Part shown: positions 1 to 64,000 of the stretch, one piece after another
How the letters are laid out: each line of letters starts with the position of its first letter
Numbering within the stretch: position 1 is the first letter of the stretch
Sequence record: OR142618.1
DNA length: 64,000 nucleotides
Direction: 5' to 3' (one strand)
Translations under genes and position numbers: made by a program
Notes under the pieces: model-generated
Seen by the model: the letters and a program-made list of their open reading frames with translations, nothing else
What the model was told of the DNA's origin: nothing
Databases searched by the model: none

Positions 1-2
1 GG

Positions 3-404
3 GAAGTTAATTGGCTAAAATTATATTATTTTAGAGATGAAAACTCAGCATACAAAGGATCTCATAGAAATTTAGCAATTTCTGGAATTTTCCAAACACA
101 ATTCTTGGATCCCACTACTGAATATGTTTCTAGATATATATGGTCGCCTGTTAGGGGTATGGTACGAATAAATCGATATTACGATACATCTATACCTGAC
201 GTTACTATATCGCAAACTACTCATCCTACTTTAATAAAATATGTACTAGGGGCTAATATAAATTCTTTAGAGGATTTATATAATTTTATTCCGTATTATG
301 AAGGAGATCCAGAAGCGACGTATTCTGCTATAGCAAATAATTTTAAAAATGCTAATATAGTGGACGGTTTTGTATTTCCTACAGAAATACAAAAATATAT
401 TTAG
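3..404 (+). CDS. Hypothetical protein, 5'-truncated by window edge
   Basis: Frame is open from position 3 (EVNWLKLYY...) to TAG at 402-404, so the true start lies upstream of the window. Confidence 0.6.
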   Translation, partial: EVNWLKLYYFRDENSAYKGSHRNLAISGIFQTQFLDPTTEYVSRYIWSPVRGMVRINRYYDTSIPDVTISQTTHPTLIKYVLGANINSLEDLYNFIPYYEGDPEATYSAIANNFKNANIVDGFVFPTEIQKYI

Positions 405-411
405 GATTTTT

Positions 412-843
412 ATGTCTAGTTATCAATCACGTTTTGACAAAATTATGTCGTCTATAGACAATACAACTAATATAAAAGTAGACTGGGATGACATAAAAAA
501 CAATGGAACTCAAGCAGAATTTCATAGAAAGCATAAAGGTGAAGTTATATTTGGGTACAACTTTGGCGGAAAATTTTACTATAAACACGGCAATGTAATT
601 AAGTCACTTCCGTATCCCGGTCTAGAAGAGAGTGTATCTTTGCAAGAAAGTAGACCTACTAGATTAATAGACCTTATTTCTAGTATAGGAAAGTGTGATT
701 TTATAAAAGATATAGTTTCTATAAAATCTACAGCCAACGGCATAGTTGCGTTAGTTAGTACAACGGATGGAAATGCATATGAAATAACTCTTATTCCGGC
801 AGAATACTCTACAAAATTTCCGGAAAAAACTAATAAACAATAG
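412..843 (+). CDS. Hypothetical protein (possible head-associated)
   Basis: ORF track 370-843; ATG at 412 follows AGGA and avoids overlap; contains LEES/LQES motifs. Confidence 0.6.
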   Translation: MSSYQSRFDKIMSSIDNTTNIKVDWDDIKNNGTQAEFHRKHKGEVIFGYNFGGKFYYKHGNVIKSLPYPGLEESVSLQESRPTRLIDLISSIGKCDFIKDIVSIKSTANGIVALVSTTDGNAYEITLIPAEYSTKFPEKTNKQ

Positions 844-850
844 AAAAAGA

Positions 851-856
851 TAAATA
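851..856 (+). promoter_or_regulatory. T4-like late promoter core TAAATA
   Basis: GATAAATA upstream of 910; followed by hairpin TACAAAG-GAAA-CTTTGTA; motif recurs before many structural genes. Confidence 0.65.
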
Positions 857-909
857 ACTATAGCTACAAAGGAAACTTTGTATAAATTAATTAATGGAGA
901 ATATTTAAC

Positions 910-1212
910 ATGGTACAAAAAGTACATGGCGGCATCTTAGCAGGTACTAACTTAACTGGTCATCTGCAATATCTAAAAATCGAAGTTGCTAGCGTTGACG
1001 TAAACCCGCAATTACCTAACAGCGTAGCAGAACAAGTATATCGCACTGTTTCTTTAAAATCGACTCTAGTTATTATAGAATTCGATGCCGGTGTAATGCA
1101 TGTTGCTGTAGAAAATGCTGGCGACGGCTGGACCAAGGCAGACCTAGAAGCTGCATTAACTGCTGCTGGCTTGACTGGTACTGTTACTGTAGGTAAGTTT
1201 ACTGTAGTTTAA
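910..1212 (+). CDS. Small putative virion structural protein
   Basis: Strong RBS (GGAGA), late promoter, own terminator; N-terminus MVQKVHG shared with next gene. Confidence 0.55.
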   Translation: MVQKVHGGILAGTNLTGHLQYLKIEVASVDVNPQLPNSVAEQVYRTVSLKSTLVIIEFDAGVMHVAVENAGDGWTKADLEAALTAAGLTGTVTVGKFTVV

Positions 1213-1235
1213 TATAGTTAACTTAAATGAAACTT

Positions 1236-1260
1236 GAAAGGGCTTAATAAGCCCTTTCTT
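1236..1260 (+). terminator. Intrinsic terminator
   Basis: GAAAGGGCTT-AAT-AAGCCCTTTC then TT. Confidence 0.75.
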
Positions 1261-1295
1261 GTTCTTAGTGTGTAGAAAAAACTTTACATATGCGA

Positions 1296-1301
1296 TAAAT
1301 A
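1296..1301 (+). promoter_or_regulatory. Late promoter core TAAATA
   Basis: GATAAATA ending 29 nt before ATG 1331. Confidence 0.6.
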
Positions 1302-1330
1302 CCTATATAATATGTGTATAGGTAATAGCA

Positions 1331-1795
1331 ATGACACAAAAAATTCATGGTACTAGTAGTGCCCAACAAAATCTAACTGCCGATGTACCCTATTTTATTG
1401 TATATGCGCAATCCGATAAGGCATATACTGATCCCGAAAACGCAGAAGGGATAAACATCTTAGTAACAAATAATATACATGATATAAGCCAAAAGAATTT
1501 CGAAATACTTCTTCAAAGTATAGGTCTCAGAGCTATGCCAGTTATAATGAATAATCCTGTTCCTGTTGCTAATTTAGCTGCATATGGTGCCCCTACATTA
1601 ATTGGCGAAGGATTTGTATGGAAATTCGCATGTGAAATGCCGGAAGTGTTTACTAATTATAACCCATATGGTACACCCGGAACAACTGGGTTATTAGTAG
1701 ACGAACTAGATGGTATTATATTGCCGTCAGGTACCATTATAAGAACATATGGGTCGGGTTTAAACATAGAATTTGTGAGATCTTCATTAATATGA
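1331..1795 (+). CDS. Putative virion structural protein, paralog-like to 910-1212
   Basis: MTQKIHG...NLT vs MVQKVHG...NLT; late promoter upstream. Confidence 0.5.
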   Translation: MTQKIHGTSSAQQNLTADVPYFIVYAQSDKAYTDPENAEGINILVTNNIHDISQKNFEILLQSIGLRAMPVIMNNPVPVANLAAYGAPTLIGEGFVWKFACEMPEVFTNYNPYGTPGTTGLLVDELDGIILPSGTIIRTYGSGLNIEFVRSSLI

Positions 1796-2418
1796 ATAAA
1801 ATAAAATTAGAACAAATATTAAAAGAACAATTTGGTTTAAACGAACTAGAATTACGTTCATTTATGAAATATATTTCATTTAAGGATTTTGTGGCATTAA
1901 CTGAGAGTCAAGACCACATAGATTCTGACATTATAAAACATATAGTAGAATCATTAGATAATAGTTATTCTGCTGTAAGGGATACTTCAATTGCACCAAG
2001 TCAACAACAAAAAATTACTGCTGCTGATTTAACTAATTTAAAAGATACTCCTAATTTTAAGAAATTAAAAACTGGTGATAAACTTACAATTGCCAATCCC
2101 GAATCCGGAAATCCTAAAGATGTAACAGTAAAAAATAAAACAATAGCAGGCAATACTATTACTATTAATACTTCCGACGGCGGTTCGATTGTTCAATCGG
2201 GCGATAGTATAATTCCGGTTACTCCTAACATGTCTGCAGACGATGCAACAAAAGAAATCGATCGTATAAAAAAATTAGCCGGTATATCTAACGATTCGGC
2301 TGTAGATGAATCATCATTTATGGCATCTGCTGCTATAAGTGGTGTAGTAACTCCATTAGGTGAAATAAAACGTAGACATAAGAAACCTAAAAAGCCCGGT
2401 CCCAAACCAAAAAAGTAA
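1792..2418 (+). CDS. Putative head/prohead-associated protein
   Basis: Repeated (I/L/V)xE motifs (ILKE, LTES, IVES, VDES), Lys/Pro-rich tail; function inferred. Confidence 0.45.
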   Translation: MNKIKLEQILKEQFGLNELELRSFMKYISFKDFVALTESQDHIDSDIIKHIVESLDNSYSAVRDTSIAPSQQQKITAADLTNLKDTPNFKKLKTGDKLTIANPESGNPKDVTVKNKTIAGNTITINTSDGGSIVQSGDSIIPVTPNMSADDATKEIDRIKKLAGISNDSAVDESSFMASAAISGVVTPLGEIKRRHKKPKKPGPKPKK

Positions 2419-2419
2419 T

Positions 2420-2875
2420 ATGCCTAAAAAAATAAACAAAAAGAAAATATTAGAGACATTTGATGAAGTAATATCATCTACTATACTATCATTAAATGAA
2501 GATGAGTTAGAATTATTAGCAGATAAAAAGAATGAATCTGTATATGGTAGTTATGTAATTAAATATAAAAATGATAAGTGGATAATAGTTAATTCCGATA
2601 CAGCAAGAAAAGAAAACATTTCTTTTAACTTATACAGTACGGCATACTGCTATGCTATGTGTATGGAAAAGAATTTAATAAACGGAAAAAGAAAAGTTCT
2701 AAATTGGGAATCTAGTTACACAAAACATTTAAATGATATAGTTCATTATTCGTATTCTAAACGATTTGCTAATTTAGAAGATACTTGTATGTATGATGAC
2801 AGAATTTCTGTTGCTAAACACAACATAGTTAAGCTAAAGCGCGCAATTAGATCCTTTAGGTTATCTAATAAATAA
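2420..2875 (+). CDS. Hypothetical protein
   Basis: 151 aa ORF coupled to neighbours. Confidence 0.6.
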   Translation: MPKKINKKKILETFDEVISSTILSLNEDELELLADKKNESVYGSYVIKYKNDKWIIVNSDTARKENISFNLYSTAYCYAMCMEKNLINGKRKVLNWESSYTKHLNDIVHYSYSKRFANLEDTCMYDDRISVAKHNIVKLKRAIRSFRLSNK

Positions 2876-2911
2876 TGATAAATATATACAAAATTATAAG
2901 GTAATTTAGCT

Positions 2912-4099
2912 ATGTTTTTGAAAGACGTTAAAATTACAGAATCAAAAAAATTTAAGAAAATAAATTCGATGTTAAAATCGAGTTACGGTGTATCATTATC
3001 TGAGTCGGCGTCTGTCGAAGAACTAGAAAAACTCAAAGAATCTGTTGTAAAATCAATTATTAATAATAGAATCAATAATATTTCTGCATCGTCACCCGAG
3101 CATGCTAAATGCATTTTAATGAAAGAAGGCATTGATACTTTGTTAGAAATGCATAGATCAGTAGATGGTAGGGTAGATTCGGCATCATATAATAATGTAT
3201 TATCTACTCTATTTAAAGATGCAGTAAATTTATTAAAACAAGGCGATGACATAGACGATGCTATGAGATCCACATTAAATTCGTATCGTTCTAGCTCATA
3301 CAGATTTAAAGACGACGATATAGCATTAGATTTAAGAGCTAGATTAGAACATTATTTAAATTCTAACTCAGATGATACTATGTTAACTGATTCGTATGAT
3401 TGGTCAACTGTATCGCAATCTCAACGAGATGCAGCAAACGAATTATTGAAACAAAAAGGAAGTAAATTGGCTGATTTAGAATTAGAGCCATACGGCGACC
3501 GAGCAGACTTTGAACGCCATGGTCGTGAAATATACAAACATCCCAGCCTAACTAAAGGTATTTCAGTGAAAGAATCTAGAAAATTAAATGAAAACGAAGT
3601 AGAACAAGCAGAAGTAGTTATTGCTGCTAAAGGTTTCGGTCAAGAACTGCAAACTATGGTAGAAAAGTTAGGCAGACTTATGAACGAAGACTTAGGTGCA
3701 GTATCTGATCAAATGCGTCAAACTTACGGCGCCGCTACAGCAAATAGATTCCAGTCAGAATTACTTGCTGATTTCAATAGTATAGTAGACACCTTACGCA
3801 GTACAAAAGACCGCATCGATAATGCAGTAGATATGCTTTCTACTGGAAGTACATATACCGATATGGATGGAATAGAAACTGCTGGCACTGATGTCGATAT
3901 GGATGATCAACTAGAAATAGGCGACGATTTAGGACTGGGAATAGAGGATAATTTCGGTGCAGCCGACACTGAAGAACCGTTAGGTCGTTCCATGAAAGAA
4001 TCTAACTCAACAAGAAGTAATAAACTAAAAAAATTATCTGAAAGTTTAGTTTCATTACAGGCATCTATAGATAAATTGAAATCTTCTAGGAAACAATAA
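2912..4099 (+). CDS. Putative prohead core/scaffolding protein
   Basis: Helical, acidic, many xxES motifs (ITES, LSES, LKES, VKES, MKES, LSES); two TAAATA cores at 2869 and 2879. Confidence 0.5.
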   Translation: MFLKDVKITESKKFKKINSMLKSSYGVSLSESASVEELEKLKESVVKSIINNRINNISASSPEHAKCILMKEGIDTLLEMHRSVDGRVDSASYNNVLSTLFKDAVNLLKQGDDIDDAMRSTLNSYRSSSYRFKDDDIALDLRARLEHYLNSNSDDTMLTDSYDWSTVSQSQRDAANELLKQKGSKLADLELEPYGDRADFERHGREIYKHPSLTKGISVKESRKLNENEVEQAEVVIAAKGFGQELQTMVEKLGRLMNEDLGAVSDQMRQTYGAATANRFQSELLADFNSIVDTLRSTKDRIDNAVDMLSTGSTYTDMDGIETAGTDVDMDDQLEIGDDLGLGIEDNFGAADTEEPLGRSMKESNSTRSNKLKKLSESLVSLQASIDKLKSSRKQ

Positions 4100-4414
4100 G
4101 TGAAGATTAAAGATATATTAGTCGAATCAGACGAATATGTAGATAGACTAGAAAGTTCTTTGTTTGATATTATAACGGCAGCAAAAGCTGCCGGTTTGTC
4201 CACTATTAGTACAAAAAGGGTAACAGACAAATTAATTTCTATGGGTTATTCTGTTACACCTGATCAAGTTGTTTCTCAATTAGAAAATGTACCCGGCATT
4301 ACTAGTGTAAATGGGCAAGTCATAACAATAGGTAACACAACAGATATTACTGACAAAGAAGATGATAAGTTTTCTAAAGAAGTATCTAAATTAGCTATGC
4401 AGGATCTAAAATAA
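4100..4414 (+). CDS. Hypothetical protein with MKIKDILVE N-terminus
   Basis: GTG start immediately after previous stop. Confidence 0.6.
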   Translation: MKIKDILVESDEYVDRLESSLFDIITAAKAAGLSTISTKRVTDKLISMGYSVTPDQVVSQLENVPGITSVNGQVITIGNTTDITDKEDDKFSKEVSKLAMQDLK

Positions 4415-4749
4415 TGAGTTGTGGATCTGGATTTATACGTGCTGAAGATGCAAGGATAATGAGTAGAGATAATAAAACTATCTTTACAGAAATATGCGGA
4501 ATTCAGCAAGCAATACTAACAGCAATAGACATGAAGCAACTAAGCGTCTATGTTAAATCGGGTACACCTATAACTAATGACACACTCGATGAAGATTACT
4601 ATAAAGTATTTATGAAACAAAAAACAGATAGGGCCATCACTGATCAGTTCGAATTCATAACACAATACTTTACTGATTTGGGATATGTAATCAAACTTCA
4701 GTTAAATCCTAACACTCAATCTAGCCTTCAGTGGTATATTACTTGGTAA
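4414..4749 (+). CDS. Hypothetical protein
   Basis: 111 aa ORF, TAATG overlap with upstream gene. Confidence 0.6.
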   Translation: MSCGSGFIRAEDARIMSRDNKTIFTEICGIQQAILTAIDMKQLSVYVKSGTPITNDTLDEDYYKVFMKQKTDRAITDQFEFITQYFTDLGYVIKLQLNPNTQSSLQWYITW

Positions 4750-4776
4750 TATACCACTAATTTTCATTGTCTGTTC

Positions 4777-4805
4777 TTGACATATTTATAGCCTTATATT
4801 ATAAT
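4777..4805 (+). promoter_or_regulatory. sigma70 consensus promoter
   Basis: TTGACA-17 nt-TATAAT, perfect consensus. Confidence 0.9.
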
Positions 4806-4812
4806 ACAGGCT

Positions 4813-5478
4813 ATGTTAATACAAAAATTCAATTATACTTTTTGCGATCGTGTAGATTCTCCTGCAGGTAGAAAATACAAAACACCAGACGGAAAATTAT
4901 TGCCTTCTGTTACTACTATATTAGATTTTGTTACCGATAAGTCATTTTTAACCGATTGGCGCGAGAGGGAAGGCGAAGAAAACGCAGCTAAAATAACAGA
5001 GTCGTCTTCATACACCGGAACGCATTTGCACCAAAACTTAGAAAATTTTCTTAACGGTAGTTCCGAAATTAACGGAAATCCTATGGCTAAAATGATGTTC
5101 GGTTTAATTAAACAGAACGGACTGAAACATCTATCAGAAGCATGGGGTACTGAAGTCCCATTATATTATCCCGAATTATATGCAGGTACTACAGACTTGG
5201 TCGGTGTATATAAGGATAAAGAATCAATAATAGATTTTAAAAATGCAAGAAATGTTAGGAAAAAAGAATGGATTGAAAATTATTTTAAGCAATTAGTTGC
5301 ATATGCAGAAGCTCACAACATTATGTATGGAACTAATATAACTACTGGTGTTATACTTATGGCAACACAAACAGGAATGTTTCAGGAATTTATTATAGAA
5401 GCAGATGAATATTCTGAATATAAGAATATGTGGTTTGATGATGTTATGAGATATTATACTGAAGTAGTATTGGCATAA
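4813..5478 (+). CDS. PD-(D/E)XK exonuclease (RecB/Cas4-like superfamily)
   Basis: PSVTTIL, AGTTDLV, IIDFK, QLVAYA motifs. Confidence 0.85.
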   Translation: MLIQKFNYTFCDRVDSPAGRKYKTPDGKLLPSVTTILDFVTDKSFLTDWREREGEENAAKITESSSYTGTHLHQNLENFLNGSSEINGNPMAKMMFGLIKQNGLKHLSEAWGTEVPLYYPELYAGTTDLVGVYKDKESIIDFKNARNVRKKEWIENYFKQLVAYAEAHNIMYGTNITTGVILMATQTGMFQEFIIEADEYSEYKNMWFDDVMRYYTEVVLA

Positions 5479-5509
5479 ATATAATACAAAATAAAATGGA
5501 ATTTTTAGC

Positions 5510-6709
5510 ATGGCCGATCCGTATTTAACACAAGATATAATAGTAGCACGAATAGAAAATAGAAGAGGTCGTCGTGTTAACTTGCCGCAACCACTAAGAC
5601 CGGGAGAACTCGGTTGGTGTATGGATACTAAGCAATTATTTATTGGCGTGTCTGACGAAGATGCAGTAGCAGCCGTTGAATTGTTTAGGGGAGAACCTCT
5701 TGGATCCCAAGATTTAGTTAACCAAACGTTATTACACAATATTTTTACTTTTGTATCGGAGCCAACTACATTAACTGATGCTGAAAAGCAAAATCTAGCA
5801 GAATTGGCTAAATTCCCGCAGCTATACTATGTTTCTGATACTAACAGAGAAAGCATTAATGAATACGAACGAAATATAGAGATTATTCGTAGTGTTAAGA
5901 CGTCTGTACTCCAGTCAACAGGTAGCGCCTCTGATATTAGATATACATTGATGTATTCGTGGACTATTGATTCCTCTGATCAGTATACGTTTAAATTTTT
6001 TGCAGGATGCCAACCGCCTGATTCGTTTAATCTGACAACTATAGCTAACAATTCGTATATTATAGATAATACTGTAAACTCTGCATACAATAACGGTATA
6101 GTAATGGACGCAGGGATATTATTTACTGATACTGTATACGAATCTGCTAGTTTAAGTGTATTAATAAATGAATATATTACTACAGACAGTGACAAAGCAT
6201 ATGTAACTACAAAACAAAACGTAGAAATACTAACAGAATACTTTAAAACTACTAGTAGTACAGATGTAATAGTAAATAGTCCTATAACATACGAATTAGA
6301 GCCTTCTAATTCGTTTACTTTAGTAAAAACTATAGATATAATAAACGGCGGTAACTACGAAACTAGTCCAATGACGTTTGATGGTTCGGTATCTGATACA
6401 TTTAATATAGATTATTCTATAAGTTTTGATGACATGCAAGGTCCGGTTATGGGCAACGATGGCAGGTTTGTTCAAACCGGAACATTAAATATTATTTTAT
6501 CTAAAGGATCAGAAACTGTAGTTGTTTCGGATACATCTGTTGAGCACAGATCTTCGGTGGGATACGACGCTGATGTAGATTTTAGTGGAGAATATGTAGC
6601 ACCTAACACAGTAAATATAACATACAGGCATAATTTTCCGTCGAGGGTACTTCTTAAATTAACTACAAAGCGTTGGATTTCGTGGGATAACGAATCAGTT
6701 CAGAATTAA
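5510..6709 (+). CDS. Virion structural protein with Mtd-N-like N-terminal motif
   Basis: RIENRRG..LP..L.PGELGWCMDTKQLFIG; late TAAATA at 5476-5481. Confidence 0.55.
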   Translation: MADPYLTQDIIVARIENRRGRRVNLPQPLRPGELGWCMDTKQLFIGVSDEDAVAAVELFRGEPLGSQDLVNQTLLHNIFTFVSEPTTLTDAEKQNLAELAKFPQLYYVSDTNRESINEYERNIEIIRSVKTSVLQSTGSASDIRYTLMYSWTIDSSDQYTFKFFAGCQPPDSFNLTTIANNSYIIDNTVNSAYNNGIVMDAGILFTDTVYESASLSVLINEYITTDSDKAYVTTKQNVEILTEYFKTTSSTDVIVNSPITYELEPSNSFTLVKTIDIINGGNYETSPMTFDGSVSDTFNIDYSISFDDMQGPVMGNDGRFVQTGTLNIILSKGSETVVVSDTSVEHRSSVGYDADVDFSGEYVAPNTVNITYRHNFPSRVLLKLTTKRWISWDNESVQN

Positions 6710-6725
6710 CAAATAGAAATAATAA

Positions 6726-7160
6726 ATGACAGATTGGAATAATCTCCGGGCAGATAAACGGATTGCTGCCTGGAGACAGCATAGACTCTCCTTAAAAACT
6801 CTACCCATTAATCAAGCATTACTAGAAATTGCAAACTTTTTTGCAGATATGCCATTAGGACCTAGAACCATTGATTTTTATAATCCTAATACTTGGCCAG
6901 ATCCGTGGGACATTCTTGCTGATATTAAATTTTGTGAAAATTCTATATCATTAATGATGTACTACACTGTTATTTCTGTATTCCCTGATGCAAATATTAA
7001 AATGTATGTTATAGATGATACAGAACAAAGATTTATGGTACCTGTTGTAGATGGTATGGTATTAAATTATTATCCGAGAGATGTAATAGAATTAAATAAT
7101 CTAACAAATATAACTGTAATAGACATTTACAGTAAAGAACACATAAGAGAACTAAACTAA
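6726..7160 (+). CDS. Hypothetical protein
   Basis: 144 aa ORF in operon. Confidence 0.6.
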   Translation: MTDWNNLRADKRIAAWRQHRLSLKTLPINQALLEIANFFADMPLGPRTIDFYNPNTWPDPWDILADIKFCENSISLMMYYTVISVFPDANIKMYVIDDTEQRFMVPVVDGMVLNYYPRDVIELNNLTNITVIDIYSKEHIRELN

Positions 7161-7168
7161 GGAAATAT

Positions 7169-9454
7169 ATGAAAGGGATTTTTGTTATTAAACGTGACGG
7201 TACCAAAGAAGAATTTGATCCAGAAAAAATTCATAAAATTTTATATTGGGCAACCGAGGGTCTAACAGGTGTATCTGTGTCTCATTTAGAAATGAAGGCA
7301 CAATTGCAATTATACCCCGGCATCACAACTGATACTATTCATGAAATTTTAATTGCTGCTGCACATGAATTAATTTCTGAAGAAAGTCCTAATTACCAAT
7401 GGGTTGCAGCAAGGCTTCGACTGTTTCAAATTAGAAAAGAAGCATTAGGTCAGTATGATACCATTCCTGTTTATGATTTAGTACAAAGAAATATCAAATT
7501 AGGATATTATACAAAAGAGCTGTTAGATTGGTATACAAAGGAAGAATGGGATCATTTCGATAATGTAATAGATCATTCGAGGGATTTTAACCATGCCTAT
7601 GCAGGTATGGAACAATTTCGTGGAAAATATTTAGTTCAAGATAGAGTTACTAAGAAAGTATTTGAAACCCCTCAATACCTAAATCTTTTAGTTGCAGCAA
7701 CTATGTTCCATAAATATACAGGAAAAGAACGAGTTGCTATAGTAAAAGAATGTTATGATCTATTAAGTACTGGTGTAATTTCCTTGCCAACACCCATTAT
7801 GGCAGGTCTTAGAACCTCTGTAAAACAATTTAGTTCATGTGTATTAATCGAAACTGATGATAGCTTAGATTCCATAAATGCTACAACTAGTTCTATTGTT
7901 AAATATATTAGTCAAAAGGCAGGGATAGGCATACACGGCGGTCATATACGTGCATTAGGGGCAAAGATAAGAAATGGTGATACAAAACATACTGGCGTAA
8001 CTCCGTTTTATAGAATGTTCCAGGCTGCTGTTAAATCTTGTTCTCAAGGCGGCGTACGAGGCGGCGCCGCTACACTTTCTGCTCCCTATTGGCATCTAGA
8101 AATTGAAACAATTCTTAATCTTAAAAATAATAAAGGAACTGAAGAGAATTCGGTCAGACACATGGATTATTGCATACTGTTTAACAGATTTGCATATTCT
8201 AGATTGTTAGAAAATGGTAATATAACATTATTCAGTCCGAACGAAGTGCCTGATTTACAAAAAGCGTTTTATGATGATCAAAAAGAATTTGAACGTCTTT
8301 ATGTAAAATACGAAAATACTAAGGGAATTATTAAGCATACTATTAGTGCTGAAGAACTATTTGATAAGTTTATAACAGAACGAAAAGAAACTGGCCGTAT
8401 ATATTTAATGAATATTGATCATGCAAATGATCATGGTGCATTTATTCCCGAATTTGCACCGATTAAAATGACAAATTTGTGTACCGAAATTACACTTGCA
8501 ACTAAACCTCTTAAACATGTATATGATGAAGAAGGTGAAATAGCGTTATGTACACTTGCAGCAATTAATTTAGGTTTAGTTAAGAAAAAAGAAGATTTGC
8601 AACGACCTGCCGAAATATTAGTGAGAGGTTTAAACGAGTTACTAGATTATCAAAATTATCCGATTCCTGCCGCAAAAAATTCTACACTTAAATATCGTCC
8701 GTTGGGAATAGGAGTTATTAATCTTGCATATTGGTTAGCTAAAAATAATTTCAAATATACTGATAACAGCGGATTAGAAGCATGGGATGAGTTAATGGAA
8801 GCATTCCAGTATTATTTAATTAAAGCTAGTTCGGATATAGCAAAAGAAAAAAATGCTACAATACCGGGATGGGATAATATAAAATATAGCAGGAATATTT
8901 TCCCTATAGATACTTATAAAACAAGTGTAGACCAATTAGTTAAAAATGTACAAAGAATGCCATGGGATGAACTGAGAGAACAAGTAGCACAATATGGCAT
9001 GTATAATAGTAATTTATCTAGTTTTATGCCATCGGAGACATCTGCGCAAATAAGTAATGCAACTAATGGCATAGAACCGCCCAGAGCATTTATTAGTGTA
9101 AAAGGATCGGGCGAAGGTAGACTTAAGCAAGTGGTACCTGGATTCCCTAAACTAAAGAATAGATACGAATTGTTATGGGATATGAAGAGTTGTACTGGTT
9201 ATTTAAATCTAGTAGCAGTTGCACAGAAATATCTAGATCAGGCAATTTCTACAAATACATTTTATAATCCAGAACACTACGAGAATGATGAAATTCCGAA
9301 ATCAGTAATGATCAAAGATCTGCTATATGCATATAAAATGGGTTTAAAAACACTTTATTACCATAATACATACGATGGTCAAACAGACGACGTAGAGGCT
9401 GATATTTCATCTACTATTGCTGACGAAGAAGATTGCGATTCTTGCAAAATATAA
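7169..9454 (+). CDS. nrdA: Ribonucleotide reductase class Ia alpha subunit
   Basis: ATP cone (VIKRDG), FSSC, NLCTE, TLC, KTLYY, C-terminal CDSC; 761 aa, no intein. Confidence 0.98.
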   Translation: MKGIFVIKRDGTKEEFDPEKIHKILYWATEGLTGVSVSHLEMKAQLQLYPGITTDTIHEILIAAAHELISEESPNYQWVAARLRLFQIRKEALGQYDTIPVYDLVQRNIKLGYYTKELLDWYTKEEWDHFDNVIDHSRDFNHAYAGMEQFRGKYLVQDRVTKKVFETPQYLNLLVAATMFHKYTGKERVAIVKECYDLLSTGVISLPTPIMAGLRTSVKQFSSCVLIETDDSLDSINATTSSIVKYISQKAGIGIHGGHIRALGAKIRNGDTKHTGVTPFYRMFQAAVKSCSQGGVRGGAATLSAPYWHLEIETILNLKNNKGTEENSVRHMDYCILFNRFAYSRLLENGNITLFSPNEVPDLQKAFYDDQKEFERLYVKYENTKGIIKHTISAEELFDKFITERKETGRIYLMNIDHANDHGAFIPEFAPIKMTNLCTEITLATKPLKHVYDEEGEIALCTLAAINLGLVKKKEDLQRPAEILVRGLNELLDYQNYPIPAAKNSTLKYRPLGIGVINLAYWLAKNNFKYTDNSGLEAWDELMEAFQYYLIKASSDIAKEKNATIPGWDNIKYSRNIFPIDTYKTSVDQLVKNVQRMPWDELREQVAQYGMYNSNLSSFMPSETSAQISNATNGIEPPRAFISVKGSGEGRLKQVVPGFPKLKNRYELLWDMKSCTGYLNLVAVAQKYLDQAISTNTFYNPEHYENDEIPKSVMIKDLLYAYKMGLKTLYYHNTYDGQTDDVEADISSTIADEEDCDSCKI

Positions 9455-9459
9455 TATAA

Positions 9460-9483
9460 AAAGGGAACATTGTTCCCTTTATT
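9460..9483 (+). terminator. Hairpin/weak terminator between nrdA and nrdB
   Basis: AAAGGGAACA-T-TGTTCCCTTT then ATT. Confidence 0.55.
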
Positions 9484-9507
9484 ACACACAATATAAGGAT
9501 AACATAC

Positions 9508-10647
9508 ATGAAATTTAAAACATTTGAACCAGAACAGTTTGATGCTACTAAAGAAGCTATGTTCTTCGGTCGGCCAATAAACGTATCTAGGTTTGATAGA
9601 CAAAAATATTCATTTTTCGAAAAGCAAACTAGAAAACAGATAGGTTTCTTCTGGGTACCAGAAGAAATAGCAATGGATCAAGATAAAGATGATTTTCATC
9701 GCAAATTAGACGCAGCCGGCAAACATATTTTTACATCAAATCTCAGTTATCAGATTTTACTAGATTCTGTTCAGGGTAGAGCACCTAATATTGCACTTAC
9801 TCCGTTTGTGTCTATTCCGGAGTTAGAAGGATTTATTCTTGCATGGACTTTTATGGAAAGTATACATTCGAGAAGTTATTCTCACTTAATTAGGAATGTG
9901 TATCATGATCCAAAAGATGTGTTAGATAATGTAGTAAAAATAGAACCCATCATCGAACGTGCCAGTGCAGTTACAAAATACTATGACGAGTTTATAGAAT
10001 ATGGTAATTGGTACAATATGCTAGGTTATGGTAATCATATTGTAAACGGTAAAGAAATAGATATAAATCCGAAAAAATTAATGACATTATTCTATAAAAT
10101 GATGGTAGCCATAAACATACTAGAAGGTGTCAGATTTTATGTTTCGTTTGCATGTACATGGGCATATAGTGAATCGTTAAAATTAATGAATAAATCTGCA
10201 AAAATAATTAAAATGATTTGCAGAGACGAAAACGTACACTTGGCAGTTACTACTACTATTCTTAAAAAGTTTGCAGATGGCTCAGAAGGCGAAGCATGGA
10301 AACAAATTGCAGAAAATTGCAAAGATGAAGTTTATGCTATGTATGAAGAAGCCGTTCAACAAGAACGTGAATGGGCAGATTATTTGTTTAAAGACGGTTC
10401 TATCGTAGGTTTATCATCTGCCATACTAAAACAGTATGTTGAGTTTATTGCAGATAGACGTTTGCATGCATTAGGTATGCAAAAAATATACAAACATGCT
10501 AGTAATCCGCTTCCGTGGACAGAGCATTGGATTGGTTCTAAAACAACCCAAGTAGCGCCGCAAGAAGAGGAAATTACTTCGTATACTCAGGGCGGAGTAA
10601 AAAATGATATTTCTGAAATTTATAATACAGGATTTAGTTTAGACTAA
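9508..10647 (+). CDS. nrdB: Ribonucleotide reductase class Ia beta subunit
   Basis: FWVPEE, LDSVQ, ESIHSRSY (radical Tyr), LEGVRFYVSF, RDENVH. Confidence 0.98.
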   Translation: MKFKTFEPEQFDATKEAMFFGRPINVSRFDRQKYSFFEKQTRKQIGFFWVPEEIAMDQDKDDFHRKLDAAGKHIFTSNLSYQILLDSVQGRAPNIALTPFVSIPELEGFILAWTFMESIHSRSYSHLIRNVYHDPKDVLDNVVKIEPIIERASAVTKYYDEFIEYGNWYNMLGYGNHIVNGKEIDINPKKLMTLFYKMMVAINILEGVRFYVSFACTWAYSESLKLMNKSAKIIKMICRDENVHLAVTTTILKKFADGSEGEAWKQIAENCKDEVYAMYEEAVQQEREWADYLFKDGSIVGLSSAILKQYVEFIADRRLHALGMQKIYKHASNPLPWTEHWIGSKTTQVAPQEEEITSYTQGGVKNDISEIYNTGFSLD

Positions 10648-10650
10648 ATA
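10645..10650 (+). promoter_or_regulatory. Late promoter core TAAATA
   Basis: Overlaps nrdB stop, ends 21 nt before PAAR gene ATG; RBS AGGAG follows. Confidence 0.6.
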
Positions 10651-10671
10651 AATTAAAATACAGGAGTTCAT

Positions 10672-11694
10672 ATGCCAGAAGCAGTAAGATTAGGAGATAT
10701 ATGTAGCGGTCATCAAATTGGATATCCGCCGCGCCCGAATGTTCAGGGTAGTCCTAACGTATTCGTGAATAATTTGCCAGAACACCGAGTAACAGATAAG
10801 TGGGATGTGCATTGCAGTCCCGCCGGGTCCTGTCACAATAGTACGATGGCAGTAGGATCTCCTAACGTATGGGTAAATAATCTTCCTGCTGCTAGGCTAG
10901 GCGATTTAGTCGGTTGTACTTCGTTGGCAGCTCAGGGTAGTCCTAACGTTTTTATTAATAACGGCAACACTGATCCTATAATAGTAGATGATGTAATATT
11001 ACCTAAAGACCAGAATGAATATATCAACGCAGTAGGAATTCTTCCTTGCGGTCCTTTAGATTATCAGGAAGGCGATCCTATTGCAGACGAATATGAAACA
11101 AATTCGGGGGGAGGACATTATCCTCCCCTACCCCAAACAACACCACCGCCGCCCATATCTAAACCTCCTGTAGATGAAAATAATAATATTCCCCCGGCGC
11201 GTCCGCCGATACCCACAGAATGTCCGGTCATAACAGGTAGCATAGATTATTCTATTAGATTAAGTCCTAATTTTACAATAGGGGATTTATCTATAAAAGC
11301 CACATTTCCTCATGCTATAAAAGCACAACGTGGTCTAACTGTAAATGAAATAGTATGTAATCTTAAAAGTTTAGCAGAGCATTGCTTAGAACCTATTATA
11401 GCACAATATCCGGGAGCTAGAATAAATTCCGGTTTCAGGAATGTACAAAACGGTAAGTCTGATCACGAAAAGGGTTTTGCTGCCGATTTACAATGGCCAG
11501 GAAAGTCGTATGATCAATTATGGCAAATGGTTTTGTGGGTAAAAGATAATGTCCCGTACAAACAACTTATATGGGAGCATGGCAACATGCCTTGGATACA
11601 CATCGCATACGCAAGGACCGGCGAAACGTCTGCTACTAGGGTAATGACTATGTATCAGAATCAATATAGTCCCGGATTAAAGAAAATGCGTTAA
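10672..11694 (+). CDS. PAAR spike-tip domain fused to M15-family zinc peptidase
   Basis: N-term RLGD..GH...GSPNVFVN..HRVTD..H..H..AARLGD..C; Pro-rich linker; C-term SGFR, SDHEKGFAAD, WIHI. Confidence 0.85.
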   Translation: MPEAVRLGDICSGHQIGYPPRPNVQGSPNVFVNNLPEHRVTDKWDVHCSPAGSCHNSTMAVGSPNVWVNNLPAARLGDLVGCTSLAAQGSPNVFINNGNTDPIIVDDVILPKDQNEYINAVGILPCGPLDYQEGDPIADEYETNSGGGHYPPLPQTTPPPPISKPPVDENNNIPPARPPIPTECPVITGSIDYSIRLSPNFTIGDLSIKATFPHAIKAQRGLTVNEIVCNLKSLAEHCLEPIIAQYPGARINSGFRNVQNGKSDHEKGFAADLQWPGKSYDQLWQMVLWVKDNVPYKQLIWEHGNMPWIHIAYARTGETSATRVMTMYQNQYSPGLKKMR

Positions 11695-11735
11695 CTAAAT
11701 ACATTAACTAGACACAAACACACAAGGAGAAAAAA

Positions 11736-11960
11736 ATGTCTGCTAGTAAAACACCGTACGAAATTAGACTTAATATTTTAGAACTTGCTTATAAAATCGT
11801 AAGAGATAAAAAACAAGCAGATTATATAAGTAAAAGCATACATTCGTCTGGAAGTGTTGTCATAACAGAATGTATAGACATTTCGGCAGATGAAGTAATA
11901 GAAGTAGCAAAAAAGCTTAATTCGTTTATTTCTACGTCTGAAAAGAGACTAAATGGTTAA
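11736..11960 (+). CDS. Hypothetical protein
   Basis: RBS AAGGAG, TAAATA at 11696; KTPYEIRL...EVIEVAKKLNSFIS. Confidence 0.65.
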   Translation: MSASKTPYEIRLNILELAYKIVRDKKQADYISKSIHSSGSVVITECIDISADEVIEVAKKLNSFISTSEKRLNG

Positions 11961-12168
11961 AATCCAAATACCTATACTAGATGAAAATAAACGCGACATG
12001 ATGTTGTGGTGTTCTGAGAACGTTAGTCCTGCAGATTATTATATCATGTCGTCGTATGATAGTGAAAATTACAGAATATGTATTACTTTTGCGTTCTTTG
12101 AAGAAAGTGATGCACTTATGTTTATGTTATACTTTTCTATCCCTGACAGTAATATTTATAGACATTGA
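11953..12168 (+). CDS. Small paralog-family protein (WCxE...F..ESDALMF)
   Basis: Motif shared with 28119 and 28501. Confidence 0.6.
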   Translation: MVKIQIPILDENKRDMMLWCSENVSPADYYIMSSYDSENYRICITFAFFEESDALMFMLYFSIPDSNIYRH

Positions 12169-12193
12169 CTTGCTACTACAACAGTTGTATAAT
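12165..12193 (+). promoter_or_regulatory. sigma70 promoter
   Basis: TTGACT-17 nt-TATAAT, TG immediately before the -10. Confidence 0.85.
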
Positions 12194-12225
12194 GTAACTA
12201 TATTAGTACAACTGGATGAATAAAC

Positions 12226-12987
12226 ATGAACTTAGCACACTGTACTTCAGGCTATTCGAAAATGCTAGTTATTAGTGATATTCATTCGGCAGCTGACAAA
12301 CTAAAACAAGCGTTAGACTATGCATCTAAACATGACATGTTTGTTGTATTTCTCGGCGATTTAGTCGACGGTGTAGTTAATGCAAAACCTATGGAAACTC
12401 TATTAATGGTAAAATCGGTAATAGAGAATAACTGCGGTGCATTAATTATAGGAAATCATGATGACAAATTCTATCGCTGGGCGCAAGGTAACGAAGTTGT
12501 GTTGGGTAACCAACAGCAATCTACGTTAGAAAGCATAGGCGATTATTTAATTTCTGAATTTTCCGACTGCATAACAGACATTATAACCAATTGCAATGCA
12601 TACTACTATGCATATTTAAACAATTGGTTATTTGCTCACGGTGCAGTAGCAGAATCCATGTGGGATTATCCTGTTGCAGTATCAAAGTACGAGAGGTATA
12701 TGTTACTGTACGGTCAAACCAATGGCCAACGTGATAATACAGGCTTTCCCGTTAGACTTTATAGTTGGACGGATTATGTACCTTCAGGTAAATGGTGTAT
12801 AGTAGGACACGATAGAGCACCTTTTCACGGAAAGAAAATAACACACCCCGTAATACATGTAAACAATAATAAAGGTAGGACTATCTTTATGGACACGTCG
12901 TGCGGGAAAATACCGGAAGGTAAGCTTAGTTGTGCAATATTGGATATACAATCTGTTATTAGATTAGAGAAATTTATAGCAATATGA
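12226..12987 (+). CDS. Calcineurin-like metallophosphoesterase (PrpA/ApaH/Pnkp-phosphatase-like)
   Basis: SDIH, GDLVD, GNHD, HG, GH motifs. Confidence 0.85.
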   Translation: MNLAHCTSGYSKMLVISDIHSAADKLKQALDYASKHDMFVVFLGDLVDGVVNAKPMETLLMVKSVIENNCGALIIGNHDDKFYRWAQGNEVVLGNQQQSTLESIGDYLISEFSDCITDIITNCNAYYYAYLNNWLFAHGAVAESMWDYPVAVSKYERYMLLYGQTNGQRDNTGFPVRLYSWTDYVPSGKWCIVGHDRAPFHGKKITHPVIHVNNNKGRTIFMDTSCGKIPEGKLSCAILDIQSVIRLEKFIAI

Positions 12988-13352
12988 AATACTTGGCTGT
13001 AGTTGGCAGTAGAGGGTACATAGATTCTGACTTTATATTCTTGGTATTGGATGCACTTTTTACAGAATATATGTACGAAGGTATAGTATCAGGCGGATGT
13101 AAAAATAGTCCCGATGAAATAGCTGCTATATACGCAAACTTAAATAATATACCATTACTAGAAATAAAACCAAACTGGAAACAATACGGTAAATCTGCAG
13201 GTTTCAAAAGAAATGTAGAAATATGGGATAACGCACATTCTGGTGTTGCATTCTGGGATGGAGTCAGTAAAGGAACAAAACACAGCTTCTATATAGCTAA
13301 AAGTCAAAATAAAGATATAATAATTTTTAAAGGAAAGGAGTTGTATGAATGA
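12984..13352 (+). CDS. SLOG-superfamily (YspA/DUF2493-like) protein
   Basis: VVGSR, IVSGG, W..YGKSAGFKRN, AFWDG.SKGT. Confidence 0.8.
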   Translation: MKYLAVVGSRGYIDSDFIFLVLDALFTEYMYEGIVSGGCKNSPDEIAAIYANLNNIPLLEIKPNWKQYGKSAGFKRNVEIWDNAHSGVAFWDGVSKGTKHSFYIAKSQNKDIIIFKGKELYE

Positions 13353-13665
13353 TAGTTTTATGTTCTATGGCCAAATAATTAATTTTGTTGTTTTTGCCAT
13401 AGTGGTTATTGTATCGTTTATTAAGATGATTTATATTATAGCTGACGATGAAACTGAAGACACTTTATCTGAAAAAATAAACAAACATCTGTTCGATTGG
13501 TTTTGGTTAGCAATAGGACAATTTTTATTCTGTTTTATTCCGTTATTATACACTGCATTCTGGGCAATTATTGTATTACAACACGTATTGGTTTTTATAA
13601 CAAAACAAATAATAAATTCGAACTATATTCGAAAATACAGAACATTTAACAAACTTAAAAAATAA
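13345..13665 (+). CDS. Hypothetical membrane protein
   Basis: Two long hydrophobic segments. Confidence 0.6.
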   Translation: MNDSFMFYGQIINFVVFAIVVIVSFIKMIYIIADDETEDTLSEKINKHLFDWFWLAIGQFLFCFIPLLYTAFWAIIVLQHVLVFITKQIINSNYIRKYRTFNKLKK

Positions 13666-14561
13666 TGAATAATTACGATCCGCAATATTTAAACATAATT
13701 AAAACTATTTTAGATACAGGTATAGATAGGGATGATAGGACCGGAATAGGATCCAGGGCTATTTGGGGTGCAAATATGCACATAAACTTAGCAGAAGGAT
13801 TTCCTATTCAAACTTCACGACGTGCATCATTAAGAATTGCATTTGAAGAACTTATGTGGATGCTAAGAGGGCAAGTAGATTCTACAATTTTAAAAAATAA
13901 AAACATTAACATCTGGGAAGGAAATACTACTAGAGAATTTTTAGATAGTAGAAAATTAAATTATTTGCCAGTAGGCCATATCGGCAAAGGATATGGATTC
14001 CAGATGAGAAATTTTGGAGGTCATTATTCTACTGTAAACGGAATCACAGATTACAGTAAACTTGACAATACTGGCATAGATCAGATAAAAAATTTAATAG
14101 AATCTTTAACTAAGGATCCACACTCTAGAAGACACATTGTTTTACACTGGAATCCTACCCAATTAGATGATGCTGCCTTACCTAGTTGTCATTTATATCA
14201 TCAGTACCAAATTCTTGATGGAAAATTAAATAGTAGTTTTGTTGCAAGAAGTCAAGATATATGTTTCGGTACACCCACTAATATAATGTTTTATTCTCTA
14301 TTAAATCATTTTATAGCAAATGTACTCGGAATAGAACCAGGAATATTATACTATTCTGGAATGGATGTCCATATTTACAACAACCAAATGGACATGGCAA
14401 AAGAATTAATAACCAGGGCCTGGCATGACTTACCTAAGCTTATAATTAAAAAGGATTTAAAGACTTTAGATGATATATTGTCACTTGAATTCGAAGATAT
14501 AGAACTAGAAAATTACAAATGTAATCCAGATGTTTCTAATAAACCCAGGATGGCTATATAA
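13665..14561 (+). CDS. thyA: Thymidylate synthase
   Basis: DRTGIG, IWEGN, YGFQMR, SRRH, LPSCH, RSQD..GTPTN (Asn retained, so dUMP-type), DVHIY. Confidence 0.95.
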   Translation: MNNYDPQYLNIIKTILDTGIDRDDRTGIGSRAIWGANMHINLAEGFPIQTSRRASLRIAFEELMWMLRGQVDSTILKNKNINIWEGNTTREFLDSRKLNYLPVGHIGKGYGFQMRNFGGHYSTVNGITDYSKLDNTGIDQIKNLIESLTKDPHSRRHIVLHWNPTQLDDAALPSCHLYHQYQILDGKLNSSFVARSQDICFGTPTNIMFYSLLNHFIANVLGIEPGILYYSGMDVHIYNNQMDMAKELITRAWHDLPKLIIKKDLKTLDDILSLEFEDIELENYKCNPDVSNKPRMAI

Positions 14562-14872
14562 TGAAAACTCCGATCAATGTAACATACGATATAGTTGATG
14601 TAGTGGAAACTTTAAAAAAAGTAGAGCAATTATTATCTACGCCAGATATTGTAGACATTTTAGAAAAAGAAAATATAATGGATAAATTAAAAGGCGAAGA
14701 TCATGTATATACATCTGAGTCTTTGCTAAGTATGCTAACTACTATGTGTGCTCGCATAAATGAAATTCAAACAGATATATCATTGATAAAAAATACAGTT
14801 AATTCTATCAAAGATGCAATTGTATCAATGCCTAAAACAACCCCGTTGCCTCATATTCCGCATTTATTTTAA
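14561..14872 (+). CDS. Hypothetical protein
   Basis: 103 aa, coiled-coil-like. Confidence 0.55.
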   Translation: MKTPINVTYDIVDVVETLKKVEQLLSTPDIVDILEKENIMDKLKGEDHVYTSESLLSMLTTMCARINEIQTDISLIKNTVNSIKDAIVSMPKTTPLPHIPHLF

Positions 14873-14921
14873 CTATGTAGTTAATGTTGTTAAAACGTAT
14901 CTAAATATCTTTGTCATTAGG

Positions 14922-14950
14922 TTGACACGGAAGAAAACGTATAGTATACT
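14922..14950 (+). promoter_or_regulatory. sigma70 promoter for folE
   Basis: TTGACA-17 nt-TATACT. Confidence 0.85.
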
Positions 14951-15020
14951 ATACAAATAATTAAAGCAAAGTGCAGGCGGCACTTTGCTTATCAAACTAA
15001 AATGATTTCAGGAGGAAATC

Positions 15021-15710
15021 GTGTCGTTAAACAAAACTAAAACTGATGCCGAACTAGGCAAAAAAGTACAGCAATATTTAATCCAACAAGGAGTAGAAAC
15101 TCCTATGCAAGAGCAGACTCTAAACGTTAAAGAGCGGATAGATAAAATTGAATCTCATTTTGTTGAAATTATGAATGCACTTGCGTTGGATCTTTCTGAC
15201 GATAGTCTTGCAGAAACGCCTCGCCGAGTAGCAAAAATGTATGTATCTGAGATATTCTATGGGTTGGATTATGAGGCATTTCCTAAATGCACCACTATTG
15301 AAAATAAATTTAATGCAAATGAAATGGTCTTAGTAAAAGATATAGATTTATATTCTCAGTGCGAACATCATATTTTACCAATAATTTCTGGATCATCTTC
15401 TGGTCGAGGTGGAATATCGGTTGCTTATATTCCTAAAAATAAAGTAATAGGTCTCTCTAAATTAAATAGAGTGGCAGAATTTTTCTGCAAGCGACCTCAA
15501 GTTCAAGAACGACTCACATTGCAAATATTTCATGCATTACAGTATATTCTGGAAACAGACGATGTTGCTGTTTTGATTAACGGAAGGCATCTGTGTGTGG
15601 AATCTAGGGGTGTAGAAGATACAAGTTCGAGTACGATAACTTCTAAATTAAGTGGTGCATTTAGCAACGATCCTGCCACCCGTGCAGAATTTATGTCTCT
15701 TGTAAAATAA
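15021..15710 (+). CDS. folE: GTP cyclohydrolase I
   Basis: ETPRRVAKMY, SQCEHH, GLSKLNR, RPQVQERLT, HLCVESRG; GTG start after AGGAGG. Confidence 0.97.
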   Translation: MSLNKTKTDAELGKKVQQYLIQQGVETPMQEQTLNVKERIDKIESHFVEIMNALALDLSDDSLAETPRRVAKMYVSEIFYGLDYEAFPKCTTIENKFNANEMVLVKDIDLYSQCEHHILPIISGSSSGRGGISVAYIPKNKVIGLSKLNRVAEFFCKRPQVQERLTLQIFHALQYILETDDVAVLINGRHLCVESRGVEDTSSSTITSKLSGAFSNDPATRAEFMSLVK

Positions 15711-15777
15711 CAAAAACTACTATGGATAGATACTATCCATAGTAGTTACACATAGCATATTAATAAGGAATATAAAA

Positions 15778-16296
15778 TTGTGGCAGATTAATAAAAGTTT
15801 CAGTTTTGCATATGCTCACAGAGTCCATAATCAACACTTAGATGCAGATTTAGTTGAAGACACCAAATGCAAATGCAGGCATTTACACGGACATACAGGT
15901 AAAGTAGTTATTCATTTAACTGGAACTTCTTTAGTAAACGGTATGGTAACTGATTTTAAGCATTTAGGTTTTCTTAAAAAATTTATAGATGACGTAATCG
16001 ACCATAAGTTTATTATAGATGCAAACGATCCTAATTTTAGTAAGATAACCAATGCATCTAAATATTCTACTATAAGTTTTGAGCACTATGGAATATTCGA
16101 TACATCTGAAGAGACAGTAGAACACGAAAAGGAACATGCAGATAGTTTTGTAATAGTAGATTTTGTTCCTACTGCAGAAAATTTAGCTAAATGGATTTGG
16201 GAATATGCTGAAAGCATTTTAGAACAAAAAGGTATAACTGTTTCTAAAGTAGAATGGTGGGAAACTGATAAAGCTTGTGCAACATATATTGCATAA
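15778..16296 (+). CDS. queD: 6-carboxy-5,6,7,8-tetrahydropterin synthase
   Basis: AHRV, CRHLHGH, DH, PTAENLA, WET motifs; TTG start after AAGGA. Confidence 0.9.
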   Translation: MWQINKSFSFAYAHRVHNQHLDADLVEDTKCKCRHLHGHTGKVVIHLTGTSLVNGMVTDFKHLGFLKKFIDDVIDHKFIIDANDPNFSKITNASKYSTISFEHYGIFDTSEETVEHEKEHADSFVIVDFVPTAENLAKWIWEYAESILEQKGITVSKVEWWETDKACATYIA

Positions 16297-16313
16297 TATA
16301 AAGGTAGATATAA

Positions 16314-17540
16314 ATGTCGAAAGAAACATGCTCTTATTGCAATAAAGGCAAAGATGATGTGTCTAAGTTGTTTCGTAGCCCTGCTAAATATGGATCAAAT
16401 GTATATATATGTGACCAGTGTGTAACTCAGTGCAACAATTTTTTAGAAACTGCTGAAACAAATGATCGGGAATCTAATAAATTAGAAATAAAATACACAC
16501 CTGAAGAACTAAAGGAATTGCTAGATAAAGACATTGTAGGGCAAGATCACGCAAAAGAATTACTAAGTCTAGCAGTGTATAATCATTATAAACGGGTAAA
16601 CTATAACGCTACTGAACATGATGTAGAGTTATCTAAATCTAACATAATGCTACTGGGACCTTCAGGCAGCGGTAAGACATTTTTAATATCTAGTATATCT
16701 AAATTGTTAAACATACCTTTTGTTTCTGTAGATTCTACTTCGCTAACAGAGGCAGGATATGTCGGCGATCATGTAGAGACTATATTTACTAGATTAATCG
16801 CAGAAGCAAATGGTGACATAGAACTAGCGCAACGTGGAATCGTATTTATAGATGAAATAGATAAGAAACGTTCTAAAAAAGGAACAAATTCTGCAGGATC
16901 TGATGTTTCCGGCGAAGGTGTCCAACAGTCTTTACTTCGGGTGCTAGAAGGAACAACAATTAAGTTAGAACTAAATTCTAACAGTATGTTTAGTCCTAGA
17001 CAGGAAATTATGTTTGACACAACTAACGTTTTGTTTATAGTTGGCGGCGCATTTATAGGATTAGATGCAGTAATAAATAAAAGACTTAGTTCTACTAAAT
17101 CTCAAATGGGATTTGGTTCCGAAGCTGGTAAACCCATAGAAGGTAGTTTATTCTATGTAGAACCGGAAGATTTGTATACATACGGTTTTATAAGAGAATT
17201 TGTAGGGAGATTTCCTGTTCTTATTGCGTTTCATGATGTAACAGAGACTATGCTTCGTCGAATTCTAGTAGAGCCTAAAAGTTCTATACTTAAACAATAT
17301 CAAACTATGTTTAAATTAGATAACATTGAATTAGAATTCGATGAAGATTTTATAAAATCTGTTGCTACTACAGCGTTTAATAGGAAAACAGGCGCACGTG
17401 GTTTAAGAACTATTTTAGAAAAAGAACTATCTAGTATAGCATATAGATTGCCTTCTATAAGACGAGAAGGGTTTAGCAAGATTATTATACACGAACTAGG
17501 AAAACATAATTTCATAAAAGGGCAAAATGAAGACATTTAA
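16314..17540 (+). CDS. clpX: ATP-dependent Clp protease ATPase ClpX
   Basis: CSYC..C..C zinc finger, GPSGSGKT, TEAGYVG, FIDEIDK, MGF docking loop, GARGLR. Confidence 0.96.
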   Translation: MSKETCSYCNKGKDDVSKLFRSPAKYGSNVYICDQCVTQCNNFLETAETNDRESNKLEIKYTPEELKELLDKDIVGQDHAKELLSLAVYNHYKRVNYNATEHDVELSKSNIMLLGPSGSGKTFLISSISKLLNIPFVSVDSTSLTEAGYVGDHVETIFTRLIAEANGDIELAQRGIVFIDEIDKKRSKKGTNSAGSDVSGEGVQQSLLRVLEGTTIKLELNSNSMFSPRQEIMFDTTNVLFIVGGAFIGLDAVINKRLSSTKSQMGFGSEAGKPIEGSLFYVEPEDLYTYGFIREFVGRFPVLIAFHDVTETMLRRILVEPKSSILKQYQTMFKLDNIELEFDEDFIKSVATTAFNRKTGARGLRTILEKELSSIAYRLPSIRREGFSKIIIHELGKHNFIKGQNEDI

Positions 17541-17733
17541 TATAATTACTGGTCTTACTGTAGAAGTAAGACACGATAACTTTAACCAAGCACTTAGAAC
17601 TTTTACTAAAAAGGTTCAAAATTCAGGAAAATTAAAAGAAGTTCGAGAACGCGAATTCTATGAAAAGCCTTCTGTAAAAAAGACAAAAGCTAAAAAAGCA
17701 GCAATTCAACGCCAGAAAAAGAAAAAAATATAA
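17527..17733 (+). CDS. rpsU: Ribosomal protein bS21
   Basis: V...NFNQALRTFTKKV...G.LKEVREREFYEKPS..K..AKKAA..R. Confidence 0.92.
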   Translation: MKTFNIITGLTVEVRHDNFNQALRTFTKKVQNSGKLKEVREREFYEKPSVKKTKAKKAAIQRQKKKKI

Positions 17734-17735
17734 TA

Positions 17736-18071
17736 ATGGATCTTTGCAGAATTTTAAATAATGAACTTATGTTTTGCAGAAATCGTAGGAATAAACTCTA
17801 TTATAGCATCCGGCAATTGAATAACGTTGACATTCCTGTAGATCCTGCAGATTCTTTACTTATTTTCAGCATAAAAAAGGATATAGAACAGCTCCAATCT
17901 TATAAAGATGTTATATCCGAATGCAGCAGACTTGAACAACGTATAATCTGTATAGATAAAACTGTGCAGCATATCCGTCGGTATTGCAACCACGAATTTG
18001 TGTATCACAATACTAATTATCATACAAATACAGATGCAGAAAAATGCATTTATTGCGGATTAATAATTTAA
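17736..18071 (+). CDS. Hypothetical protein, C-terminal Cys/His cluster
   Basis: CNHEF...KCIYCG. Confidence 0.55.
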   Translation: MDLCRILNNELMFCRNRRNKLYYSIRQLNNVDIPVDPADSLLIFSIKKDIEQLQSYKDVISECSRLEQRIICIDKTVQHIRRYCNHEFVYHNTNYHTNTDAEKCIYCGLII

Positions 18072-18072
18072 T

Positions 18073-18543
18073 ATGGCATATTTTTCGACTAAGAGATTTG
18101 GACCTATTTCCACCGGTCATCGTCAATGGAAAGATACGGGTCATTGCAGCAGAATACACGGCTACGGAAGAACAGTGAAGATTATTTTTTCTGCTACTAC
18201 ATTAGATGATAAAATGTGGGTAGTAGATTTTGGTGGATTAAAAGATTTTAGGAAATGGCTTGAAGAACAATGGGATCATAATGTTTTAGTTGCATCTGAC
18301 GATCCCAAGTTAAATATACTTAAACAAATGGAACAAGAAGGTCTAGTTAAATTAAATATAATGGATGTTAAAAAAGGTCATGGTCCTGGGATAGAAGGTT
18401 CATGTAAGCATTTGTTTGACTATTTAAATCCTATTATAGAAAAGCATTCTGGCGGAAGATGTTGGGTCCATAGTATAGAAATATGGGAACACGAAAACAA
18501 TTCCGCTATATATGAAACGTATAAGTCAACATTTAAAAGATAA
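18073..18543 (+). CDS. Second QueD/PTPS-like T-fold protein
   Basis: GHRQW, CSRIHGY (HGH to HGY), VVDFG, DH, IWEHENNSA. Confidence 0.8.
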   Translation: MAYFSTKRFGPISTGHRQWKDTGHCSRIHGYGRTVKIIFSATTLDDKMWVVDFGGLKDFRKWLEEQWDHNVLVASDDPKLNILKQMEQEGLVKLNIMDVKKGHGPGIEGSCKHLFDYLNPIIEKHSGGRCWVHSIEIWEHENNSAIYETYKSTFKR

Positions 18544-18626
18544 ATAACATTAGTATTCCACGAGGAATACTATACAACGAGTGCCATATTGGGCTCACAC
18601 TATATCTTGCGTAAAGGAGATTAAAA
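18539..18626 (+). promoter_or_regulatory. Late promoter plus three-hairpin leader of hsp20 (ROSE-like thermometer candidate)
   Basis: GATAAATA; hairpins 18551-18572, 18579-18596, and TCTTGC able to pair with SD AAGGAGA (18605-18620). Confidence 0.55.
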
Positions 18627-19058
18627 ATGCAAAAACATGTTATAATGTCATCTAACCTAGCTAATTATAGATATGCACTAGGTGCAACTGATTTACTTAA
18701 TACTATTACTAATGAACTTAGTAGCCAGAAGTTTCCTCCCCATAATTTGATAAAGAATGCAGACGGTAGCTATTGTCTTGAATTAGCTCTTGCCGGTTAT
18801 GATAAATCCGAGCTAGATGTTTATGTAGATAGCAGAGAACGACTGTTAGTAATAGAAACAAAACCGGAACGAATTTTTAAAACTGAAGTAGAATACGAAC
18901 ACAAAGGTATTTCTAGTAAAGATTTTTCTGTCAAATTCAGACTTGTAGACGATCTTATAAATATATCTTCGTGCGGTATGAAAAATGGCATTCTAACAAT
19001 AAAAATTCAACCGCCAAGTCCTGCAGAATCACAACGAAAAGTAATTGATATAGAATAA
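18627..19058 (+). CDS. Small heat shock protein Hsp20 (IbpA-like)
   Basis: FPPHNL, LELALAG, Y.HKGIS, NGILTI. Confidence 0.92.
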   Translation: MQKHVIMSSNLANYRYALGATDLLNTITNELSSQKFPPHNLIKNADGSYCLELALAGYDKSELDVYVDSRERLLVIETKPERIFKTEVEYEHKGISSKDFSVKFRLVDDLINISSCGMKNGILTIKIQPPSPAESQRKVIDIE

Positions 19059-19065
19059 TGTTTAC

Positions 19066-19097
19066 AAATAAAAAGCTGGTATTCCAGCTTTTTATTT
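19066..19097. terminator. Bidirectional intrinsic terminator
   Basis: AAATAAAAAGCTGG-TATT-CCAGCTTTTTATTT. Confidence 0.85.
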
Positions 19098-19108
19098 TGC
19101 TATATAAC

Positions 19109-19136
19109 TTGACGACACTGTTTAAACATATATAAT
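19109..19136 (+). promoter_or_regulatory. sigma70-like promoter for clpS
   Basis: TTGACG-16 nt-TATAAT. Confidence 0.65.
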
Positions 19137-19172
19137 AATGTGTATCAATTACGATCAACTTGGGATTTAAAA

Positions 19173-19475
19173 ATGACTGTAAAGGTAGCTAATAAAGTTG
19201 AAACTTCGTCTACTGTATTTCAACCTAAGAAATATAATGTAGTTTTCCACAACGATAACAAAACCACTATGGAATTTGTTATGCAATTGTTAGTATATAT
19301 ATATGACTACGATGCATCTAGCGCATATAATACAATGATGGAAGTACATGAACGCGGCGCAAAGATTGTAGGCAGCTATACAAAAGAAATTGCAGAATCG
19401 AAACAGTCTAAATCTGTTCAACTTGCTATTAACAACGGTTATCCTGATTTTAAAGTAACTGTAGAAGAATCGTAA
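19173..19475 (+). CDS. clpS: ClpS N-degron adaptor
   Basis: PKKYNVVFHNDNKTTMEFV, MMEVHERG, EIAESK, V..EE; ATG 19173 preferred over 19140. Confidence 0.92.
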   Translation: MTVKVANKVETSSTVFQPKKYNVVFHNDNKTTMEFVMQLLVYIYDYDASSAYNTMMEVHERGAKIVGSYTKEIAESKQSKSVQLAINNGYPDFKVTVEES

Positions 19476-19549
19476 TACAGCAAAAACGGGGGTAGACACC
19501 TACCCCCTTCCCTATTATAATAAATAAAGCATATAGGGATATAAGAATT

Positions 19550-20098
19550 ATGAATGATTCCATAAAGAAATACATATCTATTGCAGAAGCTGCATCGTCC
19601 GTAAAGAAAATTCCTATCCCGTATTCCGTAAGTAGTCTTAGTCCTACTTTCTCTAAAGATTTAGTAGAACTACATTACGGAACACTCTATTCTAATTACA
19701 TATCTTCGGTAAACAAAGACCCCAGTAATAAATTTTCGTTTGCAGGTGCATACTTGCATGGAATTTATTTTAGTCAATTTACTGATTCTCAAAAAAGATA
19801 TTCTCCTTCCGGGATATTGTTAAAAGATATAAAATCTAAATTTACTTCATTTTCTAAATTTAAAAATGAGGTTATATCTGCATGCATGGATGTTCATGGT
19901 TCCGGATGGATTTATGTTTCTAATACCCTTGTAATAAAGGAAATCCCAAATCACGAAGTAAGAGACGATATATTCTTACTTATTGATTGTTGGGAGCATG
20001 CATATATGCTCGATTATAAAGCAGACAAGAAGTCATACTACGAGAATATATGGAATATATTTAATTGGGAATATCTGGAGGGTATGTATTCTCAATAA
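19550..20098 (+). CDS. sod: Fe/Mn superoxide dismutase with N-terminal extension
   Basis: PY...L.P, LHY, LHGIYF, GSGW, DCWEHAY, NW; TAAATA at 19521. Confidence 0.92.
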   Translation: MNDSIKKYISIAEAASSVKKIPIPYSVSSLSPTFSKDLVELHYGTLYSNYISSVNKDPSNKFSFAGAYLHGIYFSQFTDSQKRYSPSGILLKDIKSKFTSFSKFKNEVISACMDVHGSGWIYVSNTLVIKEIPNHEVRDDIFLLIDCWEHAYMLDYKADKKSYYENIWNIFNWEYLEGMYSQ

Positions 20099-20117
20099 AT
20101 AACTTCGGTGAATACTT

Positions 20118-20402
20118 ATGAGAACTAAAAAGCATTGGGATGAATGCCTCTTTTCTTTATCTTATGAAACTGCACAACACATGGCATTTGAATTAAAGGA
20201 ATTTGCCAAGCAAGCAGGATTTAATCCAAACGGTATTAAAGTATTGTCGAAAAAACAAATTCATAAATATGTAAAAGCTGATGCAGCTATTATGTGGGGC
20301 GAAGGTCCAGAGTGTTGGGCTAATTCGTTATTGTTTAAAGATTTATTAGGAGTATACGTATCTACCTATAAGGGTAACACAATTCTATTTCATGACAGGT
20401 AA
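20118..20402 (+). CDS. Hypothetical protein
   Basis: 94 aa; TAAATA at 20096. Confidence 0.55.
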   Translation: MRTKKHWDECLFSLSYETAQHMAFELKEFAKQAGFNPNGIKVLSKKQIHKYVKADAAIMWGEGPECWANSLLFKDLLGVYVSTYKGNTILFHDR

Positions 20403-20411
20403 TGCAAATAA

Positions 20412-20705
20412 ATGATAGATATACACACTATTGGAAAAGATTACACAGTAATCAATAAAAGAAATGGTGTATCTGTAACAGTTAGTGTGGTATTTTATAA
20501 AGATATTTTACGCAATATAAAACCATATTCTATAACTCAACCTATAGACCAATATGTAATTTATGTTTGTGAACAAATTAAACCAACTAAACCATATCAC
20601 TGGCATACTAATTATTCGGAAACTATTAACTTAGAACATTTAATAAAAGAAACATTACAGAATAATAAACAATTATTAATAATACAAGATTTATATACAG
20701 ACTGA
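20412..20705 (+). CDS. Hypothetical protein
   Basis: 97 aa ORF. Confidence 0.5.
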   Translation: MIDIHTIGKDYTVINKRNGVSVTVSVVFYKDILRNIKPYSITQPIDQYVIYVCEQIKPTKPYHWHTNYSETINLEHLIKETLQNNKQLLIIQDLYTD

Positions 20706-20772
20706 TATGGATAGCTTTTGCAACAAGAAGCTTGAAGATCGACACAAACGCATGACGTAATAAGGATTATAA

Positions 20773-21000
20773 ATGAAAACATTTGATTTTACTTTTGGAG
20801 TATATAGAGCTAAACAGTGTGAATGGAAAGGAAATTCTAAAACACAATGCGGAGCAAAACCTATAGAAGGAAAAGCATATTGTTTAGAACACTTTAAAAA
20901 GGCATATGTTAATATTTCTGAAGAAATGTTAGATAAACAAACAGAAGCACAGTTAAAGAAATTAGAAAAAGAAATGCCTGTGGTAATCGAAGAAGAGTAA
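20773..21000 (+). CDS. GcrA C-terminal-like Cys/His protein
   Basis: CEW......CG......YC.EH...AY resembles GcrA CRWP..CG..YC..H..AY. Confidence 0.55.
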   Translation: MKTFDFTFGVYRAKQCEWKGNSKTQCGAKPIEGKAYCLEHFKKAYVNISEEMLDKQTEAQLKKLEKEMPVVIEEE

Positions 21001-21031
21001 AAACAATCCCCGCAATTGCGGGGATTGTTTT
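21000..21031. terminator. Perfect 32-bp palindrome terminator
   Basis: AAAACAATCCCCGCAATTGCGGGGATTGTTTT. Confidence 0.85.
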
Positions 21032-21045
21032 ATAAGGAGATAAAA

Positions 21046-21690
21046 TTGGAACTTAAAACAAATGAGCAGAAATCTATAATAGGAACATTTGCAACTTTAA
21101 TGTTAACTAGAATATTTGCAGCCGCTGGCGCATATTTAGCATTAACTATGCCAATTCTTAATATGAATTTACTTGTGTGTATATTTTCATATTTTGCTAT
21201 AATGTTTATTATAGATTGTATTAGAACAAATGTGTATGTGTCTATTGTAGGGAGTGTATTTTTATTATTTTGGCAAGGAATAACATTGGGGAATGGATTA
21301 ACTGCGTTACTGGGGGAAGTAGCGCCATTATTAGTTTTAGTTATGTTTACTATAAGTTCGTTTTTATATATGTTTCTTTGTGCAAACGCAATTATGTCAA
21401 AAAACATTTTTAGTTTCGCGTCGTCATTTAATGTTTCTATAGCAATGACTTTGCTTGTGACTATAGTAATGTCCATATTATTAGATCTATCAGTCAGTTA
21501 TTGTATAGGCAGTATGATAATAAACGTGATTAATTGCGTGGTAATACTCAAAACATTAGAAGATTGTATAAACGAAAAATGTGAAAATATATCTATGCAA
21601 AAACTATCTACAACTGTAGTATTATTTTGGTACGATACAATAATGGAGTCTATAGAGAAACTTTTAAAACTATTTACATATAAGCGGTAA
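21046..21690 (+). CDS. Divergent BAX inhibitor-1/YccA-like multi-pass membrane protein
   Basis: About 7 hydrophobic segments; C-term LFWYDTIMESIEKLLKLF aligns by eye with BI-1 LYLDxINLFxxLLxI; TTG start after AAGGAG; directly upstream of ftsH. Confidence 0.55.
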   Translation: MELKTNEQKSIIGTFATLMLTRIFAAAGAYLALTMPILNMNLLVCIFSYFAIMFIIDCIRTNVYVSIVGSVFLLFWQGITLGNGLTALLGEVAPLLVLVMFTISSFLYMFLCANAIMSKNIFSFASSFNVSIAMTLLVTIVMSILLDLSVSYCIGSMIINVINCVVILKTLEDCINEKCENISMQKLSTTVVLFWYDTIMESIEKLLKLFTYKR

Positions 21691-21730
21691 ACAGTTATAT
21701 TACACACATAACCCCTTATAGGATCAAATA

Positions 21731-23461
21731 ATGCAACATATTGTTAAGTTCATAAAAAATAACAGATTTATTATTTTATTTCTTGTAATATGCATAACTG
21801 GACTTGCGTTAACGATTAATTACAAGCCGACTAGTGTGTCTATAAACACCTTTTTATCAGACGCAACGAGCGGTAAAATAATTAGTGTTAAATTAAAAGA
21901 AGATGGACAAACACTACAGTATACTACTAATACCTCAGACAGAAGAAAAGTAACATTCCCCGGAGATACCAGTAAATTAATAGAATCATTTCTTGAAGCA
22001 GGTGTTCCTGTAATAACAGAAGAACCTTCTACTCCTAGTCCATTCCTTACTAGTTTGGTGTCTGGACTTATAGTAATGTTAGTATTTTTAATTTTAATGG
22101 TATTCGTTTTGAAGCGAATGGGTCCTGGCTCTTCATTAGATGCAAAAAGTAAATCTAAACTTCGCAAGATAGAACCAAAAGACATTGAAGTAACATTTAA
22201 TGATGTAGCTGGTCACACTCATGAAATAAATGAAGTAAAAGAGTTAGTTGATTTTATTGCTCATCGATCTAAGTATTCTAGTATGGGAATAGATGTGCCT
22301 CGTGGAATTCTAATGCACGGCAGTCCAGGCGTCGGAAAAACACTTTTAGCAAAGGCAATGGCAAAAGAGGCAAATGTTAATTTTTTCTATGTTGCCGGAT
22401 CTGAGTTTAATGATACATTTGTTGGTGTGGGTGCAAACCGTGTAACAGATATGTTTAAAAAAGCAAAGGAAGCTGCGCCGTGCATTATTTTTATAGACGA
22501 AATTGATGCACTTGCACAACAACGTTCTACTAAAATATCTAATGGGTCAGACCAAACACTCAATCAGTTATTAGTAGAAATGGACGGAATGCAAGATAAC
22601 GACGGTATTACAATTCTTGCAGCTACTAATAGACTAGATATATTAGATCCGGCTGTCATTCGTCCTAAACGATTTGACAGAATTGTTCAACTAAGTTTAC
22701 CTGATGTGGGGATTAGACAGAAGATTTTAGAAATAAATGCAAATGGAAAAACATTTGAAGACAATGTAGATTTTTCAGTAATAGCAAAAGGAACTCCTGG
22801 ATTCTCTGGTGCTGAGTTAGCTAAACTAGTCAATGAGGCTGCAATCTATGCAGTAAGGTCTGGACAAACTGTAATTACCCAGGAGCATATAGAACGAGCA
22901 AAAGATAAGGTGTTAATGGGTGAAAATTCGACAAAGAAATATACCCAAGAAGAATTGCTTCGTACTGCATACCATGAAGCCGGTCATGCAATATCGGGTG
23001 TAATTTACAAATCCAATGATAACTTGCATAAAGTATCTATCATTCCTCGAGGTCTAGCACTAGGTGTAACTGTATTTCTTCCTAACGAAGAGCCTTCTGT
23101 TAGCAAAGAGCAGCTCATGAATAAATTAGTTACTTTAATGGCAGGCCGTGCAGCAGAAGAACTCATATACGGTGAGTCTGCAATATCCACCGGCGCAAGT
23201 TCAGATATAAAGAGAGCAACTGAACTTGCAGTATACATGACTACATCGTGTGGTTTCGGTAGTATAGGACCGGTTGCGACATCGACCCTGTCTAGTTTGC
23301 AATCTAGTGCAGAACAAGATGCAGCAATTCTAGTAAAAGATGCGTACAATAAGGCTATAACATTACTTTCGGATAAAAAGGCTGAATTAAAACTTGTAGC
23401 AGACTTGTTAATGGAAAAAGAAACAATAGATTGTGCAGAAGTAGAACAAGTTCTTGCATAA
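21731..23461 (+). CDS. ftsH: ATP-dependent zinc metalloprotease FtsH
   Basis: Two N-terminal TMs, [39 protein letters not shown]. Confidence 0.97.
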
Positions 23462-23488
23462 TATTAAGTAATTAAATAAGGCACTATT

Positions 23489-24859
23489 ATGATTCGTACA
23501 ATTTTAGACGAAATCGGAAATACTACTAAACGAACTACTAAATTAGCTATTCTAGAAAGAAACAAGGATAATGACACATTAAAAAAAGTAATACATTTGG
23601 CATTAAATCCATTTATTAACTTTTATATAAAGAAAATACCAGAATTCACGCGAACAGATACCATTCTTACCTTAGAACAAGCACTAACCGAATTATCTGT
23701 TCTATCTGATAGAATAAAAACAGGTAATGCTGCAATATTGCATCTAACATATATTCTTTCTAGTTTAACAGATGACGATGCAAATGTAATTATTCGGATT
23801 ATTAGAAAGGATTTACGCGCAGGGATACAAGATGCTACAGTTAATAAAATATGGAAGGATCTAGTACCTAAATATCCGTGCTTGCTAGCAGAACCCGCAA
23901 CAGAAACTCTTCTTAGTAAATGCAAATTACCATATTATTCTCAGATAAAATCAGACGGAACTAGAATTAATATTCATGTTAGTAAATCCGGAATTGTTTC
24001 ATTTTATGGAAGATCGGGTAAATCATACGATTTTAAAGATATTTTAGATGACGCATTTGTTTCGCTAATTAAATATTTCGACGAAGATATGGTTTTTGAT
24101 GGCGAATTAATAGTTGTAGATTCTAATAATAATATACTCCCCAGACGGACAGGAAACGGTATCATAAGTAAAGCACAAAGTGATACCATTACAGATAATG
24201 AAATAAAGAATGTAAGAGCAATTCTTTGGGATTGTATTCCTCTTAGATGTTTTAATGAACATAAATGCACTACACCCTATTCTAGTAGATTCGAAAGTTT
24301 ATCAAATGCAATACATAAATTGCAAGTAGATGATGATTATATAGAAAGTAAAATATATAATACTATTTTAGGAAATATAGGGCAAATTAGGTTAGCAGAA
24401 ACTCGTCTCCTTTATAGCAAAGAGGAAGTAAAAATCTTCTTCGACGAAGCAATATCTAGAAACGAAGAAGGCATAATGGTAAAATGTCCTGATAGTATAT
24501 GGGAAAATAAACGAAGTAAGTTAGTATTAAAATATAAATCAGAAAAAGTATGCGAATTAATTGTAACTGGGTTTAATTACGGAACAGTAGGTACTAAAAC
24601 AGAACATAAAGTTGGATCATTAATATGTGAAAGCTCAGACGGTAAGGTAATAGTCAACATATCTGGTTTAACTGACAGCGAACGCGATGATGCAACAGCA
24701 AATTTTGAAAATAAATGGAAACATAGCATAGTGAGTGTTATGTATAATGAAAGAATTAAAAGCGTAGACCGAATGGATGTTGATTCGCTTTTTCTTCCTA
24801 GATTTTTAGAAATAAGAACAGATAAATTTGAAGCAGATTCTAGCAAAGATATAAAATAA
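23489..24859 (+). CDS. ATP-dependent DNA ligase (T4 gp30-like)
   Basis: KSDGTR, FDGEL, EGIMVK, WENKRS, KYK, SLFLPRF. Confidence 0.95.
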   Translation: MIRTILDEIGNTTKRTTKLAILERNKDNDTLKKVIHLALNPFINFYIKKIPEFTRTDTILTLEQALTELSVLSDRIKTGNAAILHLTYILSSLTDDDANVIIRIIRKDLRAGIQDATVNKIWKDLVPKYPCLLAEPATETLLSKCKLPYYSQIKSDGTRINIHVSKSGIVSFYGRSGKSYDFKDILDDAFVSLIKYFDEDMVFDGELIVVDSNNNILPRRTGNGIISKAQSDTITDNEIKNVRAILWDCIPLRCFNEHKCTTPYSSRFESLSNAIHKLQVDDDYIESKIYNTILGNIGQIRLAETRLLYSKEEVKIFFDEAISRNEEGIMVKCPDSIWENKRSKLVLKYKSEKVCELIVTGFNYGTVGTKTEHKVGSLICESSDGKVIVNISGLTDSERDDATANFENKWKHSIVSVMYNERIKSVDRMDVDSLFLPRFLEIRTDKFEADSSKDIK

Positions 24860-24868
24860 GGATATTTT

Positions 24869-25030
24869 ATGATAAATGTAGGCGACGATGTTATTATTAA
24901 AACCGAATTTGGCGAGACAAGCGGCATTGTTATAAAATTTATATCTAATAAAACTATTGCTATAGTAGAATTAGAAGACGGTAACGAAATAGAAATAGGC
25001 AAAGGCGACTTAGAGTTGAGTAATAAATAA
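24869..25030 (+). CDS. Small beta-barrel-like hypothetical protein (53 aa), not in ORF track
   Basis: AAGGA RBS; MINVGDDVIIKTEFGETSGIVIKF...DLELSNK; fills the gap after ligase. Confidence 0.6.
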   Translation: MINVGDDVIIKTEFGETSGIVIKFISNKTIAIVELEDGNEIEIGKGDLELSNK

Positions 25031-25049
25031 TAAAAAAGGATATATTATT

Positions 25050-25559
25050 ATGACATTACCTTCTTCAGGTTCTCTTTCTACACAGCAAATTAACGTTGAA
25101 TTAGGAAATCCACAAGATGCTCGGTTAGATGTAAACGCTGCCGAAATGAGGATATTATGTGGTGCAGCAACTACAGGGCAAGTAAGTATTGCTGGCGCAT
25201 ATGGTAGAATGCCAACAGGACAATATATATTAACTTCTGCTCAGTTGCAAGCTGCACCGAATGCCCAATATGGATATAGAGTGTTTGCAACAGGTTCTAA
25301 AATAAACAATATTGTTTTTAAAGGATACAATTTAACTATAGTTGCATGGAATGATTACGATAAAGTGCTAGGAATAGGTGTCGATCAAACTAATGCACCA
25401 ACCAACTTAGTAACTAATTTCTGGAGTTCTGTAACTGGTTATTTAGGTGCACCAACACAATATACTTCAGATTTGGGAGGTAATACAGTATACGGATGGA
25501 CCTGGAATGGTACAAATCCATTCCCTGTATCTTCGGTTCAAATGGTGCAAATTGTGTAA
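25050..25559 (+). CDS. Putative tail/virion-associated protein
   Basis: MTLPSSG.LS..QINVELG N-terminus typical of phage fibre-associated proteins; TAAATA at 25024. Confidence 0.55.
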   Translation: MTLPSSGSLSTQQINVELGNPQDARLDVNAAEMRILCGAATTGQVSIAGAYGRMPTGQYILTSAQLQAAPNAQYGYRVFATGSKINNIVFKGYNLTIVAWNDYDKVLGIGVDQTNAPTNLVTNFWSSVTGYLGAPTQYTSDLGGNTVYGWTWNGTNPFPVSSVQMVQIV

Positions 25560-25588
25560 AATAAAAGGGCATTAAGCCCTTTTATTTT
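25557..25588. terminator. Intrinsic terminator
   Basis: AAAATAAAAGGGC-ATTAA-GCCCTTTTATTTT. Confidence 0.8.
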
Positions 25589-25655
25589 ATCATAATTGTG
25601 TATATATTTTATATATTTGGTGTTATAATGTATACAATAACAAGAGAATATTATA

Positions 25656-26429
25656 ATGACACCACGTTTAAAAGAATTACTAGAATCACTTATAATTTTA
25701 GATACAGAAACTACACATTTAGATACTCGTGTAGCAGAAATAATAGAATTAGGTATAGCGTCTTATACTAACAAATGGACTTATAGTAGTGAATTATTTA
25801 AACCCAGAGTTAATCATGCGCAAATAACTCCTAAAATAAGTTCTATAACTGGCATAACAGATCGTATGGTAGAGGGAAAACCTACTTTTGCCGATGTAGT
25901 CGACCAATACAAATCTATTACAAGCTGCCAACTAATAGTTGCACACAATGCTCCGTATGATAAAAAGGTATTAGAGAGATATAACATAGCATCTAGCACT
26001 AATTGGTTGTGTACTTTAAAACTTGCACGATATGCATATCAAACCGATCCTACTTTTGAAGAATTTAAATTATCTTATCTAAGATATAAATTAATGTTAG
26101 ATATTCCTGACGATTTCGTAGCGCATAGAGCAGGAGAAGATGCATATATGTGCGGTGTATTATTGGAACGAATAGTAACTGATTTAGAGTCTAAGAATAA
26201 ATTAGATAGTGATATACCGTATGCAGATCAACTTATAGAAATATCTAATAAGCCGTTAATGCTTTCGTCTATGCCATTTGGCAAACATAAAGATAAACCC
26301 TTAGATGAAGTTCCAATGGACTATTGGATTTGGGCATTAAATAATTTAGATGCATTAGACGAAACAAAACCCGAATATAATAGAGACTTAGCGTATACAT
26401 TAGAACAATATTTGAGCGACAAGATATAA
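25656..26429 (+). CDS. DEDDh 3'-5' exonuclease (ExoX/DnaQ-like)
   Basis: LDTETT, AHNAPYD, CTL, HRAGEDA; C-terminal MPFGKHK..L..VP.DY domain. Confidence 0.9.
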   Translation: MTPRLKELLESLIILDTETTHLDTRVAEIIELGIASYTNKWTYSSELFKPRVNHAQITPKISSITGITDRMVEGKPTFADVVDQYKSITSCQLIVAHNAPYDKKVLERYNIASSTNWLCTLKLARYAYQTDPTFEEFKLSYLRYKLMLDIPDDFVAHRAGEDAYMCGVLLERIVTDLESKNKLDSDIPYADQLIEISNKPLMLSSMPFGKHKDKPLDEVPMDYWIWALNNLDALDETKPEYNRDLAYTLEQYLSDKI

Positions 26430-26455
26430 AAATGCCCCGTACGGGGCATTTTTAT
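26426..26455. terminator. Bidirectional terminator between convergent genes (perfect 30-bp palindrome)
   Basis: ATAAAAATGCCCCGTACGGGGCATTTTTAT. Confidence 0.85.
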
Positions 26456-26823
26456 CTATCCATAATATTTCCGGGACCATATGGAATATCGTTGTATTGT
26501 TTATAACTAGGATCTATTTTTTGGTAAGGCTCAAACGGTAATCCTGCACGTTCTTTTGCCATTTGTAAACCTCTAAAACCAGGAGATTGTGTATCGTCGT
26601 TTTTTGGATGATTATTAAATGGTTTGTTGGCAGGATTTTTCGGAATAGTTTTAAATACAGGAGTCGGTCCGTCACCTGTCATACCCAAAACTGCATATCT
26701 CTTAATCTGTTTTTGATTATTAGTATATAATTCTGGATTGTAAAATGCATCAATGTCAGTGTTTGCAGCACCGTACAATTCTATATGTGTTTTATTTTCT
26801 AGTATTATTTCTTTTATTTTCAT
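26452..26823 (-). CDS. Hypothetical late protein with MKIKEIILE N-terminus
   Basis: Minus-strand GATAAATA at 26836-26829 ends 5 nt before ATG 26823. Confidence 0.6.
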   Translation of the reverse strand: MKIKEIILENKTHIELYGAANTDIDAFYNPELYTNNQKQIKRYAVLGMTGDGPTPVFKTIPKNPANKPFNNHPKNDDTQSPGFRGLQMAKERAGLPFEPYQKIDPSYKQYNDIPYGPGNIMDR

Positions 26824-26857
26824 AACAATATTTATCATACTAAACTTTAATTATAAC

Positions 26858-26886
26858 TAGACGATGTATAATAACATTGCTATTAT
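26858..26886 (+). promoter_or_regulatory. sigma70-like promoter for clpP
   Basis: TAGACG-17 nt-TATTAT. Confidence 0.55.
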
Positions 26887-26919
26887 ATACACAACGTAAA
26901 CAAACACAGGACTTATTAT

Positions 26920-27591
26920 ATGAGCTACAATTATACAGCACAAGGACAATATCCTACCGAAGCTGGTTTGATCCCTATGGTTGTCGAAAATAACGGCAAC
27001 GGCGAACGTAGTTGGGATATTTATTCCCGTCTTCTAAAAGAGCGTATTGTTTTTCTTAATGGTCCAGTTCGCGACGAGATGGCATCCGTAATTGTTGCCC
27101 AGCTTCTTTTCCTCGAATCGGAATCGGCAGAACAGCCCGTTTCGATGTATATTAACTCTCCGGGCGGCAGCGTTACTGCTGGTTTGTCTATTTATAACAC
27201 GATGGAATATATTTCGTGTCCCGTTAATACCATCGTGTTGGGCCAAGCATGCAGTATGGGGTCTTTCCTAGCACAAGCAGGTACTCCGGGGCATCGTTAC
27301 GTGTCTAGCGAATCCCGCACTATGATTCATCGAGCCAGCGGCGGCTTCGGGGGATTCGGCGGCACAACTCAACAAGTTGAGTTAGGAATTGAAGATGCTG
27401 TCCGCCATGCGGCAGAACTATCTAAAATTAACAAGCGTCTCACTGAGCTGTATGTTCATCATAACACTGCTGGCAAGACGTTCGACGAATTTATCGAAAT
27501 TATGAAATTCGACACATTCCTCTCTGCTCAAGAAGCAGTTGAGTTCGGGTTGGCAGACAAAGTATTCCGCACTAAAGCTGACCTGAAGTAA
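26920..27591 (+). CDS. clpP: Clp protease proteolytic subunit
   Basis: [21 protein letters not shown], catalytic S (ACSMG), H (MIH), D (KFDTF). Confidence 0.97.
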
Positions 27592-27617
27592 CTATTCACT
27601 GTAGCTGGTGATAATTT

Positions 27618-27642
27618 AAGGGGACTTCGGTCCCCTTTTTTT
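27618..27642 (+). terminator. Intrinsic terminator with UUCG tetraloop
   Basis: AAGGGGAC-TTCG-GTCCCCTT then T run. Confidence 0.9.
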
Positions 27643-27714
27643 GTGTGAGCACTATTTGTTTAAGGTAATTTAAATAACACTATATAAATGTTGTGTGTAG
27701 TGTTTTAAATGCAT

Positions 27715-27743
27715 TAAAAACCCCGCATTATGCGGGGTTTTTA
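27715..27743. terminator. Bidirectional intrinsic terminator
   Basis: TAAAAACCCCGCA-TTA-TGCGGGGTTTTTA. Confidence 0.85.
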
Positions 27744-27800
27744 GTAATTGTGTTACAGCGCAAACACATAAACATTATACGCTAAATTGTGTTAAAAATG

Positions 27801-28031
27801 CTACTCGTCTATGTAATATTTAATGCGTTGAAATACTAACTCATCATATTCTTTAAATCTTACACGGGTTCCTAGCCTAACACATTTGTTTATTCCGAGC
27901 TCTGCTACTACATCGATAGCATCTTTTATATTTTTAAACTGTAATTGATTGTTTTTCCAAGAATTCCAGTTTGTAATATATGTTTTTGCATGCATATAAG
28001 ATTCGTTGTATGTTTTTTGCTCTTCAGACAT
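27801..28031 (-). CDS. Hypothetical protein
   Basis: 76 aa, divergent from 28119, AGGA RBS on minus strand. Confidence 0.6.
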   Translation of the reverse strand: MSEEQKTYNESYMHAKTYITNWNSWKNNQLQFKNIKDAIDVVAELGINKCVRLGTRVRFKEYDELVFQRIKYYIDE

Positions 28032-28062
28032 TGTATTTTCCTATATATTAAACGAAAACAAC

Positions 28063-28090
28063 TTGCTTTTGTATAAAATTATGTTATAAT
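28063..28090 (+). promoter_or_regulatory. sigma70-like promoter
   Basis: TTGCTT-16 nt-TATAAT with extended -10 TG. Confidence 0.6.
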
Positions 28091-28118
28091 TCTAGCATAA
28101 TAAAAAGGAGTAAGTCAA

Positions 28119-28376
28119 ATGGATTTTAGTAATCTTCCTAAGAAACAATACACCACTACAGGAAACTATGTACAGGCTACTACTATTTTTAAAAATAAAA
28201 ATACAGAATGGACTTTTGTAGATCTAGAACTAGATTTATCTGATATTGTAAATAAATCTTTGGTAATTTGGTGTGATGAAAACGTAGAATCTAAATGGAC
28301 CATGCTCGGCGGATCTAAATTTGGGTTCGAAGATGGCTCGGAAGCGCTAATGTTCAAATTACAGTTTGGACTTTAA
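28119..28376 (+). CDS. Small paralog-family protein (WCxE...W...F..GSEALMF.L)
   Basis: RBS AAGGAG; motif shared with 11953 and 28501. Confidence 0.65.
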   Translation: MDFSNLPKKQYTTTGNYVQATTIFKNKNTEWTFVDLELDLSDIVNKSLVIWCDENVESKWTMLGGSKFGFEDGSEALMFKLQFGL

Positions 28377-28391
28377 TAGGAGCTAATAACA

Positions 28392-28592
28392 ATGATGAGC
28401 CTAGATGATAAATTGCAAATTATAAATTCTTCTAGTTTAGAAGATTTGTATATTTTCCAAGAAACTTACAGTAAGCTATTAGAAGATAATAGGTATTGTT
28501 ATGATAAAGATGTTGAAATACTTTGTTCAACAACTAATGAGCGTATTAGGCAAATCTCACGAGAATTCATCAACAATACGCATAGATCCTAA
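28392..28592 (+). CDS. Hypothetical protein
   Basis: 66 aa, AGGAG RBS. Confidence 0.55.
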   Translation: MMSLDDKLQIINSSSLEDLYIFQETYSKLLEDNRYCYDKDVEILCSTTNERIRQISREFINNTHRS

Positions 28593-28758
28593 TCCCCACA
28601 CTGCAGAAACATTACACAAACTTATACTCTGGTGTAATGAAAATTGTAGATATAAATGGGAATTAGATGTAGAACATAATTCGGGTAAAATTACTAGATA
28701 TATATTTACTTTTAGAAATAAAGAAGAAGCAGTAACATTTGGATTAATACATAAATGA
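28501..28758 (+). CDS. Small paralog-family protein (WCNE...W...F.NKEEAV.F.L); start uncertain
   Basis: Motif shared with 11953 and 28119; overlaps upstream ORF so true start is probably later. Confidence 0.55.
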   Translation: MIKMLKYFVQQLMSVLGKSHENSSTIRIDPNPHTAETLHKLILWCNENCRYKWELDVEHNSGKITRYIFTFRNKEEAVTFGLIHK

Positions 28759-29789
28759 TTAGAATACCGGAAGAAATTTTTGTAGGAACTAGAATTCCCA
28801 ATACATCAGGAACACAAAAAACTAACCAAATTCCTGCAGGTGGAATGTGTCCTTACGAAAAAACAAGACACCAGAAAATGGAGTCTATAAATAGATATTA
28901 TAAAAATAGCACTACTGTATACGCAAACCAGCCCTTGCCGGGATTTACTATAATTAAATCATCAACTTGGCGAGGAAATACTAGTCTGTGGACTGTATGT
29001 GATCCTAGAGGGTTTACAATAGAGATAAGCTCAAACAACATTACTTCTATTCTAAGTTGTGGCAGCATCTCAGAAGGATTAATCCAAGACAAATGTGTGT
29101 GGGGATATGATTCTGGTGAAAACGTGTTAATACCGGAATCGTCTAGTCTATATAAATCTGCCAGAGAAAATACTAAACTATTAGAGTCGAAAATTAAATT
29201 ATCCGAAGTTCCTATAGGATCTTGGGTGAAATTAAAATCTAAAGTAGAGTGCGTATATCTAGGATCATTTAATTTTATAGAACTTTGCGGACAATATTAT
29301 TATCAAACTAAGAGTCATTCATATGAATTACTATCTACTGCAAAGAAAAAATTGCTCTTTGCAAAAATAGATAATATTAGTAATACATTAACATATTTTA
29401 TAGAATCTACAAATAAGATTGCAACTGTAGGTAATGTATTAGACGAGTTTAGTGACAAAGATGTAAATAGGGATAATTTTAATAAAATTGCATCAGATCA
29501 ATACACTAAACTAGACAAATACGATTGTATTGTGCCTTTTAATATCTTTGGTGCATTTAACAAAAAAGTAGAAATAGAAAATGTAAATGTATCTAGTGAT
29601 ATAGACGAACATGCATATTCTATAAAATTAATGTACCACGTAATGGGACATTTTACACTTGGTAGACGCAATTATAATTATTATATATTTAAACCGGATG
29701 GCACGCATAAATTATCTGTAGAATGGAATTCTAGAAATCCATTGCCAAGTACAACAGAACACGGATATTTGAATATTAAATTTAAATAA
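28755..29789 (+). CDS. Hypothetical protein
   Basis: 344 aa; DPRGF.IEIS..N motif. Confidence 0.65.
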   Translation: MIRIPEEIFVGTRIPNTSGTQKTNQIPAGGMCPYEKTRHQKMESINRYYKNSTTVYANQPLPGFTIIKSSTWRGNTSLWTVCDPRGFTIEISSNNITSILSCGSISEGLIQDKCVWGYDSGENVLIPESSSLYKSARENTKLLESKIKLSEVPIGSWVKLKSKVECVYLGSFNFIELCGQYYYQTKSHSYELLSTAKKKLLFAKIDNISNTLTYFIESTNKIATVGNVLDEFSDKDVNRDNFNKIASDQYTKLDKYDCIVPFNIFGAFNKKVEIENVNVSSDIDEHAYSIKLMYHVMGHFTLGRRNYNYYIFKPDGTHKLSVEWNSRNPLPSTTEHGYLNIKFK

Positions 29790-30268
29790 TGAACATATTA
29801 GATAAAAAATGGAAAACCAGGTTAATAGAATTAACTAAATTAATAGCGTCTTGGTCTAAAGATCCATCTACTAAAACGGGTGCATTAATTGTAACTAAAA
29901 CCGGAGAACCTGTTAGTTTTGGGTTTAATGGGTTTCCGAAGGGAGTAGATGACGACGAATCTCTTTATAATAATAGAGAGTTTAAGTTATTAGCGTGCGA
30001 GCACGCAGAACGAAATGCAATATATCAAGCTACTGTATCATTAAAAGGATGTGTTTTATATACAACTCATCATCCGTGTGCATCTTGTGCAAGGGCTATT
30101 ATTCAGTCCGGAATAACACATGTTATAATAGACGAATCTATATTAATACAAGACACTGGATATAATGACCGATGGACAGAAGAATTAAAAGTATCTAAAT
30201 GGCTATTTAATCAAGCAAACGTAACAGTATTAACGTCAGGGGATGACAACAATGAGCACAAACAATAA
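29789..30268 (+). CDS. dCMP deaminase
   Basis: SKDPSTKTGA, GFNG, HAERNA, PCASC. Confidence 0.92.
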   Translation: MNILDKKWKTRLIELTKLIASWSKDPSTKTGALIVTKTGEPVSFGFNGFPKGVDDDESLYNNREFKLLACEHAERNAIYQATVSLKGCVLYTTHHPCASCARAIIQSGITHVIIDESILIQDTGYNDRWTEELKVSKWLFNQANVTVLTSGDDNNEHKQ

Positions 30269-30653
30269 TTATACTAAATTTGTACAGAAACTACTTAGTG
30301 AACCGAGTTCTAATTTTGATGCATATATCGATGCACTAAAAAAGCTCAAAGCAAATGGCTGTAAGATAGAAACATTAGATACTGCAAGCCAAGGTATGCT
30401 AGCAGAATCGGGTGAATTTGGGGAAATTGTTAAGAAACTTAAATATCAAGGAAAAGAATATACAGATGATGTAGTATATCATCTAAAACGAGAATTAGGC
30501 GATGTAATGTTCTATGTTGTTTCGGCTTGTATTGCACTCGATATTTCCCTAGATGAAATAATTGGCATGAATGTAGAAAAACTAGAGGCACGGTATCCGG
30601 GAGGAAAATTTAATGTCTATGAATCCGAAGTTCGGAAAGAATCCGATATATAA
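30243..30653 (+). CDS. MazG-like nucleotide pyrophosphohydrolase
   Basis: GMLAESGEFGEIVKK, RELGDVMFY, NVEKL..RY. Confidence 0.88.
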   Translation: MTTMSTNNNYTKFVQKLLSEPSSNFDAYIDALKKLKANGCKIETLDTASQGMLAESGEFGEIVKKLKYQGKEYTDDVVYHLKRELGDVMFYVVSACIALDISLDEIIGMNVEKLEARYPGGKFNVYESEVRKESDI

Positions 30654-31050
30654 CAATATTTATAAAGATATAAGTGGTCAAAGCGACGTATCTAGTGATC
30701 CATTTAAATTATATAATAATCCGTTAATGACTCATTTTGATGTAGCAGAACACATATGTTTTGTCAAAACAGTATGCGGAAGGATTGTACCGTTATGCAA
30801 TATATTAGAACTTTCTGAAAAAGTTACAGTCGATTGCGACGTAGGAATTGTGGATATAATCTCAGATAACCAAGCGCAGCTTTATATAAATTGCAAAACA
30901 CAGGGAGGATCTGCATGGTATGGTGTTGATGTGTCACCTGATAATTATAGAGAATGTTTAGGTGAGGAATTCTATTATCAAAATTATGCTATAGTGAAAC
31001 ATGCAATTATCTTGGCTTGGACAAAATATATGTTGCAACATGCGCAGTAA
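30613..31050 (+). CDS. Hypothetical protein (start uncertain)
   Basis: ORF track; overlaps mazG. Confidence 0.45.
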   Translation: MSMNPKFGKNPIYNNIYKDISGQSDVSSDPFKLYNNPLMTHFDVAEHICFVKTVCGRIVPLCNILELSEKVTVDCDVGIVDIISDNQAQLYINCKTQGGSAWYGVDVSPDNYRECLGEEFYYQNYAIVKHAIILAWTKYMLQHAQ

Positions 31051-31097
31051 TAATATATTATAAGTACAAATCAACATAACTACCGGGTATCAACGCA

Positions 31098-31367
31098 ATG
31101 TCTACGAACAGCAACGCCAAGGATGTTAAGTTCGAAATCGACTTCGACGACGTTGAGCAGTTTAATAAATTTGTTTCTTTTATGAACAGTCAGTTTGGTC
31201 ATGGTAGAAAAAATTGGTCGGCAGGATCGCCGCGGTATTCTATTAAACGGATTCTCTCGCAACGTTCTGCCCGGTTTGTTAGAACTAAAAAGCCGTTTCC
31301 GGTTCGTGTGTACAATACCGACATGGATGCTGAACATATTCTTGTTCTAATAAAACTTTGTTTATAA
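31098..31367 (+). CDS. Hypothetical protein
   Basis: 89 aa, higher GC; TTGCAA-17-TATTAT at 31033-31061 upstream. Confidence 0.6.
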   Translation: MSTNSNAKDVKFEIDFDDVEQFNKFVSFMNSQFGHGRKNWSAGSPRYSIKRILSQRSARFVRTKKPFPVRVYNTDMDAEHILVLIKLCL

Positions 31368-31642
31368 TAAAAGGTAAAGGAATGAAAGTATTAGTCACGG
31401 AAGACTCAACAATAATACCACTAAACACAATTGCCGAAGTTAAGTACCAGAAATCCACGGAAGAGTATGTAGTTTCTTTTATATCTGGAAAAATTAGAAT
31501 AGAAATTCTAACAAAATATGGGCGTACTCATATAGTAAATTTAAGGGATCAATCGAATATAGATGCATCATTTGCTACTGCTAGTGATGAAGTTATTTAT
31601 AAAAAATTTCTAGATTCGTGGATTTTGTCGCTGAAACCTTAG
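31358..31642 (+). CDS. Hypothetical protein
   Basis: Probable ATG at 31382 after AAGG. Confidence 0.5.
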   Translation: MFIIKGKGMKVLVTEDSTIIPLNTIAEVKYQKSTEEYVVSFISGKIRIEILTKYGRTHIVNLRDQSNIDASFATASDEVIYKKFLDSWILSLKP

Positions 31643-31875
31643 GCAACTTTTTGAAAAGAAAGATGCTAAAAATTACGATTAAATCTGATTATAATAATAC
31701 AAGAAAAATTAGAAAATGGCTATTTACTGAGTTTAGAAATGATATAGGGTGGCACGACATGTTTAAAGACGGAGAACGATACGAAGTATTTTATTTTAAT
31801 TCACCCGAATCTGAAATAATAGCTAGGATAAAATACCCATATATATTTATTAATGGAATATCAGAAAGAACATGA
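31618..31875 (+). CDS. Hypothetical protein, distant member of small paralog family
   Basis: KWL....W...VFYFNSPESE.IAR.KY. Confidence 0.5.
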   Translation: MDFVAETLGNFLKRKMLKITIKSDYNNTRKIRKWLFTEFRNDIGWHDMFKDGERYEVFYFNSPESEIIARIKYPYIFINGISERT

Positions 31876-32207
31876 AAAAATTATATTCCGATTATTTAGT
31901 ATCTGAAGATAATCCCTTGATGTACATGAGCACTAAACCTGTTTATTATAGTAGATGGTCGCCTGCTTGTAAGGATTACTCTAGTGATGAAATAGATTCA
32001 TATAGAAGAAAAATAGTTAATATAATAAAAGACATGCGCCGGACTTCTGAATTCGTCGGAGTAGCTATAGACGCCAATGACTTCAAATATATTGCTTTTA
32101 AGAATCACGACGATGCTGTGTATTTTACTCTAAGTGTTGGATCTGAATTTACTAGAGTATATGCATGGCGCACTGGTTTACTTTTTCATATAACGACAAA
32201 TGACTAA
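31872..32207 (+). CDS. Hypothetical protein, distant member of small paralog family
   Basis: YIAFKNHDDAVYFTL. Confidence 0.55.
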   Translation: MKKLYSDYLVSEDNPLMYMSTKPVYYSRWSPACKDYSSDEIDSYRRKIVNIIKDMRRTSEFVGVAIDANDFKYIAFKNHDDAVYFTLSVGSEFTRVYAWRTGLLFHITTND

Positions 32208-32502
32208 ACACTGGGACCTATCAAAGTATTCTGTAGATATAGGCGGCGAAGACGGAAATGTATTTTTCCTTGTGGCAAGAATAAAACGAATAATACAAGA
32301 ATTATATTCTTCAGAAGATTCTATAATATTTGCTAAAATGGCTTGGTTTAAAGATTATGAAGCCATTGGGATCGATGCGAAACCGACATACTCAGATATA
32401 CTAAACAGAATTATAGAACTTACAAATATTACCTACATTAGTACATATAAATTGCCACTAGACGACGTACATTATACGCTTTATACTACGCATATACTTT
32501 AA
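32200..32502 (+). CDS. Hypothetical protein
   Basis: GEDGNVF motif seen in small phage proteins. Confidence 0.55.
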   Translation: MTKHWDLSKYSVDIGGEDGNVFFLVARIKRIIQELYSSEDSIIFAKMAWFKDYEAIGIDAKPTYSDILNRIIELTNITYISTYKLPLDDVHYTLYTTHIL

Positions 32503-32524
32503 TAACCGCCGCTGGAGACATGCA

Positions 32525-33025
32525 ATGGCAACTGTGAACCAAAAAAATACTTCTGTAAATGCCCAAGCTACCGATGCAAATGCAGATCCACTAGCGCACC
32601 GCAAGGTAATCGGGGAAAAAGAGAAAAAAGCTATTGCTCGTAAAATGCGAGTATTGCGACTGAAATATTTTTTCGCCGAATTAAAGGAAAAAATTTGCAG
32701 TATTCGTTTTACTAAACATCATCTAATTCATTGGCGAAATACTATGTGGCTCAACGCTGCATTTTTTCTCCGCGGCTTAGTAGGGATTATGACCTTCGGC
32801 CTTGTTGAGTTAGAACTAACTGGCAAACCGTCTACTTACCGAGCTGTTTCTGCTGCTGTGCTCCGAGAGAACCTGGAGCGACAGCTAGCAGAGACAGAAG
32901 CATATAAGTCCGGAGAACAAGTCCTAGTAGGTACTAGTAGTTCGGATTCAAAACGGCAAACAGTTGCCGATGCGAGTGAAGATGAGTTGGACGACTGGCT
33001 CAAGCACTTTTCCGGACGCAGCTAA
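32525..33025 (+). CDS. Hypothetical protein, GC-elevated
   Basis: GGAG RBS; 166 aa. Confidence 0.6.
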   Translation: MATVNQKNTSVNAQATDANADPLAHRKVIGEKEKKAIARKMRVLRLKYFFAELKEKICSIRFTKHHLIHWRNTMWLNAAFFLRGLVGIMTFGLVELELTGKPSTYRAVSAAVLRENLERQLAETEAYKSGEQVLVGTSSSDSKRQTVADASEDELDDWLKHFSGRS

Positions 33026-33038
33026 GACCTGCATAGTT

Positions 33039-33080
33039 GTAAAAGGGCACTTGACAAGTGCCCTTTTTTTGCCATATAAT
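33039..33080 (+). promoter_or_regulatory. Terminator hairpin containing the -35 box of the next sigma70 promoter
   Basis: AAAAGGGCACTT-GAC-AAGTGCCCTTTT; TTGACA 33051-33056, TATAAT 33075-33080 (18-nt spacer). Confidence 0.75.
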
Positions 33081-33100
33081 ATAGGAAAAGGAATTTCTAT

Positions 33101-33397
33101 ATGATTAACGGCGATTGGTCTAAATTAACAGATGAAGAATTGCAGTCTAGATTGATGAAAGCAAGGGAATATTTAAATCAAGCACATATGGCTGGCCATC
33201 ATACATTAATACACAGTGTAGAAATAACACTGGCACAACTAGAAGAAGAATACGAATACAGGATGACCAAGGCACGTAATGAGCAATTAACAAAAGAAAA
33301 TATGGCAAAAGGTATAGATCCCCTTGCTCCTATTAATTTAGGTAAAGTATCGGGTGACCCAACTGCATTAGACCGTATAACAAAAAGGAACAAATAA
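33101..33397 (+). CDS. Hypothetical protein
   Basis: 98 aa, AAGGA RBS. Confidence 0.6.
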   Translation: MINGDWSKLTDEELQSRLMKAREYLNQAHMAGHHTLIHSVEITLAQLEEEYEYRMTKARNEQLTKENMAKGIDPLAPINLGKVSGDPTALDRITKRNK

Positions 33398-34105
33398 ATG
33401 TTTGCTGACGTACAAGGGTTTTATTCTTTTAAAAGAAAATTTAAAACACACGTTCTTACTTCTGTATTAAAAGAAACTGAATGGGAAATTATAATTGGAT
33501 TCGTTCCTGCAAAGGATGCAAGCAACGGAGAAGATTTAATTGATTTTGAAGTTCAAAAAAATATAATAGATTACTGGATTTCTAATTACGTAGAAGGCAG
33601 TATTATCGTTGATATGAGCGATACTAGAATTTCTATGTTGTATGATATAGCAGAAAATAACATAATAGGTGTTCCTAGTTTTCCTAAAGATTTAAAAACG
33701 CTAGCAATGGTTTTTCATTCTAAGATTTCATCTATAACAGATGGTAAGCTATCTATAGGCGACATTATTATATCAGACGATAGTAATTTTAGTTACACAT
33801 TTGGAAAACATGTAGATGAAATATACGATCTTCCTACAATAGACGATATGTTTCCTAATGAAGATGAAAAACCTATATGGGACGTGCCGTGGTGGGATAG
33901 GGTTGATGTAGATACATTTGATTATGTTCCTGATTTAGAAAATCGTACATTAGAAGAAGTACAAATGTCTGTTTGTACAAGACATGTGTTAAATGATATT
34001 AACGATAAGTTCGAAGCTGCAATAAAAGAAGAATTGGGTATAAATGTAGAAGCTGAAGACAATGTTGTAGACATAGTTGATGTTTTAAATGAACGACAAA
34101 TATAA
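33398..34105 (+). CDS. Hypothetical protein
   Basis: 235 aa, acidic, coupled to DnaE fragment gene. Confidence 0.65.
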   Translation: MFADVQGFYSFKRKFKTHVLTSVLKETEWEIIIGFVPAKDASNGEDLIDFEVQKNIIDYWISNYVEGSIIVDMSDTRISMLYDIAENNIIGVPSFPKDLKTLAMVFHSKISSITDGKLSIGDIIISDDSNFSYTFGKHVDEIYDLPTIDDMFPNEDEKPIWDVPWWDRVDVDTFDYVPDLENRTLEEVQMSVCTRHVLNDINDKFEAAIKEELGINVEAEDNVVDIVDVLNERQI

Positions 34106-34598
34106 TAGAAAAGAAATAACTATATCAACAGGCATAAATATCCTTTTGCAAGGGAACCAGCTGGGAGATCCACTCTTTGTTGACAACGAAGACATAAACA
34201 AGTATAATATGCACGTAGAACAAGTGTTAGGGTTGCATAAACTTAATACAACGAAACACTTAACCTGTTCTGTTGATGAATTTCATGAAAAAATGTCTTC
34301 AGAATGGTTTATGCCACCGGAATTTAAAAATATAGATATAGATTCTTTTATATTAAATTTATGTGACACTAATGCACAAAAAGAAAGAGTATTAATGGAA
34401 CTGAAACTCTTTCAAGAACGCGGTTTATACAATATGCTAAGATTTATGATATATTTTGTATCATATATGAGGGAAAATTGCCTTATCTGGGGTGTGGGTC
34501 GCGGGTCTAGTGTTGCATCTTATGTATTATTTTTAATAGGCGTGCATAAAGTAGATTCACTAAAATATAATTTAGATATAAAAGAATTTCTAAAATAA
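34089..34598 (+). CDS. Stand-alone fragment of DNA polymerase III alpha (DnaE)
   Basis: ERV..EL..F...G...ML, GVGRGSSVASYVLFLIG...VD.LKY.L...EFL; stops before the PDID catalytic motif. Confidence 0.8.
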   Translation: MNDKYNRKEITISTGINILLQGNQLGDPLFVDNEDINKYNMHVEQVLGLHKLNTTKHLTCSVDEFHEKMSSEWFMPPEFKNIDIDSFILNLCDTNAQKERVLMELKLFQERGLYNMLRFMIYFVSYMRENCLIWGVGRGSSVASYVLFLIGVHKVDSLKYNLDIKEFLK

Positions 34599-34610
34599 AA
34601 GGAGTTAATT

Positions 34611-34952
34611 ATGCAAAAAAAATCTAACAATGGCGTATTAGTAGATATGGATTCACTCCGTATTCAAAATGAAAATGTAGTTGCAGTAGGAAACATGAAT
34701 GTTAACGCAAAAGGCGACAAGTTGGGTCCAGGCGGCGAAATTATAGAAACTGCCGCCGAGCGAGTTCACAGATACCATTCTGAACATCAAACAGAAACTG
34801 CAACAGCTTCTATCAAACCCAATCTAGATGAAGAAGATGAGCACGAAGAAGTAGTACAACCTAAAAAAGTTACAAAAGAAAAACGTAAGAAAGAAATTAT
34901 AGATGACGAAGGGAACATTACTATAACAGAAGATAGTAATAAAGATATTTAA
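34611..34952 (+). CDS. Hypothetical protein
   Basis: AAGGAG RBS; AVGNMNVNAKGDKLGPGG. Confidence 0.65.
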   Translation: MQKKSNNGVLVDMDSLRIQNENVVAVGNMNVNAKGDKLGPGGEIIETAAERVHRYHSEHQTETATASIKPNLDEEDEHEEVVQPKKVTKEKRKKEIIDDEGNITITEDSNKDI

Positions 34953-34953
34953 A

Positions 34954-35280
34954 ATGAATATAATACCACTTCATAACAATATTATTGTAACTAATTTTAA
35001 AAAAGGCGAACGCACGGTAGGCGGTATTATTTTTACAGATGATAACGGTAAGTCACACGGCATCCGCGCTCGGTGGGCACAAGTATCCCATATAAGAGAA
35101 GATCAAAAAGATACATTTGTTGTAGGCCAATGGGTGTTAATTAAGCACGGTCGCTGGTCCCGTCCAGTACACACTACAGATCAAAATGTATATTACTGTG
35201 CTGAAATAGATTCTATTTTATTGATATCCGATGAAGAGCCAGAAGACAATATAATAGTAGAAACACGAGTTTATAATTAA
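34954..35280 (+). CDS. groES: GroES-like co-chaperonin
   Basis: I.PL.NNIIV, T.GGII mobile loop, VG..VL, I.L. Confidence 0.75.
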   Translation: MNIIPLHNNIIVTNFKKGERTVGGIIFTDDNGKSHGIRARWAQVSHIREDQKDTFVVGQWVLIKHGRWSRPVHTTDQNVYYCAEIDSILLISDEEPEDNIIVETRVYN

Positions 35281-35293
35281 GGCATAATATCTA

Positions 35294-36223
35294 ATGAAAG
35301 AATTATGGACAGAAAAATATCGTCCTAAAAAAGTAGAAGATTACGTATTTACTAGTGAACAACAAAAGAAGCAAGTACAAAGTTGGATAGACAATAAAAG
35401 TATTGGAAATCTTTTGCTTACTGGTACGCCCGGTGTAGGCAAAACTACTTTAGCCAGGTTACTGTTAAATGAATTAGGAGTAATAGATGCCGATTGTCTG
35501 TTCATTAACGCATCTAGAGATAACGGTGTAGATTTTATTAGGGACACAGTTAGTGGATTTGCTTCTACATTACCGTTCGGCGATTTTAAATATATTATAC
35601 TAGATGAGTGCGACCATTTAAGTATAAATGCACAAGCAACACTTCGTGGAATATTAGAGCAATATTCAAATTCTTGTAGATTTATTCTTACAGGTAATTA
35701 TCAAAATAAAATTATCCCTGCATTACACAGTCGTTGTCAGAGTTTCCACGTAGAAAAAGTAGATGAAGTCGAATTTACTACACGAATGGCGACTATACTT
35801 TTAAATGAAGGCATTAGTTTTGAATTAGAAGTGTTAGACGATTTCGTAAAATCTACGTATCCTGATCTTAGAAAATGCATTAATGTACTTCAGCAGAATA
35901 CAACTAGTGGTGTATTAGAAATACCGCAAGCATCTAGTGTAACAACAGAAGATTATAAGATTAGTGCAATTGCTCTGTTTAAAAATGGAAAATATTCCGA
36001 AGCAAGGCAACTTATATGTAAACAAATACGACAAGAAGAGTATGATGATATGTATAGGTTTATGTATGATAATTTAGATCTTTGGGGTGATACTGATGAT
36101 CAAAAAGATAGTGCAATTCTTATTATTAGAAATGGCTTATCTAAACACTCATTAGTTGCTGATCCGGAAATAAACTTATCAGCAACAATTATAGAACTAG
36201 AACGAAACAGACGAGGACTTTAA
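35294..36223 (+). CDS. Clamp loader AAA+ subunit (T4 gp44/RFC-like)
   Basis: WTEKYRP, GTPGVGKT, INAS, ILDECD, LHSRC, DLRKCIN. Confidence 0.93.
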   Translation: MKELWTEKYRPKKVEDYVFTSEQQKKQVQSWIDNKSIGNLLLTGTPGVGKTTLARLLLNELGVIDADCLFINASRDNGVDFIRDTVSGFASTLPFGDFKYIILDECDHLSINAQATLRGILEQYSNSCRFILTGNYQNKIIPALHSRCQSFHVEKVDEVEFTTRMATILLNEGISFELEVLDDFVKSTYPDLRKCINVLQQNTTSGVLEIPQASSVTTEDYKISAIALFKNGKYSEARQLICKQIRQEEYDDMYRFMYDNLDLWGDTDDQKDSAILIIRNGLSKHSLVADPEINLSATIIELERNRRGL

Positions 36224-36224
36224 T

Positions 36225-36587
36225 ATGGTTTCAACTAAACGAGCATACATTGTACTGACTCATCGATATTCACTAAAGAAATACACTAAAGACCAATGGG
36301 AAGTAACAGAAGAGTGTTCATTTCTTAATAAATTGCCGAATTCTGTGTTGCTTCAATCGTCTGTTATTTTAGATGCAAAGACAGAAACTGTATATAAAAA
36401 TAGAACAGAAGGCAATGCATCATATAACGAAATTGCAAAATATGTTGCCGAAAAATATCCCATTCAGTTTGGGCAATTTTATAGCCTTTTAGGTAAAGAG
36501 AATCCATTTGCAATAAAAGAATCAAATACTGCCAGCGAAGAAACCACAGAACCCGAAAATAGCGAGACAGAATCTAGTGAGCAATAA
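36225..36587 (+). CDS. Hypothetical protein
   Basis: 120 aa ORF in operon. Confidence 0.55.
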   Translation: MVSTKRAYIVLTHRYSLKKYTKDQWEVTEECSFLNKLPNSVLLQSSVILDAKTETVYKNRTEGNASYNEIAKYVAEKYPIQFGQFYSLLGKENPFAIKESNTASEETTEPENSETESSEQ

Positions 36588-37173
36588 TCTTATACTAGTA
36601 GATGTTGATGGTGTACTTTTAAAATGGTATCCCGAATTTTTAAATTTTTTGAAATCTAAAAACCTTATACCGCAAGATAGTAATATTGTTGCATCTACGT
36701 ATGATATGGCATCTGACTTAAAATTAGATAAAGATGCCATTAATGAACTTATAACAGAGTTTAATAATTCTAGTGCAATGCGATATCTGTCTCCCATGGA
36801 TAACGCAGTAGATGCTATTAATAAATTAAAAGATAAAGGATTTAGTTTTGTTGCTATTAGTAGCTTAAGTGGGAAAGAACATGCACTATATAATAGAAAA
36901 TACAATATCTCTGAAGTATTCGGCAAAGAAGTGTTTGATGAAGTCCACTGCATAGAGCCTGGACTAAGTAAAGAAGAATTGTTAAAGAAATATTCTAAAG
37001 ATGCAATTCTCTGGATAGAAGACCATCCAGGTAACGCAGAATTAGGTCACAAACTCGGTATAAAAACTGTTCTTGCACTTCATCCTCATAATACAAATGT
37101 AAAAACTTCTAAAAATATTATAAGGATTGATATAGACAAACTTTGGACCGAAATAGAAAATATTGTAAACTAA
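36577..37173 (+). CDS. HAD-family phosphatase (5'(3')-deoxyribonucleotidase-like)
   Basis: DVDGVL, SS, K, WIEDH. Confidence 0.8.
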   Translation: MSNNLILVDVDGVLLKWYPEFLNFLKSKNLIPQDSNIVASTYDMASDLKLDKDAINELITEFNNSSAMRYLSPMDNAVDAINKLKDKGFSFVAISSLSGKEHALYNRKYNISEVFGKEVFDEVHCIEPGLSKEELLKKYSKDAILWIEDHPGNAELGHKLGIKTVLALHPHNTNVKTSKNIIRIDIDKLWTEIENIVN

Positions 37174-37175
37174 CA

Positions 37176-37209
37176 AAAATAAAACCCTAACTAGTTAGGG
37201 TTTTATTTT
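37176..37209. terminator. Perfect 34-bp palindrome terminator
   Basis: AAAATAAAACCCTAACTAGTTAGGGTTTTATTTT. Confidence 0.85.
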
Positions 37210-37227
37210 GGGTTTAATAATTAGACA

Positions 37228-37257
37228 AAATAAAAGGGGCATATGCCCCTTTTATTT
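37228..37257. terminator. Perfect 30-bp palindrome terminator at phoH end
   Basis: AAATAAAAGGGGCATATGCCCCTTTTATTT. Confidence 0.85.
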
Positions 37258-38029
37258 AATTAATGTCCTTATACATTTCTAAAATATCTTCAATCAGTGG
37301 ATGACGTTTAATATCCTTTGAAGTAAATTTAATGACACTTATGTGTTTATTGCCGCCTGCTTTATCGAGTCTTTCTAAGAAATCTTTTAGTCCATTTATT
37401 TCGAAGCCCCGATCGTGTTGCTCTATATCGCCGGTAACAATCATTTTACAATTCTCACCTATTCTTGAAAAAAGCATTTTAGACATGTTAGGCGTTGTAT
37501 TCTGTATTTCGTCTGCTAATATAACACAATTTTTAAATGTTCTGCCTCTCATATATGCAAGGGGAGCAATTTCTATAATTTCTTCCATAAGCATTTGTTC
37601 TATTTCGACAGGGGAATAATATTCTTTAAACACATCCATTATTGGTATTACCCAAGGAGCCATTTTATCTATTAGCGTGCCTGGCAAAAAACCGTGTTCT
37701 TCGTCGACTGATACTGCTGGCCTAGTAATTACAATCTTATCGCATTTACCTTCTTTATATGCTTTAATTGCATACATAGATGCTAGTAATGTTTTTCCAG
37801 ATCCCGCCGGACCTGTTGCAAATACAATGTGCTGTGTATCGTCTTCTAATGCGTCTACATATTCTTCTTGTGCTAAGCTTTTTGGTATTAGCTTAACTTC
37901 TTGTTTTCTTTGTATAGATCTTACTTGTTTAGTATTAGTAGACGGCTGAACAACATTGTTAGTTACTAGATGAAAGGTACTGTTAGGACCTTCGCTTGCT
38001 CGAGCTTTGCGCTTATCACGTTGTTTCAA
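37256..38029 (-). CDS. phoH: PhoH-family ATPase
   Basis: GPAGSGKT, RPAV, GFLPG, PLAYMRGRT, DEIQN, GD..Q.D, DI.RHPL; TTG start, AGGAG RBS; minus-strand CATAAATA at 38107-38100. Confidence 0.96.
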   Translation of the reverse strand: MKQRDKRKARASEGPNSTFHLVTNNVVQPSTNTKQVRSIQRKQEVKLIPKSLAQEEYVDALEDDTQHIVFATGPAGSGKTLLASMYAIKAYKEGKCDKIVITRPAVSVDEEHGFLPGTLIDKMAPWVIPIMDVFKEYYSPVEIEQMLMEEIIEIAPLAYMRGRTFKNCVILADEIQNTTPNMSKMLFSRIGENCKMIVTGDIEQHDRGFEINGLKDFLERLDKAGGNKHISVIKFTSKDIKRHPLIEDILEMYKDIN

Positions 38030-38193
38030 AAGTATGACTCCTGGTTAAAATCTTATTTTTAGTGTGATAATATGTATAAAGACCTAATCTTTACATTGTT
38101 ATTTATGTGTGTTATTATACATTAAGACTTAAGAAAAATCTACATCTAATTTTAAATATTAAGATTAATGTGTAGATAAATATAATATATTAT

Positions 38194-38727
38194 TTGGATA
38201 GTAAAATGAACAAACACAATGCAGATACTGCTAGAGAGAATTTAGTTCAAATAGCAGGAAATAATAAAGTATTAGATATGCTCATAGAATTAGAAAAAAC
38301 ATTAGATAACTGTAATGTGTTTTCTTATGCAAATTGGAATAAAGGAGAATTAGTTGCCGGACCCTTTATTTCTAGATATTGGGTTACTACTACTTGGATG
38401 TACAATGAAAAAGATATGCCAGATCCCGATGCAGGATTGCGTTTACTAAAATACGGTTGCAAAGTAAAGTACGAAAGGGATGTTTTTTTAGAACCAAAAA
38501 AAGTAACAGGTAGACCTGACTACGAAAACCCATCCACTAAACAAGCAAAAATAGAAGAATTGCCTATTTGGTTAGTGACAATAACTATGCCTAGGAAATT
38601 TATAGACGAAGCAATAATAGATGGCATGCAGGATTTCTCTAACGTAGATGATATAGATCCTAGTGCAATAGCTGATGTAGAAGCAGCAGGCGAAAACGGA
38701 ATAAACGATGTAGATGGAAATCTATAA
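38194..38727 (+). CDS. Hypothetical late protein (ATG may be 38206)
   Basis: GATAAATA at 38175-38182; NW.KGELV.GP...RYW. Confidence 0.6.
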   Translation: MDSKMNKHNADTARENLVQIAGNNKVLDMLIELEKTLDNCNVFSYANWNKGELVAGPFISRYWVTTTWMYNEKDMPDPDAGLRLLKYGCKVKYERDVFLEPKKVTGRPDYENPSTKQAKIEELPIWLVTITMPRKFIDEAIIDGMQDFSNVDDIDPSAIADVEAAGENGINDVDGNL

Positions 38728-38756
38728 AATTATTCCATATTATAAAGGGGTATATA

Positions 38757-39458
38757 ATGTTAGCTAGACACTCATTAAAAGGAACCGTATTACCTATAAT
38801 TTCGGTGGATGAGTATATGCCTAAATCTGGAACACAGGAAGAAGTTATAGTCATTGCATTCTATACCATTGACGAAGACCCTGCGTTTGATTTAGACGAT
38901 TTTATAGAAAAAAGTTTTATAGAAGTATTAGATGTTGATGTAAGTCCCAATCCCGACGAAAACGGAAATTATTTAGTATTTGTAGAATTAAAAAGAAAAG
39001 CAGGCTTCTTTGAAAAATTTTACAAGATTATAAAAGATGTAGAAAATGTTTCTGGAAAGCAAGACTGGTTAGTGAAGGCATATCTTTGTAACGAATTACT
39101 ACCATACAATGACGAAAGACTATTAGATTATATAATATTACTAGGTGACGAAGAAGCATCAATAACAGAAAGTGTAATATCTATGCTTACTGATAGCGAT
39201 ATATCTTCTGCTCACATAGATGATTCTAGAATATACATATCTAATTCTCATAGAACAGTAAGTTTTGAGCCATTGTATATAGGCGAAACAGCATTTAATA
39301 GTTTAAAACTAAATGAATGTGCTATAGAACTATCTAATGTAGATAGTAATGTTGCTTTATTATCGGCATTTTTAGGTAAAAAATGGGAAGTATATAAACT
39401 AAACGAATATATAATACTTCAACACCAATCTAAGCAACCTATTATAGCCAAATTATAA
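38757..39458 (+). CDS. Hypothetical protein
   Basis: 233 aa; [20 protein letters not shown]. Confidence 0.6.
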
Positions 39459-39496
39459 TCAAAAAGCACTTATTTTCGATAAGTGCTTTAACTATC

Positions 39497-40186
39497 ATGA
39501 AGAATTGGCAAACAATCCTTGGCGTATCTGCTAATCCCACAGAAAAACAGATAAAGACTGCATATAGAAAACTTGCATCAAAATATCATCCTGACAGAAA
39601 TAAAGATAAAGATGCAGAAAACATGTTTAAACAAGTAAGGGAAGCATACGAATATGCAATAAAATGGATTTCTATTAAAACAGAACAATACACAGATACA
39701 GTATATATTCCATTAAAATACCAAAATAAAGGCGGCAAATTCAAGACAGCTAATCATAAATTTATTATAGAAATTCCGCCACATTTCCCTCATAATTCAC
39801 AAAAAATAATAATAGTAAACAATTCTATATTATTAGTTACTGTAATATTCATACATGATACATTTTCTATAGCTCAAAATGGAATAGATGTATATGCAAC
39901 TATTTCTGTAGAAAGTCTCGACATAATTATGGGTACAGAAATAATAGTTGAGCATCCGTACGGAAATAAGATAAAAGTAGGTATACCTACATCATTTGTA
40001 TCTGGATCTAAAATACTAGTGAAGAATAAAGGTATTAAGAATACATATACAGTAAACAATATTTTAGAAACCATAACAGGTCATTTGTATATAACTGTCA
40101 ACATGTTCACAAAAGTTCGTTTGACTAAAAGTAGCGATACTAGTATACTACTAACGTACAAAGCAAAACCATACACAATCTCGTAA
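39497..40186 (+). CDS. J-domain protein (DnaJ/CbpA-like, no zinc finger)
   Basis: ILGV, IK.AYRKLA.KYHPD, F..V.EAYE; partial DnaJ-C region. Confidence 0.9.
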
Positions 40187-40195
40187 GGGGTACAC

Positions 40196-42415
40196 ATGGA
40201 TAGCCAAAAGAAACTGAATACCGTACTTACTGAAGCAAAAAAACTTGCAGTAAGTCACCAACACGAAGCCATTACTTCAGATCATGTATTGTATGTTTTA
40301 TTAGGATACGACGAAGTAAAGGACTGTGTTAAAAACTGCAATGCAGACCCGGATCAATTAACTAAAGCAGTATCTGATTTCCTTGTTACCCAGTTGGGAA
40401 AATCCCGACACATAACTGATATGAATATTGATATCAGTCCCTCTCTTAGTCGCTGGTGCCAGCAATTGGCAACTAAAATTGCATTAGATCCTAACAAAGC
40501 AATGACGTATGTCGATATGCTCGATGCACTCATCAAAGACACCAGTTGCAATGCAAGCCAGCTTCTCGCGCACTATGGTGTTACTACTGCTGTAGTAACT
40601 GAAGCGAAGAAATCTGCAGAAGCAGAATCCCTCATAAAGTCGTTTACTCGCAATCTTAACGACGAAGTATCTGAAGGCAAAATCGATCCGGTTATCGGCC
40701 GGGAAACTGAACTAGAAGAAGTTATCGAAGCCCTCGCCCGCCGGCGAAAAAACAATTGCATTCTTACCGGCAAAGAAGGTGTAGGTAAGACGGCAATTGC
40801 CGAAGGGTTGGCGATGAAAATCGTCAATGGTGAGGTCCCTGAAGCAATTGCTGACAAACAAGTTATTTCACTCGATATCGGCGCGATGATGGCAGGCACT
40901 AAATATCGCGGCGAGTTCGAAGAGCGTATGAAAGCGCTGCTAGACGAACTAAAAGCAATGAAAAATGCCATCGTCTTCATTGACGAAATACATATGATCA
41001 TGGGCGCCGGTGCAAGTAATGGTTCGTCAGTAGACGCTGCTAACCTGCTCAAGCCAGAATTGGCAAAAGGAACACTTCGTTGCATAGGCGCAACTACCTA
41101 CGACGAATATAGTACACACTTCGAAAAAGATCGGGCATTAATGCGTCGGTTCCAAAAAGTGGATGTTCCGCCGCCTAGTGTAGGCGACACTAAAAAAATA
41201 GTTGCCGGACTAAAGCAATATTACGAAGAGTTCCATGGCGTCAAATACGACGTAGGGACTCTAGATCTAGCAGTCGATTTGACTGAACGATACATCAAAA
41301 CTCGGCACCAGCCCGACAAATCAATCGATGCAATAGACCTTGTCGGCGCCAGAGCTAAATTAGCAGGGATTTCTACCATTACCGAGCGTATGGTCATAGA
41401 AACTGTAGCTAAACTAGCTCATATGCGTCCGGAAATGTTAGATAACACCGAAAACGACACTATTGCTCGTCTAGAAGGTAACCTCAAACACGATGTGTTT
41501 GGGCAAGACGAAGCCATTAACAAGCTCTGCGAAGCAGTGATGGTACACAAAGCAGGACTTCGAGATGCTAATAAACCTATCGGTAACTTCTTATTAGTAG
41601 GTCCGACCGGTACTGGCAAAACGTTCTTGGCAAAAAAACTATCCCAACATATGGGTATTCCATTAGTGCGGTTCGATATGTCTGAATACCAAGAACAGCA
41701 TAGCGTCGCCCGGCTGCTGGGCGCGCCGCCCGGATATGTAGGGCACGGGGAAGGTGAAGCCGGCGCTGGGCAGTTAATCTCTGAGATTGAAAAAAATCCC
41801 AACTGCATCTTGTTGCTAGACGAAATCGAAAAAGCACACCCGAAGGTATTTAGTACATTCCTTCAAGTGATGGATGACGCCCGGCTAACTTCGTCAACTG
41901 GCAAAACTGTATTCTTCGGTAACGTTTTGCTACTAATGACATCTAATTCCGGCGCCGCACAAGCTGCTAAAGCATCAATCGGATTTGGAAATAATTTTAA
42001 CGACGGTGCAATAGATAGCGCAGTTACAAAAGGATTTGCGCCTGAATTCCGGAACAGGCTCGACGGCATTGTTAAGTTCTCGGCGCTCACTATTAACGAA
42101 ATGTCTAAGATTGTAGACACTGAGTTTGCTAAAGTGCAAGCAAGTGTACTAGAAAAAGGCGTATCGTTGATCCTTACCCAAGAAGCACGTCAAAAATTAG
42201 CAACAGATGGATATGATCCCAAGATGGGAGCCCGTCCGCTCGCGAGGCTGTTCCAAGAGAAAGTCAAGTTGCCGCTGTCAAAGCTGATGCTACTTGGCGA
42301 TCTTAAAAATGGCGGTCACGCAGAAGTCAGGGTAGTAGCAGACGAAGTTGTAGTTATACAAGCAATTGCCCCTGCCACTAAAGCTAAAAAGAAAATAGAC
42401 CAAACTGTAGTTTAA
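40196..42415 (+). CDS. clpA: ATP-dependent Clp protease ATPase ClpA
   Basis: Clp-N; AAA1 GKEGVGKT/IDEIH; AAA2 GPTGTGKT/LDEIEKAH; IGF loop; no ClpB middle domain; GARPL.R. Confidence 0.95.
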   Translation: MDSQKKLNTVLTEAKKLAVSHQHEAITSDHVLYVLLGYDEVKDCVKNCNADPDQLTKAVSDFLVTQLGKSRHITDMNIDISPSLSRWCQQLATKIALDPNKAMTYVDMLDALIKDTSCNASQLLAHYGVTTAVVTEAKKSAEAESLIKSFTRNLNDEVSEGKIDPVIGRETELEEVIEALARRRKNNCILTGKEGVGKTAIAEGLAMKIVNGEVPEAIADKQVISLDIGAMMAGTKYRGEFEERMKALLDELKAMKNAIVFIDEIHMIMGAGASNGSSVDAANLLKPELAKGTLRCIGATTYDEYSTHFEKDRALMRRFQKVDVPPPSVGDTKKIVAGLKQYYEEFHGVKYDVGTLDLAVDLTERYIKTRHQPDKSIDAIDLVGARAKLAGISTITERMVIETVAKLAHMRPEMLDNTENDTIARLEGNLKHDVFGQDEAINKLCEAVMVHKAGLRDANKPIGNFLLVGPTGTGKTFLAKKLSQHMGIPLVRFDMSEYQEQHSVARLLGAPPGYVGHGEGEAGAGQLISEIEKNPNCILLLDEIEKAHPKVFSTFLQVMDDARLTSSTGKTVFFGNVLLLMTSNSGAAQAAKASIGFGNNFNDGAIDSAVTKGFAPEFRNRLDGIVKFSALTINEMSKIVDTEFAKVQASVLEKGVSLILTQEARQKLATDGYDPKMGARPLARLFQEKVKLPLSKLMLLGDLKNGGHAEVRVVADEVVVIQAIAPATKAKKKIDQTVV

Positions 42416-42425
42416 CACTACTCCT

Positions 42426-42455
42426 AAAAATAGCCCCGAACGGGGCTATTTTTTT
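42426..42455 (+). terminator. Intrinsic terminator
   Basis: AAAAATAGCCCCG-AA-CGGGGCTATTTTTTT. Confidence 0.9.
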
Positions 42456-42504
42456 GACAACAAGTTTCAGTAACGTACTAATTCAATACAATTACGTACA
42501 CTGA

Positions 42505-42510
42505 TAAATA
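42505..42510 (+). promoter_or_regulatory. Late promoter core TAAATA heading the tail gene block
   Basis: GATAAATA ending 22 nt before ATG 42533. Confidence 0.65.
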
Positions 42511-42532
42511 CTGCATAATAATAGAGGTCAAA

Positions 42533-42967
42533 ATGAGTATTAGAAAATCTGTATTAATGCTGCAAGGTGCAAGTTTTGACGGAGAAATGAAAATAGTAGG
42601 TGAAAGAGTTAGGGCTGACAACTTTTTCGGTTTTACTGACGGAATTCATACAGTATCTATGTCTTATTATAATTTTAAAGGATACTTTATGCTTCAAGGA
42701 ACTCTATCTATGAATCCAGAAGAGTCGGATTGGTTTAATATAGATGTAACTGAACGAAATAGAAGAACCACTGTTTTACGTTTCCCCGAAGATCCGGCGC
42801 ATCCTACAGGCGAGAAAAACGGCGATACCGGTACAAAGGCATTTACTTTTATAGGTAATTTTACTTATCTAAGAGCAGTTGTATCGTGGGAAGGATATAT
42901 ACCGCCGCCTGTGCTTGTAACAAACGAAGATATGGGTAGTGTAGATAAAGTGCTGTTAGCAATGTAA
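42533..42967 (+). CDS. Putative virion structural protein
   Basis: Late promoter, beta-rich, heads fibre operon. Confidence 0.5.
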   Translation: MSIRKSVLMLQGASFDGEMKIVGERVRADNFFGFTDGIHTVSMSYYNFKGYFMLQGTLSMNPEESDWFNIDVTERNRRTTVLRFPEDPAHPTGEKNGDTGTKAFTFIGNFTYLRAVVSWEGYIPPPVLVTNEDMGSVDKVLLAM

Positions 42968-42980
42968 GGTTAAAAAGAAT

Positions 42981-45900
42981 ATGAGTATACAATCAGGTCC
43001 TTCTGTATTAAATCAATTTGTTCCAGATTTTCTGATAGATAGTACACCAACTAATGGTCAATTTTTAGTTTATGACGATACTGTCCAGGCATTTGTAAAT
43101 AGCACAAATCCCAGAATCGTATTAGATTCGTCTAATATATTAGACGGTTCTATAACAATTGATAAACTTGCAATATCTGGTAATAAAGTACCTGGATACG
43201 TACTAACTATAACTTCCGCAGGCGGAATGGCATTTTTACCAGTGCCCGGCAACGGCGGTCAGCTACCTAGTCTAGATGAATTACTAGACACAAATATAGT
43301 ATCTCCTACTGTAACCCAATATCTTAAATGGGACGGTTCTGCATGGGTTAATAGTAATATAACATTAAATGATGTATCAGATGTCTCTGTTATCTCCCCT
43401 ACAGCCGATGATGTATTAGCATGGGAATCAGGTTCTTGGACAAATAAGAAAATAGATTATACATCACTAACAAACAAACCAGATTTGAGTGATGTAGTTA
43501 GATCTAGCGAATTGTCATCAGTTGCATTCAGTGGTGATTATAATGATTTAGTAAATATTCCCAGTGCAACTTCTAATACTATAGTTGGATTAACAGATGT
43601 TAACGATACTGCACTACCCAACGGATTCTTGCGCTGGAACGCAAGCGGTGATGAGGTAGAATTTATTACTTCAATTTCTGCTACTGTAATAACCGGGTTA
43701 GCTCCAGTTGCTACTAGTGGAAATTATAATGACTTATTAGGAAAACCTAATTTGTCAGTGTATCCGCTTAGAACTGAATTTTCTACTGTTGCAACCACCG
43801 GTAATTATTCTGATTTGAACAATGTGCCTTTGACATTTGCACCAAGTGCGCATACTCACCCGGCTGCACAAATCACAGGATTGGCATCTGTAGCTACTAG
43901 CAACGATTATAACGATTTAGTTAATAAACCGACTGCAATGGCGCCAACCGCACATACGCATGCTATATCTGATATTATAGGATTGCAAAATTCGCTAGAT
44001 AGTAAATTGACTGTCAATTTAACTACTAGACTTCCAAAAGATGTTATTTATTTTAACGGCACTTCATGGATAAACAAGCAATTATCTTATACTGATATTT
44101 CCGGTACTCCTAACTTAGATAACTATGTTACTGATTCAGAATTATCTACTGTTGCTACAACTGGCAGATATTCTGATTTAATAAATAAACCCGAGTTAGT
44201 AGAAAATTTAAACGACTTATTAGATGTAGATGTTTCTTCTAAACAAACAGGGAACGTATTAACCTGGAACGGAACAGCATGGGTTGCTAGTGCAATAACA
44301 CAAGCAAGCATAGATTGGGCTAATATAAGCAATAAACCAAGCGTTTTTAGCCCCGCTGCGCATACACACGACGTAGTAGACGTACTAGGCCTGCAAAGTT
44401 TACTAGACAGTAAACTTGACGCAAATATTGCATTCGACGGCGATTATAATAGTTTAACAAATAAACCGGGGTTAATAGATCTTCAAGATACATTTAGTCC
44501 TGCTGTGCCTAATGGATTCTTACGGTGGAATAATTTAGGTACCTTAGTTGCATATCAAGATTACATATATCCGCAAGATATTTCAGGATTGTCAGATGTT
44601 GCTATATCGGGTCAGTATTCAGATTTATTGGGTACCCCTTCCTTATCGACTGTTGCTATAACCGGGAGTTATAGCGACTTAATTGATGCGCCGCCTGCGT
44701 TTGACGGCGATTATGATAGTTTAACAAATAAACCGTTTATTCCTACTAATTTTGATTTTAAATTTATAGGTTTGAATGATGTAAGTCCCACAGTTCAGCC
44801 CGGTGGCTATTTAAAATGGAACTTAGACGGTTCATTTGTTGTATCGTCAGCAAACATTCCTGCAACAGATGTAGCAGGATTGTCTGTTGTGTCTACAACC
44901 GGACAATATTCGGATTTATTAGGCAAACCGTTATTAGCTACAGTTTCTTCATCAGGTAGTTATACTGATTTAATAAATATTCCTACTGAATTTAATCCAG
45001 CCGAACATACCCACAATATAGCAGACGTATCCGGATTACAGGCATCCCTAGATAATAAATTAAATACCTCTGATGCATTTAGTGGTGATTATAATGATTT
45101 AACTAACGCACCTACTAATAGTTCATATTCATTAGTGGGATTATCAGATACTAATTCTGTACCTGTTGCAAACGGATTCTTACGCTGGAATGCATCTGGA
45201 AGTAGTGTTGAATATATTCAAACAATTCCTGTAAATGCAATAACTGGATTGGCTCCTGTCGCATCATCTGGCCAGTATGCAGATTTGCAAGGAACACCGG
45301 ATTTATCTGATTATGTTTTATCTGTATCATTAGCTGACATAGCTACAACTGGAGAATATTCAGATTTAATAAATGCACCCGATTTAAGTGTGTATGCTAA
45401 TAAAACTGATCTGTCAGATGTAGCTACAACAGGACAATATTCGGATTTGTTGGGTATTCCTACGCAATTTACACCGACAGTTCATGTCCATAACGTTTCT
45501 CAAATAAGTGGATTATCTACAGTTGCTACTAGCGGAAGTTATAATGATTTATCTAATAAACCGTCGTTTGCTAATGTTGCAACAACAGGCAGCTATGATG
45601 ATCTAAACAATAAACCATCCATACCTACTAATGGCAGTTTTAGTTTACTTGGGTTAAATGATACGAATAATACGCCAGTTGCAGATGGTATATTGCGTTG
45701 GAATTCCAGTGCAAATCAGGTAATATATGCAAATACAATCGATGCACAATCTGTTTCTGGATTAGCTACTGTTGCGACTATAGGTAAACTATCTTCACTA
45801 AGTGATGTTGATTTAATAGGTTTGAACCAGAATGAAATATTGCAGTGGAACGGTTCTGCATGGGTACCTGTACCTTATAATCCTAATCAAATACAAGCTT

Positions 45901-48900
45901 ACATAGAGAGCGGAAATACAAAAGTTTCTACTAACGATATTTTAGATAGCATTGTTCTAACAGCAGGACCTACCACTGGAAATATAATATTCGAGTTAGG
46001 AAATACAAATAGCTCAATTATTCTAAATCCAGTTGCTAATAACGTAGATGCTCTTATTTCTTCTACTTCTAGAATAAAATTAGATTCATCCACTGGCATA
46101 TCATTAGGTAATATAAGTTATCCAATGACCGACGGTACAGTTGGACAAGCAGTAGTTACAAATGGAGCTGGCCAACTATCGTTTGAAACGGTAGTTAAAC
46201 CCTCTCAATTGGCTACAGTTGCTACTAGTGGAAATTATAATGACTTAACTAATAAACCTACATTAGTAACCGAACTAAACGGACTTGCTGACGTTCGTAT
46301 GCGTGATACTAATGGAAATTATTTAGCACAACCAGAGGATGTGTTAACATATTCTAACGGAATATGGCAAGCACGACCGAACACTAGTTCTTCTTTTATA
46401 GGTTTAAGCGATACCCAAAATATAACATTGCCGGAAGATAGGGCCAATGCATACCTACGTTGGGATACTACTGGAAATCTAATTATATACGAAGATAGTA
46501 TTTCTGCAAGCGTAATTGCCGGATTAGCAGAAGTAGCAACCACAGGAGATTTGCACGATTTAATAAATGTAAATGTAAATTTACCTGATATGAACAATCC
46601 AGCTACACAAGCTGTTTGGGGTTTAATATGGGATCGTCAGAATCAACGTTGGATAAATTACAATTTACGTAATATAGCAGGTTCGGGTGGATCTACAGTA
46701 GTAGCATTAAATGACTTAACTGATGTTACTCTTACTTTCCCTGTAGTTGACGGTAATGTTCTTAGAGCAACTGTGCAACCAGACAATAGTATTGTTTGGC
46801 AGAACAAACAACTATCTTATAGTGACTTAACTGGAACTATAAGTATGAGTCTGTTGCAATTAACTGATACTAGTTCATCTGCTGTACCTAATGGATTCTT
46901 GCGGTGGGACTCGTCGGGTAGTACAGTTCAGTATATTACTACAATAAGTACAAATGATATAACTGGGTTAGCTCCGGTTGCTACTAGTGGAAATTATAAT
47001 GACTTATCTAATACACCTGCTATACCGGCATCAATTAACGATTTAGCAGATGTTAATACCGTTAGTCCTGTTCCTACAAACGGATATGTATTAACATGGG
47101 ATAGTAGTTCGAATAATTGGATTGCAAAAGAACCTGCAACTAACCCATCTGGTAGTACAGCCCTAGCTGATCTAACAGATGTATCTCTATCTGATCTAGC
47201 TGCTAGTGATGTTTTAAAATACAACGGCACTACATGGGTAAACGAACCAGTTACGTATTCTGAATTAACAGATTTACCTACATTTGCGTTAGTTGCATTT
47301 AGTGGTGATTATAATGATTTAACTAATAAGCCATCGGGATCTACTACATCTATACTAGATCTAACTGATACTGCAGATACTGCACTACCTAACGGATTCT
47401 TGCGCTGGAACGCAAGCGGTGATGAGGTTTTATATCAATCATCTATTAATGTTTCTGATATAATAGGATTATCCGGTGTAGCTATAAGTGGTGATTATAA
47501 CGATTTATCCAACAAACCGGAAAATAATTCGTATTATTTTAGAAAGTTAGCTGATGCAGGAAATCCGCAGCCTAATACATTTATAAAATATCCTGCGTTT
47601 ACTATTCCGCCCGGTAGTGATATAGACGATGTTAATCCTATACTCGAATATGTAAGTAGCATAAATGCACTAACTGACATAGATAACCTAGCTCCGGTTG
47701 CCACTAACGGAATACTAGGAAGTTTAGTAGACGTAAATCTAAATTCAGTAGAAGACGGACAAGTTCTTACTTATGATGCTGTAACAAATAGCTGGATAAA
47801 CAAAAATAGTTCAGGATCGCCGGTAGTAACTTCGTGGACAAAGATAAATGGCAACTATACTGTAACTGGTTCAGAATATTTATTGGTAGATACAACTTCT
47901 GCTAGTGTAACAATTACTCTGCCTGTTGCCCCTACCGAAAATATGGTAATTCGTATTGCTGATTGGAAAGGTACATTTAGAACAAATAGTTGCGTAGTGA
48001 ATACTAATGGCATGCCTTTAATGGGTGCCAGCATGGATAACACACTAACTATTCAGAACCAAAATGCAAGTATAGAGTTAACATTTGTAGACACAACGTA
48101 CGGTTGGAAAATAACAGATGGTATAGGTGAGATATCTAAACAAAACATTCCAGTTACGAATTGGCGTACTGTAGATTCATCTAGCACTCCTGCTATGCTA
48201 ATAGCTCAACCGGGCGAAGCAATTTATGTTAATACCAACAATGGTGCAGTAACTGTTAAATTACCGACAGGAGCAAGTGTTAACGCTGTTGTTAGAATAG
48301 CTGACTTGTTAGGTACTTACGATAAAGCAAGTTGCTTTGTAGATGGCAACGGCAACCCAATAATGGGTAAAAACGAAATATTAGAAATTGCAAACGAAAA
48401 TGCTTCTATAGAATTTACATACGTCGATTCGGTAGTAGGGTGGAAAGTAACAGACGGCATAGGTGAGTTAGGTAGAAAAACTGATATTGCATCTGATTCG
48501 GATATAATAGTTTATGTAGCTACAGACGGTAACGACACTACAGGAAGTGGAACCGAAGAATCTCCATTTGCTACATTAAATGCTGCTTTCCTTAGTCTAG
48601 ATGGCAAATTTGTAAATAGTTCTGCAGAAATTATAGTTCGTGTTGCAGAAGGTGTCTACGAACCTACCAATCCTGTTGCGTTTAGTCACATTCAGGGAAT
48701 GAATGTAAAACTTATAGGCGAATTGCCCCAAGCAAGTAGTTTATTCACTGTTACTAATATAACCAATGATGCAGGATTGGCAAAAGTAACAATGCAACTT
48801 TCTTCTGTCAGTGACTACGAAGTAGGGGACATTATAAAGATTACGTCGGCAGCAACTATGTTAGAATGTGTTGAAATTATAACAGCAATAAACACAGGAT

Positions 48901-49691
48901 CTAATACTTTAGAGATAGTAATTCCTAATAGTGTATTAGCCGATGTATCTGACTATACTGGGTACACCGGAACTATATCTAAATTCACTACAGTATTTAA
49001 AAATACAAACATGTATGTAGCTGGCGGATATTCGTTAGGTTTCATAGATAACATAGCGTTAGTAGACGATACTGGATTAGGAACTGCACTTACTGTAGGA
49101 AGAACATATACCACAGGTATATATGATGGACCTGCGTATGTTGGTTTAGGTGCAAACTTTGCAGTATATGGATACGAAACTGCAATACAATCTATACCGG
49201 GTTCCAGTGTAGTATTGGCAGGAAATCTATGCAGGCAAGCAGGCGCTGCAATCCGTGCAGACGGTTCTATATTGTCATTTAATGCCGGACAATCTGTTTA
49301 TATTGCAAACCAAGCACAAGATGGTATTGTGTTAAAACACGGAAGTAAACTAATACACAACGACGATGCTAGTCAATCGTTTGTATTTGTGATATTCAAT
49401 AATATCAAATCCGGCACAATCCTGTCGTTAGATACAAGTATATCTACTGCTAATTTTGAAGTTAAAAACTCAGAAGGCATAATGATAGCTGCAACCAGAC
49501 ATAGTACAGTTGATGCTAGATCAGCTATTGTATCTGGAACAATAACGGGCGATTTAGAAGTAAATGCAACAGGCATGTCTGTAATCAGCATAAACGAACC
49601 TGCAGACAGTACAGATATACCATTAGCAGTTGTTTGTAATCCTGCTTATGGATCTAATATAGAATTACAAAAAGGTTACATAGGATTATAA
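42981..49691 (+). CDS. Giant repetitive tail fibre / receptor-binding protein
   Basis: Many VA.SG.Y.DL..P, L.DV..G..L.W.G..W and PNGFLRWN repeats; two tandem VDT..TLP..IAD..G..N..G..N.SI..YVD..GW domains; C-terminal YVA..G.D..GT..P..T beta-helix-like entry. Confidence 0.8.
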   Translation: MSIQSGPSVLNQFVPDFLIDSTPTNGQFLVYDDTVQAFVNSTNPRIVLDSSNILDGSITIDKLAISGNKVPGYVLTITSAGGMAFLPVPGNGGQLPSLDELLDTNIVSPTVTQYLKWDGSAWVNSNITLNDVSDVSVISPTADDVLAWESGSWTNKKIDYTSLTNKPDLSDVVRSSELSSVAFSGDYNDLVNIPSATSNTIVGLTDVNDTALPNGFLRWNASGDEVEFITSISATVITGLAPVATSGNYNDLLGKPNLSVYPLRTEFSTVATTGNYSDLNNVPLTFAPSAHTHPAAQITGLASVATSNDYNDLVNKPTAMAPTAHTHAISDIIGLQNSLDSKLTVNLTTRLPKDVIYFNGTSWINKQLSYTDISGTPNLDNYVTDSELSTVATTGRYSDLINKPELVENLNDLLDVDVSSKQTGNVLTWNGTAWVASAITQASIDWANISNKPSVFSPAAHTHDVVDVLGLQSLLDSKLDANIAFDGDYNSLTNKPGLIDLQDTFSPAVPNGFLRWNNLGTLVAYQDYIYPQDISGLSDVAISGQYSDLLGTPSLSTVAITGSYSDLIDAPPAFDGDYDSLTNKPFIPTNFDFKFIGLNDVSPTVQPGGYLKWNLDGSFVVSSANIPATDVAGLSVVSTTGQYSDLLGKPLLATVSSSGSYTDLINIPTEFNPAEHTHNIADVSGLQASLDNKLNTSDAFSGDYNDLTNAPTNSSYSLVGLSDTNSVPVANGFLRWNASGSSVEYIQTIPVNAITGLAPVASSGQYADLQGTPDLSDYVLSVSLADIATTGEYSDLINAPDLSVYANKTDLSDVATTGQYSDLLGIPTQFTPTVHVHNVSQISGLSTVATSGSYNDLSNKPSFANVATTGSYDDLNNKPSIPTNGSFSLLGLNDTNNTPVADGILRWNSSANQVIYANTIDAQSVSGLATVATIGKLSSLSDVDLIGLNQNEILQWNGSAWVPVPYNPNQIQAYIESGNTKVSTNDILDSIVLTAGPTTGNIIFELGNTNSSIILNPVANNVDALISSTSRIKLDSSTGISLGNISYPMTDGTVGQAVVTNGAGQLSFETVVKPSQLATVATSGNYNDLTNKPTLVTELNGLADVRMRDTNGNYLAQPEDVLTYSNGIWQARPNTSSSFIGLSDTQNITLPEDRANAYLRWDTTGNLIIYEDSISASVIAGLAEVATTGDLHDLINVNVNLPDMNNPATQAVWGLIWDRQNQRWINYNLRNIAGSGGSTVVALNDLTDVTLTFPVVDGNVLRATVQPDNSIVWQNKQLSYSDLTGTISMSLLQLTDTSSSAVPNGFLRWDSSGSTVQYITTISTNDITGLAPVATSGNYNDLSNTPAIPASINDLADVNTVSPVPTNGYVLTWDSSSNNWIAKEPATNPSGSTALADLTDVSLSDLAASDVLKYNGTTWVNEPVTYSELTDLPTFALVAFSGDYNDLTNKPSGSTTSILDLTDTADTALPNGFLRWNASGDEVLYQSSINVSDIIGLSGVAISGDYNDLSNKPENNSYYFRKLADAGNPQPNTFIKYPAFTIPPGSDIDDVNPILEYVSSINALTDIDNLAPVATNGILGSLVDVNLNSVEDGQVLTYDAVTNSWINKNSSGSPVVTSWTKINGNYTVTGSEYLLVDTTSASVTITLPVAPTENMVIRIADWKGTFRTNSCVVNTNGMPLMGASMDNTLTIQNQNASIELTFVDTTYGWKITDGIGEISKQNIPVTNWRTVDSSSTPAMLIAQPGEAIYVNTNNGAVTVKLPTGASVNAVVRIADLLGTYDKASCFVDGNGNPIMGKNEILEIANENASIEFTYVDSVVGWKVTDGIGELGRKTDIASDSDIIVYVATDGNDTTGSGTEESPFATLNAAFLSLDGKFVNSSAEIIVRVAEGVYEPTNPVAFSHIQGMNVKLIGELPQASSLFTVTNITNDAGLAKVTMQLSSVSDYEVGDIIKITSAATMLECVEIITAINTGSNTLEIVIPNSVLADVSDYTGYTGTISKFTTVFKNTNMYVAGGYSLGFIDNIALVDDTGLGTALTVGRTYTTGIYDGPAYVGLGANFAVYGYETAIQSIPGSSVVLAGNLCRQAGAAIRADGSILSFNAGQSVYIANQAQDGIVLKHGSKLIHNDDASQSFVFVIFNNIKSGTILSLDTSISTANFEVKNSEGIMIAATRHSTVDARSAIVSGTITGDLEVNATGMSVISINEPADSTDIPLAVVCNPAYGSNIELQKGYIGL
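43605..47428 (+). repeat. Near-identical DNA repeats within the tail fibre gene
   Basis: 43605-43657 vs 47376-47428 (52/53); 43695-43737 vs 46965-47007 (42/43); 45074-45106 vs 47294-47326 (33/33); 46217-46247 = 43706-43736. Confidence 0.85.
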
Positions 49692-49692
49692 T

Positions 49693-50079
49693 ATGTCTAA
49701 TTTAAATGATTATTTCGGTGGAACATCTAATAGCACTGGGAGTTATCCCAGTGCTATTCCTGCAAAAAGAATTAATACTTCTGCAACTACTATTACATCT
49801 GGCGAAACTAGAGACTTTATTTTAGGAGTATCATCGGGTGCTGTGTTATTCCTCGCTGTCTCTACAATAATAGGTAACCAAACAGACACATACGAACTTT
49901 ATATAAAAATAGGATCTAATATAGTAATAGATTTTGAAACATTAACTGGTAATTTTAATACAAATCAACCTGCATTTTTATTAGGTTCAGGTACAGCAAC
50001 TCTTACAGTACATAACACATCTGCAACAGATATGATGTTTAGTTCAAACACATATTTTGCACCAATATCTCTTAGTTAA
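49693..50079 (+). CDS. Small fibre-associated protein, MSNLNDYFGG N-terminus
   Basis: Follows giant fibre gene; N-terminus shared with 50195. Confidence 0.6.
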   Translation: MSNLNDYFGGTSNSTGSYPSAIPAKRINTSATTITSGETRDFILGVSSGAVLFLAVSTIIGNQTDTYELYIKIGSNIVIDFETLTGNFNTNQPAFLLGSGTATLTVHNTSATDMMFSSNTYFAPISLS

Positions 50080-50105
50080 TAAAAGGGCTTAAAAGCCCTT
50101 TTATT
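50078..50105. terminator. Intrinsic terminator
   Basis: AATAAAAGGGCTT-AA-AAGCCCTTTTATT. Confidence 0.85.
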
Positions 50106-50194
50106 ATATTTTACCTATGTTAAAATACTACTAAAATCTGGTAAATATTGTGATAACAATATAATAGATTTTAGCTAAGTGTAAAAGGAAACAT

Positions 50195-53100
50195 ATGTCT
50201 AATTTAAATGATTTTTTTGGATCAAGTGGATCAGAAGGCGGGGGAGCCGAAGTTAAAAGACTAGACGACTTAGTAGACGTTTCTGTAGCTAGTCCAACTA
50301 ACGGTCAAACCCTTGTTTTTGACAACACAGGCTGGGTAAACAGAAAACTTAGCTACAATGATTTATCTAATCTTCCGTCTATATCAAACACATTAAGTGG
50401 ATTAGATGATGTAGACACTGCCGGTACTATAGCCGGATATGTATTACAATTTAACGGAATAAAATGGGTAGGTATGCCTGCCAGTAGTTCCATTTCGTTA
50501 GACGATTTATCTAATGTTGCTATTACAGCACCCTCAATAAACCAAACACTGCTATTTAATGGATCAACATGGTATAACGGATCTGTAGATTTTAATAATT
50601 TAATAAACACACCCGTTATTCCTACACAGTTAGGCGATTTGTCAGATGTTTCTGTCAGTGCTTCTACTCAAGAAGGAAGTGTACTAGTTTTTAGAACAGG
50701 ACAATGGATCGGTTCTGTAATAAATTACAACGATTTGTCAAATACTCCTACGATACCGCAAAACGATTCATTTACATTCTTAGGTTTATCCGATACTAAC
50801 GATATACCGGAAGCAAATGGGTTTTTAAAATGGAACAATTTAAGTACAGAAATAGAATATGTTACTTCAATTCCTTCGTCTGCTATAACAGGATTAGCCA
50901 ATGTTGCAACAACCGGTTTATTATCCAATTTAGTAGATGTGAATGTCAGTGGTGTATCTAATGGCCAGGTTCTAACATATAATTCCTCTTCTAGCACATG
51001 GGTTCCTACTACGCCATCAACTGGCGGCGGAACAAGTGATCCTACTGCTATTTTTAGTACAGACGGTAATACGTATATTAATACTGAAGAATTAGTAGAC
51101 GAGCTAGTTTTAAAAACCGGACCTGGATCCGGAAATGTAAATGTCGTTCTCGGTGGCAGCGGCAAGATTGTCGTCGAAGGTCAATCTCCGGAAATAATAT
51201 CGGAAACTAGTTTAAAATTAACAGGTAGCAATTTATATTTAAATGAACTATCTTGGCCTACGACTGACGGAACGAGCGGTCAAGTTTTAGCTACAGACGG
51301 AAATGGAAATCTCTCATTTATAACAGTATCGTCCGGTGGAACTACTATACTCATAAACTGGCGCGGCGAATGGGAAGAAACTAGTTATAATATAAACGAC
51401 GCTGTAAGTTATGCTGGTTCTAGTTATATATGTGTTGCTGAAGTAGCTGGCGGCGATATTTCTGTTCCGCCTAGCAATACAAACTTAAATTGGAATATAC
51501 TAGCACTAAAAGGTGAAGACGGATCATTCTTTACTTATACGGGAACTTATGATTCTAATACTGAATATGTAGATAAAGATGTAGTTTATTATAACGGTTC
51601 ATCTTATGTAGTGTTAGACGGGCAAGGACCTATTACAGGAATCACCCCCACTGACCAATCTAAATGGGGTATATTAGCGTTAGCTGGTTCTGGAGGAACA
51701 GGCAGTGGTTTTACTTACAAAAATGAATATAATAATTCGGAAACTTATCAAGACCAGGACGTTGTTAGTTATGGAGGATCTTCATACATTGTTAGTCCTG
51801 GCAACGGTCCTGTTACTGGTATTTTGCCTACCGATTCTTCTATTTGGGGTATTATTGCACTCAAGGGTCAAGACGGGTCTGGAACAGGTAACCAGTCGCT
51901 TGAAGATTTAACTGATGTATCTAGTGCCACTCCTACTTCGGGGAATGTGTTAGTAGCTAACGGGTCATCATGGTCTTCTTCTAAGTTATCATATAGTCAA
52001 CTCCAAGGTCTACCCACTTTATCTGTAGTTGCTACTTCTGGTAGTTATAATGACTTATTAGATAAACCTTCTAATACAGGAACATTTATTGGATTATCAG
52101 ATACTGATACTCCTTCCCTACCGAATGGATTTTTAAAATGGAATGCACAAGGAACATCTATATCTTATGTACAATCAATACCTTCAGAATCTATTTCTGG
52201 TTTGGCTACTGTTGCTACTACCGGTGATTATAGCGATTTAACTAATACACCTAACATACCAGTTATTCTAGACGACTTGACTGATGTGAATTTAGTTACG
52301 CCTCCTGTAACAGGACAAGCTTTAGTATACAACGGTACGTATTGGTTGGCAGGCAATGCCGGAAGCGGTTCGAGCACACTAGCATCATTAACTGACGTTA
52401 ACTTAACTACTCCTACCAACAATCAAGTATTATCGTATGACAATACACAAAATTTGTGGATTAATACACAAATAGATTATGATGATATTTTAAATACACC
52501 TAGTATACCCGTAAATAATAGCTTTAGCTTGGTTGGGTTGAACGACACGGATAATTCTGCTATTCCGAACGCATTCTTAAAATGGAACTCAACTGGGAAT
52601 TCAGTAGAATATGTTCAGTCTATTTCTGCTAGTAGTATAACAGGATTATCTACTGTTGCTACAACTGGAGACTACAACGACTTAACTAATTTACCTTCTA
52701 TTCCAGAAAATATAAGTGATTTAAATGACGTAGATACATCTACTGCACCTACTGATGGTCAAATACTCATATATAGTGCAGCACTAGGAAAGTGGATTCC
52801 TGGAGATCAAAGCGGTACTAGTCCAGTTCCAGGCGGCTTCCCCGGCGAATGGTTAAAAATCAATTATACCCCCGGCAATTTAATAGGTACAATTGAGTGT
52901 TCGCCTAACATATCATACACTATAGTAGATAATGTTGCAAATAATAATCTTACTTTAGATTTAGTATTTGCAAATAGACCATACCCGCCTGCTGGATGGA
53001 TGTGGTATGGTTACTTAGTAACACAAGGCAGATATGTATTAAAAATGCAAGATACTACTAGTCATCCGCATACGTTAGAGCTTACAACTACTGAAAATCC

Positions 53101-53215
53101 GTTTGGGACAGGAACTGGAAAATTATCAGGATTCCAGTGCAGGGTATCAACTACTGGAGCCCAAAGTTATGGTCCTCTTCAGCCTACGCATGCATATGTG
53201 ATATTTGGGTGGTAA
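50195..53215 (+). CDS. Second repetitive tail fibre protein
   Basis: Same repeat vocabulary as 42981; three W/Y..Y...D.V.Y.GSSY (CBM5/12-like) units; TAAATA at 50142. Confidence 0.8.
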   Translation: MSNLNDFFGSSGSEGGGAEVKRLDDLVDVSVASPTNGQTLVFDNTGWVNRKLSYNDLSNLPSISNTLSGLDDVDTAGTIAGYVLQFNGIKWVGMPASSSISLDDLSNVAITAPSINQTLLFNGSTWYNGSVDFNNLINTPVIPTQLGDLSDVSVSASTQEGSVLVFRTGQWIGSVINYNDLSNTPTIPQNDSFTFLGLSDTNDIPEANGFLKWNNLSTEIEYVTSIPSSAITGLANVATTGLLSNLVDVNVSGVSNGQVLTYNSSSSTWVPTTPSTGGGTSDPTAIFSTDGNTYINTEELVDELVLKTGPGSGNVNVVLGGSGKIVVEGQSPEIISETSLKLTGSNLYLNELSWPTTDGTSGQVLATDGNGNLSFITVSSGGTTILINWRGEWEETSYNINDAVSYAGSSYICVAEVAGGDISVPPSNTNLNWNILALKGEDGSFFTYTGTYDSNTEYVDKDVVYYNGSSYVVLDGQGPITGITPTDQSKWGILALAGSGGTGSGFTYKNEYNNSETYQDQDVVSYGGSSYIVSPGNGPVTGILPTDSSIWGIIALKGQDGSGTGNQSLEDLTDVSSATPTSGNVLVANGSSWSSSKLSYSQLQGLPTLSVVATSGSYNDLLDKPSNTGTFIGLSDTDTPSLPNGFLKWNAQGTSISYVQSIPSESISGLATVATTGDYSDLTNTPNIPVILDDLTDVNLVTPPVTGQALVYNGTYWLAGNAGSGSSTLASLTDVNLTTPTNNQVLSYDNTQNLWINTQIDYDDILNTPSIPVNNSFSLVGLNDTDNSAIPNAFLKWNSTGNSVEYVQSISASSITGLSTVATTGDYNDLTNLPSIPENISDLNDVDTSTAPTDGQILIYSAALGKWIPGDQSGTSPVPGGFPGEWLKINYTPGNLIGTIECSPNISYTIVDNVANNNLTLDLVFANRPYPPAGWMWYGYLVTQGRYVLKMQDTTSHPHTLELTTTENPFGTGTGKLSGFQCRVSTTGAQSYGPLQPTHAYVIFGW

Positions 53216-53218
53216 TAT

Positions 53219-55192
53219 ATGATTTTATCTATACCTAATAAAGTAATTCAACTGAATATACAATCAGCAGTTGGTAAAGATTATTGGCCGTACAATCAAG
53301 GCGACGAATTCTGGGAAAACGGAAGTTCTCCCAGATTTTATACATGGATTATATCTGCAACCGTTATTCCGCAGTTTCATAGTTACGAAAATACAAGAGA
53401 ACCATATACATATAACGGTTTAGATTTAAATGTAGGGGATTGGATATCTAACACCGATATACCGCAAGCTTTTGAAATTATTTCTATAACTGAAAAAACA
53501 GAAACGTCATTAGTTGCAGTAATTAGAGATACATTTAGGTATAATACATTTTCTGCAATTTCACAAGATGGATTAATAAGTCCCCAATTAGGTAATAATA
53601 TATTATTCACTCTTAGTGTAGATGGAATGCCATTATTAGATCCATTGCCGGCGTCTATAAACAAATATGGTTTTGTTTCATCGTTAGATAGTAGATTTAG
53701 AAAAGAAAAGAAAAATGAAATATTACAATTATACAAAGAAAATAACGGATTTATAAAAGGCGATATATTATCTTTAGATCCTGCTGCAGGATACATCTTA
53801 TCAGACAATAACATTACTCATAAAATTTTAGGGACAGTATACAGTTCGGGACCGGGTCCAAATGATTTCATAGTTTCTCCTGTAAATGTTTTTAGTAAAA
53901 ACTATCAAGCATCTGTATTAGGCCAAATCGGTGACACTTTATATATTTCTGATACAGATCCCGGAAAGTTAACTACCGAAAATACGGGTGTTCCTGCATA
54001 TGTAAAAATAACAAATGCAATACAAGGAACATCTATTACAACAAAAAGCACAGATAATATGACAATTGTTGTAGGAAACACATTTTCTCTAAATAATTCT
54101 AACATAGTTATACCTTCTACTAATATTCAAGATCTCGTAAATAGAATTAATACATTTACTATTGATACAGGAATAGAAAGCTCTTTGCAGTTGGCGCCTA
54201 CTAGTTGTGTGTCAAATACAGCTGACATGGCATTCGGTGGTATATTTGTTGGTATAACTCCGCCAGGTTCAGCAAAAATAAACAATGTTGAAATAATATT
54301 CAATAGCGACACTGCTAGCCCAGGTCAATGGGGTGAAGCAAATGATGTTGCTATAGCTATTAATAATGCAAACATACCTGGCATAGTAGCAATAGCAGAG
54401 AATGGGCAAGTTACATTAACTAATACGTTAGGAACAGAGATAGTTATAGAAAATATAAGTAATGAAAGTTTTGGTTCTCCTATAGCAGGTCCAAATTCTG
54501 CAACCGGCTTGCCGTTATACACACCTGCTGCAACTAACAGTTTTATGAAATTTGTTAGTTTAACAGGCACCGGAATTATATTTAAAAATATATTAGGAAA
54601 TCCAATAGACGAACTCGGTTTACTATCTAACGAAAATGGAATGCCTGCATATGTTATGTCAGTTGCTAACGGCATACGAACGGCAGACACGTATGTAGTA
54701 GCAAATATATCTGCAAGAGATGCATTAACTCCGTTAACGGGCGATCAAGCATATGTAATTGACGGAATGTTGCCGAACGGATCCAAGGCAGGTGAATGGG
54801 CACTATATTTATGGAACGGAAATAGTTGGATAAAAACAGCCGATGAAGATTCTGCAAAAACAGATGCAAGTTCTATAGAACTAGAAATACAATATAATTC
54901 CTTAGAAGCTGTTACTATAGGAAAAATGAGTAATAATTCTAAAGTTACGCAAATATCTATTACTGTAGAAGAAATATTCAGTAACGAAAATGCAACATTG
55001 TCTATAGGAACAGACATTAATAACACAGACATATTAATGAGTTCTGATTTTATAGATTTAACTGTAGAAGACACTTATTTTATAACACCTAATGTATATT
55101 TCGATTCCGGAACCGATACAGAAATTGTAGCTTATTTGGATAGTAACGGATCTACTACCGGACGAGTAAAGATAATTGTATCATACACATAA
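53219..55192 (+). CDS. Putative virion structural protein
   Basis: 657 aa, beta-rich; C-terminal domain similar to that of 55932. Confidence 0.55.
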   Translation: MILSIPNKVIQLNIQSAVGKDYWPYNQGDEFWENGSSPRFYTWIISATVIPQFHSYENTREPYTYNGLDLNVGDWISNTDIPQAFEIISITEKTETSLVAVIRDTFRYNTFSAISQDGLISPQLGNNILFTLSVDGMPLLDPLPASINKYGFVSSLDSRFRKEKKNEILQLYKENNGFIKGDILSLDPAAGYILSDNNITHKILGTVYSSGPGPNDFIVSPVNVFSKNYQASVLGQIGDTLYISDTDPGKLTTENTGVPAYVKITNAIQGTSITTKSTDNMTIVVGNTFSLNNSNIVIPSTNIQDLVNRINTFTIDTGIESSLQLAPTSCVSNTADMAFGGIFVGITPPGSAKINNVEIIFNSDTASPGQWGEANDVAIAINNANIPGIVAIAENGQVTLTNTLGTEIVIENISNESFGSPIAGPNSATGLPLYTPAATNSFMKFVSLTGTGIIFKNILGNPIDELGLLSNENGMPAYVMSVANGIRTADTYVVANISARDALTPLTGDQAYVIDGMLPNGSKAGEWALYLWNGNSWIKTADEDSAKTDASSIELEIQYNSLEAVTIGKMSNNSKVTQISITVEEIFSNENATLSIGTDINNTDILMSSDFIDLTVEDTYFITPNVYFDSGTDTEIVAYLDSNGSTTGRVKIIVSYT

Positions 55193-55229
55193 GACAGGTA
55201 AATATCTTTATTAACACGGATTGTATAAA

Positions 55230-55865
55230 ATGATAAAAAGTTTTCTTCTTAGTGCTGTATCTAATGTTTTACAGTTTGGAAAAAAAGGTGGAAAAATAAC
55301 ATATACGCCTGAAACATCTAGTTTTAAAGTAGAAACGGATAGCAATGTATTATGTCCGATCGCCGTAGGACCGGCAACTGCAACTACACATGCCGTTCCT
55401 AAAAGTTATGTAGATGGAAGAACTACAAAGTACACAATGCAAGCTGACAAAACAGTTTCTGGTTCTACATTAAGTGCAATAACAGAATTTACTAGTATAT
55501 CATTAGAAGCAAATACAACATATTCATACACGTTATTATTGTTATATTCTTCCAATAATACTGCTGCCGGTATAAAATATCAATTAATGACAAATGGATC
55601 ATTGACTAGATCTTTTTCTAGTGTAGAAAATGCAAAAACAGGAACAGCATCAACACTTGTAAACGGTTTTGTTTTAGGAGCAAGTGCAACTATTACAGTA
55701 ACTACGGTTGCTATTGCAAATAACTTGTATAATGTTTGGGTTCAAGGTTTTATAGAAAATTCTGGAGGATCACCAGACACACTAACTATATCTCTTGCTT
55801 CGTCGTCATCCGGCGCGTCGTGTTCTGCATACGCAGGTTCCCAGTTGGTTATGACTAGATTATAA
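55230..55865 (+). CDS. Putative tail-fibre-like protein
   Basis: K.F.....QFGKKGG N-terminus and H..P(K)SYVD shared with 55932; TAAATA at 55199. Confidence 0.55.
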   Translation: MIKSFLLSAVSNVLQFGKKGGKITYTPETSSFKVETDSNVLCPIAVGPATATTHAVPKSYVDGRTTKYTMQADKTVSGSTLSAITEFTSISLEANTTYSYTLLLLYSSNNTAAGIKYQLMTNGSLTRSFSSVENAKTGTASTLVNGFVLGASATITVTTVAIANNLYNVWVQGFIENSGGSPDTLTISLASSSSGASCSAYAGSQLVMTRL

Positions 55866-55888
55866 TCTTAGCAAGTAAAAATACAAAA

Positions 55889-55908
55889 ATACCGATAAAT
55901 ATCGGTAT
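55889..55908 (+). promoter_or_regulatory. Late promoter embedded in a 9-bp inverted repeat
   Basis: ATACCGATA-AA-TATCGGTAT, TAAATA at 55896-55901. Confidence 0.65.
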
Positions 55909-55931
55909 AATATATCGAAGGACTAATAACA

Positions 55932-58616
55932 ATGGCTATTAAAAATTTTAGCATAAGTGGCATCGGACGCGATGTCCAGCTAGGCAAAAAAGGCGGCCGC
56001 CTCTCTTTTACAAGCGGTGTATTTGCATTCACTAGTGACCTGGGCGGTACTAACTATGCACCTGTTATAGGCGGAACACCCCTACAACCAGAACATTTAG
56101 CAACTAAAGCATATGTAGATTCTATAAGCGGCGGAATAAAACCACTTCAAAGTGTTTCAGTTTCTACACAACAGTCATATACTGTAGATGGTAATAATAC
56201 TAATCCGGGAACAGGTGCAACTTGGGCTGCCGGTGTATTTAGTGATTTCCCCAGAACAGTAGACGGACATGTACTGGAAATGGGAAGTCGTGTTTTAGTT
56301 AGACTAGAAGGTATAACTATAACAGGTGACACACCTACTGTCAACGATGCTGGCGCAGCTAGAAACGGTATTTATATTGTTACTAACGTAGACACGGAAA
56401 ACAATACAGTTACATTAGACAGGGCACCAGATTCGGACGAAGATAATGAGTTTATATTTGGCTCATATGTTCTTGTAGAAAACGGTACTTCTGCAGGTGA
56501 CGGTTATACTTTAACTGCACAATACGGTGGTTCAGAAGTTACTCCTCCTAACCAGATGAACGTTGATCCGCAATTCTGGGTAAAATACACTTCTGCAGGT
56601 GCAACATATACTGCCGGCGCCGGCCTAGCGTTGTCGGATAACGAATTTTCGTTAAGTATTCCTACTTTATCGGATTTTACAGGCACTGCTGCTGATACAT
56701 TATCTCTAGCAGTATCTAACGGTACAACTAATAATAAATTAACAGTAAATAAATTATTTACTGATTTAGGAGTTGTTACTGCGTTAGGACAAACCGATGG
56801 TGTTATAGTAAAATCTGGTTCTAGCTATGTAAGCAGAACTATAGTTGCAGATACTACTGGCAATAAACTAGGTATTGCTGTATCTAATACAGACGGTTCT
56901 GCAGGAAATATAACAGTAGGGTTAGATGTAAACGGATTGACTGCCGTTTCCTCTGCACTAAACGATACTGATGTCCTCCCAATATACGATGGAACTAGTA
57001 ATAAAAAGGTTTCTATAAGCCAATTAGCTGCCGAATTTACATCTGGTTTTTCTTCTAATAGTATTTCTCAATTAGATAGTTCTGTTGTAGTAACAGACAC
57101 AGGATCTAACGGTACAATTACCTTTACTGCTGATAATACTGCTGTTGCTACTATTACTTCTGCAGGTCTTACTTCGTCTAATTTAACTGCAAGTAACTTA
57201 ACTAGCGGAAGAATAGTACTGGCAGGAACTTCCGGTCATTTAGAAGATAACTCTGCTCTTACTTTTTCTGCAGGTATACTGAATGTAGGATCACTGACTG
57301 TAGATAGTGCTACTAGTACAATTTCTACAACAGAAACAAACGGAAATATAATTATTGCGCCAAACGGTACAGGCGAAGTAGTAATACAAGGCAATGGTAA
57401 TGCAGAAATAAGTGCAGAACTAGGTGAACAACTAAGTCTACGCGGTGACGGTGTTATTATAGGAAACACTGCAAACACAGTAGACTATATTACTGCAACA
57501 GAAACTAATACTATATTCTATTCTACATTAGCAAATAATATAGCCATTGCCGGTGCCGCGGCGAGTTCAAACCCGTCTATTACTGCATTAGGTTCAGATA
57601 CAAACTTAGGTCTAAACTTAGGAGTAAAAGGCACAGGAAAAATTGTTGTTACTGGCGTAACAGCATCTGCATATTCTTCTGGCTTAACTGACGAATCGTT
57701 AGTTAACAAACTATATGTAGATACTGCTGTTTCGGGTGCTTCTGGCAACATAACAGCACTACAAACAGAAGTAAATGCCATAGAAACTTCCGTAGGATTG
57801 AATACAGACGGAACTCTTTCTGCATATACCGGAACAAACTATTTAGACTCTGCAACTAGTATAAGACAGGCTACTACTTTACTTGACGCACAAGTAAAAA
57901 CTAATGCAGACGATATATTAGATAAAGCAGATCAAACAGAAGTAGATGCCATAGAGACTGCTGTTGGCTTAGGAACAGATGGCACACTAGCACCTTATAC
58001 TGGAACAAATTATTTAAATTCTGCAACTAGTATAAAACAAGCAACTATTTTGCTAGATACACAAATAAAGTCCAACGAAGACGATATAGCACTAAAAGCC
58101 AACCAAACAGAAGTAGATGCTATAGAAACAGGCGCAGGACTCAATACAGACGGTACTTATACTGCCGATGCAACTACTAACTATATAACTACTGCTACAA
58201 GTTTAGCTAATGCAGACAAGTTATTAGATGCACAGATTAAAATTAATACCGATGCTATTGCACAACTAGGTTCTGCTGCAGGTTCGGTTCGTACTGTAAC
58301 ATTAGAAAATATTCCATTTGATACTGATAGTTCGACTCCTATAATAGAAGGCACCGATCTACCTGCAAACGGCATTATTATCAATAGTATAATATTTAAA
58401 GTAAATACTGCTGCTGATACTGCTGCCTGGGCTACTGTAACTCATAACTCAGTTACACTAGCATCAGACACAACTAATGATCCGGAGGTAGCTGGATTAT
58501 ATCAAGTGGACGTGTTCTCTAATTCGGTCGCCGGACAAGATATTACTCTAACTATAGCTGCACATGGCGCAAGTACAGGTACTGTTACTGTATTACTCCA
58601 ATATACAATTCTATAA
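55932..58616 (+). CDS. Tail fibre / virion structural protein
   Basis: HLATKAYVD, GA.RNGIY, LVNK.YVD fibre motifs; three 57-aa repeats. Confidence 0.7.
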   Translation: MAIKNFSISGIGRDVQLGKKGGRLSFTSGVFAFTSDLGGTNYAPVIGGTPLQPEHLATKAYVDSISGGIKPLQSVSVSTQQSYTVDGNNTNPGTGATWAAGVFSDFPRTVDGHVLEMGSRVLVRLEGITITGDTPTVNDAGAARNGIYIVTNVDTENNTVTLDRAPDSDEDNEFIFGSYVLVENGTSAGDGYTLTAQYGGSEVTPPNQMNVDPQFWVKYTSAGATYTAGAGLALSDNEFSLSIPTLSDFTGTAADTLSLAVSNGTTNNKLTVNKLFTDLGVVTALGQTDGVIVKSGSSYVSRTIVADTTGNKLGIAVSNTDGSAGNITVGLDVNGLTAVSSALNDTDVLPIYDGTSNKKVSISQLAAEFTSGFSSNSISQLDSSVVVTDTGSNGTITFTADNTAVATITSAGLTSSNLTASNLTSGRIVLAGTSGHLEDNSALTFSAGILNVGSLTVDSATSTISTTETNGNIIIAPNGTGEVVIQGNGNAEISAELGEQLSLRGDGVIIGNTANTVDYITATETNTIFYSTLANNIAIAGAAASSNPSITALGSDTNLGLNLGVKGTGKIVVTGVTASAYSSGLTDESLVNKLYVDTAVSGASGNITALQTEVNAIETSVGLNTDGTLSAYTGTNYLDSATSIRQATTLLDAQVKTNADDILDKADQTEVDAIETAVGLGTDGTLAPYTGTNYLNSATSIKQATILLDTQIKSNEDDIALKANQTEVDAIETGAGLNTDGTYTADATTNYITTATSLANADKLLDAQIKINTDAIAQLGSAAGSVRTVTLENIPFDTDSSTPIIEGTDLPANGIIINSIIFKVNTAADTAAWATVTHNSVTLASDTTNDPEVAGLYQVDVFSNSVAGQDITLTIAAHGASTGTVTVLLQYTIL
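57762..58250 (+). repeat. Three tandem 171-bp (57-aa) coding repeats
   Basis: CAAACAGAAGTA at 57762, 57933, 58104; QTEV.AIET..GL.TDGT..TNY..AT....LLD.Q.K.N. Confidence 0.85.
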
Positions 58617-58628
58617 GTTGTTTTAAAT

Positions 58629-58658
58629 TAAATAAAGGGCCCTAGGGCCCTTTATTTA
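58629..58658. terminator. Perfect 30-bp palindrome terminator
   Basis: TAAATAAAGGGCCCTAGGGCCCTTTATTTA. Confidence 0.85.
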
Positions 58659-58790
58659 TGTATAAACAGAGCAGATCACAAAACACAATAAACTCATAAA
58701 TACTTTCGTATAGTAAAATACTATGCACAGGAGTTCCTGCTCGGAGTAGAGGCTCCAGAGCATGGGGTTCTTTCGTGAGGAAACAAAAAA

Positions 58791-59117
58791 ATGTCAGAGA
58801 ACACTAAACCCCTAACTTCGGACAAAATGCTTAATTGGAAACCGCTGGCGGCATTAGTCTATTTGTTTATCTGCGTTATGGATTTTGTTGTTATGCCGGT
58901 CCTAGTCCATCAATACAACAAAGAAATGTTATCTAAAATTTCTAACTTATCTGAGCAAAATCTTGTTTTAGAAAAAACAGAAGTTTTAAAATTACAGAAA
59001 TGGGAACCATTAACATTACAAAACGCAGGGTTGTTTCATATTGCATTTGGCACTATAATAACAGGTGCAGCAGTGTTTGGCGAAATTAGACAACGTACCA
59101 AATCATCTGGCTCTTAA
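58791..59117 (+). CDS. Putative holin (3TM/GTA-holin-like)
   Basis: W.PLAALVYLFICVMDFVV.P...W.PLTLQ.AGLFHIAFG.I; TAAATA at 58697. Confidence 0.6.
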   Translation: MSENTKPLTSDKMLNWKPLAALVYLFICVMDFVVMPVLVHQYNKEMLSKISNLSEQNLVLEKTEVLKLQKWEPLTLQNAGLFHIAFGTIITGAAVFGEIRQRTKSSGS

Positions 59118-59326
59118 AATGAATAATACATACACAGTTTTAACCATTCGGGGTTTTGGTAGAACTTAAATAGAATACCCAAGCCCAGACCAGGCTTAAG
59201 TATTTTTTTAATTAATAGCTGACAGTCACACATAACATTGTATCACATATAGCTACTTGGTGCAAGAATACAAGTCGGAATTTGTTAGCTGACCCAAACG
59301 GGTCAGCTCTTTGATTGGATTAGACA

Positions 59327-59899
59327 ATGAGCATACTTACTTCTATATTAAATAATACTTTAAATTCAGTAGTGTTTGTTTATGGTAGAATGAATCCCCC
59401 TACAATAGGGCACGGAAAAGTTATATCAGAAATGCTAAAGATAGCAAAAGAATATAATGCTGCGCATTGTGTGTTTTTGTCTCATTCTTCTGGAAATAAA
59501 AAAAATCCATTACTTTGGGAAGAAAAAGTATCATATATGAAAATGTTTTTTCCTGGGGTAAATATTAACGAATCTAAAATAAATAATCCATTTTCTGCAT
59601 TAGATTTACTTTCGAAAAAATATAAACACGTAACCTTTATTGCAGGAAGTGATAGATTAGAAGATTACAAAAGAAATATGCCTGCATATGCAAAAAGTAT
59701 AGGCATAGAATTAGATATAATATCGTCTGGTAATAGACTAGAAGAGAGTACTTCTATAGAAGGTGTAAGTGCGTCTAAAGCAAGAAAATTAGTCTTAGAA
59801 AACAATTTTGAACTATTTTCTGAATTAATACCATCTGACGATATTGCAGAAAAAAGAAATTTATTTTTGCTGCTTCAAACTAGATTAATGGATAATTAA
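59327..59899 (+). CDS. HIGH-superfamily nucleotidyltransferase (cytidyltransferase-like)
   Basis: GRMNPPTIGH, KNPL, AGSDR, VSASKAR. Confidence 0.8.
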   Translation: MSILTSILNNTLNSVVFVYGRMNPPTIGHGKVISEMLKIAKEYNAAHCVFLSHSSGNKKNPLLWEEKVSYMKMFFPGVNINESKINNPFSALDLLSKKYKHVTFIAGSDRLEDYKRNMPAYAKSIGIELDIISSGNRLEESTSIEGVSASKARKLVLENNFELFSELIPSDDIAEKRNLFLLLQTRLMDN

Positions 59900-59901
59900 A
59901 T

Positions 59902-60849
59902 ATGTTGAAAATAAAAGGAAGTCCATCCGTAGGCAAAATATCAGCAACAATTAATAGACCGTTTTTAACTAAAACCTTAGTTACTACGATGCCACAAAAC
60001 ATTGCAAATTTTACTGCAGGGTATGGTGGCGGAATGTTGCATATATTCGGGGGAGAAGCTGTTCCTAGTGTAGGCCAAATACAAATATATAGACGATACA
60101 ATATAGCAACTAATACTTGGTTAAGTCCTAGCGGAAACATAGGAGCCTGGGCATGGGGAGGAGGCGGCTATTACAATGGAAGTTTTTGGGCGCTGTGTGG
60201 CTCTAACAATGGATATAATACTTCGTATTTTCAGATAAACCCTTCCACTGCAACAGGTACACGATATACAGATATGGCCGGCGGTTCTAGAGGACAAGGA
60301 AGAACCGCATCAGTAGATAATCTAAACGTATTTGTTATAGGAGGTATTGGGCAAAATAATATAACAAATGCATTGTGTTATAGATTTAATGCTAGTACAA
60401 GAGCATGGACAGTAAGAACAAGTATGCCATCGCCAAGAAATGGTCATACCATAGGATCGTATAACGGGAAAATATATGTACTAGGTGGCTGGAACGAAAC
60501 ATCAAACAATCTTTCAGACGTTCTAGAATACAACATATCTACTAATACGTGGACAACTTTACCTACTACAATTCCGGGAGCACCTTCTAGCTGGTTTGGT
60601 GGGTTTGTATATAAACAATATGCTGTATACGGCGCGTCATCTTCTTCTAATACGCTTTTATTTAAAATATTAGATTTAAATAAAATGACATGGGAAATTT
60701 TAGATACCGGGTTGCCTCGCCGGTGGTCAGCAGAATATGTAGTTACAGAAACCGGTGTATATATGATAGGCGGTAGTAGTTCTTATCCCGGCGCTGCCAA
60801 CTATTTTACTGCCCCCAGATATAACGAAATATATTTCTTTAAAGGTTAA
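59902..60849 (+). CDS. Kelch-repeat beta-propeller protein
   Basis: Repeated hhGG...Y.....W units (HIFGG, FVIGG, YVLGG, YMIGG; YNIATNTW, FNASTRAW, YNISTNTW). Confidence 0.85.
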   Translation: MLKIKGSPSVGKISATINRPFLTKTLVTTMPQNIANFTAGYGGGMLHIFGGEAVPSVGQIQIYRRYNIATNTWLSPSGNIGAWAWGGGGYYNGSFWALCGSNNGYNTSYFQINPSTATGTRYTDMAGGSRGQGRTASVDNLNVFVIGGIGQNNITNALCYRFNASTRAWTVRTSMPSPRNGHTIGSYNGKIYVLGGWNETSNNLSDVLEYNISTNTWTTLPTTIPGAPSSWFGGFVYKQYAVYGASSSSNTLLFKILDLNKMTWEILDTGLPRRWSAEYVVTETGVYMIGGSSSYPGAANYFTAPRYNEIYFFKG

Positions 60850-60851
60850 AC

Positions 60852-62762
60852 ATGAAATTAGGAAAATTTAATCATAACGGAAATTTACATATAAAATATA
60901 GACCGGCGCCGTTAGTCGATGTAGGTCCTGTCCTACAATATAAATTTCTAGCAAATGAACCATTAGACGAAGCAACAGAATCGATGTCAATTTCGTCTGG
61001 CACAGTTTCTATACAAAATAGTTCGATGTATACTTCTGGCAGCACAGTAAACAATTATTTCTATAGAAAATTACCTAGTATACTTAAAAATACCAAATTT
61101 ACAATAGAACTGACAATAAGGTCAGAAGGCGAAATTCCGTCTACTAGTAATATAATAGGTACATGGAATCCATCTAACGAATTTTGGTTGTTATCTGTAA
61201 TTAACAACAATTTAGTATTTCAGTGGAATAATGGAACTGCCACTACCGGTACTAGACAAGTATTTACATTTAGTAATGTACAAGTACCTTCAGACCAAGA
61301 CGTTCATTTAGCCGTATGTAGAGATGACACTATGTTATATGGATTTGTAAATGGACAACTAGCAGGTTCATTTGAAGTGTCATTTGCAGGACATACTAAT
61401 GTTGTATCGGGGTCTATATTCTCTACAAGAAGCATGGCCACCACAAATAACTATTTTAATGGATATAGAAAAAATATTAGAATAGTAAATGACAAGGCAT
61501 TATATGTTGCACCATTTACACTAGCTAGCGTAACTATGGCTGATGTAAAGCCAGACTACTATACCCCGGAAGATGCTAGCTTAGTAGTAGGTCAAATAAC
61601 ATGTAAACGAAATTCATTGTTCCAAGAAACTATGAATACTCCTACTTTACTACTTACAGGTTTATCTAATTCTACAACAGGACGATTTGTAACAACTACT
61701 AATAATACTTCTGGCTTCCAATTTTCTCCTGTAACAAATTGGCAATCGGGTGATTACACAATAGAATTATATATAAACTTATCTACAGTAGGCGCCGGTG
61801 GTGCCATACTAATAGGCCAATGGACATCTTCGGGTGGCACTGACATCGGATGGTCTATCTCTATGCAACAAAATGGAAGCGTCAGACATTTCTATTCCAC
61901 CGACGGATTATACGACCAAGCAAACGGTAATTCCGGAGTATTGCAAGCACCCAATGGTACTTTGGTATTAAACAAAGATACCCATGTATGTGCAATGCGG
62001 AAAAATGGGGTAATAGGATTATTTGTAGATGGTGTTAGACTAGCCCAGGTAAACGAGGCAAGGCCACTATGGAATAGTCAAATACCTATTAGAAACACAT
62101 GGACTGCGCCAGCAGATGGTTATGCATTAGCAGAACGCTGGAATATAAGATGTATTTCTAAAGCAATGTATGATATAAACGGTTTCGTTCCACCGGTTCG
62201 TTTACCTACATTTCCCAATTTATTAACAAATACAGGTAGTTATTCGCGCTCTGTATTGTCTGGCACAACTACTACAGCAGATGTTATGGGAAATATTATA
62301 CAATTTAATTCCTCCGGACAAACATCCGGCGGCGGCTACCAAAAATATTTTATATATGGTTCTAAAAAAGTAGAAATAATAGGAAATACCATATCTTCAG
62401 ATTCAACACAACAAATGAGATATGGTTTAACAAACACAACTCCTACCACATTTGCAGAGTCAGAATCTGATTTTAATTCCGGTACATTCCCATATGCGTA
62501 TGCCGATAGAATTAACAGTGTCATTCAAATAGTTAAACAAGGTAGTGTTATAGGTAGTTTGCCTCATTCTACTGCCAACCACACCTTTAAAATAACGTAT
62601 GATTTCGAAAATAATCAGTTTACTTATGCAGTTACTTCTGGCACTGCACAAGGACAATCTGTTACTACAAGTCTAGATTCTACAATAACACAGAATACTA
62701 AGTTTGCAGTATGTGGGTCCAAATCTAATATACAAATAACTTCTGTAAAAATACAACAATAA
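60852..62762 (+). CDS. LamG/concanavalin-A-like lectin domain protein (two LamG-like domains)
   Basis: FTIE...HLAVCR....GFVNG...FNGY...IRI and YTIE...HVCAMRKNG...LFVDG. Confidence 0.75.
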   Translation: MKLGKFNHNGNLHIKYRPAPLVDVGPVLQYKFLANEPLDEATESMSISSGTVSIQNSSMYTSGSTVNNYFYRKLPSILKNTKFTIELTIRSEGEIPSTSNIIGTWNPSNEFWLLSVINNNLVFQWNNGTATTGTRQVFTFSNVQVPSDQDVHLAVCRDDTMLYGFVNGQLAGSFEVSFAGHTNVVSGSIFSTRSMATTNNYFNGYRKNIRIVNDKALYVAPFTLASVTMADVKPDYYTPEDASLVVGQITCKRNSLFQETMNTPTLLLTGLSNSTTGRFVTTTNNTSGFQFSPVTNWQSGDYTIELYINLSTVGAGGAILIGQWTSSGGTDIGWSISMQQNGSVRHFYSTDGLYDQANGNSGVLQAPNGTLVLNKDTHVCAMRKNGVIGLFVDGVRLAQVNEARPLWNSQIPIRNTWTAPADGYALAERWNIRCISKAMYDINGFVPPVRLPTFPNLLTNTGSYSRSVLSGTTTTADVMGNIIQFNSSGQTSGGGYQKYFIYGSKKVEIIGNTISSDSTQQMRYGLTNTTPTTFAESESDFNSGTFPYAYADRINSVIQIVKQGSVIGSLPHSTANHTFKITYDFENNQFTYAVTSGTAQGQSVTTSLDSTITQNTKFAVCGSKSNIQITSVKIQQ

Positions 62763-62787
62763 GTCCTTTAAATTAGGAAAAATTTCA

Positions 62788-62816
62788 TTGACTAACTCCG
62801 TTTACACTAGTATAAT
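62788..62816 (+). promoter_or_regulatory. sigma70 promoter
   Basis: TTGACT-17 nt-TATAAT. Confidence 0.85.
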
Positions 62817-62842
62817 ATATGCAATGTTTAACGGAGTTAACA

Positions 62843-63118
62843 ATGACTGACATTAATCCAAATTCTCGCCACTACTCTGCTGAAGACGTCCGGCGAATTA
62901 AACAGTTAGTTTCTGAAGGCATGCAAGTCATGCAAGAAATTGAAGATTTAAAAACTGGACTAGCAGAAACAGTTAAAGCAATTGCAGAAGAAGTAAATGT
63001 TAAGCCTTCCCAGCTTAATAAAGTTATTAAAATCGCACATAAACGTTCTTTAAACGAAGAACTAGATAAGATTAATGAAGTAGAAGAGATTCTAGACGCA
63101 ATTAAAGAAGGTCGTTAA
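62843..63118 (+). CDS. Small dsDNA-binding protein (T4 DsbA/GapR-like)
   Basis: GGAG RBS; R..QL..E......E..L....AE..KA.AEE..VKP..LNK..K.A.K. Confidence 0.55.
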   Translation: MTDINPNSRHYSAEDVRRIKQLVSEGMQVMQEIEDLKTGLAETVKAIAEEVNVKPSQLNKVIKIAHKRSLNEELDKINEVEEILDAIKEGR

Positions 63119-63130
63119 TATTTTCAAAAC

Positions 63131-63160
63131 AAGCCGTGCTTTTGCGCGGCTTTTTATTTT
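63131..63160 (+). terminator. Intrinsic terminator
   Basis: AAGCCGTGC-TTTT-GCGCGGCTT then T run. Confidence 0.75.
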
Positions 63161-63171
63161 GTAGGACAACT

Positions 63172-64000
63172 ATGTACATCGATATTTTCGAAGATAAAAA
63201 AAATGAAATACTTCTAGTTGCAGAACGATCTGCAGGCAAACGAATATACAAACAATACCCTATAGATCATACGTATTACATATTAGATGCAAACGGACCG
63301 TATAAGGATATATTCGGTAATAATGCTAAAGCCATTAAGCCATCTAGCATAAATGAAAAAATGACTCAAATGAAAATGCTAGATTTTTCGCAAACGTGCG
63401 AAATAGACGTCAGGCCAGAATTTAGATGCCTGGAAGTAAACTATAAGAATGCACCTATGCCAGATTTGCATGTTGCATTCTTCGATATCGAGACCGCGTT
63501 TGATCAAAAACGCGGTTATGCCGACCCAGCTGATCCTTTTAATCCCATTATATCAATATCTGTATATTTGCAATGGATGCAGCAAATGGTTTGCTTAGCA
63601 TTAGCACCAGAGACTATATTGCCAGAAGATGCACAACGCATAGCATCAGAAGTAGGCGAAACAATTATATGTAAAAATGAAAAAGAAATGCTAAGTATGT
63701 TTATTGACTTAGTAGAAGATGCAGACATTTTATCAGGTTGGAACTCAGAACGTTTCGATATTCCTTATACTTTTAACAGAATTGTAAAATTATTAGGTAA
63801 GAATGAACTAAGAAAATTATGCCTTTGGAATCTTATGCCCAAGAAGCGCAATATTGAACAAGAAGGCGGCAGTAGTTTTGTTACATTCGAAACATTTGGT
63901 AGAATACATTTAGATTATCTCCAATTGTATAAAAAATATAATTACGAAGAACGTCATAGTTACTCGTTAGATTCTATTTCGGAAATCGAACTAGGTGAAC
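63172..64000 (+). CDS. Family B DNA polymerase, N-terminal/exonuclease part (runs off window; absent from ORF track)
   Basis: ATG 63172 after AGGA; FFDIET (ExoI), GWNSERFDIPY (ExoII), HLDYLQLYKK..SYSLD. Confidence 0.92.
   Translation, partial: MYIDIFEDKKNEILLVAERSAGKRIYKQYPIDHTYYILDANGPYKDIFGNNAKAIKPSSINEKMTQMKMLDFSQTCEIDVRPEFRCLEVNYKNAPMPDLHVAFFDIETAFDQKRGYADPADPFNPIISISVYLQWMQQMVCLALAPETILPEDAQRIASEVGETIICKNEKEMLSMFIDLVEDADILSGWNSERFDIPYTFNRIVKLLGKNELRKLCLWNLMPKKRNIEQEGGSSFVTFETFGRIHLDYLQLYKKYNYEERHSYSLDSISEIELGE

Follow-up and report, generated by a model that had tools for sequence, protein, structure and literature searches.

A jumbo-phage chaperone and protease gene set, with a Wroclawvirus FtsH cassette, in Pseudomonas phage Callisto

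Gene content, layout and inheritance

The window analyzed here, 64,000 nucleotides of sequence record OR142618.1, matches Pseudomonas phage Callisto (Wroclawvirus, PA5oct-like) at 100% identity. Nine genes for protein folding and degradation lie between positions 16314 and 42415, all on the plus strand, intact, and at or near the coordinates given in a preliminary description of this DNA. Pfam matches and motifs confirm the components named there (ClpX, ClpA, ClpP, ClpS, FtsH, YccA-like, Hsp20, J-protein and GroES), with a weak match for the Bax1-I/YccA-like protein and a borderline one for the Cpn10-like protein. The genes are non-contiguous (9 of about 45 annotated genes across 26 kb). Their clustering is nonetheless real, as the remainder of the 287-kb genome is almost devoid of such annotated genes; apart from an oligopeptidase A and a MoxR-like/VWA pair, no other chaperone or ATP-dependent protease is annotated there. 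Rough, post hoc scan-statistic arithmetic gives about 1e-7 for such clustering under random placement.

The preliminary description saw in these genes a single, autonomous and under-described system. Its parts list stands; the three qualifiers do not. Gene order in viral loci and in a marine contig resolves the set into at least four separately conserved neighborhoods: ClpX-bS21…Hsp20-ClpS-SOD, ligase…exonuclease-ClpP, the GroES-like gene adjoining the clamp loader, and PhoH…DnaJ-ClpA. The nine genes are scattered in separately conserved blocks and are not one operon. They sit amid replication, nucleotide-metabolism and virion genes and share no common transcription unit, so that their purposes may be unrelated. 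The PA5oct record (GenBank MK797984.1) already has names for all nine, among them "FtsH-interacting integral membrane protein" and "chaperonin"; a matching set in Agrobacterium phage Atu_ph07 has been discussed, and a jumbo-phage survey catalogs components of this type for group 2.2 jumbo phages. What is new lies in the details: a virus-specific ClpP clade with a handle insertion, viral ClpX proteins devoid of the RKH loop, and the outlying codon composition of clpP and clpA.

The marine uncultivated phage contig SRR5007141_23751 is collinear over the whole region, running from GTP cyclohydrolase…ClpX-S21-Hsp20-ClpS-SOD…ligase on to …exonuclease-ClpP…clamp loader…PhoH…DnaJ-ClpA. Matching clusters occur in Atu_ph07, Phosso and SCTP-2, and hundreds of IMG/VR contigs retain gene pairs. 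Within the genus, the nine proteins are at least 98.6% identical in 11 of 11 members. Callisto and PA5oct differ across the nine genes by 126 synonymous and 12 non-synonymous substitutions, and each gene is under strong purifying selection (dN/dS 0-0.06). There is no close bacterial donor, to judge by the identities of ClpA, ClpP and FtsH to their relatives. These comparisons show the set to be lineage-typical and, judged by sequence relationships, vertically inherited in T4-related jumbo phages (RaK2-like/group 2.2 and uncultivated aquatic relatives). The idea that these are host genes of minor importance acquired not long ago, whether morons or decaying copies, would fit the host-like look of the proteins and the GC3 of clpP and clpA. 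This reading is essentially refuted by identities of only 44-49% to the E. coli or P. aeruginosa proteins, with the closest relatives viral, by catalytic motifs that are all intact, by the purifying selection and by synteny kept across distant phages; we regard it as extremely improbable.

Clp unfoldases, peptidase and adaptor

The ClpX unfoldase gene (16314..17540, plus strand) encodes the Pfam domains zf-C4_ClpX, AAA_2 and D2-small, and its product exceeds the NCBIfam ClpX equivalog cutoff (455.6 bits against 359). Residue mapping locates a zinc-binding domain, Walker A and B motifs, a GYVG pore loop and the MGF docking loop, the last as previously described and seen in the alignment. The gene differs between Callisto and PA5oct by 23 synonymous and 2 non-synonymous changes. 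Callisto ClpX has a replaced RKH loop and Gly in place of Thr199. Among 75 viral ClpX proteins RKH is missing from all 75, and GYVG is invariant. Arg228, His230 and Thr199 of E. coli ClpX are ssrA-contact residues (PMC7652416). The gene for ribosomal protein bS21 (17527..17733, plus strand; Pfam Ribosomal_S21, 57.5 bits) overlaps the clpX stop and adjoins clpX in 57/75 IMG/VR loci, as well as in marine contig L276; it is a conserved viral clpX neighbor and itself no proteostasis gene.

The ClpP peptidase gene (26920..27591, plus strand; Pfam, 202 bits) retains the intact catalytic triad claimed for it (Ser112/His137/Asp198 in the alignment). The handle carries an insertion of about 10 residues, at about residues 141-160, and every aligned metagenomic member of the clade has it too. 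Identity reaches 68% with viral relatives and 48-50% with cellular ClpPs (E. coli; host ClpP1, 49%). IMG/VR holds at least 574 relatives, and by sequence ClpP is a member of a virus-specific clade. The AlphaFold2 model (pLDDT 87.4) superimposes on solved ClpPs with Foldseek TM values of 0.80/0.92. Between Callisto and PA5oct, clpP shows 11 synonymous and no non-synonymous differences, and the PA5oct record reports ClpP peptides by ESI-MS/MS. Both clpP and clpA are codon-composition outliers, with GC3 above the rest of the genome (clpA, 0.412 against a genome median of 0.227). The score of phage ClpP against the NCBIfam ClpP-related head-maturation model (88.9 bits) falls below its cutoff of 120.

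The double-ring unfoldase of the ClpA type (40196..42415, plus strand; Pfam Clp_N, two AAA modules and D2-small) aligns with an N-domain, D1 and D2 Walker motifs and KYR and GYVG pore loops, lacks an M-domain, and has the IGF docking loop reported earlier. Its best NCBIfam match is ClpA (791.5 bits, below the cutoff of 993), its closest relative is 54% identical, and its gene shows 37 synonymous and 2 non-synonymous differences from that of PA5oct. The adaptor for ClpA, ClpS (19173..19475 within an ORF from 19140, plus strand; Pfam ClpS, 76.8 bits), is 100% identical across 11 of 11 genus members; alignments show that its pocket keeps N34, D35, T38, M40 and H66 (E. coli numbering), with D36 replaced by N. 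The ClpXP and ClpAPS parts list is complete and intact, with a triad peptidase, two docking-loop unfoldases and an adaptor whose N-degron pocket is conserved. ClpA, ClpP, ClpS and FtsH all score under their NCBIfam equivalog cutoffs, so that some functional drift is possible.

The conserved motifs point to a mechanism in which ClpX and ClpA hexamers would use their MGF and IGF loops to dock on tetradecamers of phage ClpP, and ClpS would pass N-degron substrates to ClpA. We infer that the phage unfoldases pair with phage ClpP instead of host ClpP. The missing RKH loop and the ClpP handle insertion together suggest that the phage proteases may act on a substrate range, and through a peptidase core, of their own. 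The same alterations bear on the idea, put forward in the preliminary description, that the unfoldases and ClpS redirect degradation onto specific host regulators or defense proteins. The changed substrate-recognition elements of ClpX and the variation at position 36 of the ClpS pocket are in its favor, and Iyer et al. suggested host proteins as targets of phage ClpP and ClpS. We nevertheless think it quite unlikely, given that no adaptor-like or degron-bearing partner has been identified and no substrate is known, that deep conservation and stable synteny are unlike patchy, fast-turnover anti-defense genes, and that DefenseFinder returned no anti-defense system in PA5oct.

Virion-gene neighbors, chaperones and the FtsH cassette

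Directly upstream of clpA lies the gene for a J-domain protein (39497..40186, plus strand; Pfam DnaJ 62.9 and DnaJ_C 30.3 bits), an order found in 64/80 IMG/VR loci. The protein has an HPD motif and one DnaJ C-terminal substrate-binding domain without a zinc finger; its best PDB matches are the zinc-finger-less DnaJ2 and CbpA. Two plus-strand genes travel with this pair, at 38194-38727 and 38757-39458, both matching PHROG "virion structural protein" families (12928 and 13138) and present in 21/80 and 27/80 viral ClpA loci, respectively; the PA5oct homolog of the first is marked structural by ESI-MS/MS. The conserved gene directly downstream of clpA (42533..42967, plus strand; PHROG 13657) is present in 44/80 of these loci, and its PA5oct homolog is labeled "Structural protein, ESI-MS/MS". 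In the block containing the clamp loader, and adjoining it, is a GroES/gp31-like co-chaperonin candidate (34954..35280, plus strand), with a borderline Pfam Cpn10 match (21.8 bits; gathering score 21.1), an NCBIfam GroES score (23.2 bits) far under the cutoff of 128, matches to PHROG 931 "head morphogenesis" and 3188 "co-chaperonin GroES", and a PA5oct homolog annotated "chaperonin".

This setting raises the alternative that the DnaJ-ClpA pair, possibly joined by ClpP, and the GroES-like protein mainly fold, unfold or load giant structural proteins and capsid, on the model of T4 gp31 with host GroEL, rather than serve general proteolysis. It draws on the position of DnaJ-ClpA between structural genes whose products were detected in PA5oct virions, on the company these genes keep with ClpA (21-44 of the 80 viral loci), and on the "head morphogenesis" match of the Cpn10-like protein. 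A 2236-aa ORF comes next (42981-49691), a tail fiber gene lies about 1.6 kb downstream in Atu_ph07, and in 121Q a ClpA-like gene is flanked by tail and structural genes; another large-phage lineage has ClpA among its core genes, and Iyer et al. proposed the same role. Left unexplained are ClpS, an adaptor dedicated to N-degron delivery, a separate ClpP with intact triad, ClpX and FtsH. The IGF tripeptide is almost universally kept in viral ClpA, which argues for work with a peptidase, and PA5oct already has a separate T4-type prohead protease (gp152). We consider an assembly role possible, although somewhat unlikely, as the main function.

The small heat-shock holdase of the Hsp20/IbpB type (18627..19058, plus strand; Pfam HSP20 40.6 bits; PHROG 432, 89.9 bits) shows 6 synonymous and no non-synonymous differences from PA5oct, and the Hsp20-ClpS order is retained in Atu_ph07, Phosso and L276. 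The deposited annotation of the whole genome lists no DnaK, GrpE, GroEL, ClpB, Lon or HslUV, at odds with a network previously called near-complete and autonomous. With neither DnaK nor GroEL annotated in the phage, the J-protein and the GroES-like protein should act through host Hsp70 and Hsp60; on this gene content the network should need host partners and is not autonomous. Marine relatives do carry a Cpn60 gene, so that host dependence varies within the clade.

FtsH (21731..23461, plus strand; Pfam FtsH_ext, AAA and M41) is a membrane AAA+ zinc protease with two transmembrane helices, a periplasmic domain, Walker A and B motifs, an FVGVG pore loop, SRH, HEAGH plus the Glu ligand, and a shortened C-terminus. 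It aligns at 45% identity with E. coli FtsH (nearest bacterial FtsH, 42-44%). Its PA5oct homolog was found by ESI-MS/MS (PA5oct record) and is transcribed throughout infection. Upstream is the gene for a Bax1-I/YccA-like polytopic membrane protein (21046..21690, plus strand), with 9 synonymous and 1 non-synonymous differences from PA5oct. Its Pfam Bax1-I match, taken alone, is weak (21.2 bits; gathering score 34.1). A search of 1.84 billion representative proteins gives only one relative, P0122 (28% identity; Bax1-I, 32.9 bits), itself encoded directly upstream of an FtsH that is 51% identical to that of Callisto. The recurrence of the two-gene order in an independent metagenomic element bears out the proposed link to FtsH, and the protein is a candidate FtsH substrate or modulator. 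Comparison of gene orders shows the pair to be the sole genus-specific insertion in the region, a two-gene cassette added by Wroclawvirus.

The genus-specific cassette also enters a more speculative proposal, in which phage ClpXP, ClpAPS, FtsH and oligopeptidase A turn host protein and aggregates into amino acids and so enable the genus-specific replication in deep-dormant P. aeruginosa. Deep-dormant cultures yielded only Paride and its close relatives, and the authors of that work suggest that the phage mobilizes stored resources. The full set is present in all genus members, FtsH and its partner are genus-specific additions, Hsp20 and SOD share one block, and the phage M3 oligopeptidase A (PrlC, 352 bits) would carry Clp products towards amino acids. 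This evidence is purely correlative, however. The Clp, Hsp20 and DnaJ genes also occur in Atu_ph07-like phages and hundreds of aquatic phages with no known dormancy phenotype, none of the genes appears in the Paride paper, and AAA+ proteolysis is disfavored in ATP-poor dormant cells. We hold the proposal to be quite unlikely.

The nine genes are probably best read as an inherited jumbo-phage quality-control set, to which Wroclawvirus added the FtsH cassette, that would supplement and partly re-specify host proteostasis and not replace it. Alongside the Clp proteases, Hsp20 would hold unfolding proteins, FtsH, tuned by its membrane partner, would handle membrane proteins, and the J-protein and GroES-like protein would recruit host DnaK and GroEL, since neither is annotated in the phage. 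This may take place over a lengthy infection, as host transcripts collapse (falling to 0.08-fold with PA5oct) and giant virion proteins need folding.

Comparison with known systems

Phage GroES-like proteins such as T4 gp31, and the J-domain protein Rki of RB43 (PMC3486835), are co-chaperones acting through host GroEL or DnaK. The Callisto Cpn10-like protein resembles the former in its PHROG matches and differs in its borderline Cpn10 score; its J-protein shares the HPD motif with Rki and differs in its DnaJ_C substrate-binding domain and its tight linkage to ClpA. The tailed-phage ClpP-related prohead proteases have the same ClpP/crotonase fold, and PHROG and some GenBank records tag phage clpP "head maturation protease". 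Callisto ClpP, however, is full-length and canonical, with N-terminal axial-loop residues, and gp152 of PA5oct is a prohead protease in its own right.

E. coli YccA is a Bax-inhibitor-1 family substrate or modulator of FtsH (Kihara et al. 1998, as cited in PMC12048511). In both systems a membrane-bound AAA+ zinc protease is paired with a Bax1-I-like polytopic membrane protein. The phage genes differ in being adjacent and co-inherited, with a putative interaction; the partner is an orphan scoring under the Pfam threshold, no HflK/C is annotated in the phage, and the phage FtsH is C-terminally shortened.

A close counterpart already in the literature is the Clp-like protein set of Atu_ph07 (Attai et al. 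2018, PMC6102473). This phage falls in the same jumbo-phage group and likewise encodes ClpX, ClpA, ClpP, ClpS, DnaJ and Hsp20, with DnaJ immediately ahead of ClpA and the gene order ClpX…Hsp20-(TK)-ClpS (identities: ClpP 58%, ClpX 43%, ClpA 43%). Atu_ph07 adds ClpB and further Clp-like genes, gives no tblastn match to FtsH and thus has no FtsH cassette, lacks the 10-residue ClpP handle insertion, has R-K-N at the RKH position of ClpX, and follows ClpX with IF3, not S21. With the bacterial ClpXP and ClpAPS machines of E. coli and P. aeruginosa, the phage proteins share domain architecture, Walker motifs, pore loops, ClpP-docking tripeptides, the Ser-His-Asp triad, the ClpP fold (TM 0.92) and the ClpS pocket, at identities of only 44-49%. 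Against this common plan, phage ClpX is without Arg228, His230 and Thr199, phage ClpA carries IGF where the bacterial protein has IGL, and its N-D1 linker is shorter, phage ClpP has the handle insertion and His-Arg in place of His-Gln-Pro past the catalytic His, and, unlike in bacterial loci, clpS lies apart from clpA and clpP apart from clpX.

The Clp genes and their viral relatives

The nine proteostasis genes of Callisto all lie on the + strand (window positions are OR142618.1 record positions minus 62,000; the record is 286,854 bp), and alignment to the E. coli reference proteins shows that the catalytic and mechanical motifs of ClpX, ClpA, ClpP, FtsH and the J-protein are all retained. 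The 25-kb core matches Pseudomonas phage Callisto (OR142618.1, genus Wroclawvirus) at 100% identity and is 98.5-99.5% identical to that of ten other PA5oct-like jumbo phages, including MIJ3, Paride, Cassandra, Deifobo and Ettore. Between Callisto and PA5oct the nine genes differ at 126 synonymous and 12 non-synonymous positions (synonymous/non-synonymous: ClpP 11/0, ClpA 37/2, ClpX 23/2). The PA5oct GenBank record flags FtsH and ClpP as detected by ESI-MS/MS, and FtsH transcription spans the whole of PA5oct infection. On the synonymous excess, the ESI-MS/MS flags and the FtsH transcription, the nine are working genes. Recent capture from the host is ruled out by identity levels, conserved synteny and selection. 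ClpX is the sole component above its curated NCBIfam equivalog cutoff; ClpA, ClpP, ClpS, FtsH, Hsp20, DnaJ and GroES score below theirs, which fits long-diverged viral lineages.

ClpX (16314-17540, +; Pfam zf-C4_ClpX 40.6, AAA_2 87.3; NCBIfam NF003745 455.6 bits, cutoff 359) joins an N-terminal C4 zinc-binding domain to a single AAA+ module with Walker A/B, the GYVG pore-1 loop, sensor-II and Arg finger. Its predicted ClpP-docking loop reads M-G-F at E. coli positions 268-270; a tripeptide of the form [IMLV]-G-[FI] is found across 75 viral ClpX homologues, among which GYVG is invariant. The ssrA degron is contacted in E. coli ClpX by Tyr153, Val154, Thr199, Val202, Arg228 and His230, with the RKH loop and Thr199 providing degron recognition in proteobacterial ClpX (PMC7652416). 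The phage protein retains residues 153, 154 and 202, has Gly199 and carries S-M-F at 228-230 (Ser228, Phe230). The RKH loop is present in 0 of the 75 viral homologues and is deleted in many.

ClpA (40196-42415, +; Pfam Clp_N 30.4, AAA_lid_9, AAA_2 177.9, D2-small 74.1), 739 aa long, can be aligned to E. coli ClpA over its whole length (43.8% identity). It presents a Clp_N domain and two AAA+ modules with Walker A/B and the KYR and GYVG pore loops, and has no M-domain; the predicted ClpP-docking loop of D2 is S-I-G-F-G compared with S-I-G-L-I in E. coli. TIGR02639 scores 791.5 bits, below its cutoff of 993.15, though no other family scores higher across the entire protein. The N-degron pocket of ClpS (19173-19475, +; Pfam 76.8 bits, gathering score 23; NCBIfam 63.8 versus a cutoff of 149) retains N34, D35, T38, M40 and H66 (E. 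coli numbering) with D36 changed to N, giving the motif N-D-N-K-T-T-M. The alignments bear out the MGF loop of ClpX, the IGF loop of ClpA and the intact Ser-His-Asp triad of ClpP noted in the preliminary description.

ClpP (26920-27591, +; Pfam 202 bits, gathering score 20.2) is 48% identical to E. coli ClpP and 48-49% identical to ClpP1 of the host P. aeruginosa. Its closest database relatives are metagenomic proteins of 205 aa (66-69% identity), several of them on contigs of 200-350 kb with the gene order ligase-exonuclease-ClpP; a scan of genome contigs returned only six short MAG contigs. The scores on NF001368 (236 bits, cutoff 249) and TIGR00493 (213 bits, cutoff 308.6) are consistent with a divergent viral clade, our statements on which are based on identity levels, shared indels and synteny. 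S112, H137 and D198 are invariant in the ClpP alignment. All aligned members of the clade carry an insertion of ~10 residues in the handle, after the catalytic His strand and before helix E. In these members, His-Arg-(Val/Ala)-Ser replaces His-Gln-Pro-Leu, Lys-Phe-Asp is found at the catalytic Asp and a two-residue insertion follows further on. Of these four features, the ClpPs of Agrobacterium phage Atu_ph07 and of Phosso have only the two-residue insertion in common with the clade.

The AlphaFold2 monomer model of ClpP (pLDDT 87.4) has the canonical ClpP fold, with Foldseek TM scores of 0.80/0.92 against solved ClpPs (0.92 normalised to the solved structures) at 47-50% identity; in it, a 13-residue loop leads into a helix E of 32 residues. 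By the alignment and the monomer model, the insertion falls in the region of the ring-ring interface. Since this interface is formed by the ClpP handle, the insertion may block the formation of mixed tetradecamers with host ClpP. We rejected the assignment of this gene as a prohead protease, as it is a full-length canonical ClpP that scores 88.9 bits on the head-maturation model (cutoff 120), and as PA5oct has a separate T4-type prohead protease.

The FtsH cassette and the co-chaperones

FtsH (21731-23461, +; Pfam FtsH_ext 32.3, AAA 144.6, Peptidase_M41 154.7) comprises two transmembrane helices, a periplasmic domain and an AAA+ module, with FVGVG, SRH, HEAGH (the HEXXH zinc site) and the third Glu ligand, and scores 551.8 bits on NCBIfam TIGR01241, just below the cutoff of 600. 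Together with the Bax1-I-like gene (21046-21690, +; weak Pfam Bax1-I match, 21.2 bits versus a gathering score of 34.1) it stands directly upstream of the ligase, and these two genes are the sole Callisto difference inside the backbone compared with the marine contig SRR5007141_23751. Among 1.84 billion representative proteins the Bax1-I-like protein has one relative (28% identity; Pfam PF01027 32.9 bits, gathering score 34.1), encoded on a 2.6-kb metagenomic contig immediately upstream of an FtsH that is as long as, and 51% identical to, that of the phage. FtsH relatives are scarce in viral collections: IMG/VR yields two small contigs and, outside the genus, Microcystis phage MaAM05 is the only seemingly genuine carrier among cultured phages. 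The next relatives are bacterial, mainly from Gammaproteobacteria (42-44% identity). Because the one Bax1-I-like relative also adjoins FtsH, viral FtsH is rare and the next FtsH relatives are bacterial, the pair behaves as a co-inherited two-gene unit gained by the Wroclawvirus lineage. At 45% identity, the second-closest relative is an FtsH-like protein of 880 aa that has two AAA modules and is encoded on a 10-kb metagenome contig (L277, 6005-8647), alongside ExbB-ExbD-TonB, a CCA-adding enzyme and ribosomal protein S20.

The AlphaFold2 model of the Bax1-I-like protein, built from a two-sequence alignment, has seven helices at low confidence (pLDDT 43.5); a profile search with the two-sequence alignment gave no PDB match, and NCBIfam and PHROG gave none. 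The PA5oct depositors labelled the gene 'FtsH-interacting integral membrane protein'. In E. coli, FtsH has YccA, of the Bax1-I family, among its substrates, and a YccA mutant hampers FtsH degradation (Kihara et al. 1998, as cited in PMC12048511). Because of this precedent the phage protein is naturally taken as a candidate modulator or substrate of FtsH.

The J-protein (39497-40186, +; 229 aa; Pfam DnaJ 62.9 bits, gathering score 27.8) has the HPD tripeptide at residues 31-33. In Pfam no zinc-finger domain was found and DnaJ_C is single and partial; with 88.6 bits on TIGR02349 (DnaJ proper, cutoff 377) it lacks the class A DnaJ architecture, and its top PDB relatives are the zinc-finger-less DnaJ2 and CbpA. 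The Cpn10 match of the GroES-like protein (34954-35280, +) is borderline (21.8 versus a gathering score of 21.1) and spans profile positions 1-68 of 93; PHROG gives 27.4 for 'co-chaperonin GroES' and 30.8 for 'head morphogenesis', and NCBIfam 23.2 bits versus a cutoff of 128. Hsp20 (18627-19058, +) scores 40.6 bits on Pfam HSP20 (gathering score 20.8), 89.9 bits on PHROG 432 and 70.9 on the IbpB equivalog, below the cutoff of 207.

The matched ClpXP and ClpAPS machines had been taken to suggest an autonomous system. The network is not autonomous: dnaK, grpE, groEL, clpB, lon and hslUV are all absent from the 416 features of the full Callisto annotation. T4 gp31 and RB43 Rki are known phage co-chaperones working through host chaperones. 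By analogy, and because the annotation holds neither dnaK nor groEL, host DnaK and GroEL should be the partners through which the J-protein and the GroES-like protein work. A marine contig (L026, 11912-12621) encodes, ~5 kb downstream of ClpP, a Cpn60/GroEL-family protein that is missing from Callisto, so dependence on the host chaperonin would differ within the clade. Outside the window, at record positions 21527-23548, Callisto also encodes oligopeptidase A (PrlC, peptidase M3; 352.6 bits), of a class that breaks down the peptides released by ATP-dependent proteases.

Gene neighbourhoods and codon composition

The nine genes do not form the one system proposed in the preliminary description. 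They are 9 of ~45 genes in the interval, mixed with queuosine, nucleotide, replication and virion genes, and fall into several conserved neighbourhoods. The 207-kb marine contig (Logan) is collinear with the entire window. Its order runs GTP cyclohydrolase I, PTPS, ClpX, S21, Hsp20, ClpS, superoxide dismutase, two small genes and ligase, then four genes, RNase T exonuclease, one reverse gene and ClpP, and ~25 kb on a pol III alpha fragment, clamp loader, PhoH (reverse), two genes, DnaJ and ClpA. Atu_ph07, Phosso and SCTP-2 have Hsp20 and ClpS a few genes after ClpX, and upstream of ClpA either the J-protein gene or, a few genes off, PhoH. Relatives occur on 75 (ClpX), at least 597 (ClpA) and at least 574 (ClpP) IMG/VR viral contigs. 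Within the flanks examined, bS21 follows ClpX at 57 of the 75 loci, the J-protein lies upstream of ClpA at 64 of 80 ClpA loci, and a small gene recurs after clpA at 44 of these 80. The conserved neighbours of DnaJ-ClpA are virion proteins, which favours a role for this block in virion assembly, the main rival to our preferred reading of the set as a supplement to host proteostasis.

Several neighbouring genes deserve mention. The bS21 gene (17527-17733, +) overlaps the clpX stop codon, a pair also found in the collinear marine contig; its position beside clpX is taken by IF3 in Atu_ph07 and Phosso, and a translation factor adjoining viral clpX seems to be the rule. GTP cyclohydrolase I and two PTPS/QueD-like genes of the 7-deazaguanine/queuosine pathway flank clpX (15021-16296 and 18073-18543), and the order folE-PTPS-ClpX is kept in viral contigs. 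A Fe/Mn superoxide dismutase-like gene (19550-20098, +) lies directly 3' of clpS, as in the marine relative, and its PA5oct homologue was detected by mass spectrometry. Shortly downstream of clpA and the conserved gene for a small virion protein comes a 2236-aa ORF (42981-49691, +) that may encode one of the giant structural proteins described for PA5oct. The 169-aa ORF at 34089-34598 (+) keeps its position in the marine relative; its sole match covers part of the DNA polymerase III alpha NTPase domain (36.8 bits). The ORF at ~31382-31642 is labelled 'polyubiquitin-like protein' in PA5oct and has no Pfam support, and that at 20118-20402 has a sub-threshold match to Tox-MPTase3 metallopeptidases (21.2 bits versus a gathering score of 25). 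A sigma-70 promoter scan gave 66 sites versus 65.6 expected. Terminator-like hairpins are enriched in 15000-28200 (14 versus 5.7 expected), with strong hairpin-plus-T sites at 27618-27637, directly after clpP, and at 21000-21031, just upstream of the Bax1-I-like gene.

GC3 is 0.438 for clpP and 0.412 for clpA against a genome median of 0.227, while clpX, clpS, ftsH, hsp20 and dnaJ are not outlying. In the 42%-GC marine relative, clpP and clpA have equal GC3 and are not outlying there, and no close donor of either gene was found among database relatives. The excess may reflect either translational selection or replacement by an unsampled relative. Elsewhere in the genome lies a MoxR-like AAA+ gene (GC3 0.67; record 142656-143771) paired with a metallopeptidase-VWA gene (0.51; record 146657-147841), as described for group 2.2 jumbo phages by Iyer et al.; outside the 200-235 kb region, these two genes together with clpP and clpA stand out most in codon composition, and each of the four is an AAA+ chaperone or protease component.

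Proposed role in infection and comparison with other jumbo phages

The reading that we prefer, and regard as reasonably probable, is that the phages inherit the gene set vertically and that it supplements the proteostasis of the host. The viral ClpP would be the core of phage-specific ClpXP and ClpAPS proteases, the membrane FtsH would be paired with its Bax1-I-like partner, and the holdase and two co-chaperones would put host Hsp70 and Hsp60 to use. Such a set would be needed because host transcripts drop to 0.08-fold in PA5oct infection and very large virion proteins must be made. To our knowledge, phage-encoded AAA+ proteases have never been characterised biochemically. An anti-defence role, with phage proteolysis aimed at host defence, has no direct support.

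The most interesting alternative is that proteolysis feeds replication in dormant cells. Wroclawvirus is the only genus, among the phages tested, that replicates lytically in deep-dormant P. aeruginosa; deep-dormant cultures yielded Paride-like phages only, and the authors of that work invoke mobilisation of stored resources. This evidence is only correlative, because most of the gene set is common to many phages with no known dormancy phenotype. The combination that would matter in Wroclawvirus is a virus-specific long-handle ClpP with RKH-less ClpX and ClpA/ClpS, oligopeptidase A and the newly gained cassette of the Bax1-I-like gene and FtsH. That this combination enables lytic replication in deep-dormant, starved P. 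aeruginosa, by liquidating host protein and aggregates to amino acids and remodelling the membrane proteome, with a ClpP core structurally orthogonal to host ClpP1/ClpP2, we consider improbable. The mapped genes provide concrete, knock-out-ready candidates for the ability to replicate in dormant cells.

In the literature surveyed we found neither the viral long-handle ClpP clade and RKH-less viral ClpX, nor the tight ClpX-bS21 and DnaJ-ClpA pairs and the insertion point of the FtsH cassette. The clade-wide handle insertion of ClpP and the RKH-less ClpX mark a large, unstudied branch of viral Clp proteins that has hundreds of aquatic-virome members. In the MIJ3 and PA5oct papers, discussion of host-like genes is confined to FtsH (and TilS), and the Paride papers mention none of the nine. 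The view of the set as under-described does not hold, since GenBank records already name all nine genes, Attai et al. (PMC6102473) treat the Clp proteins of Atu_ph07 and its DnaJ in a separate section, and speculated for them on aid to host survival and clearance of aggregates, and Iyer et al. list jumbo-phage ClpP, ClpS, ClpA, ClpX, Hsp10, Hsp20 and DnaJ. Another lineage of large phages has ClpA and PhoH among its core genes. If the set merely aided virion folding, the result would be an ordinary one, a standard module of the group 2.2 jumbo phages.
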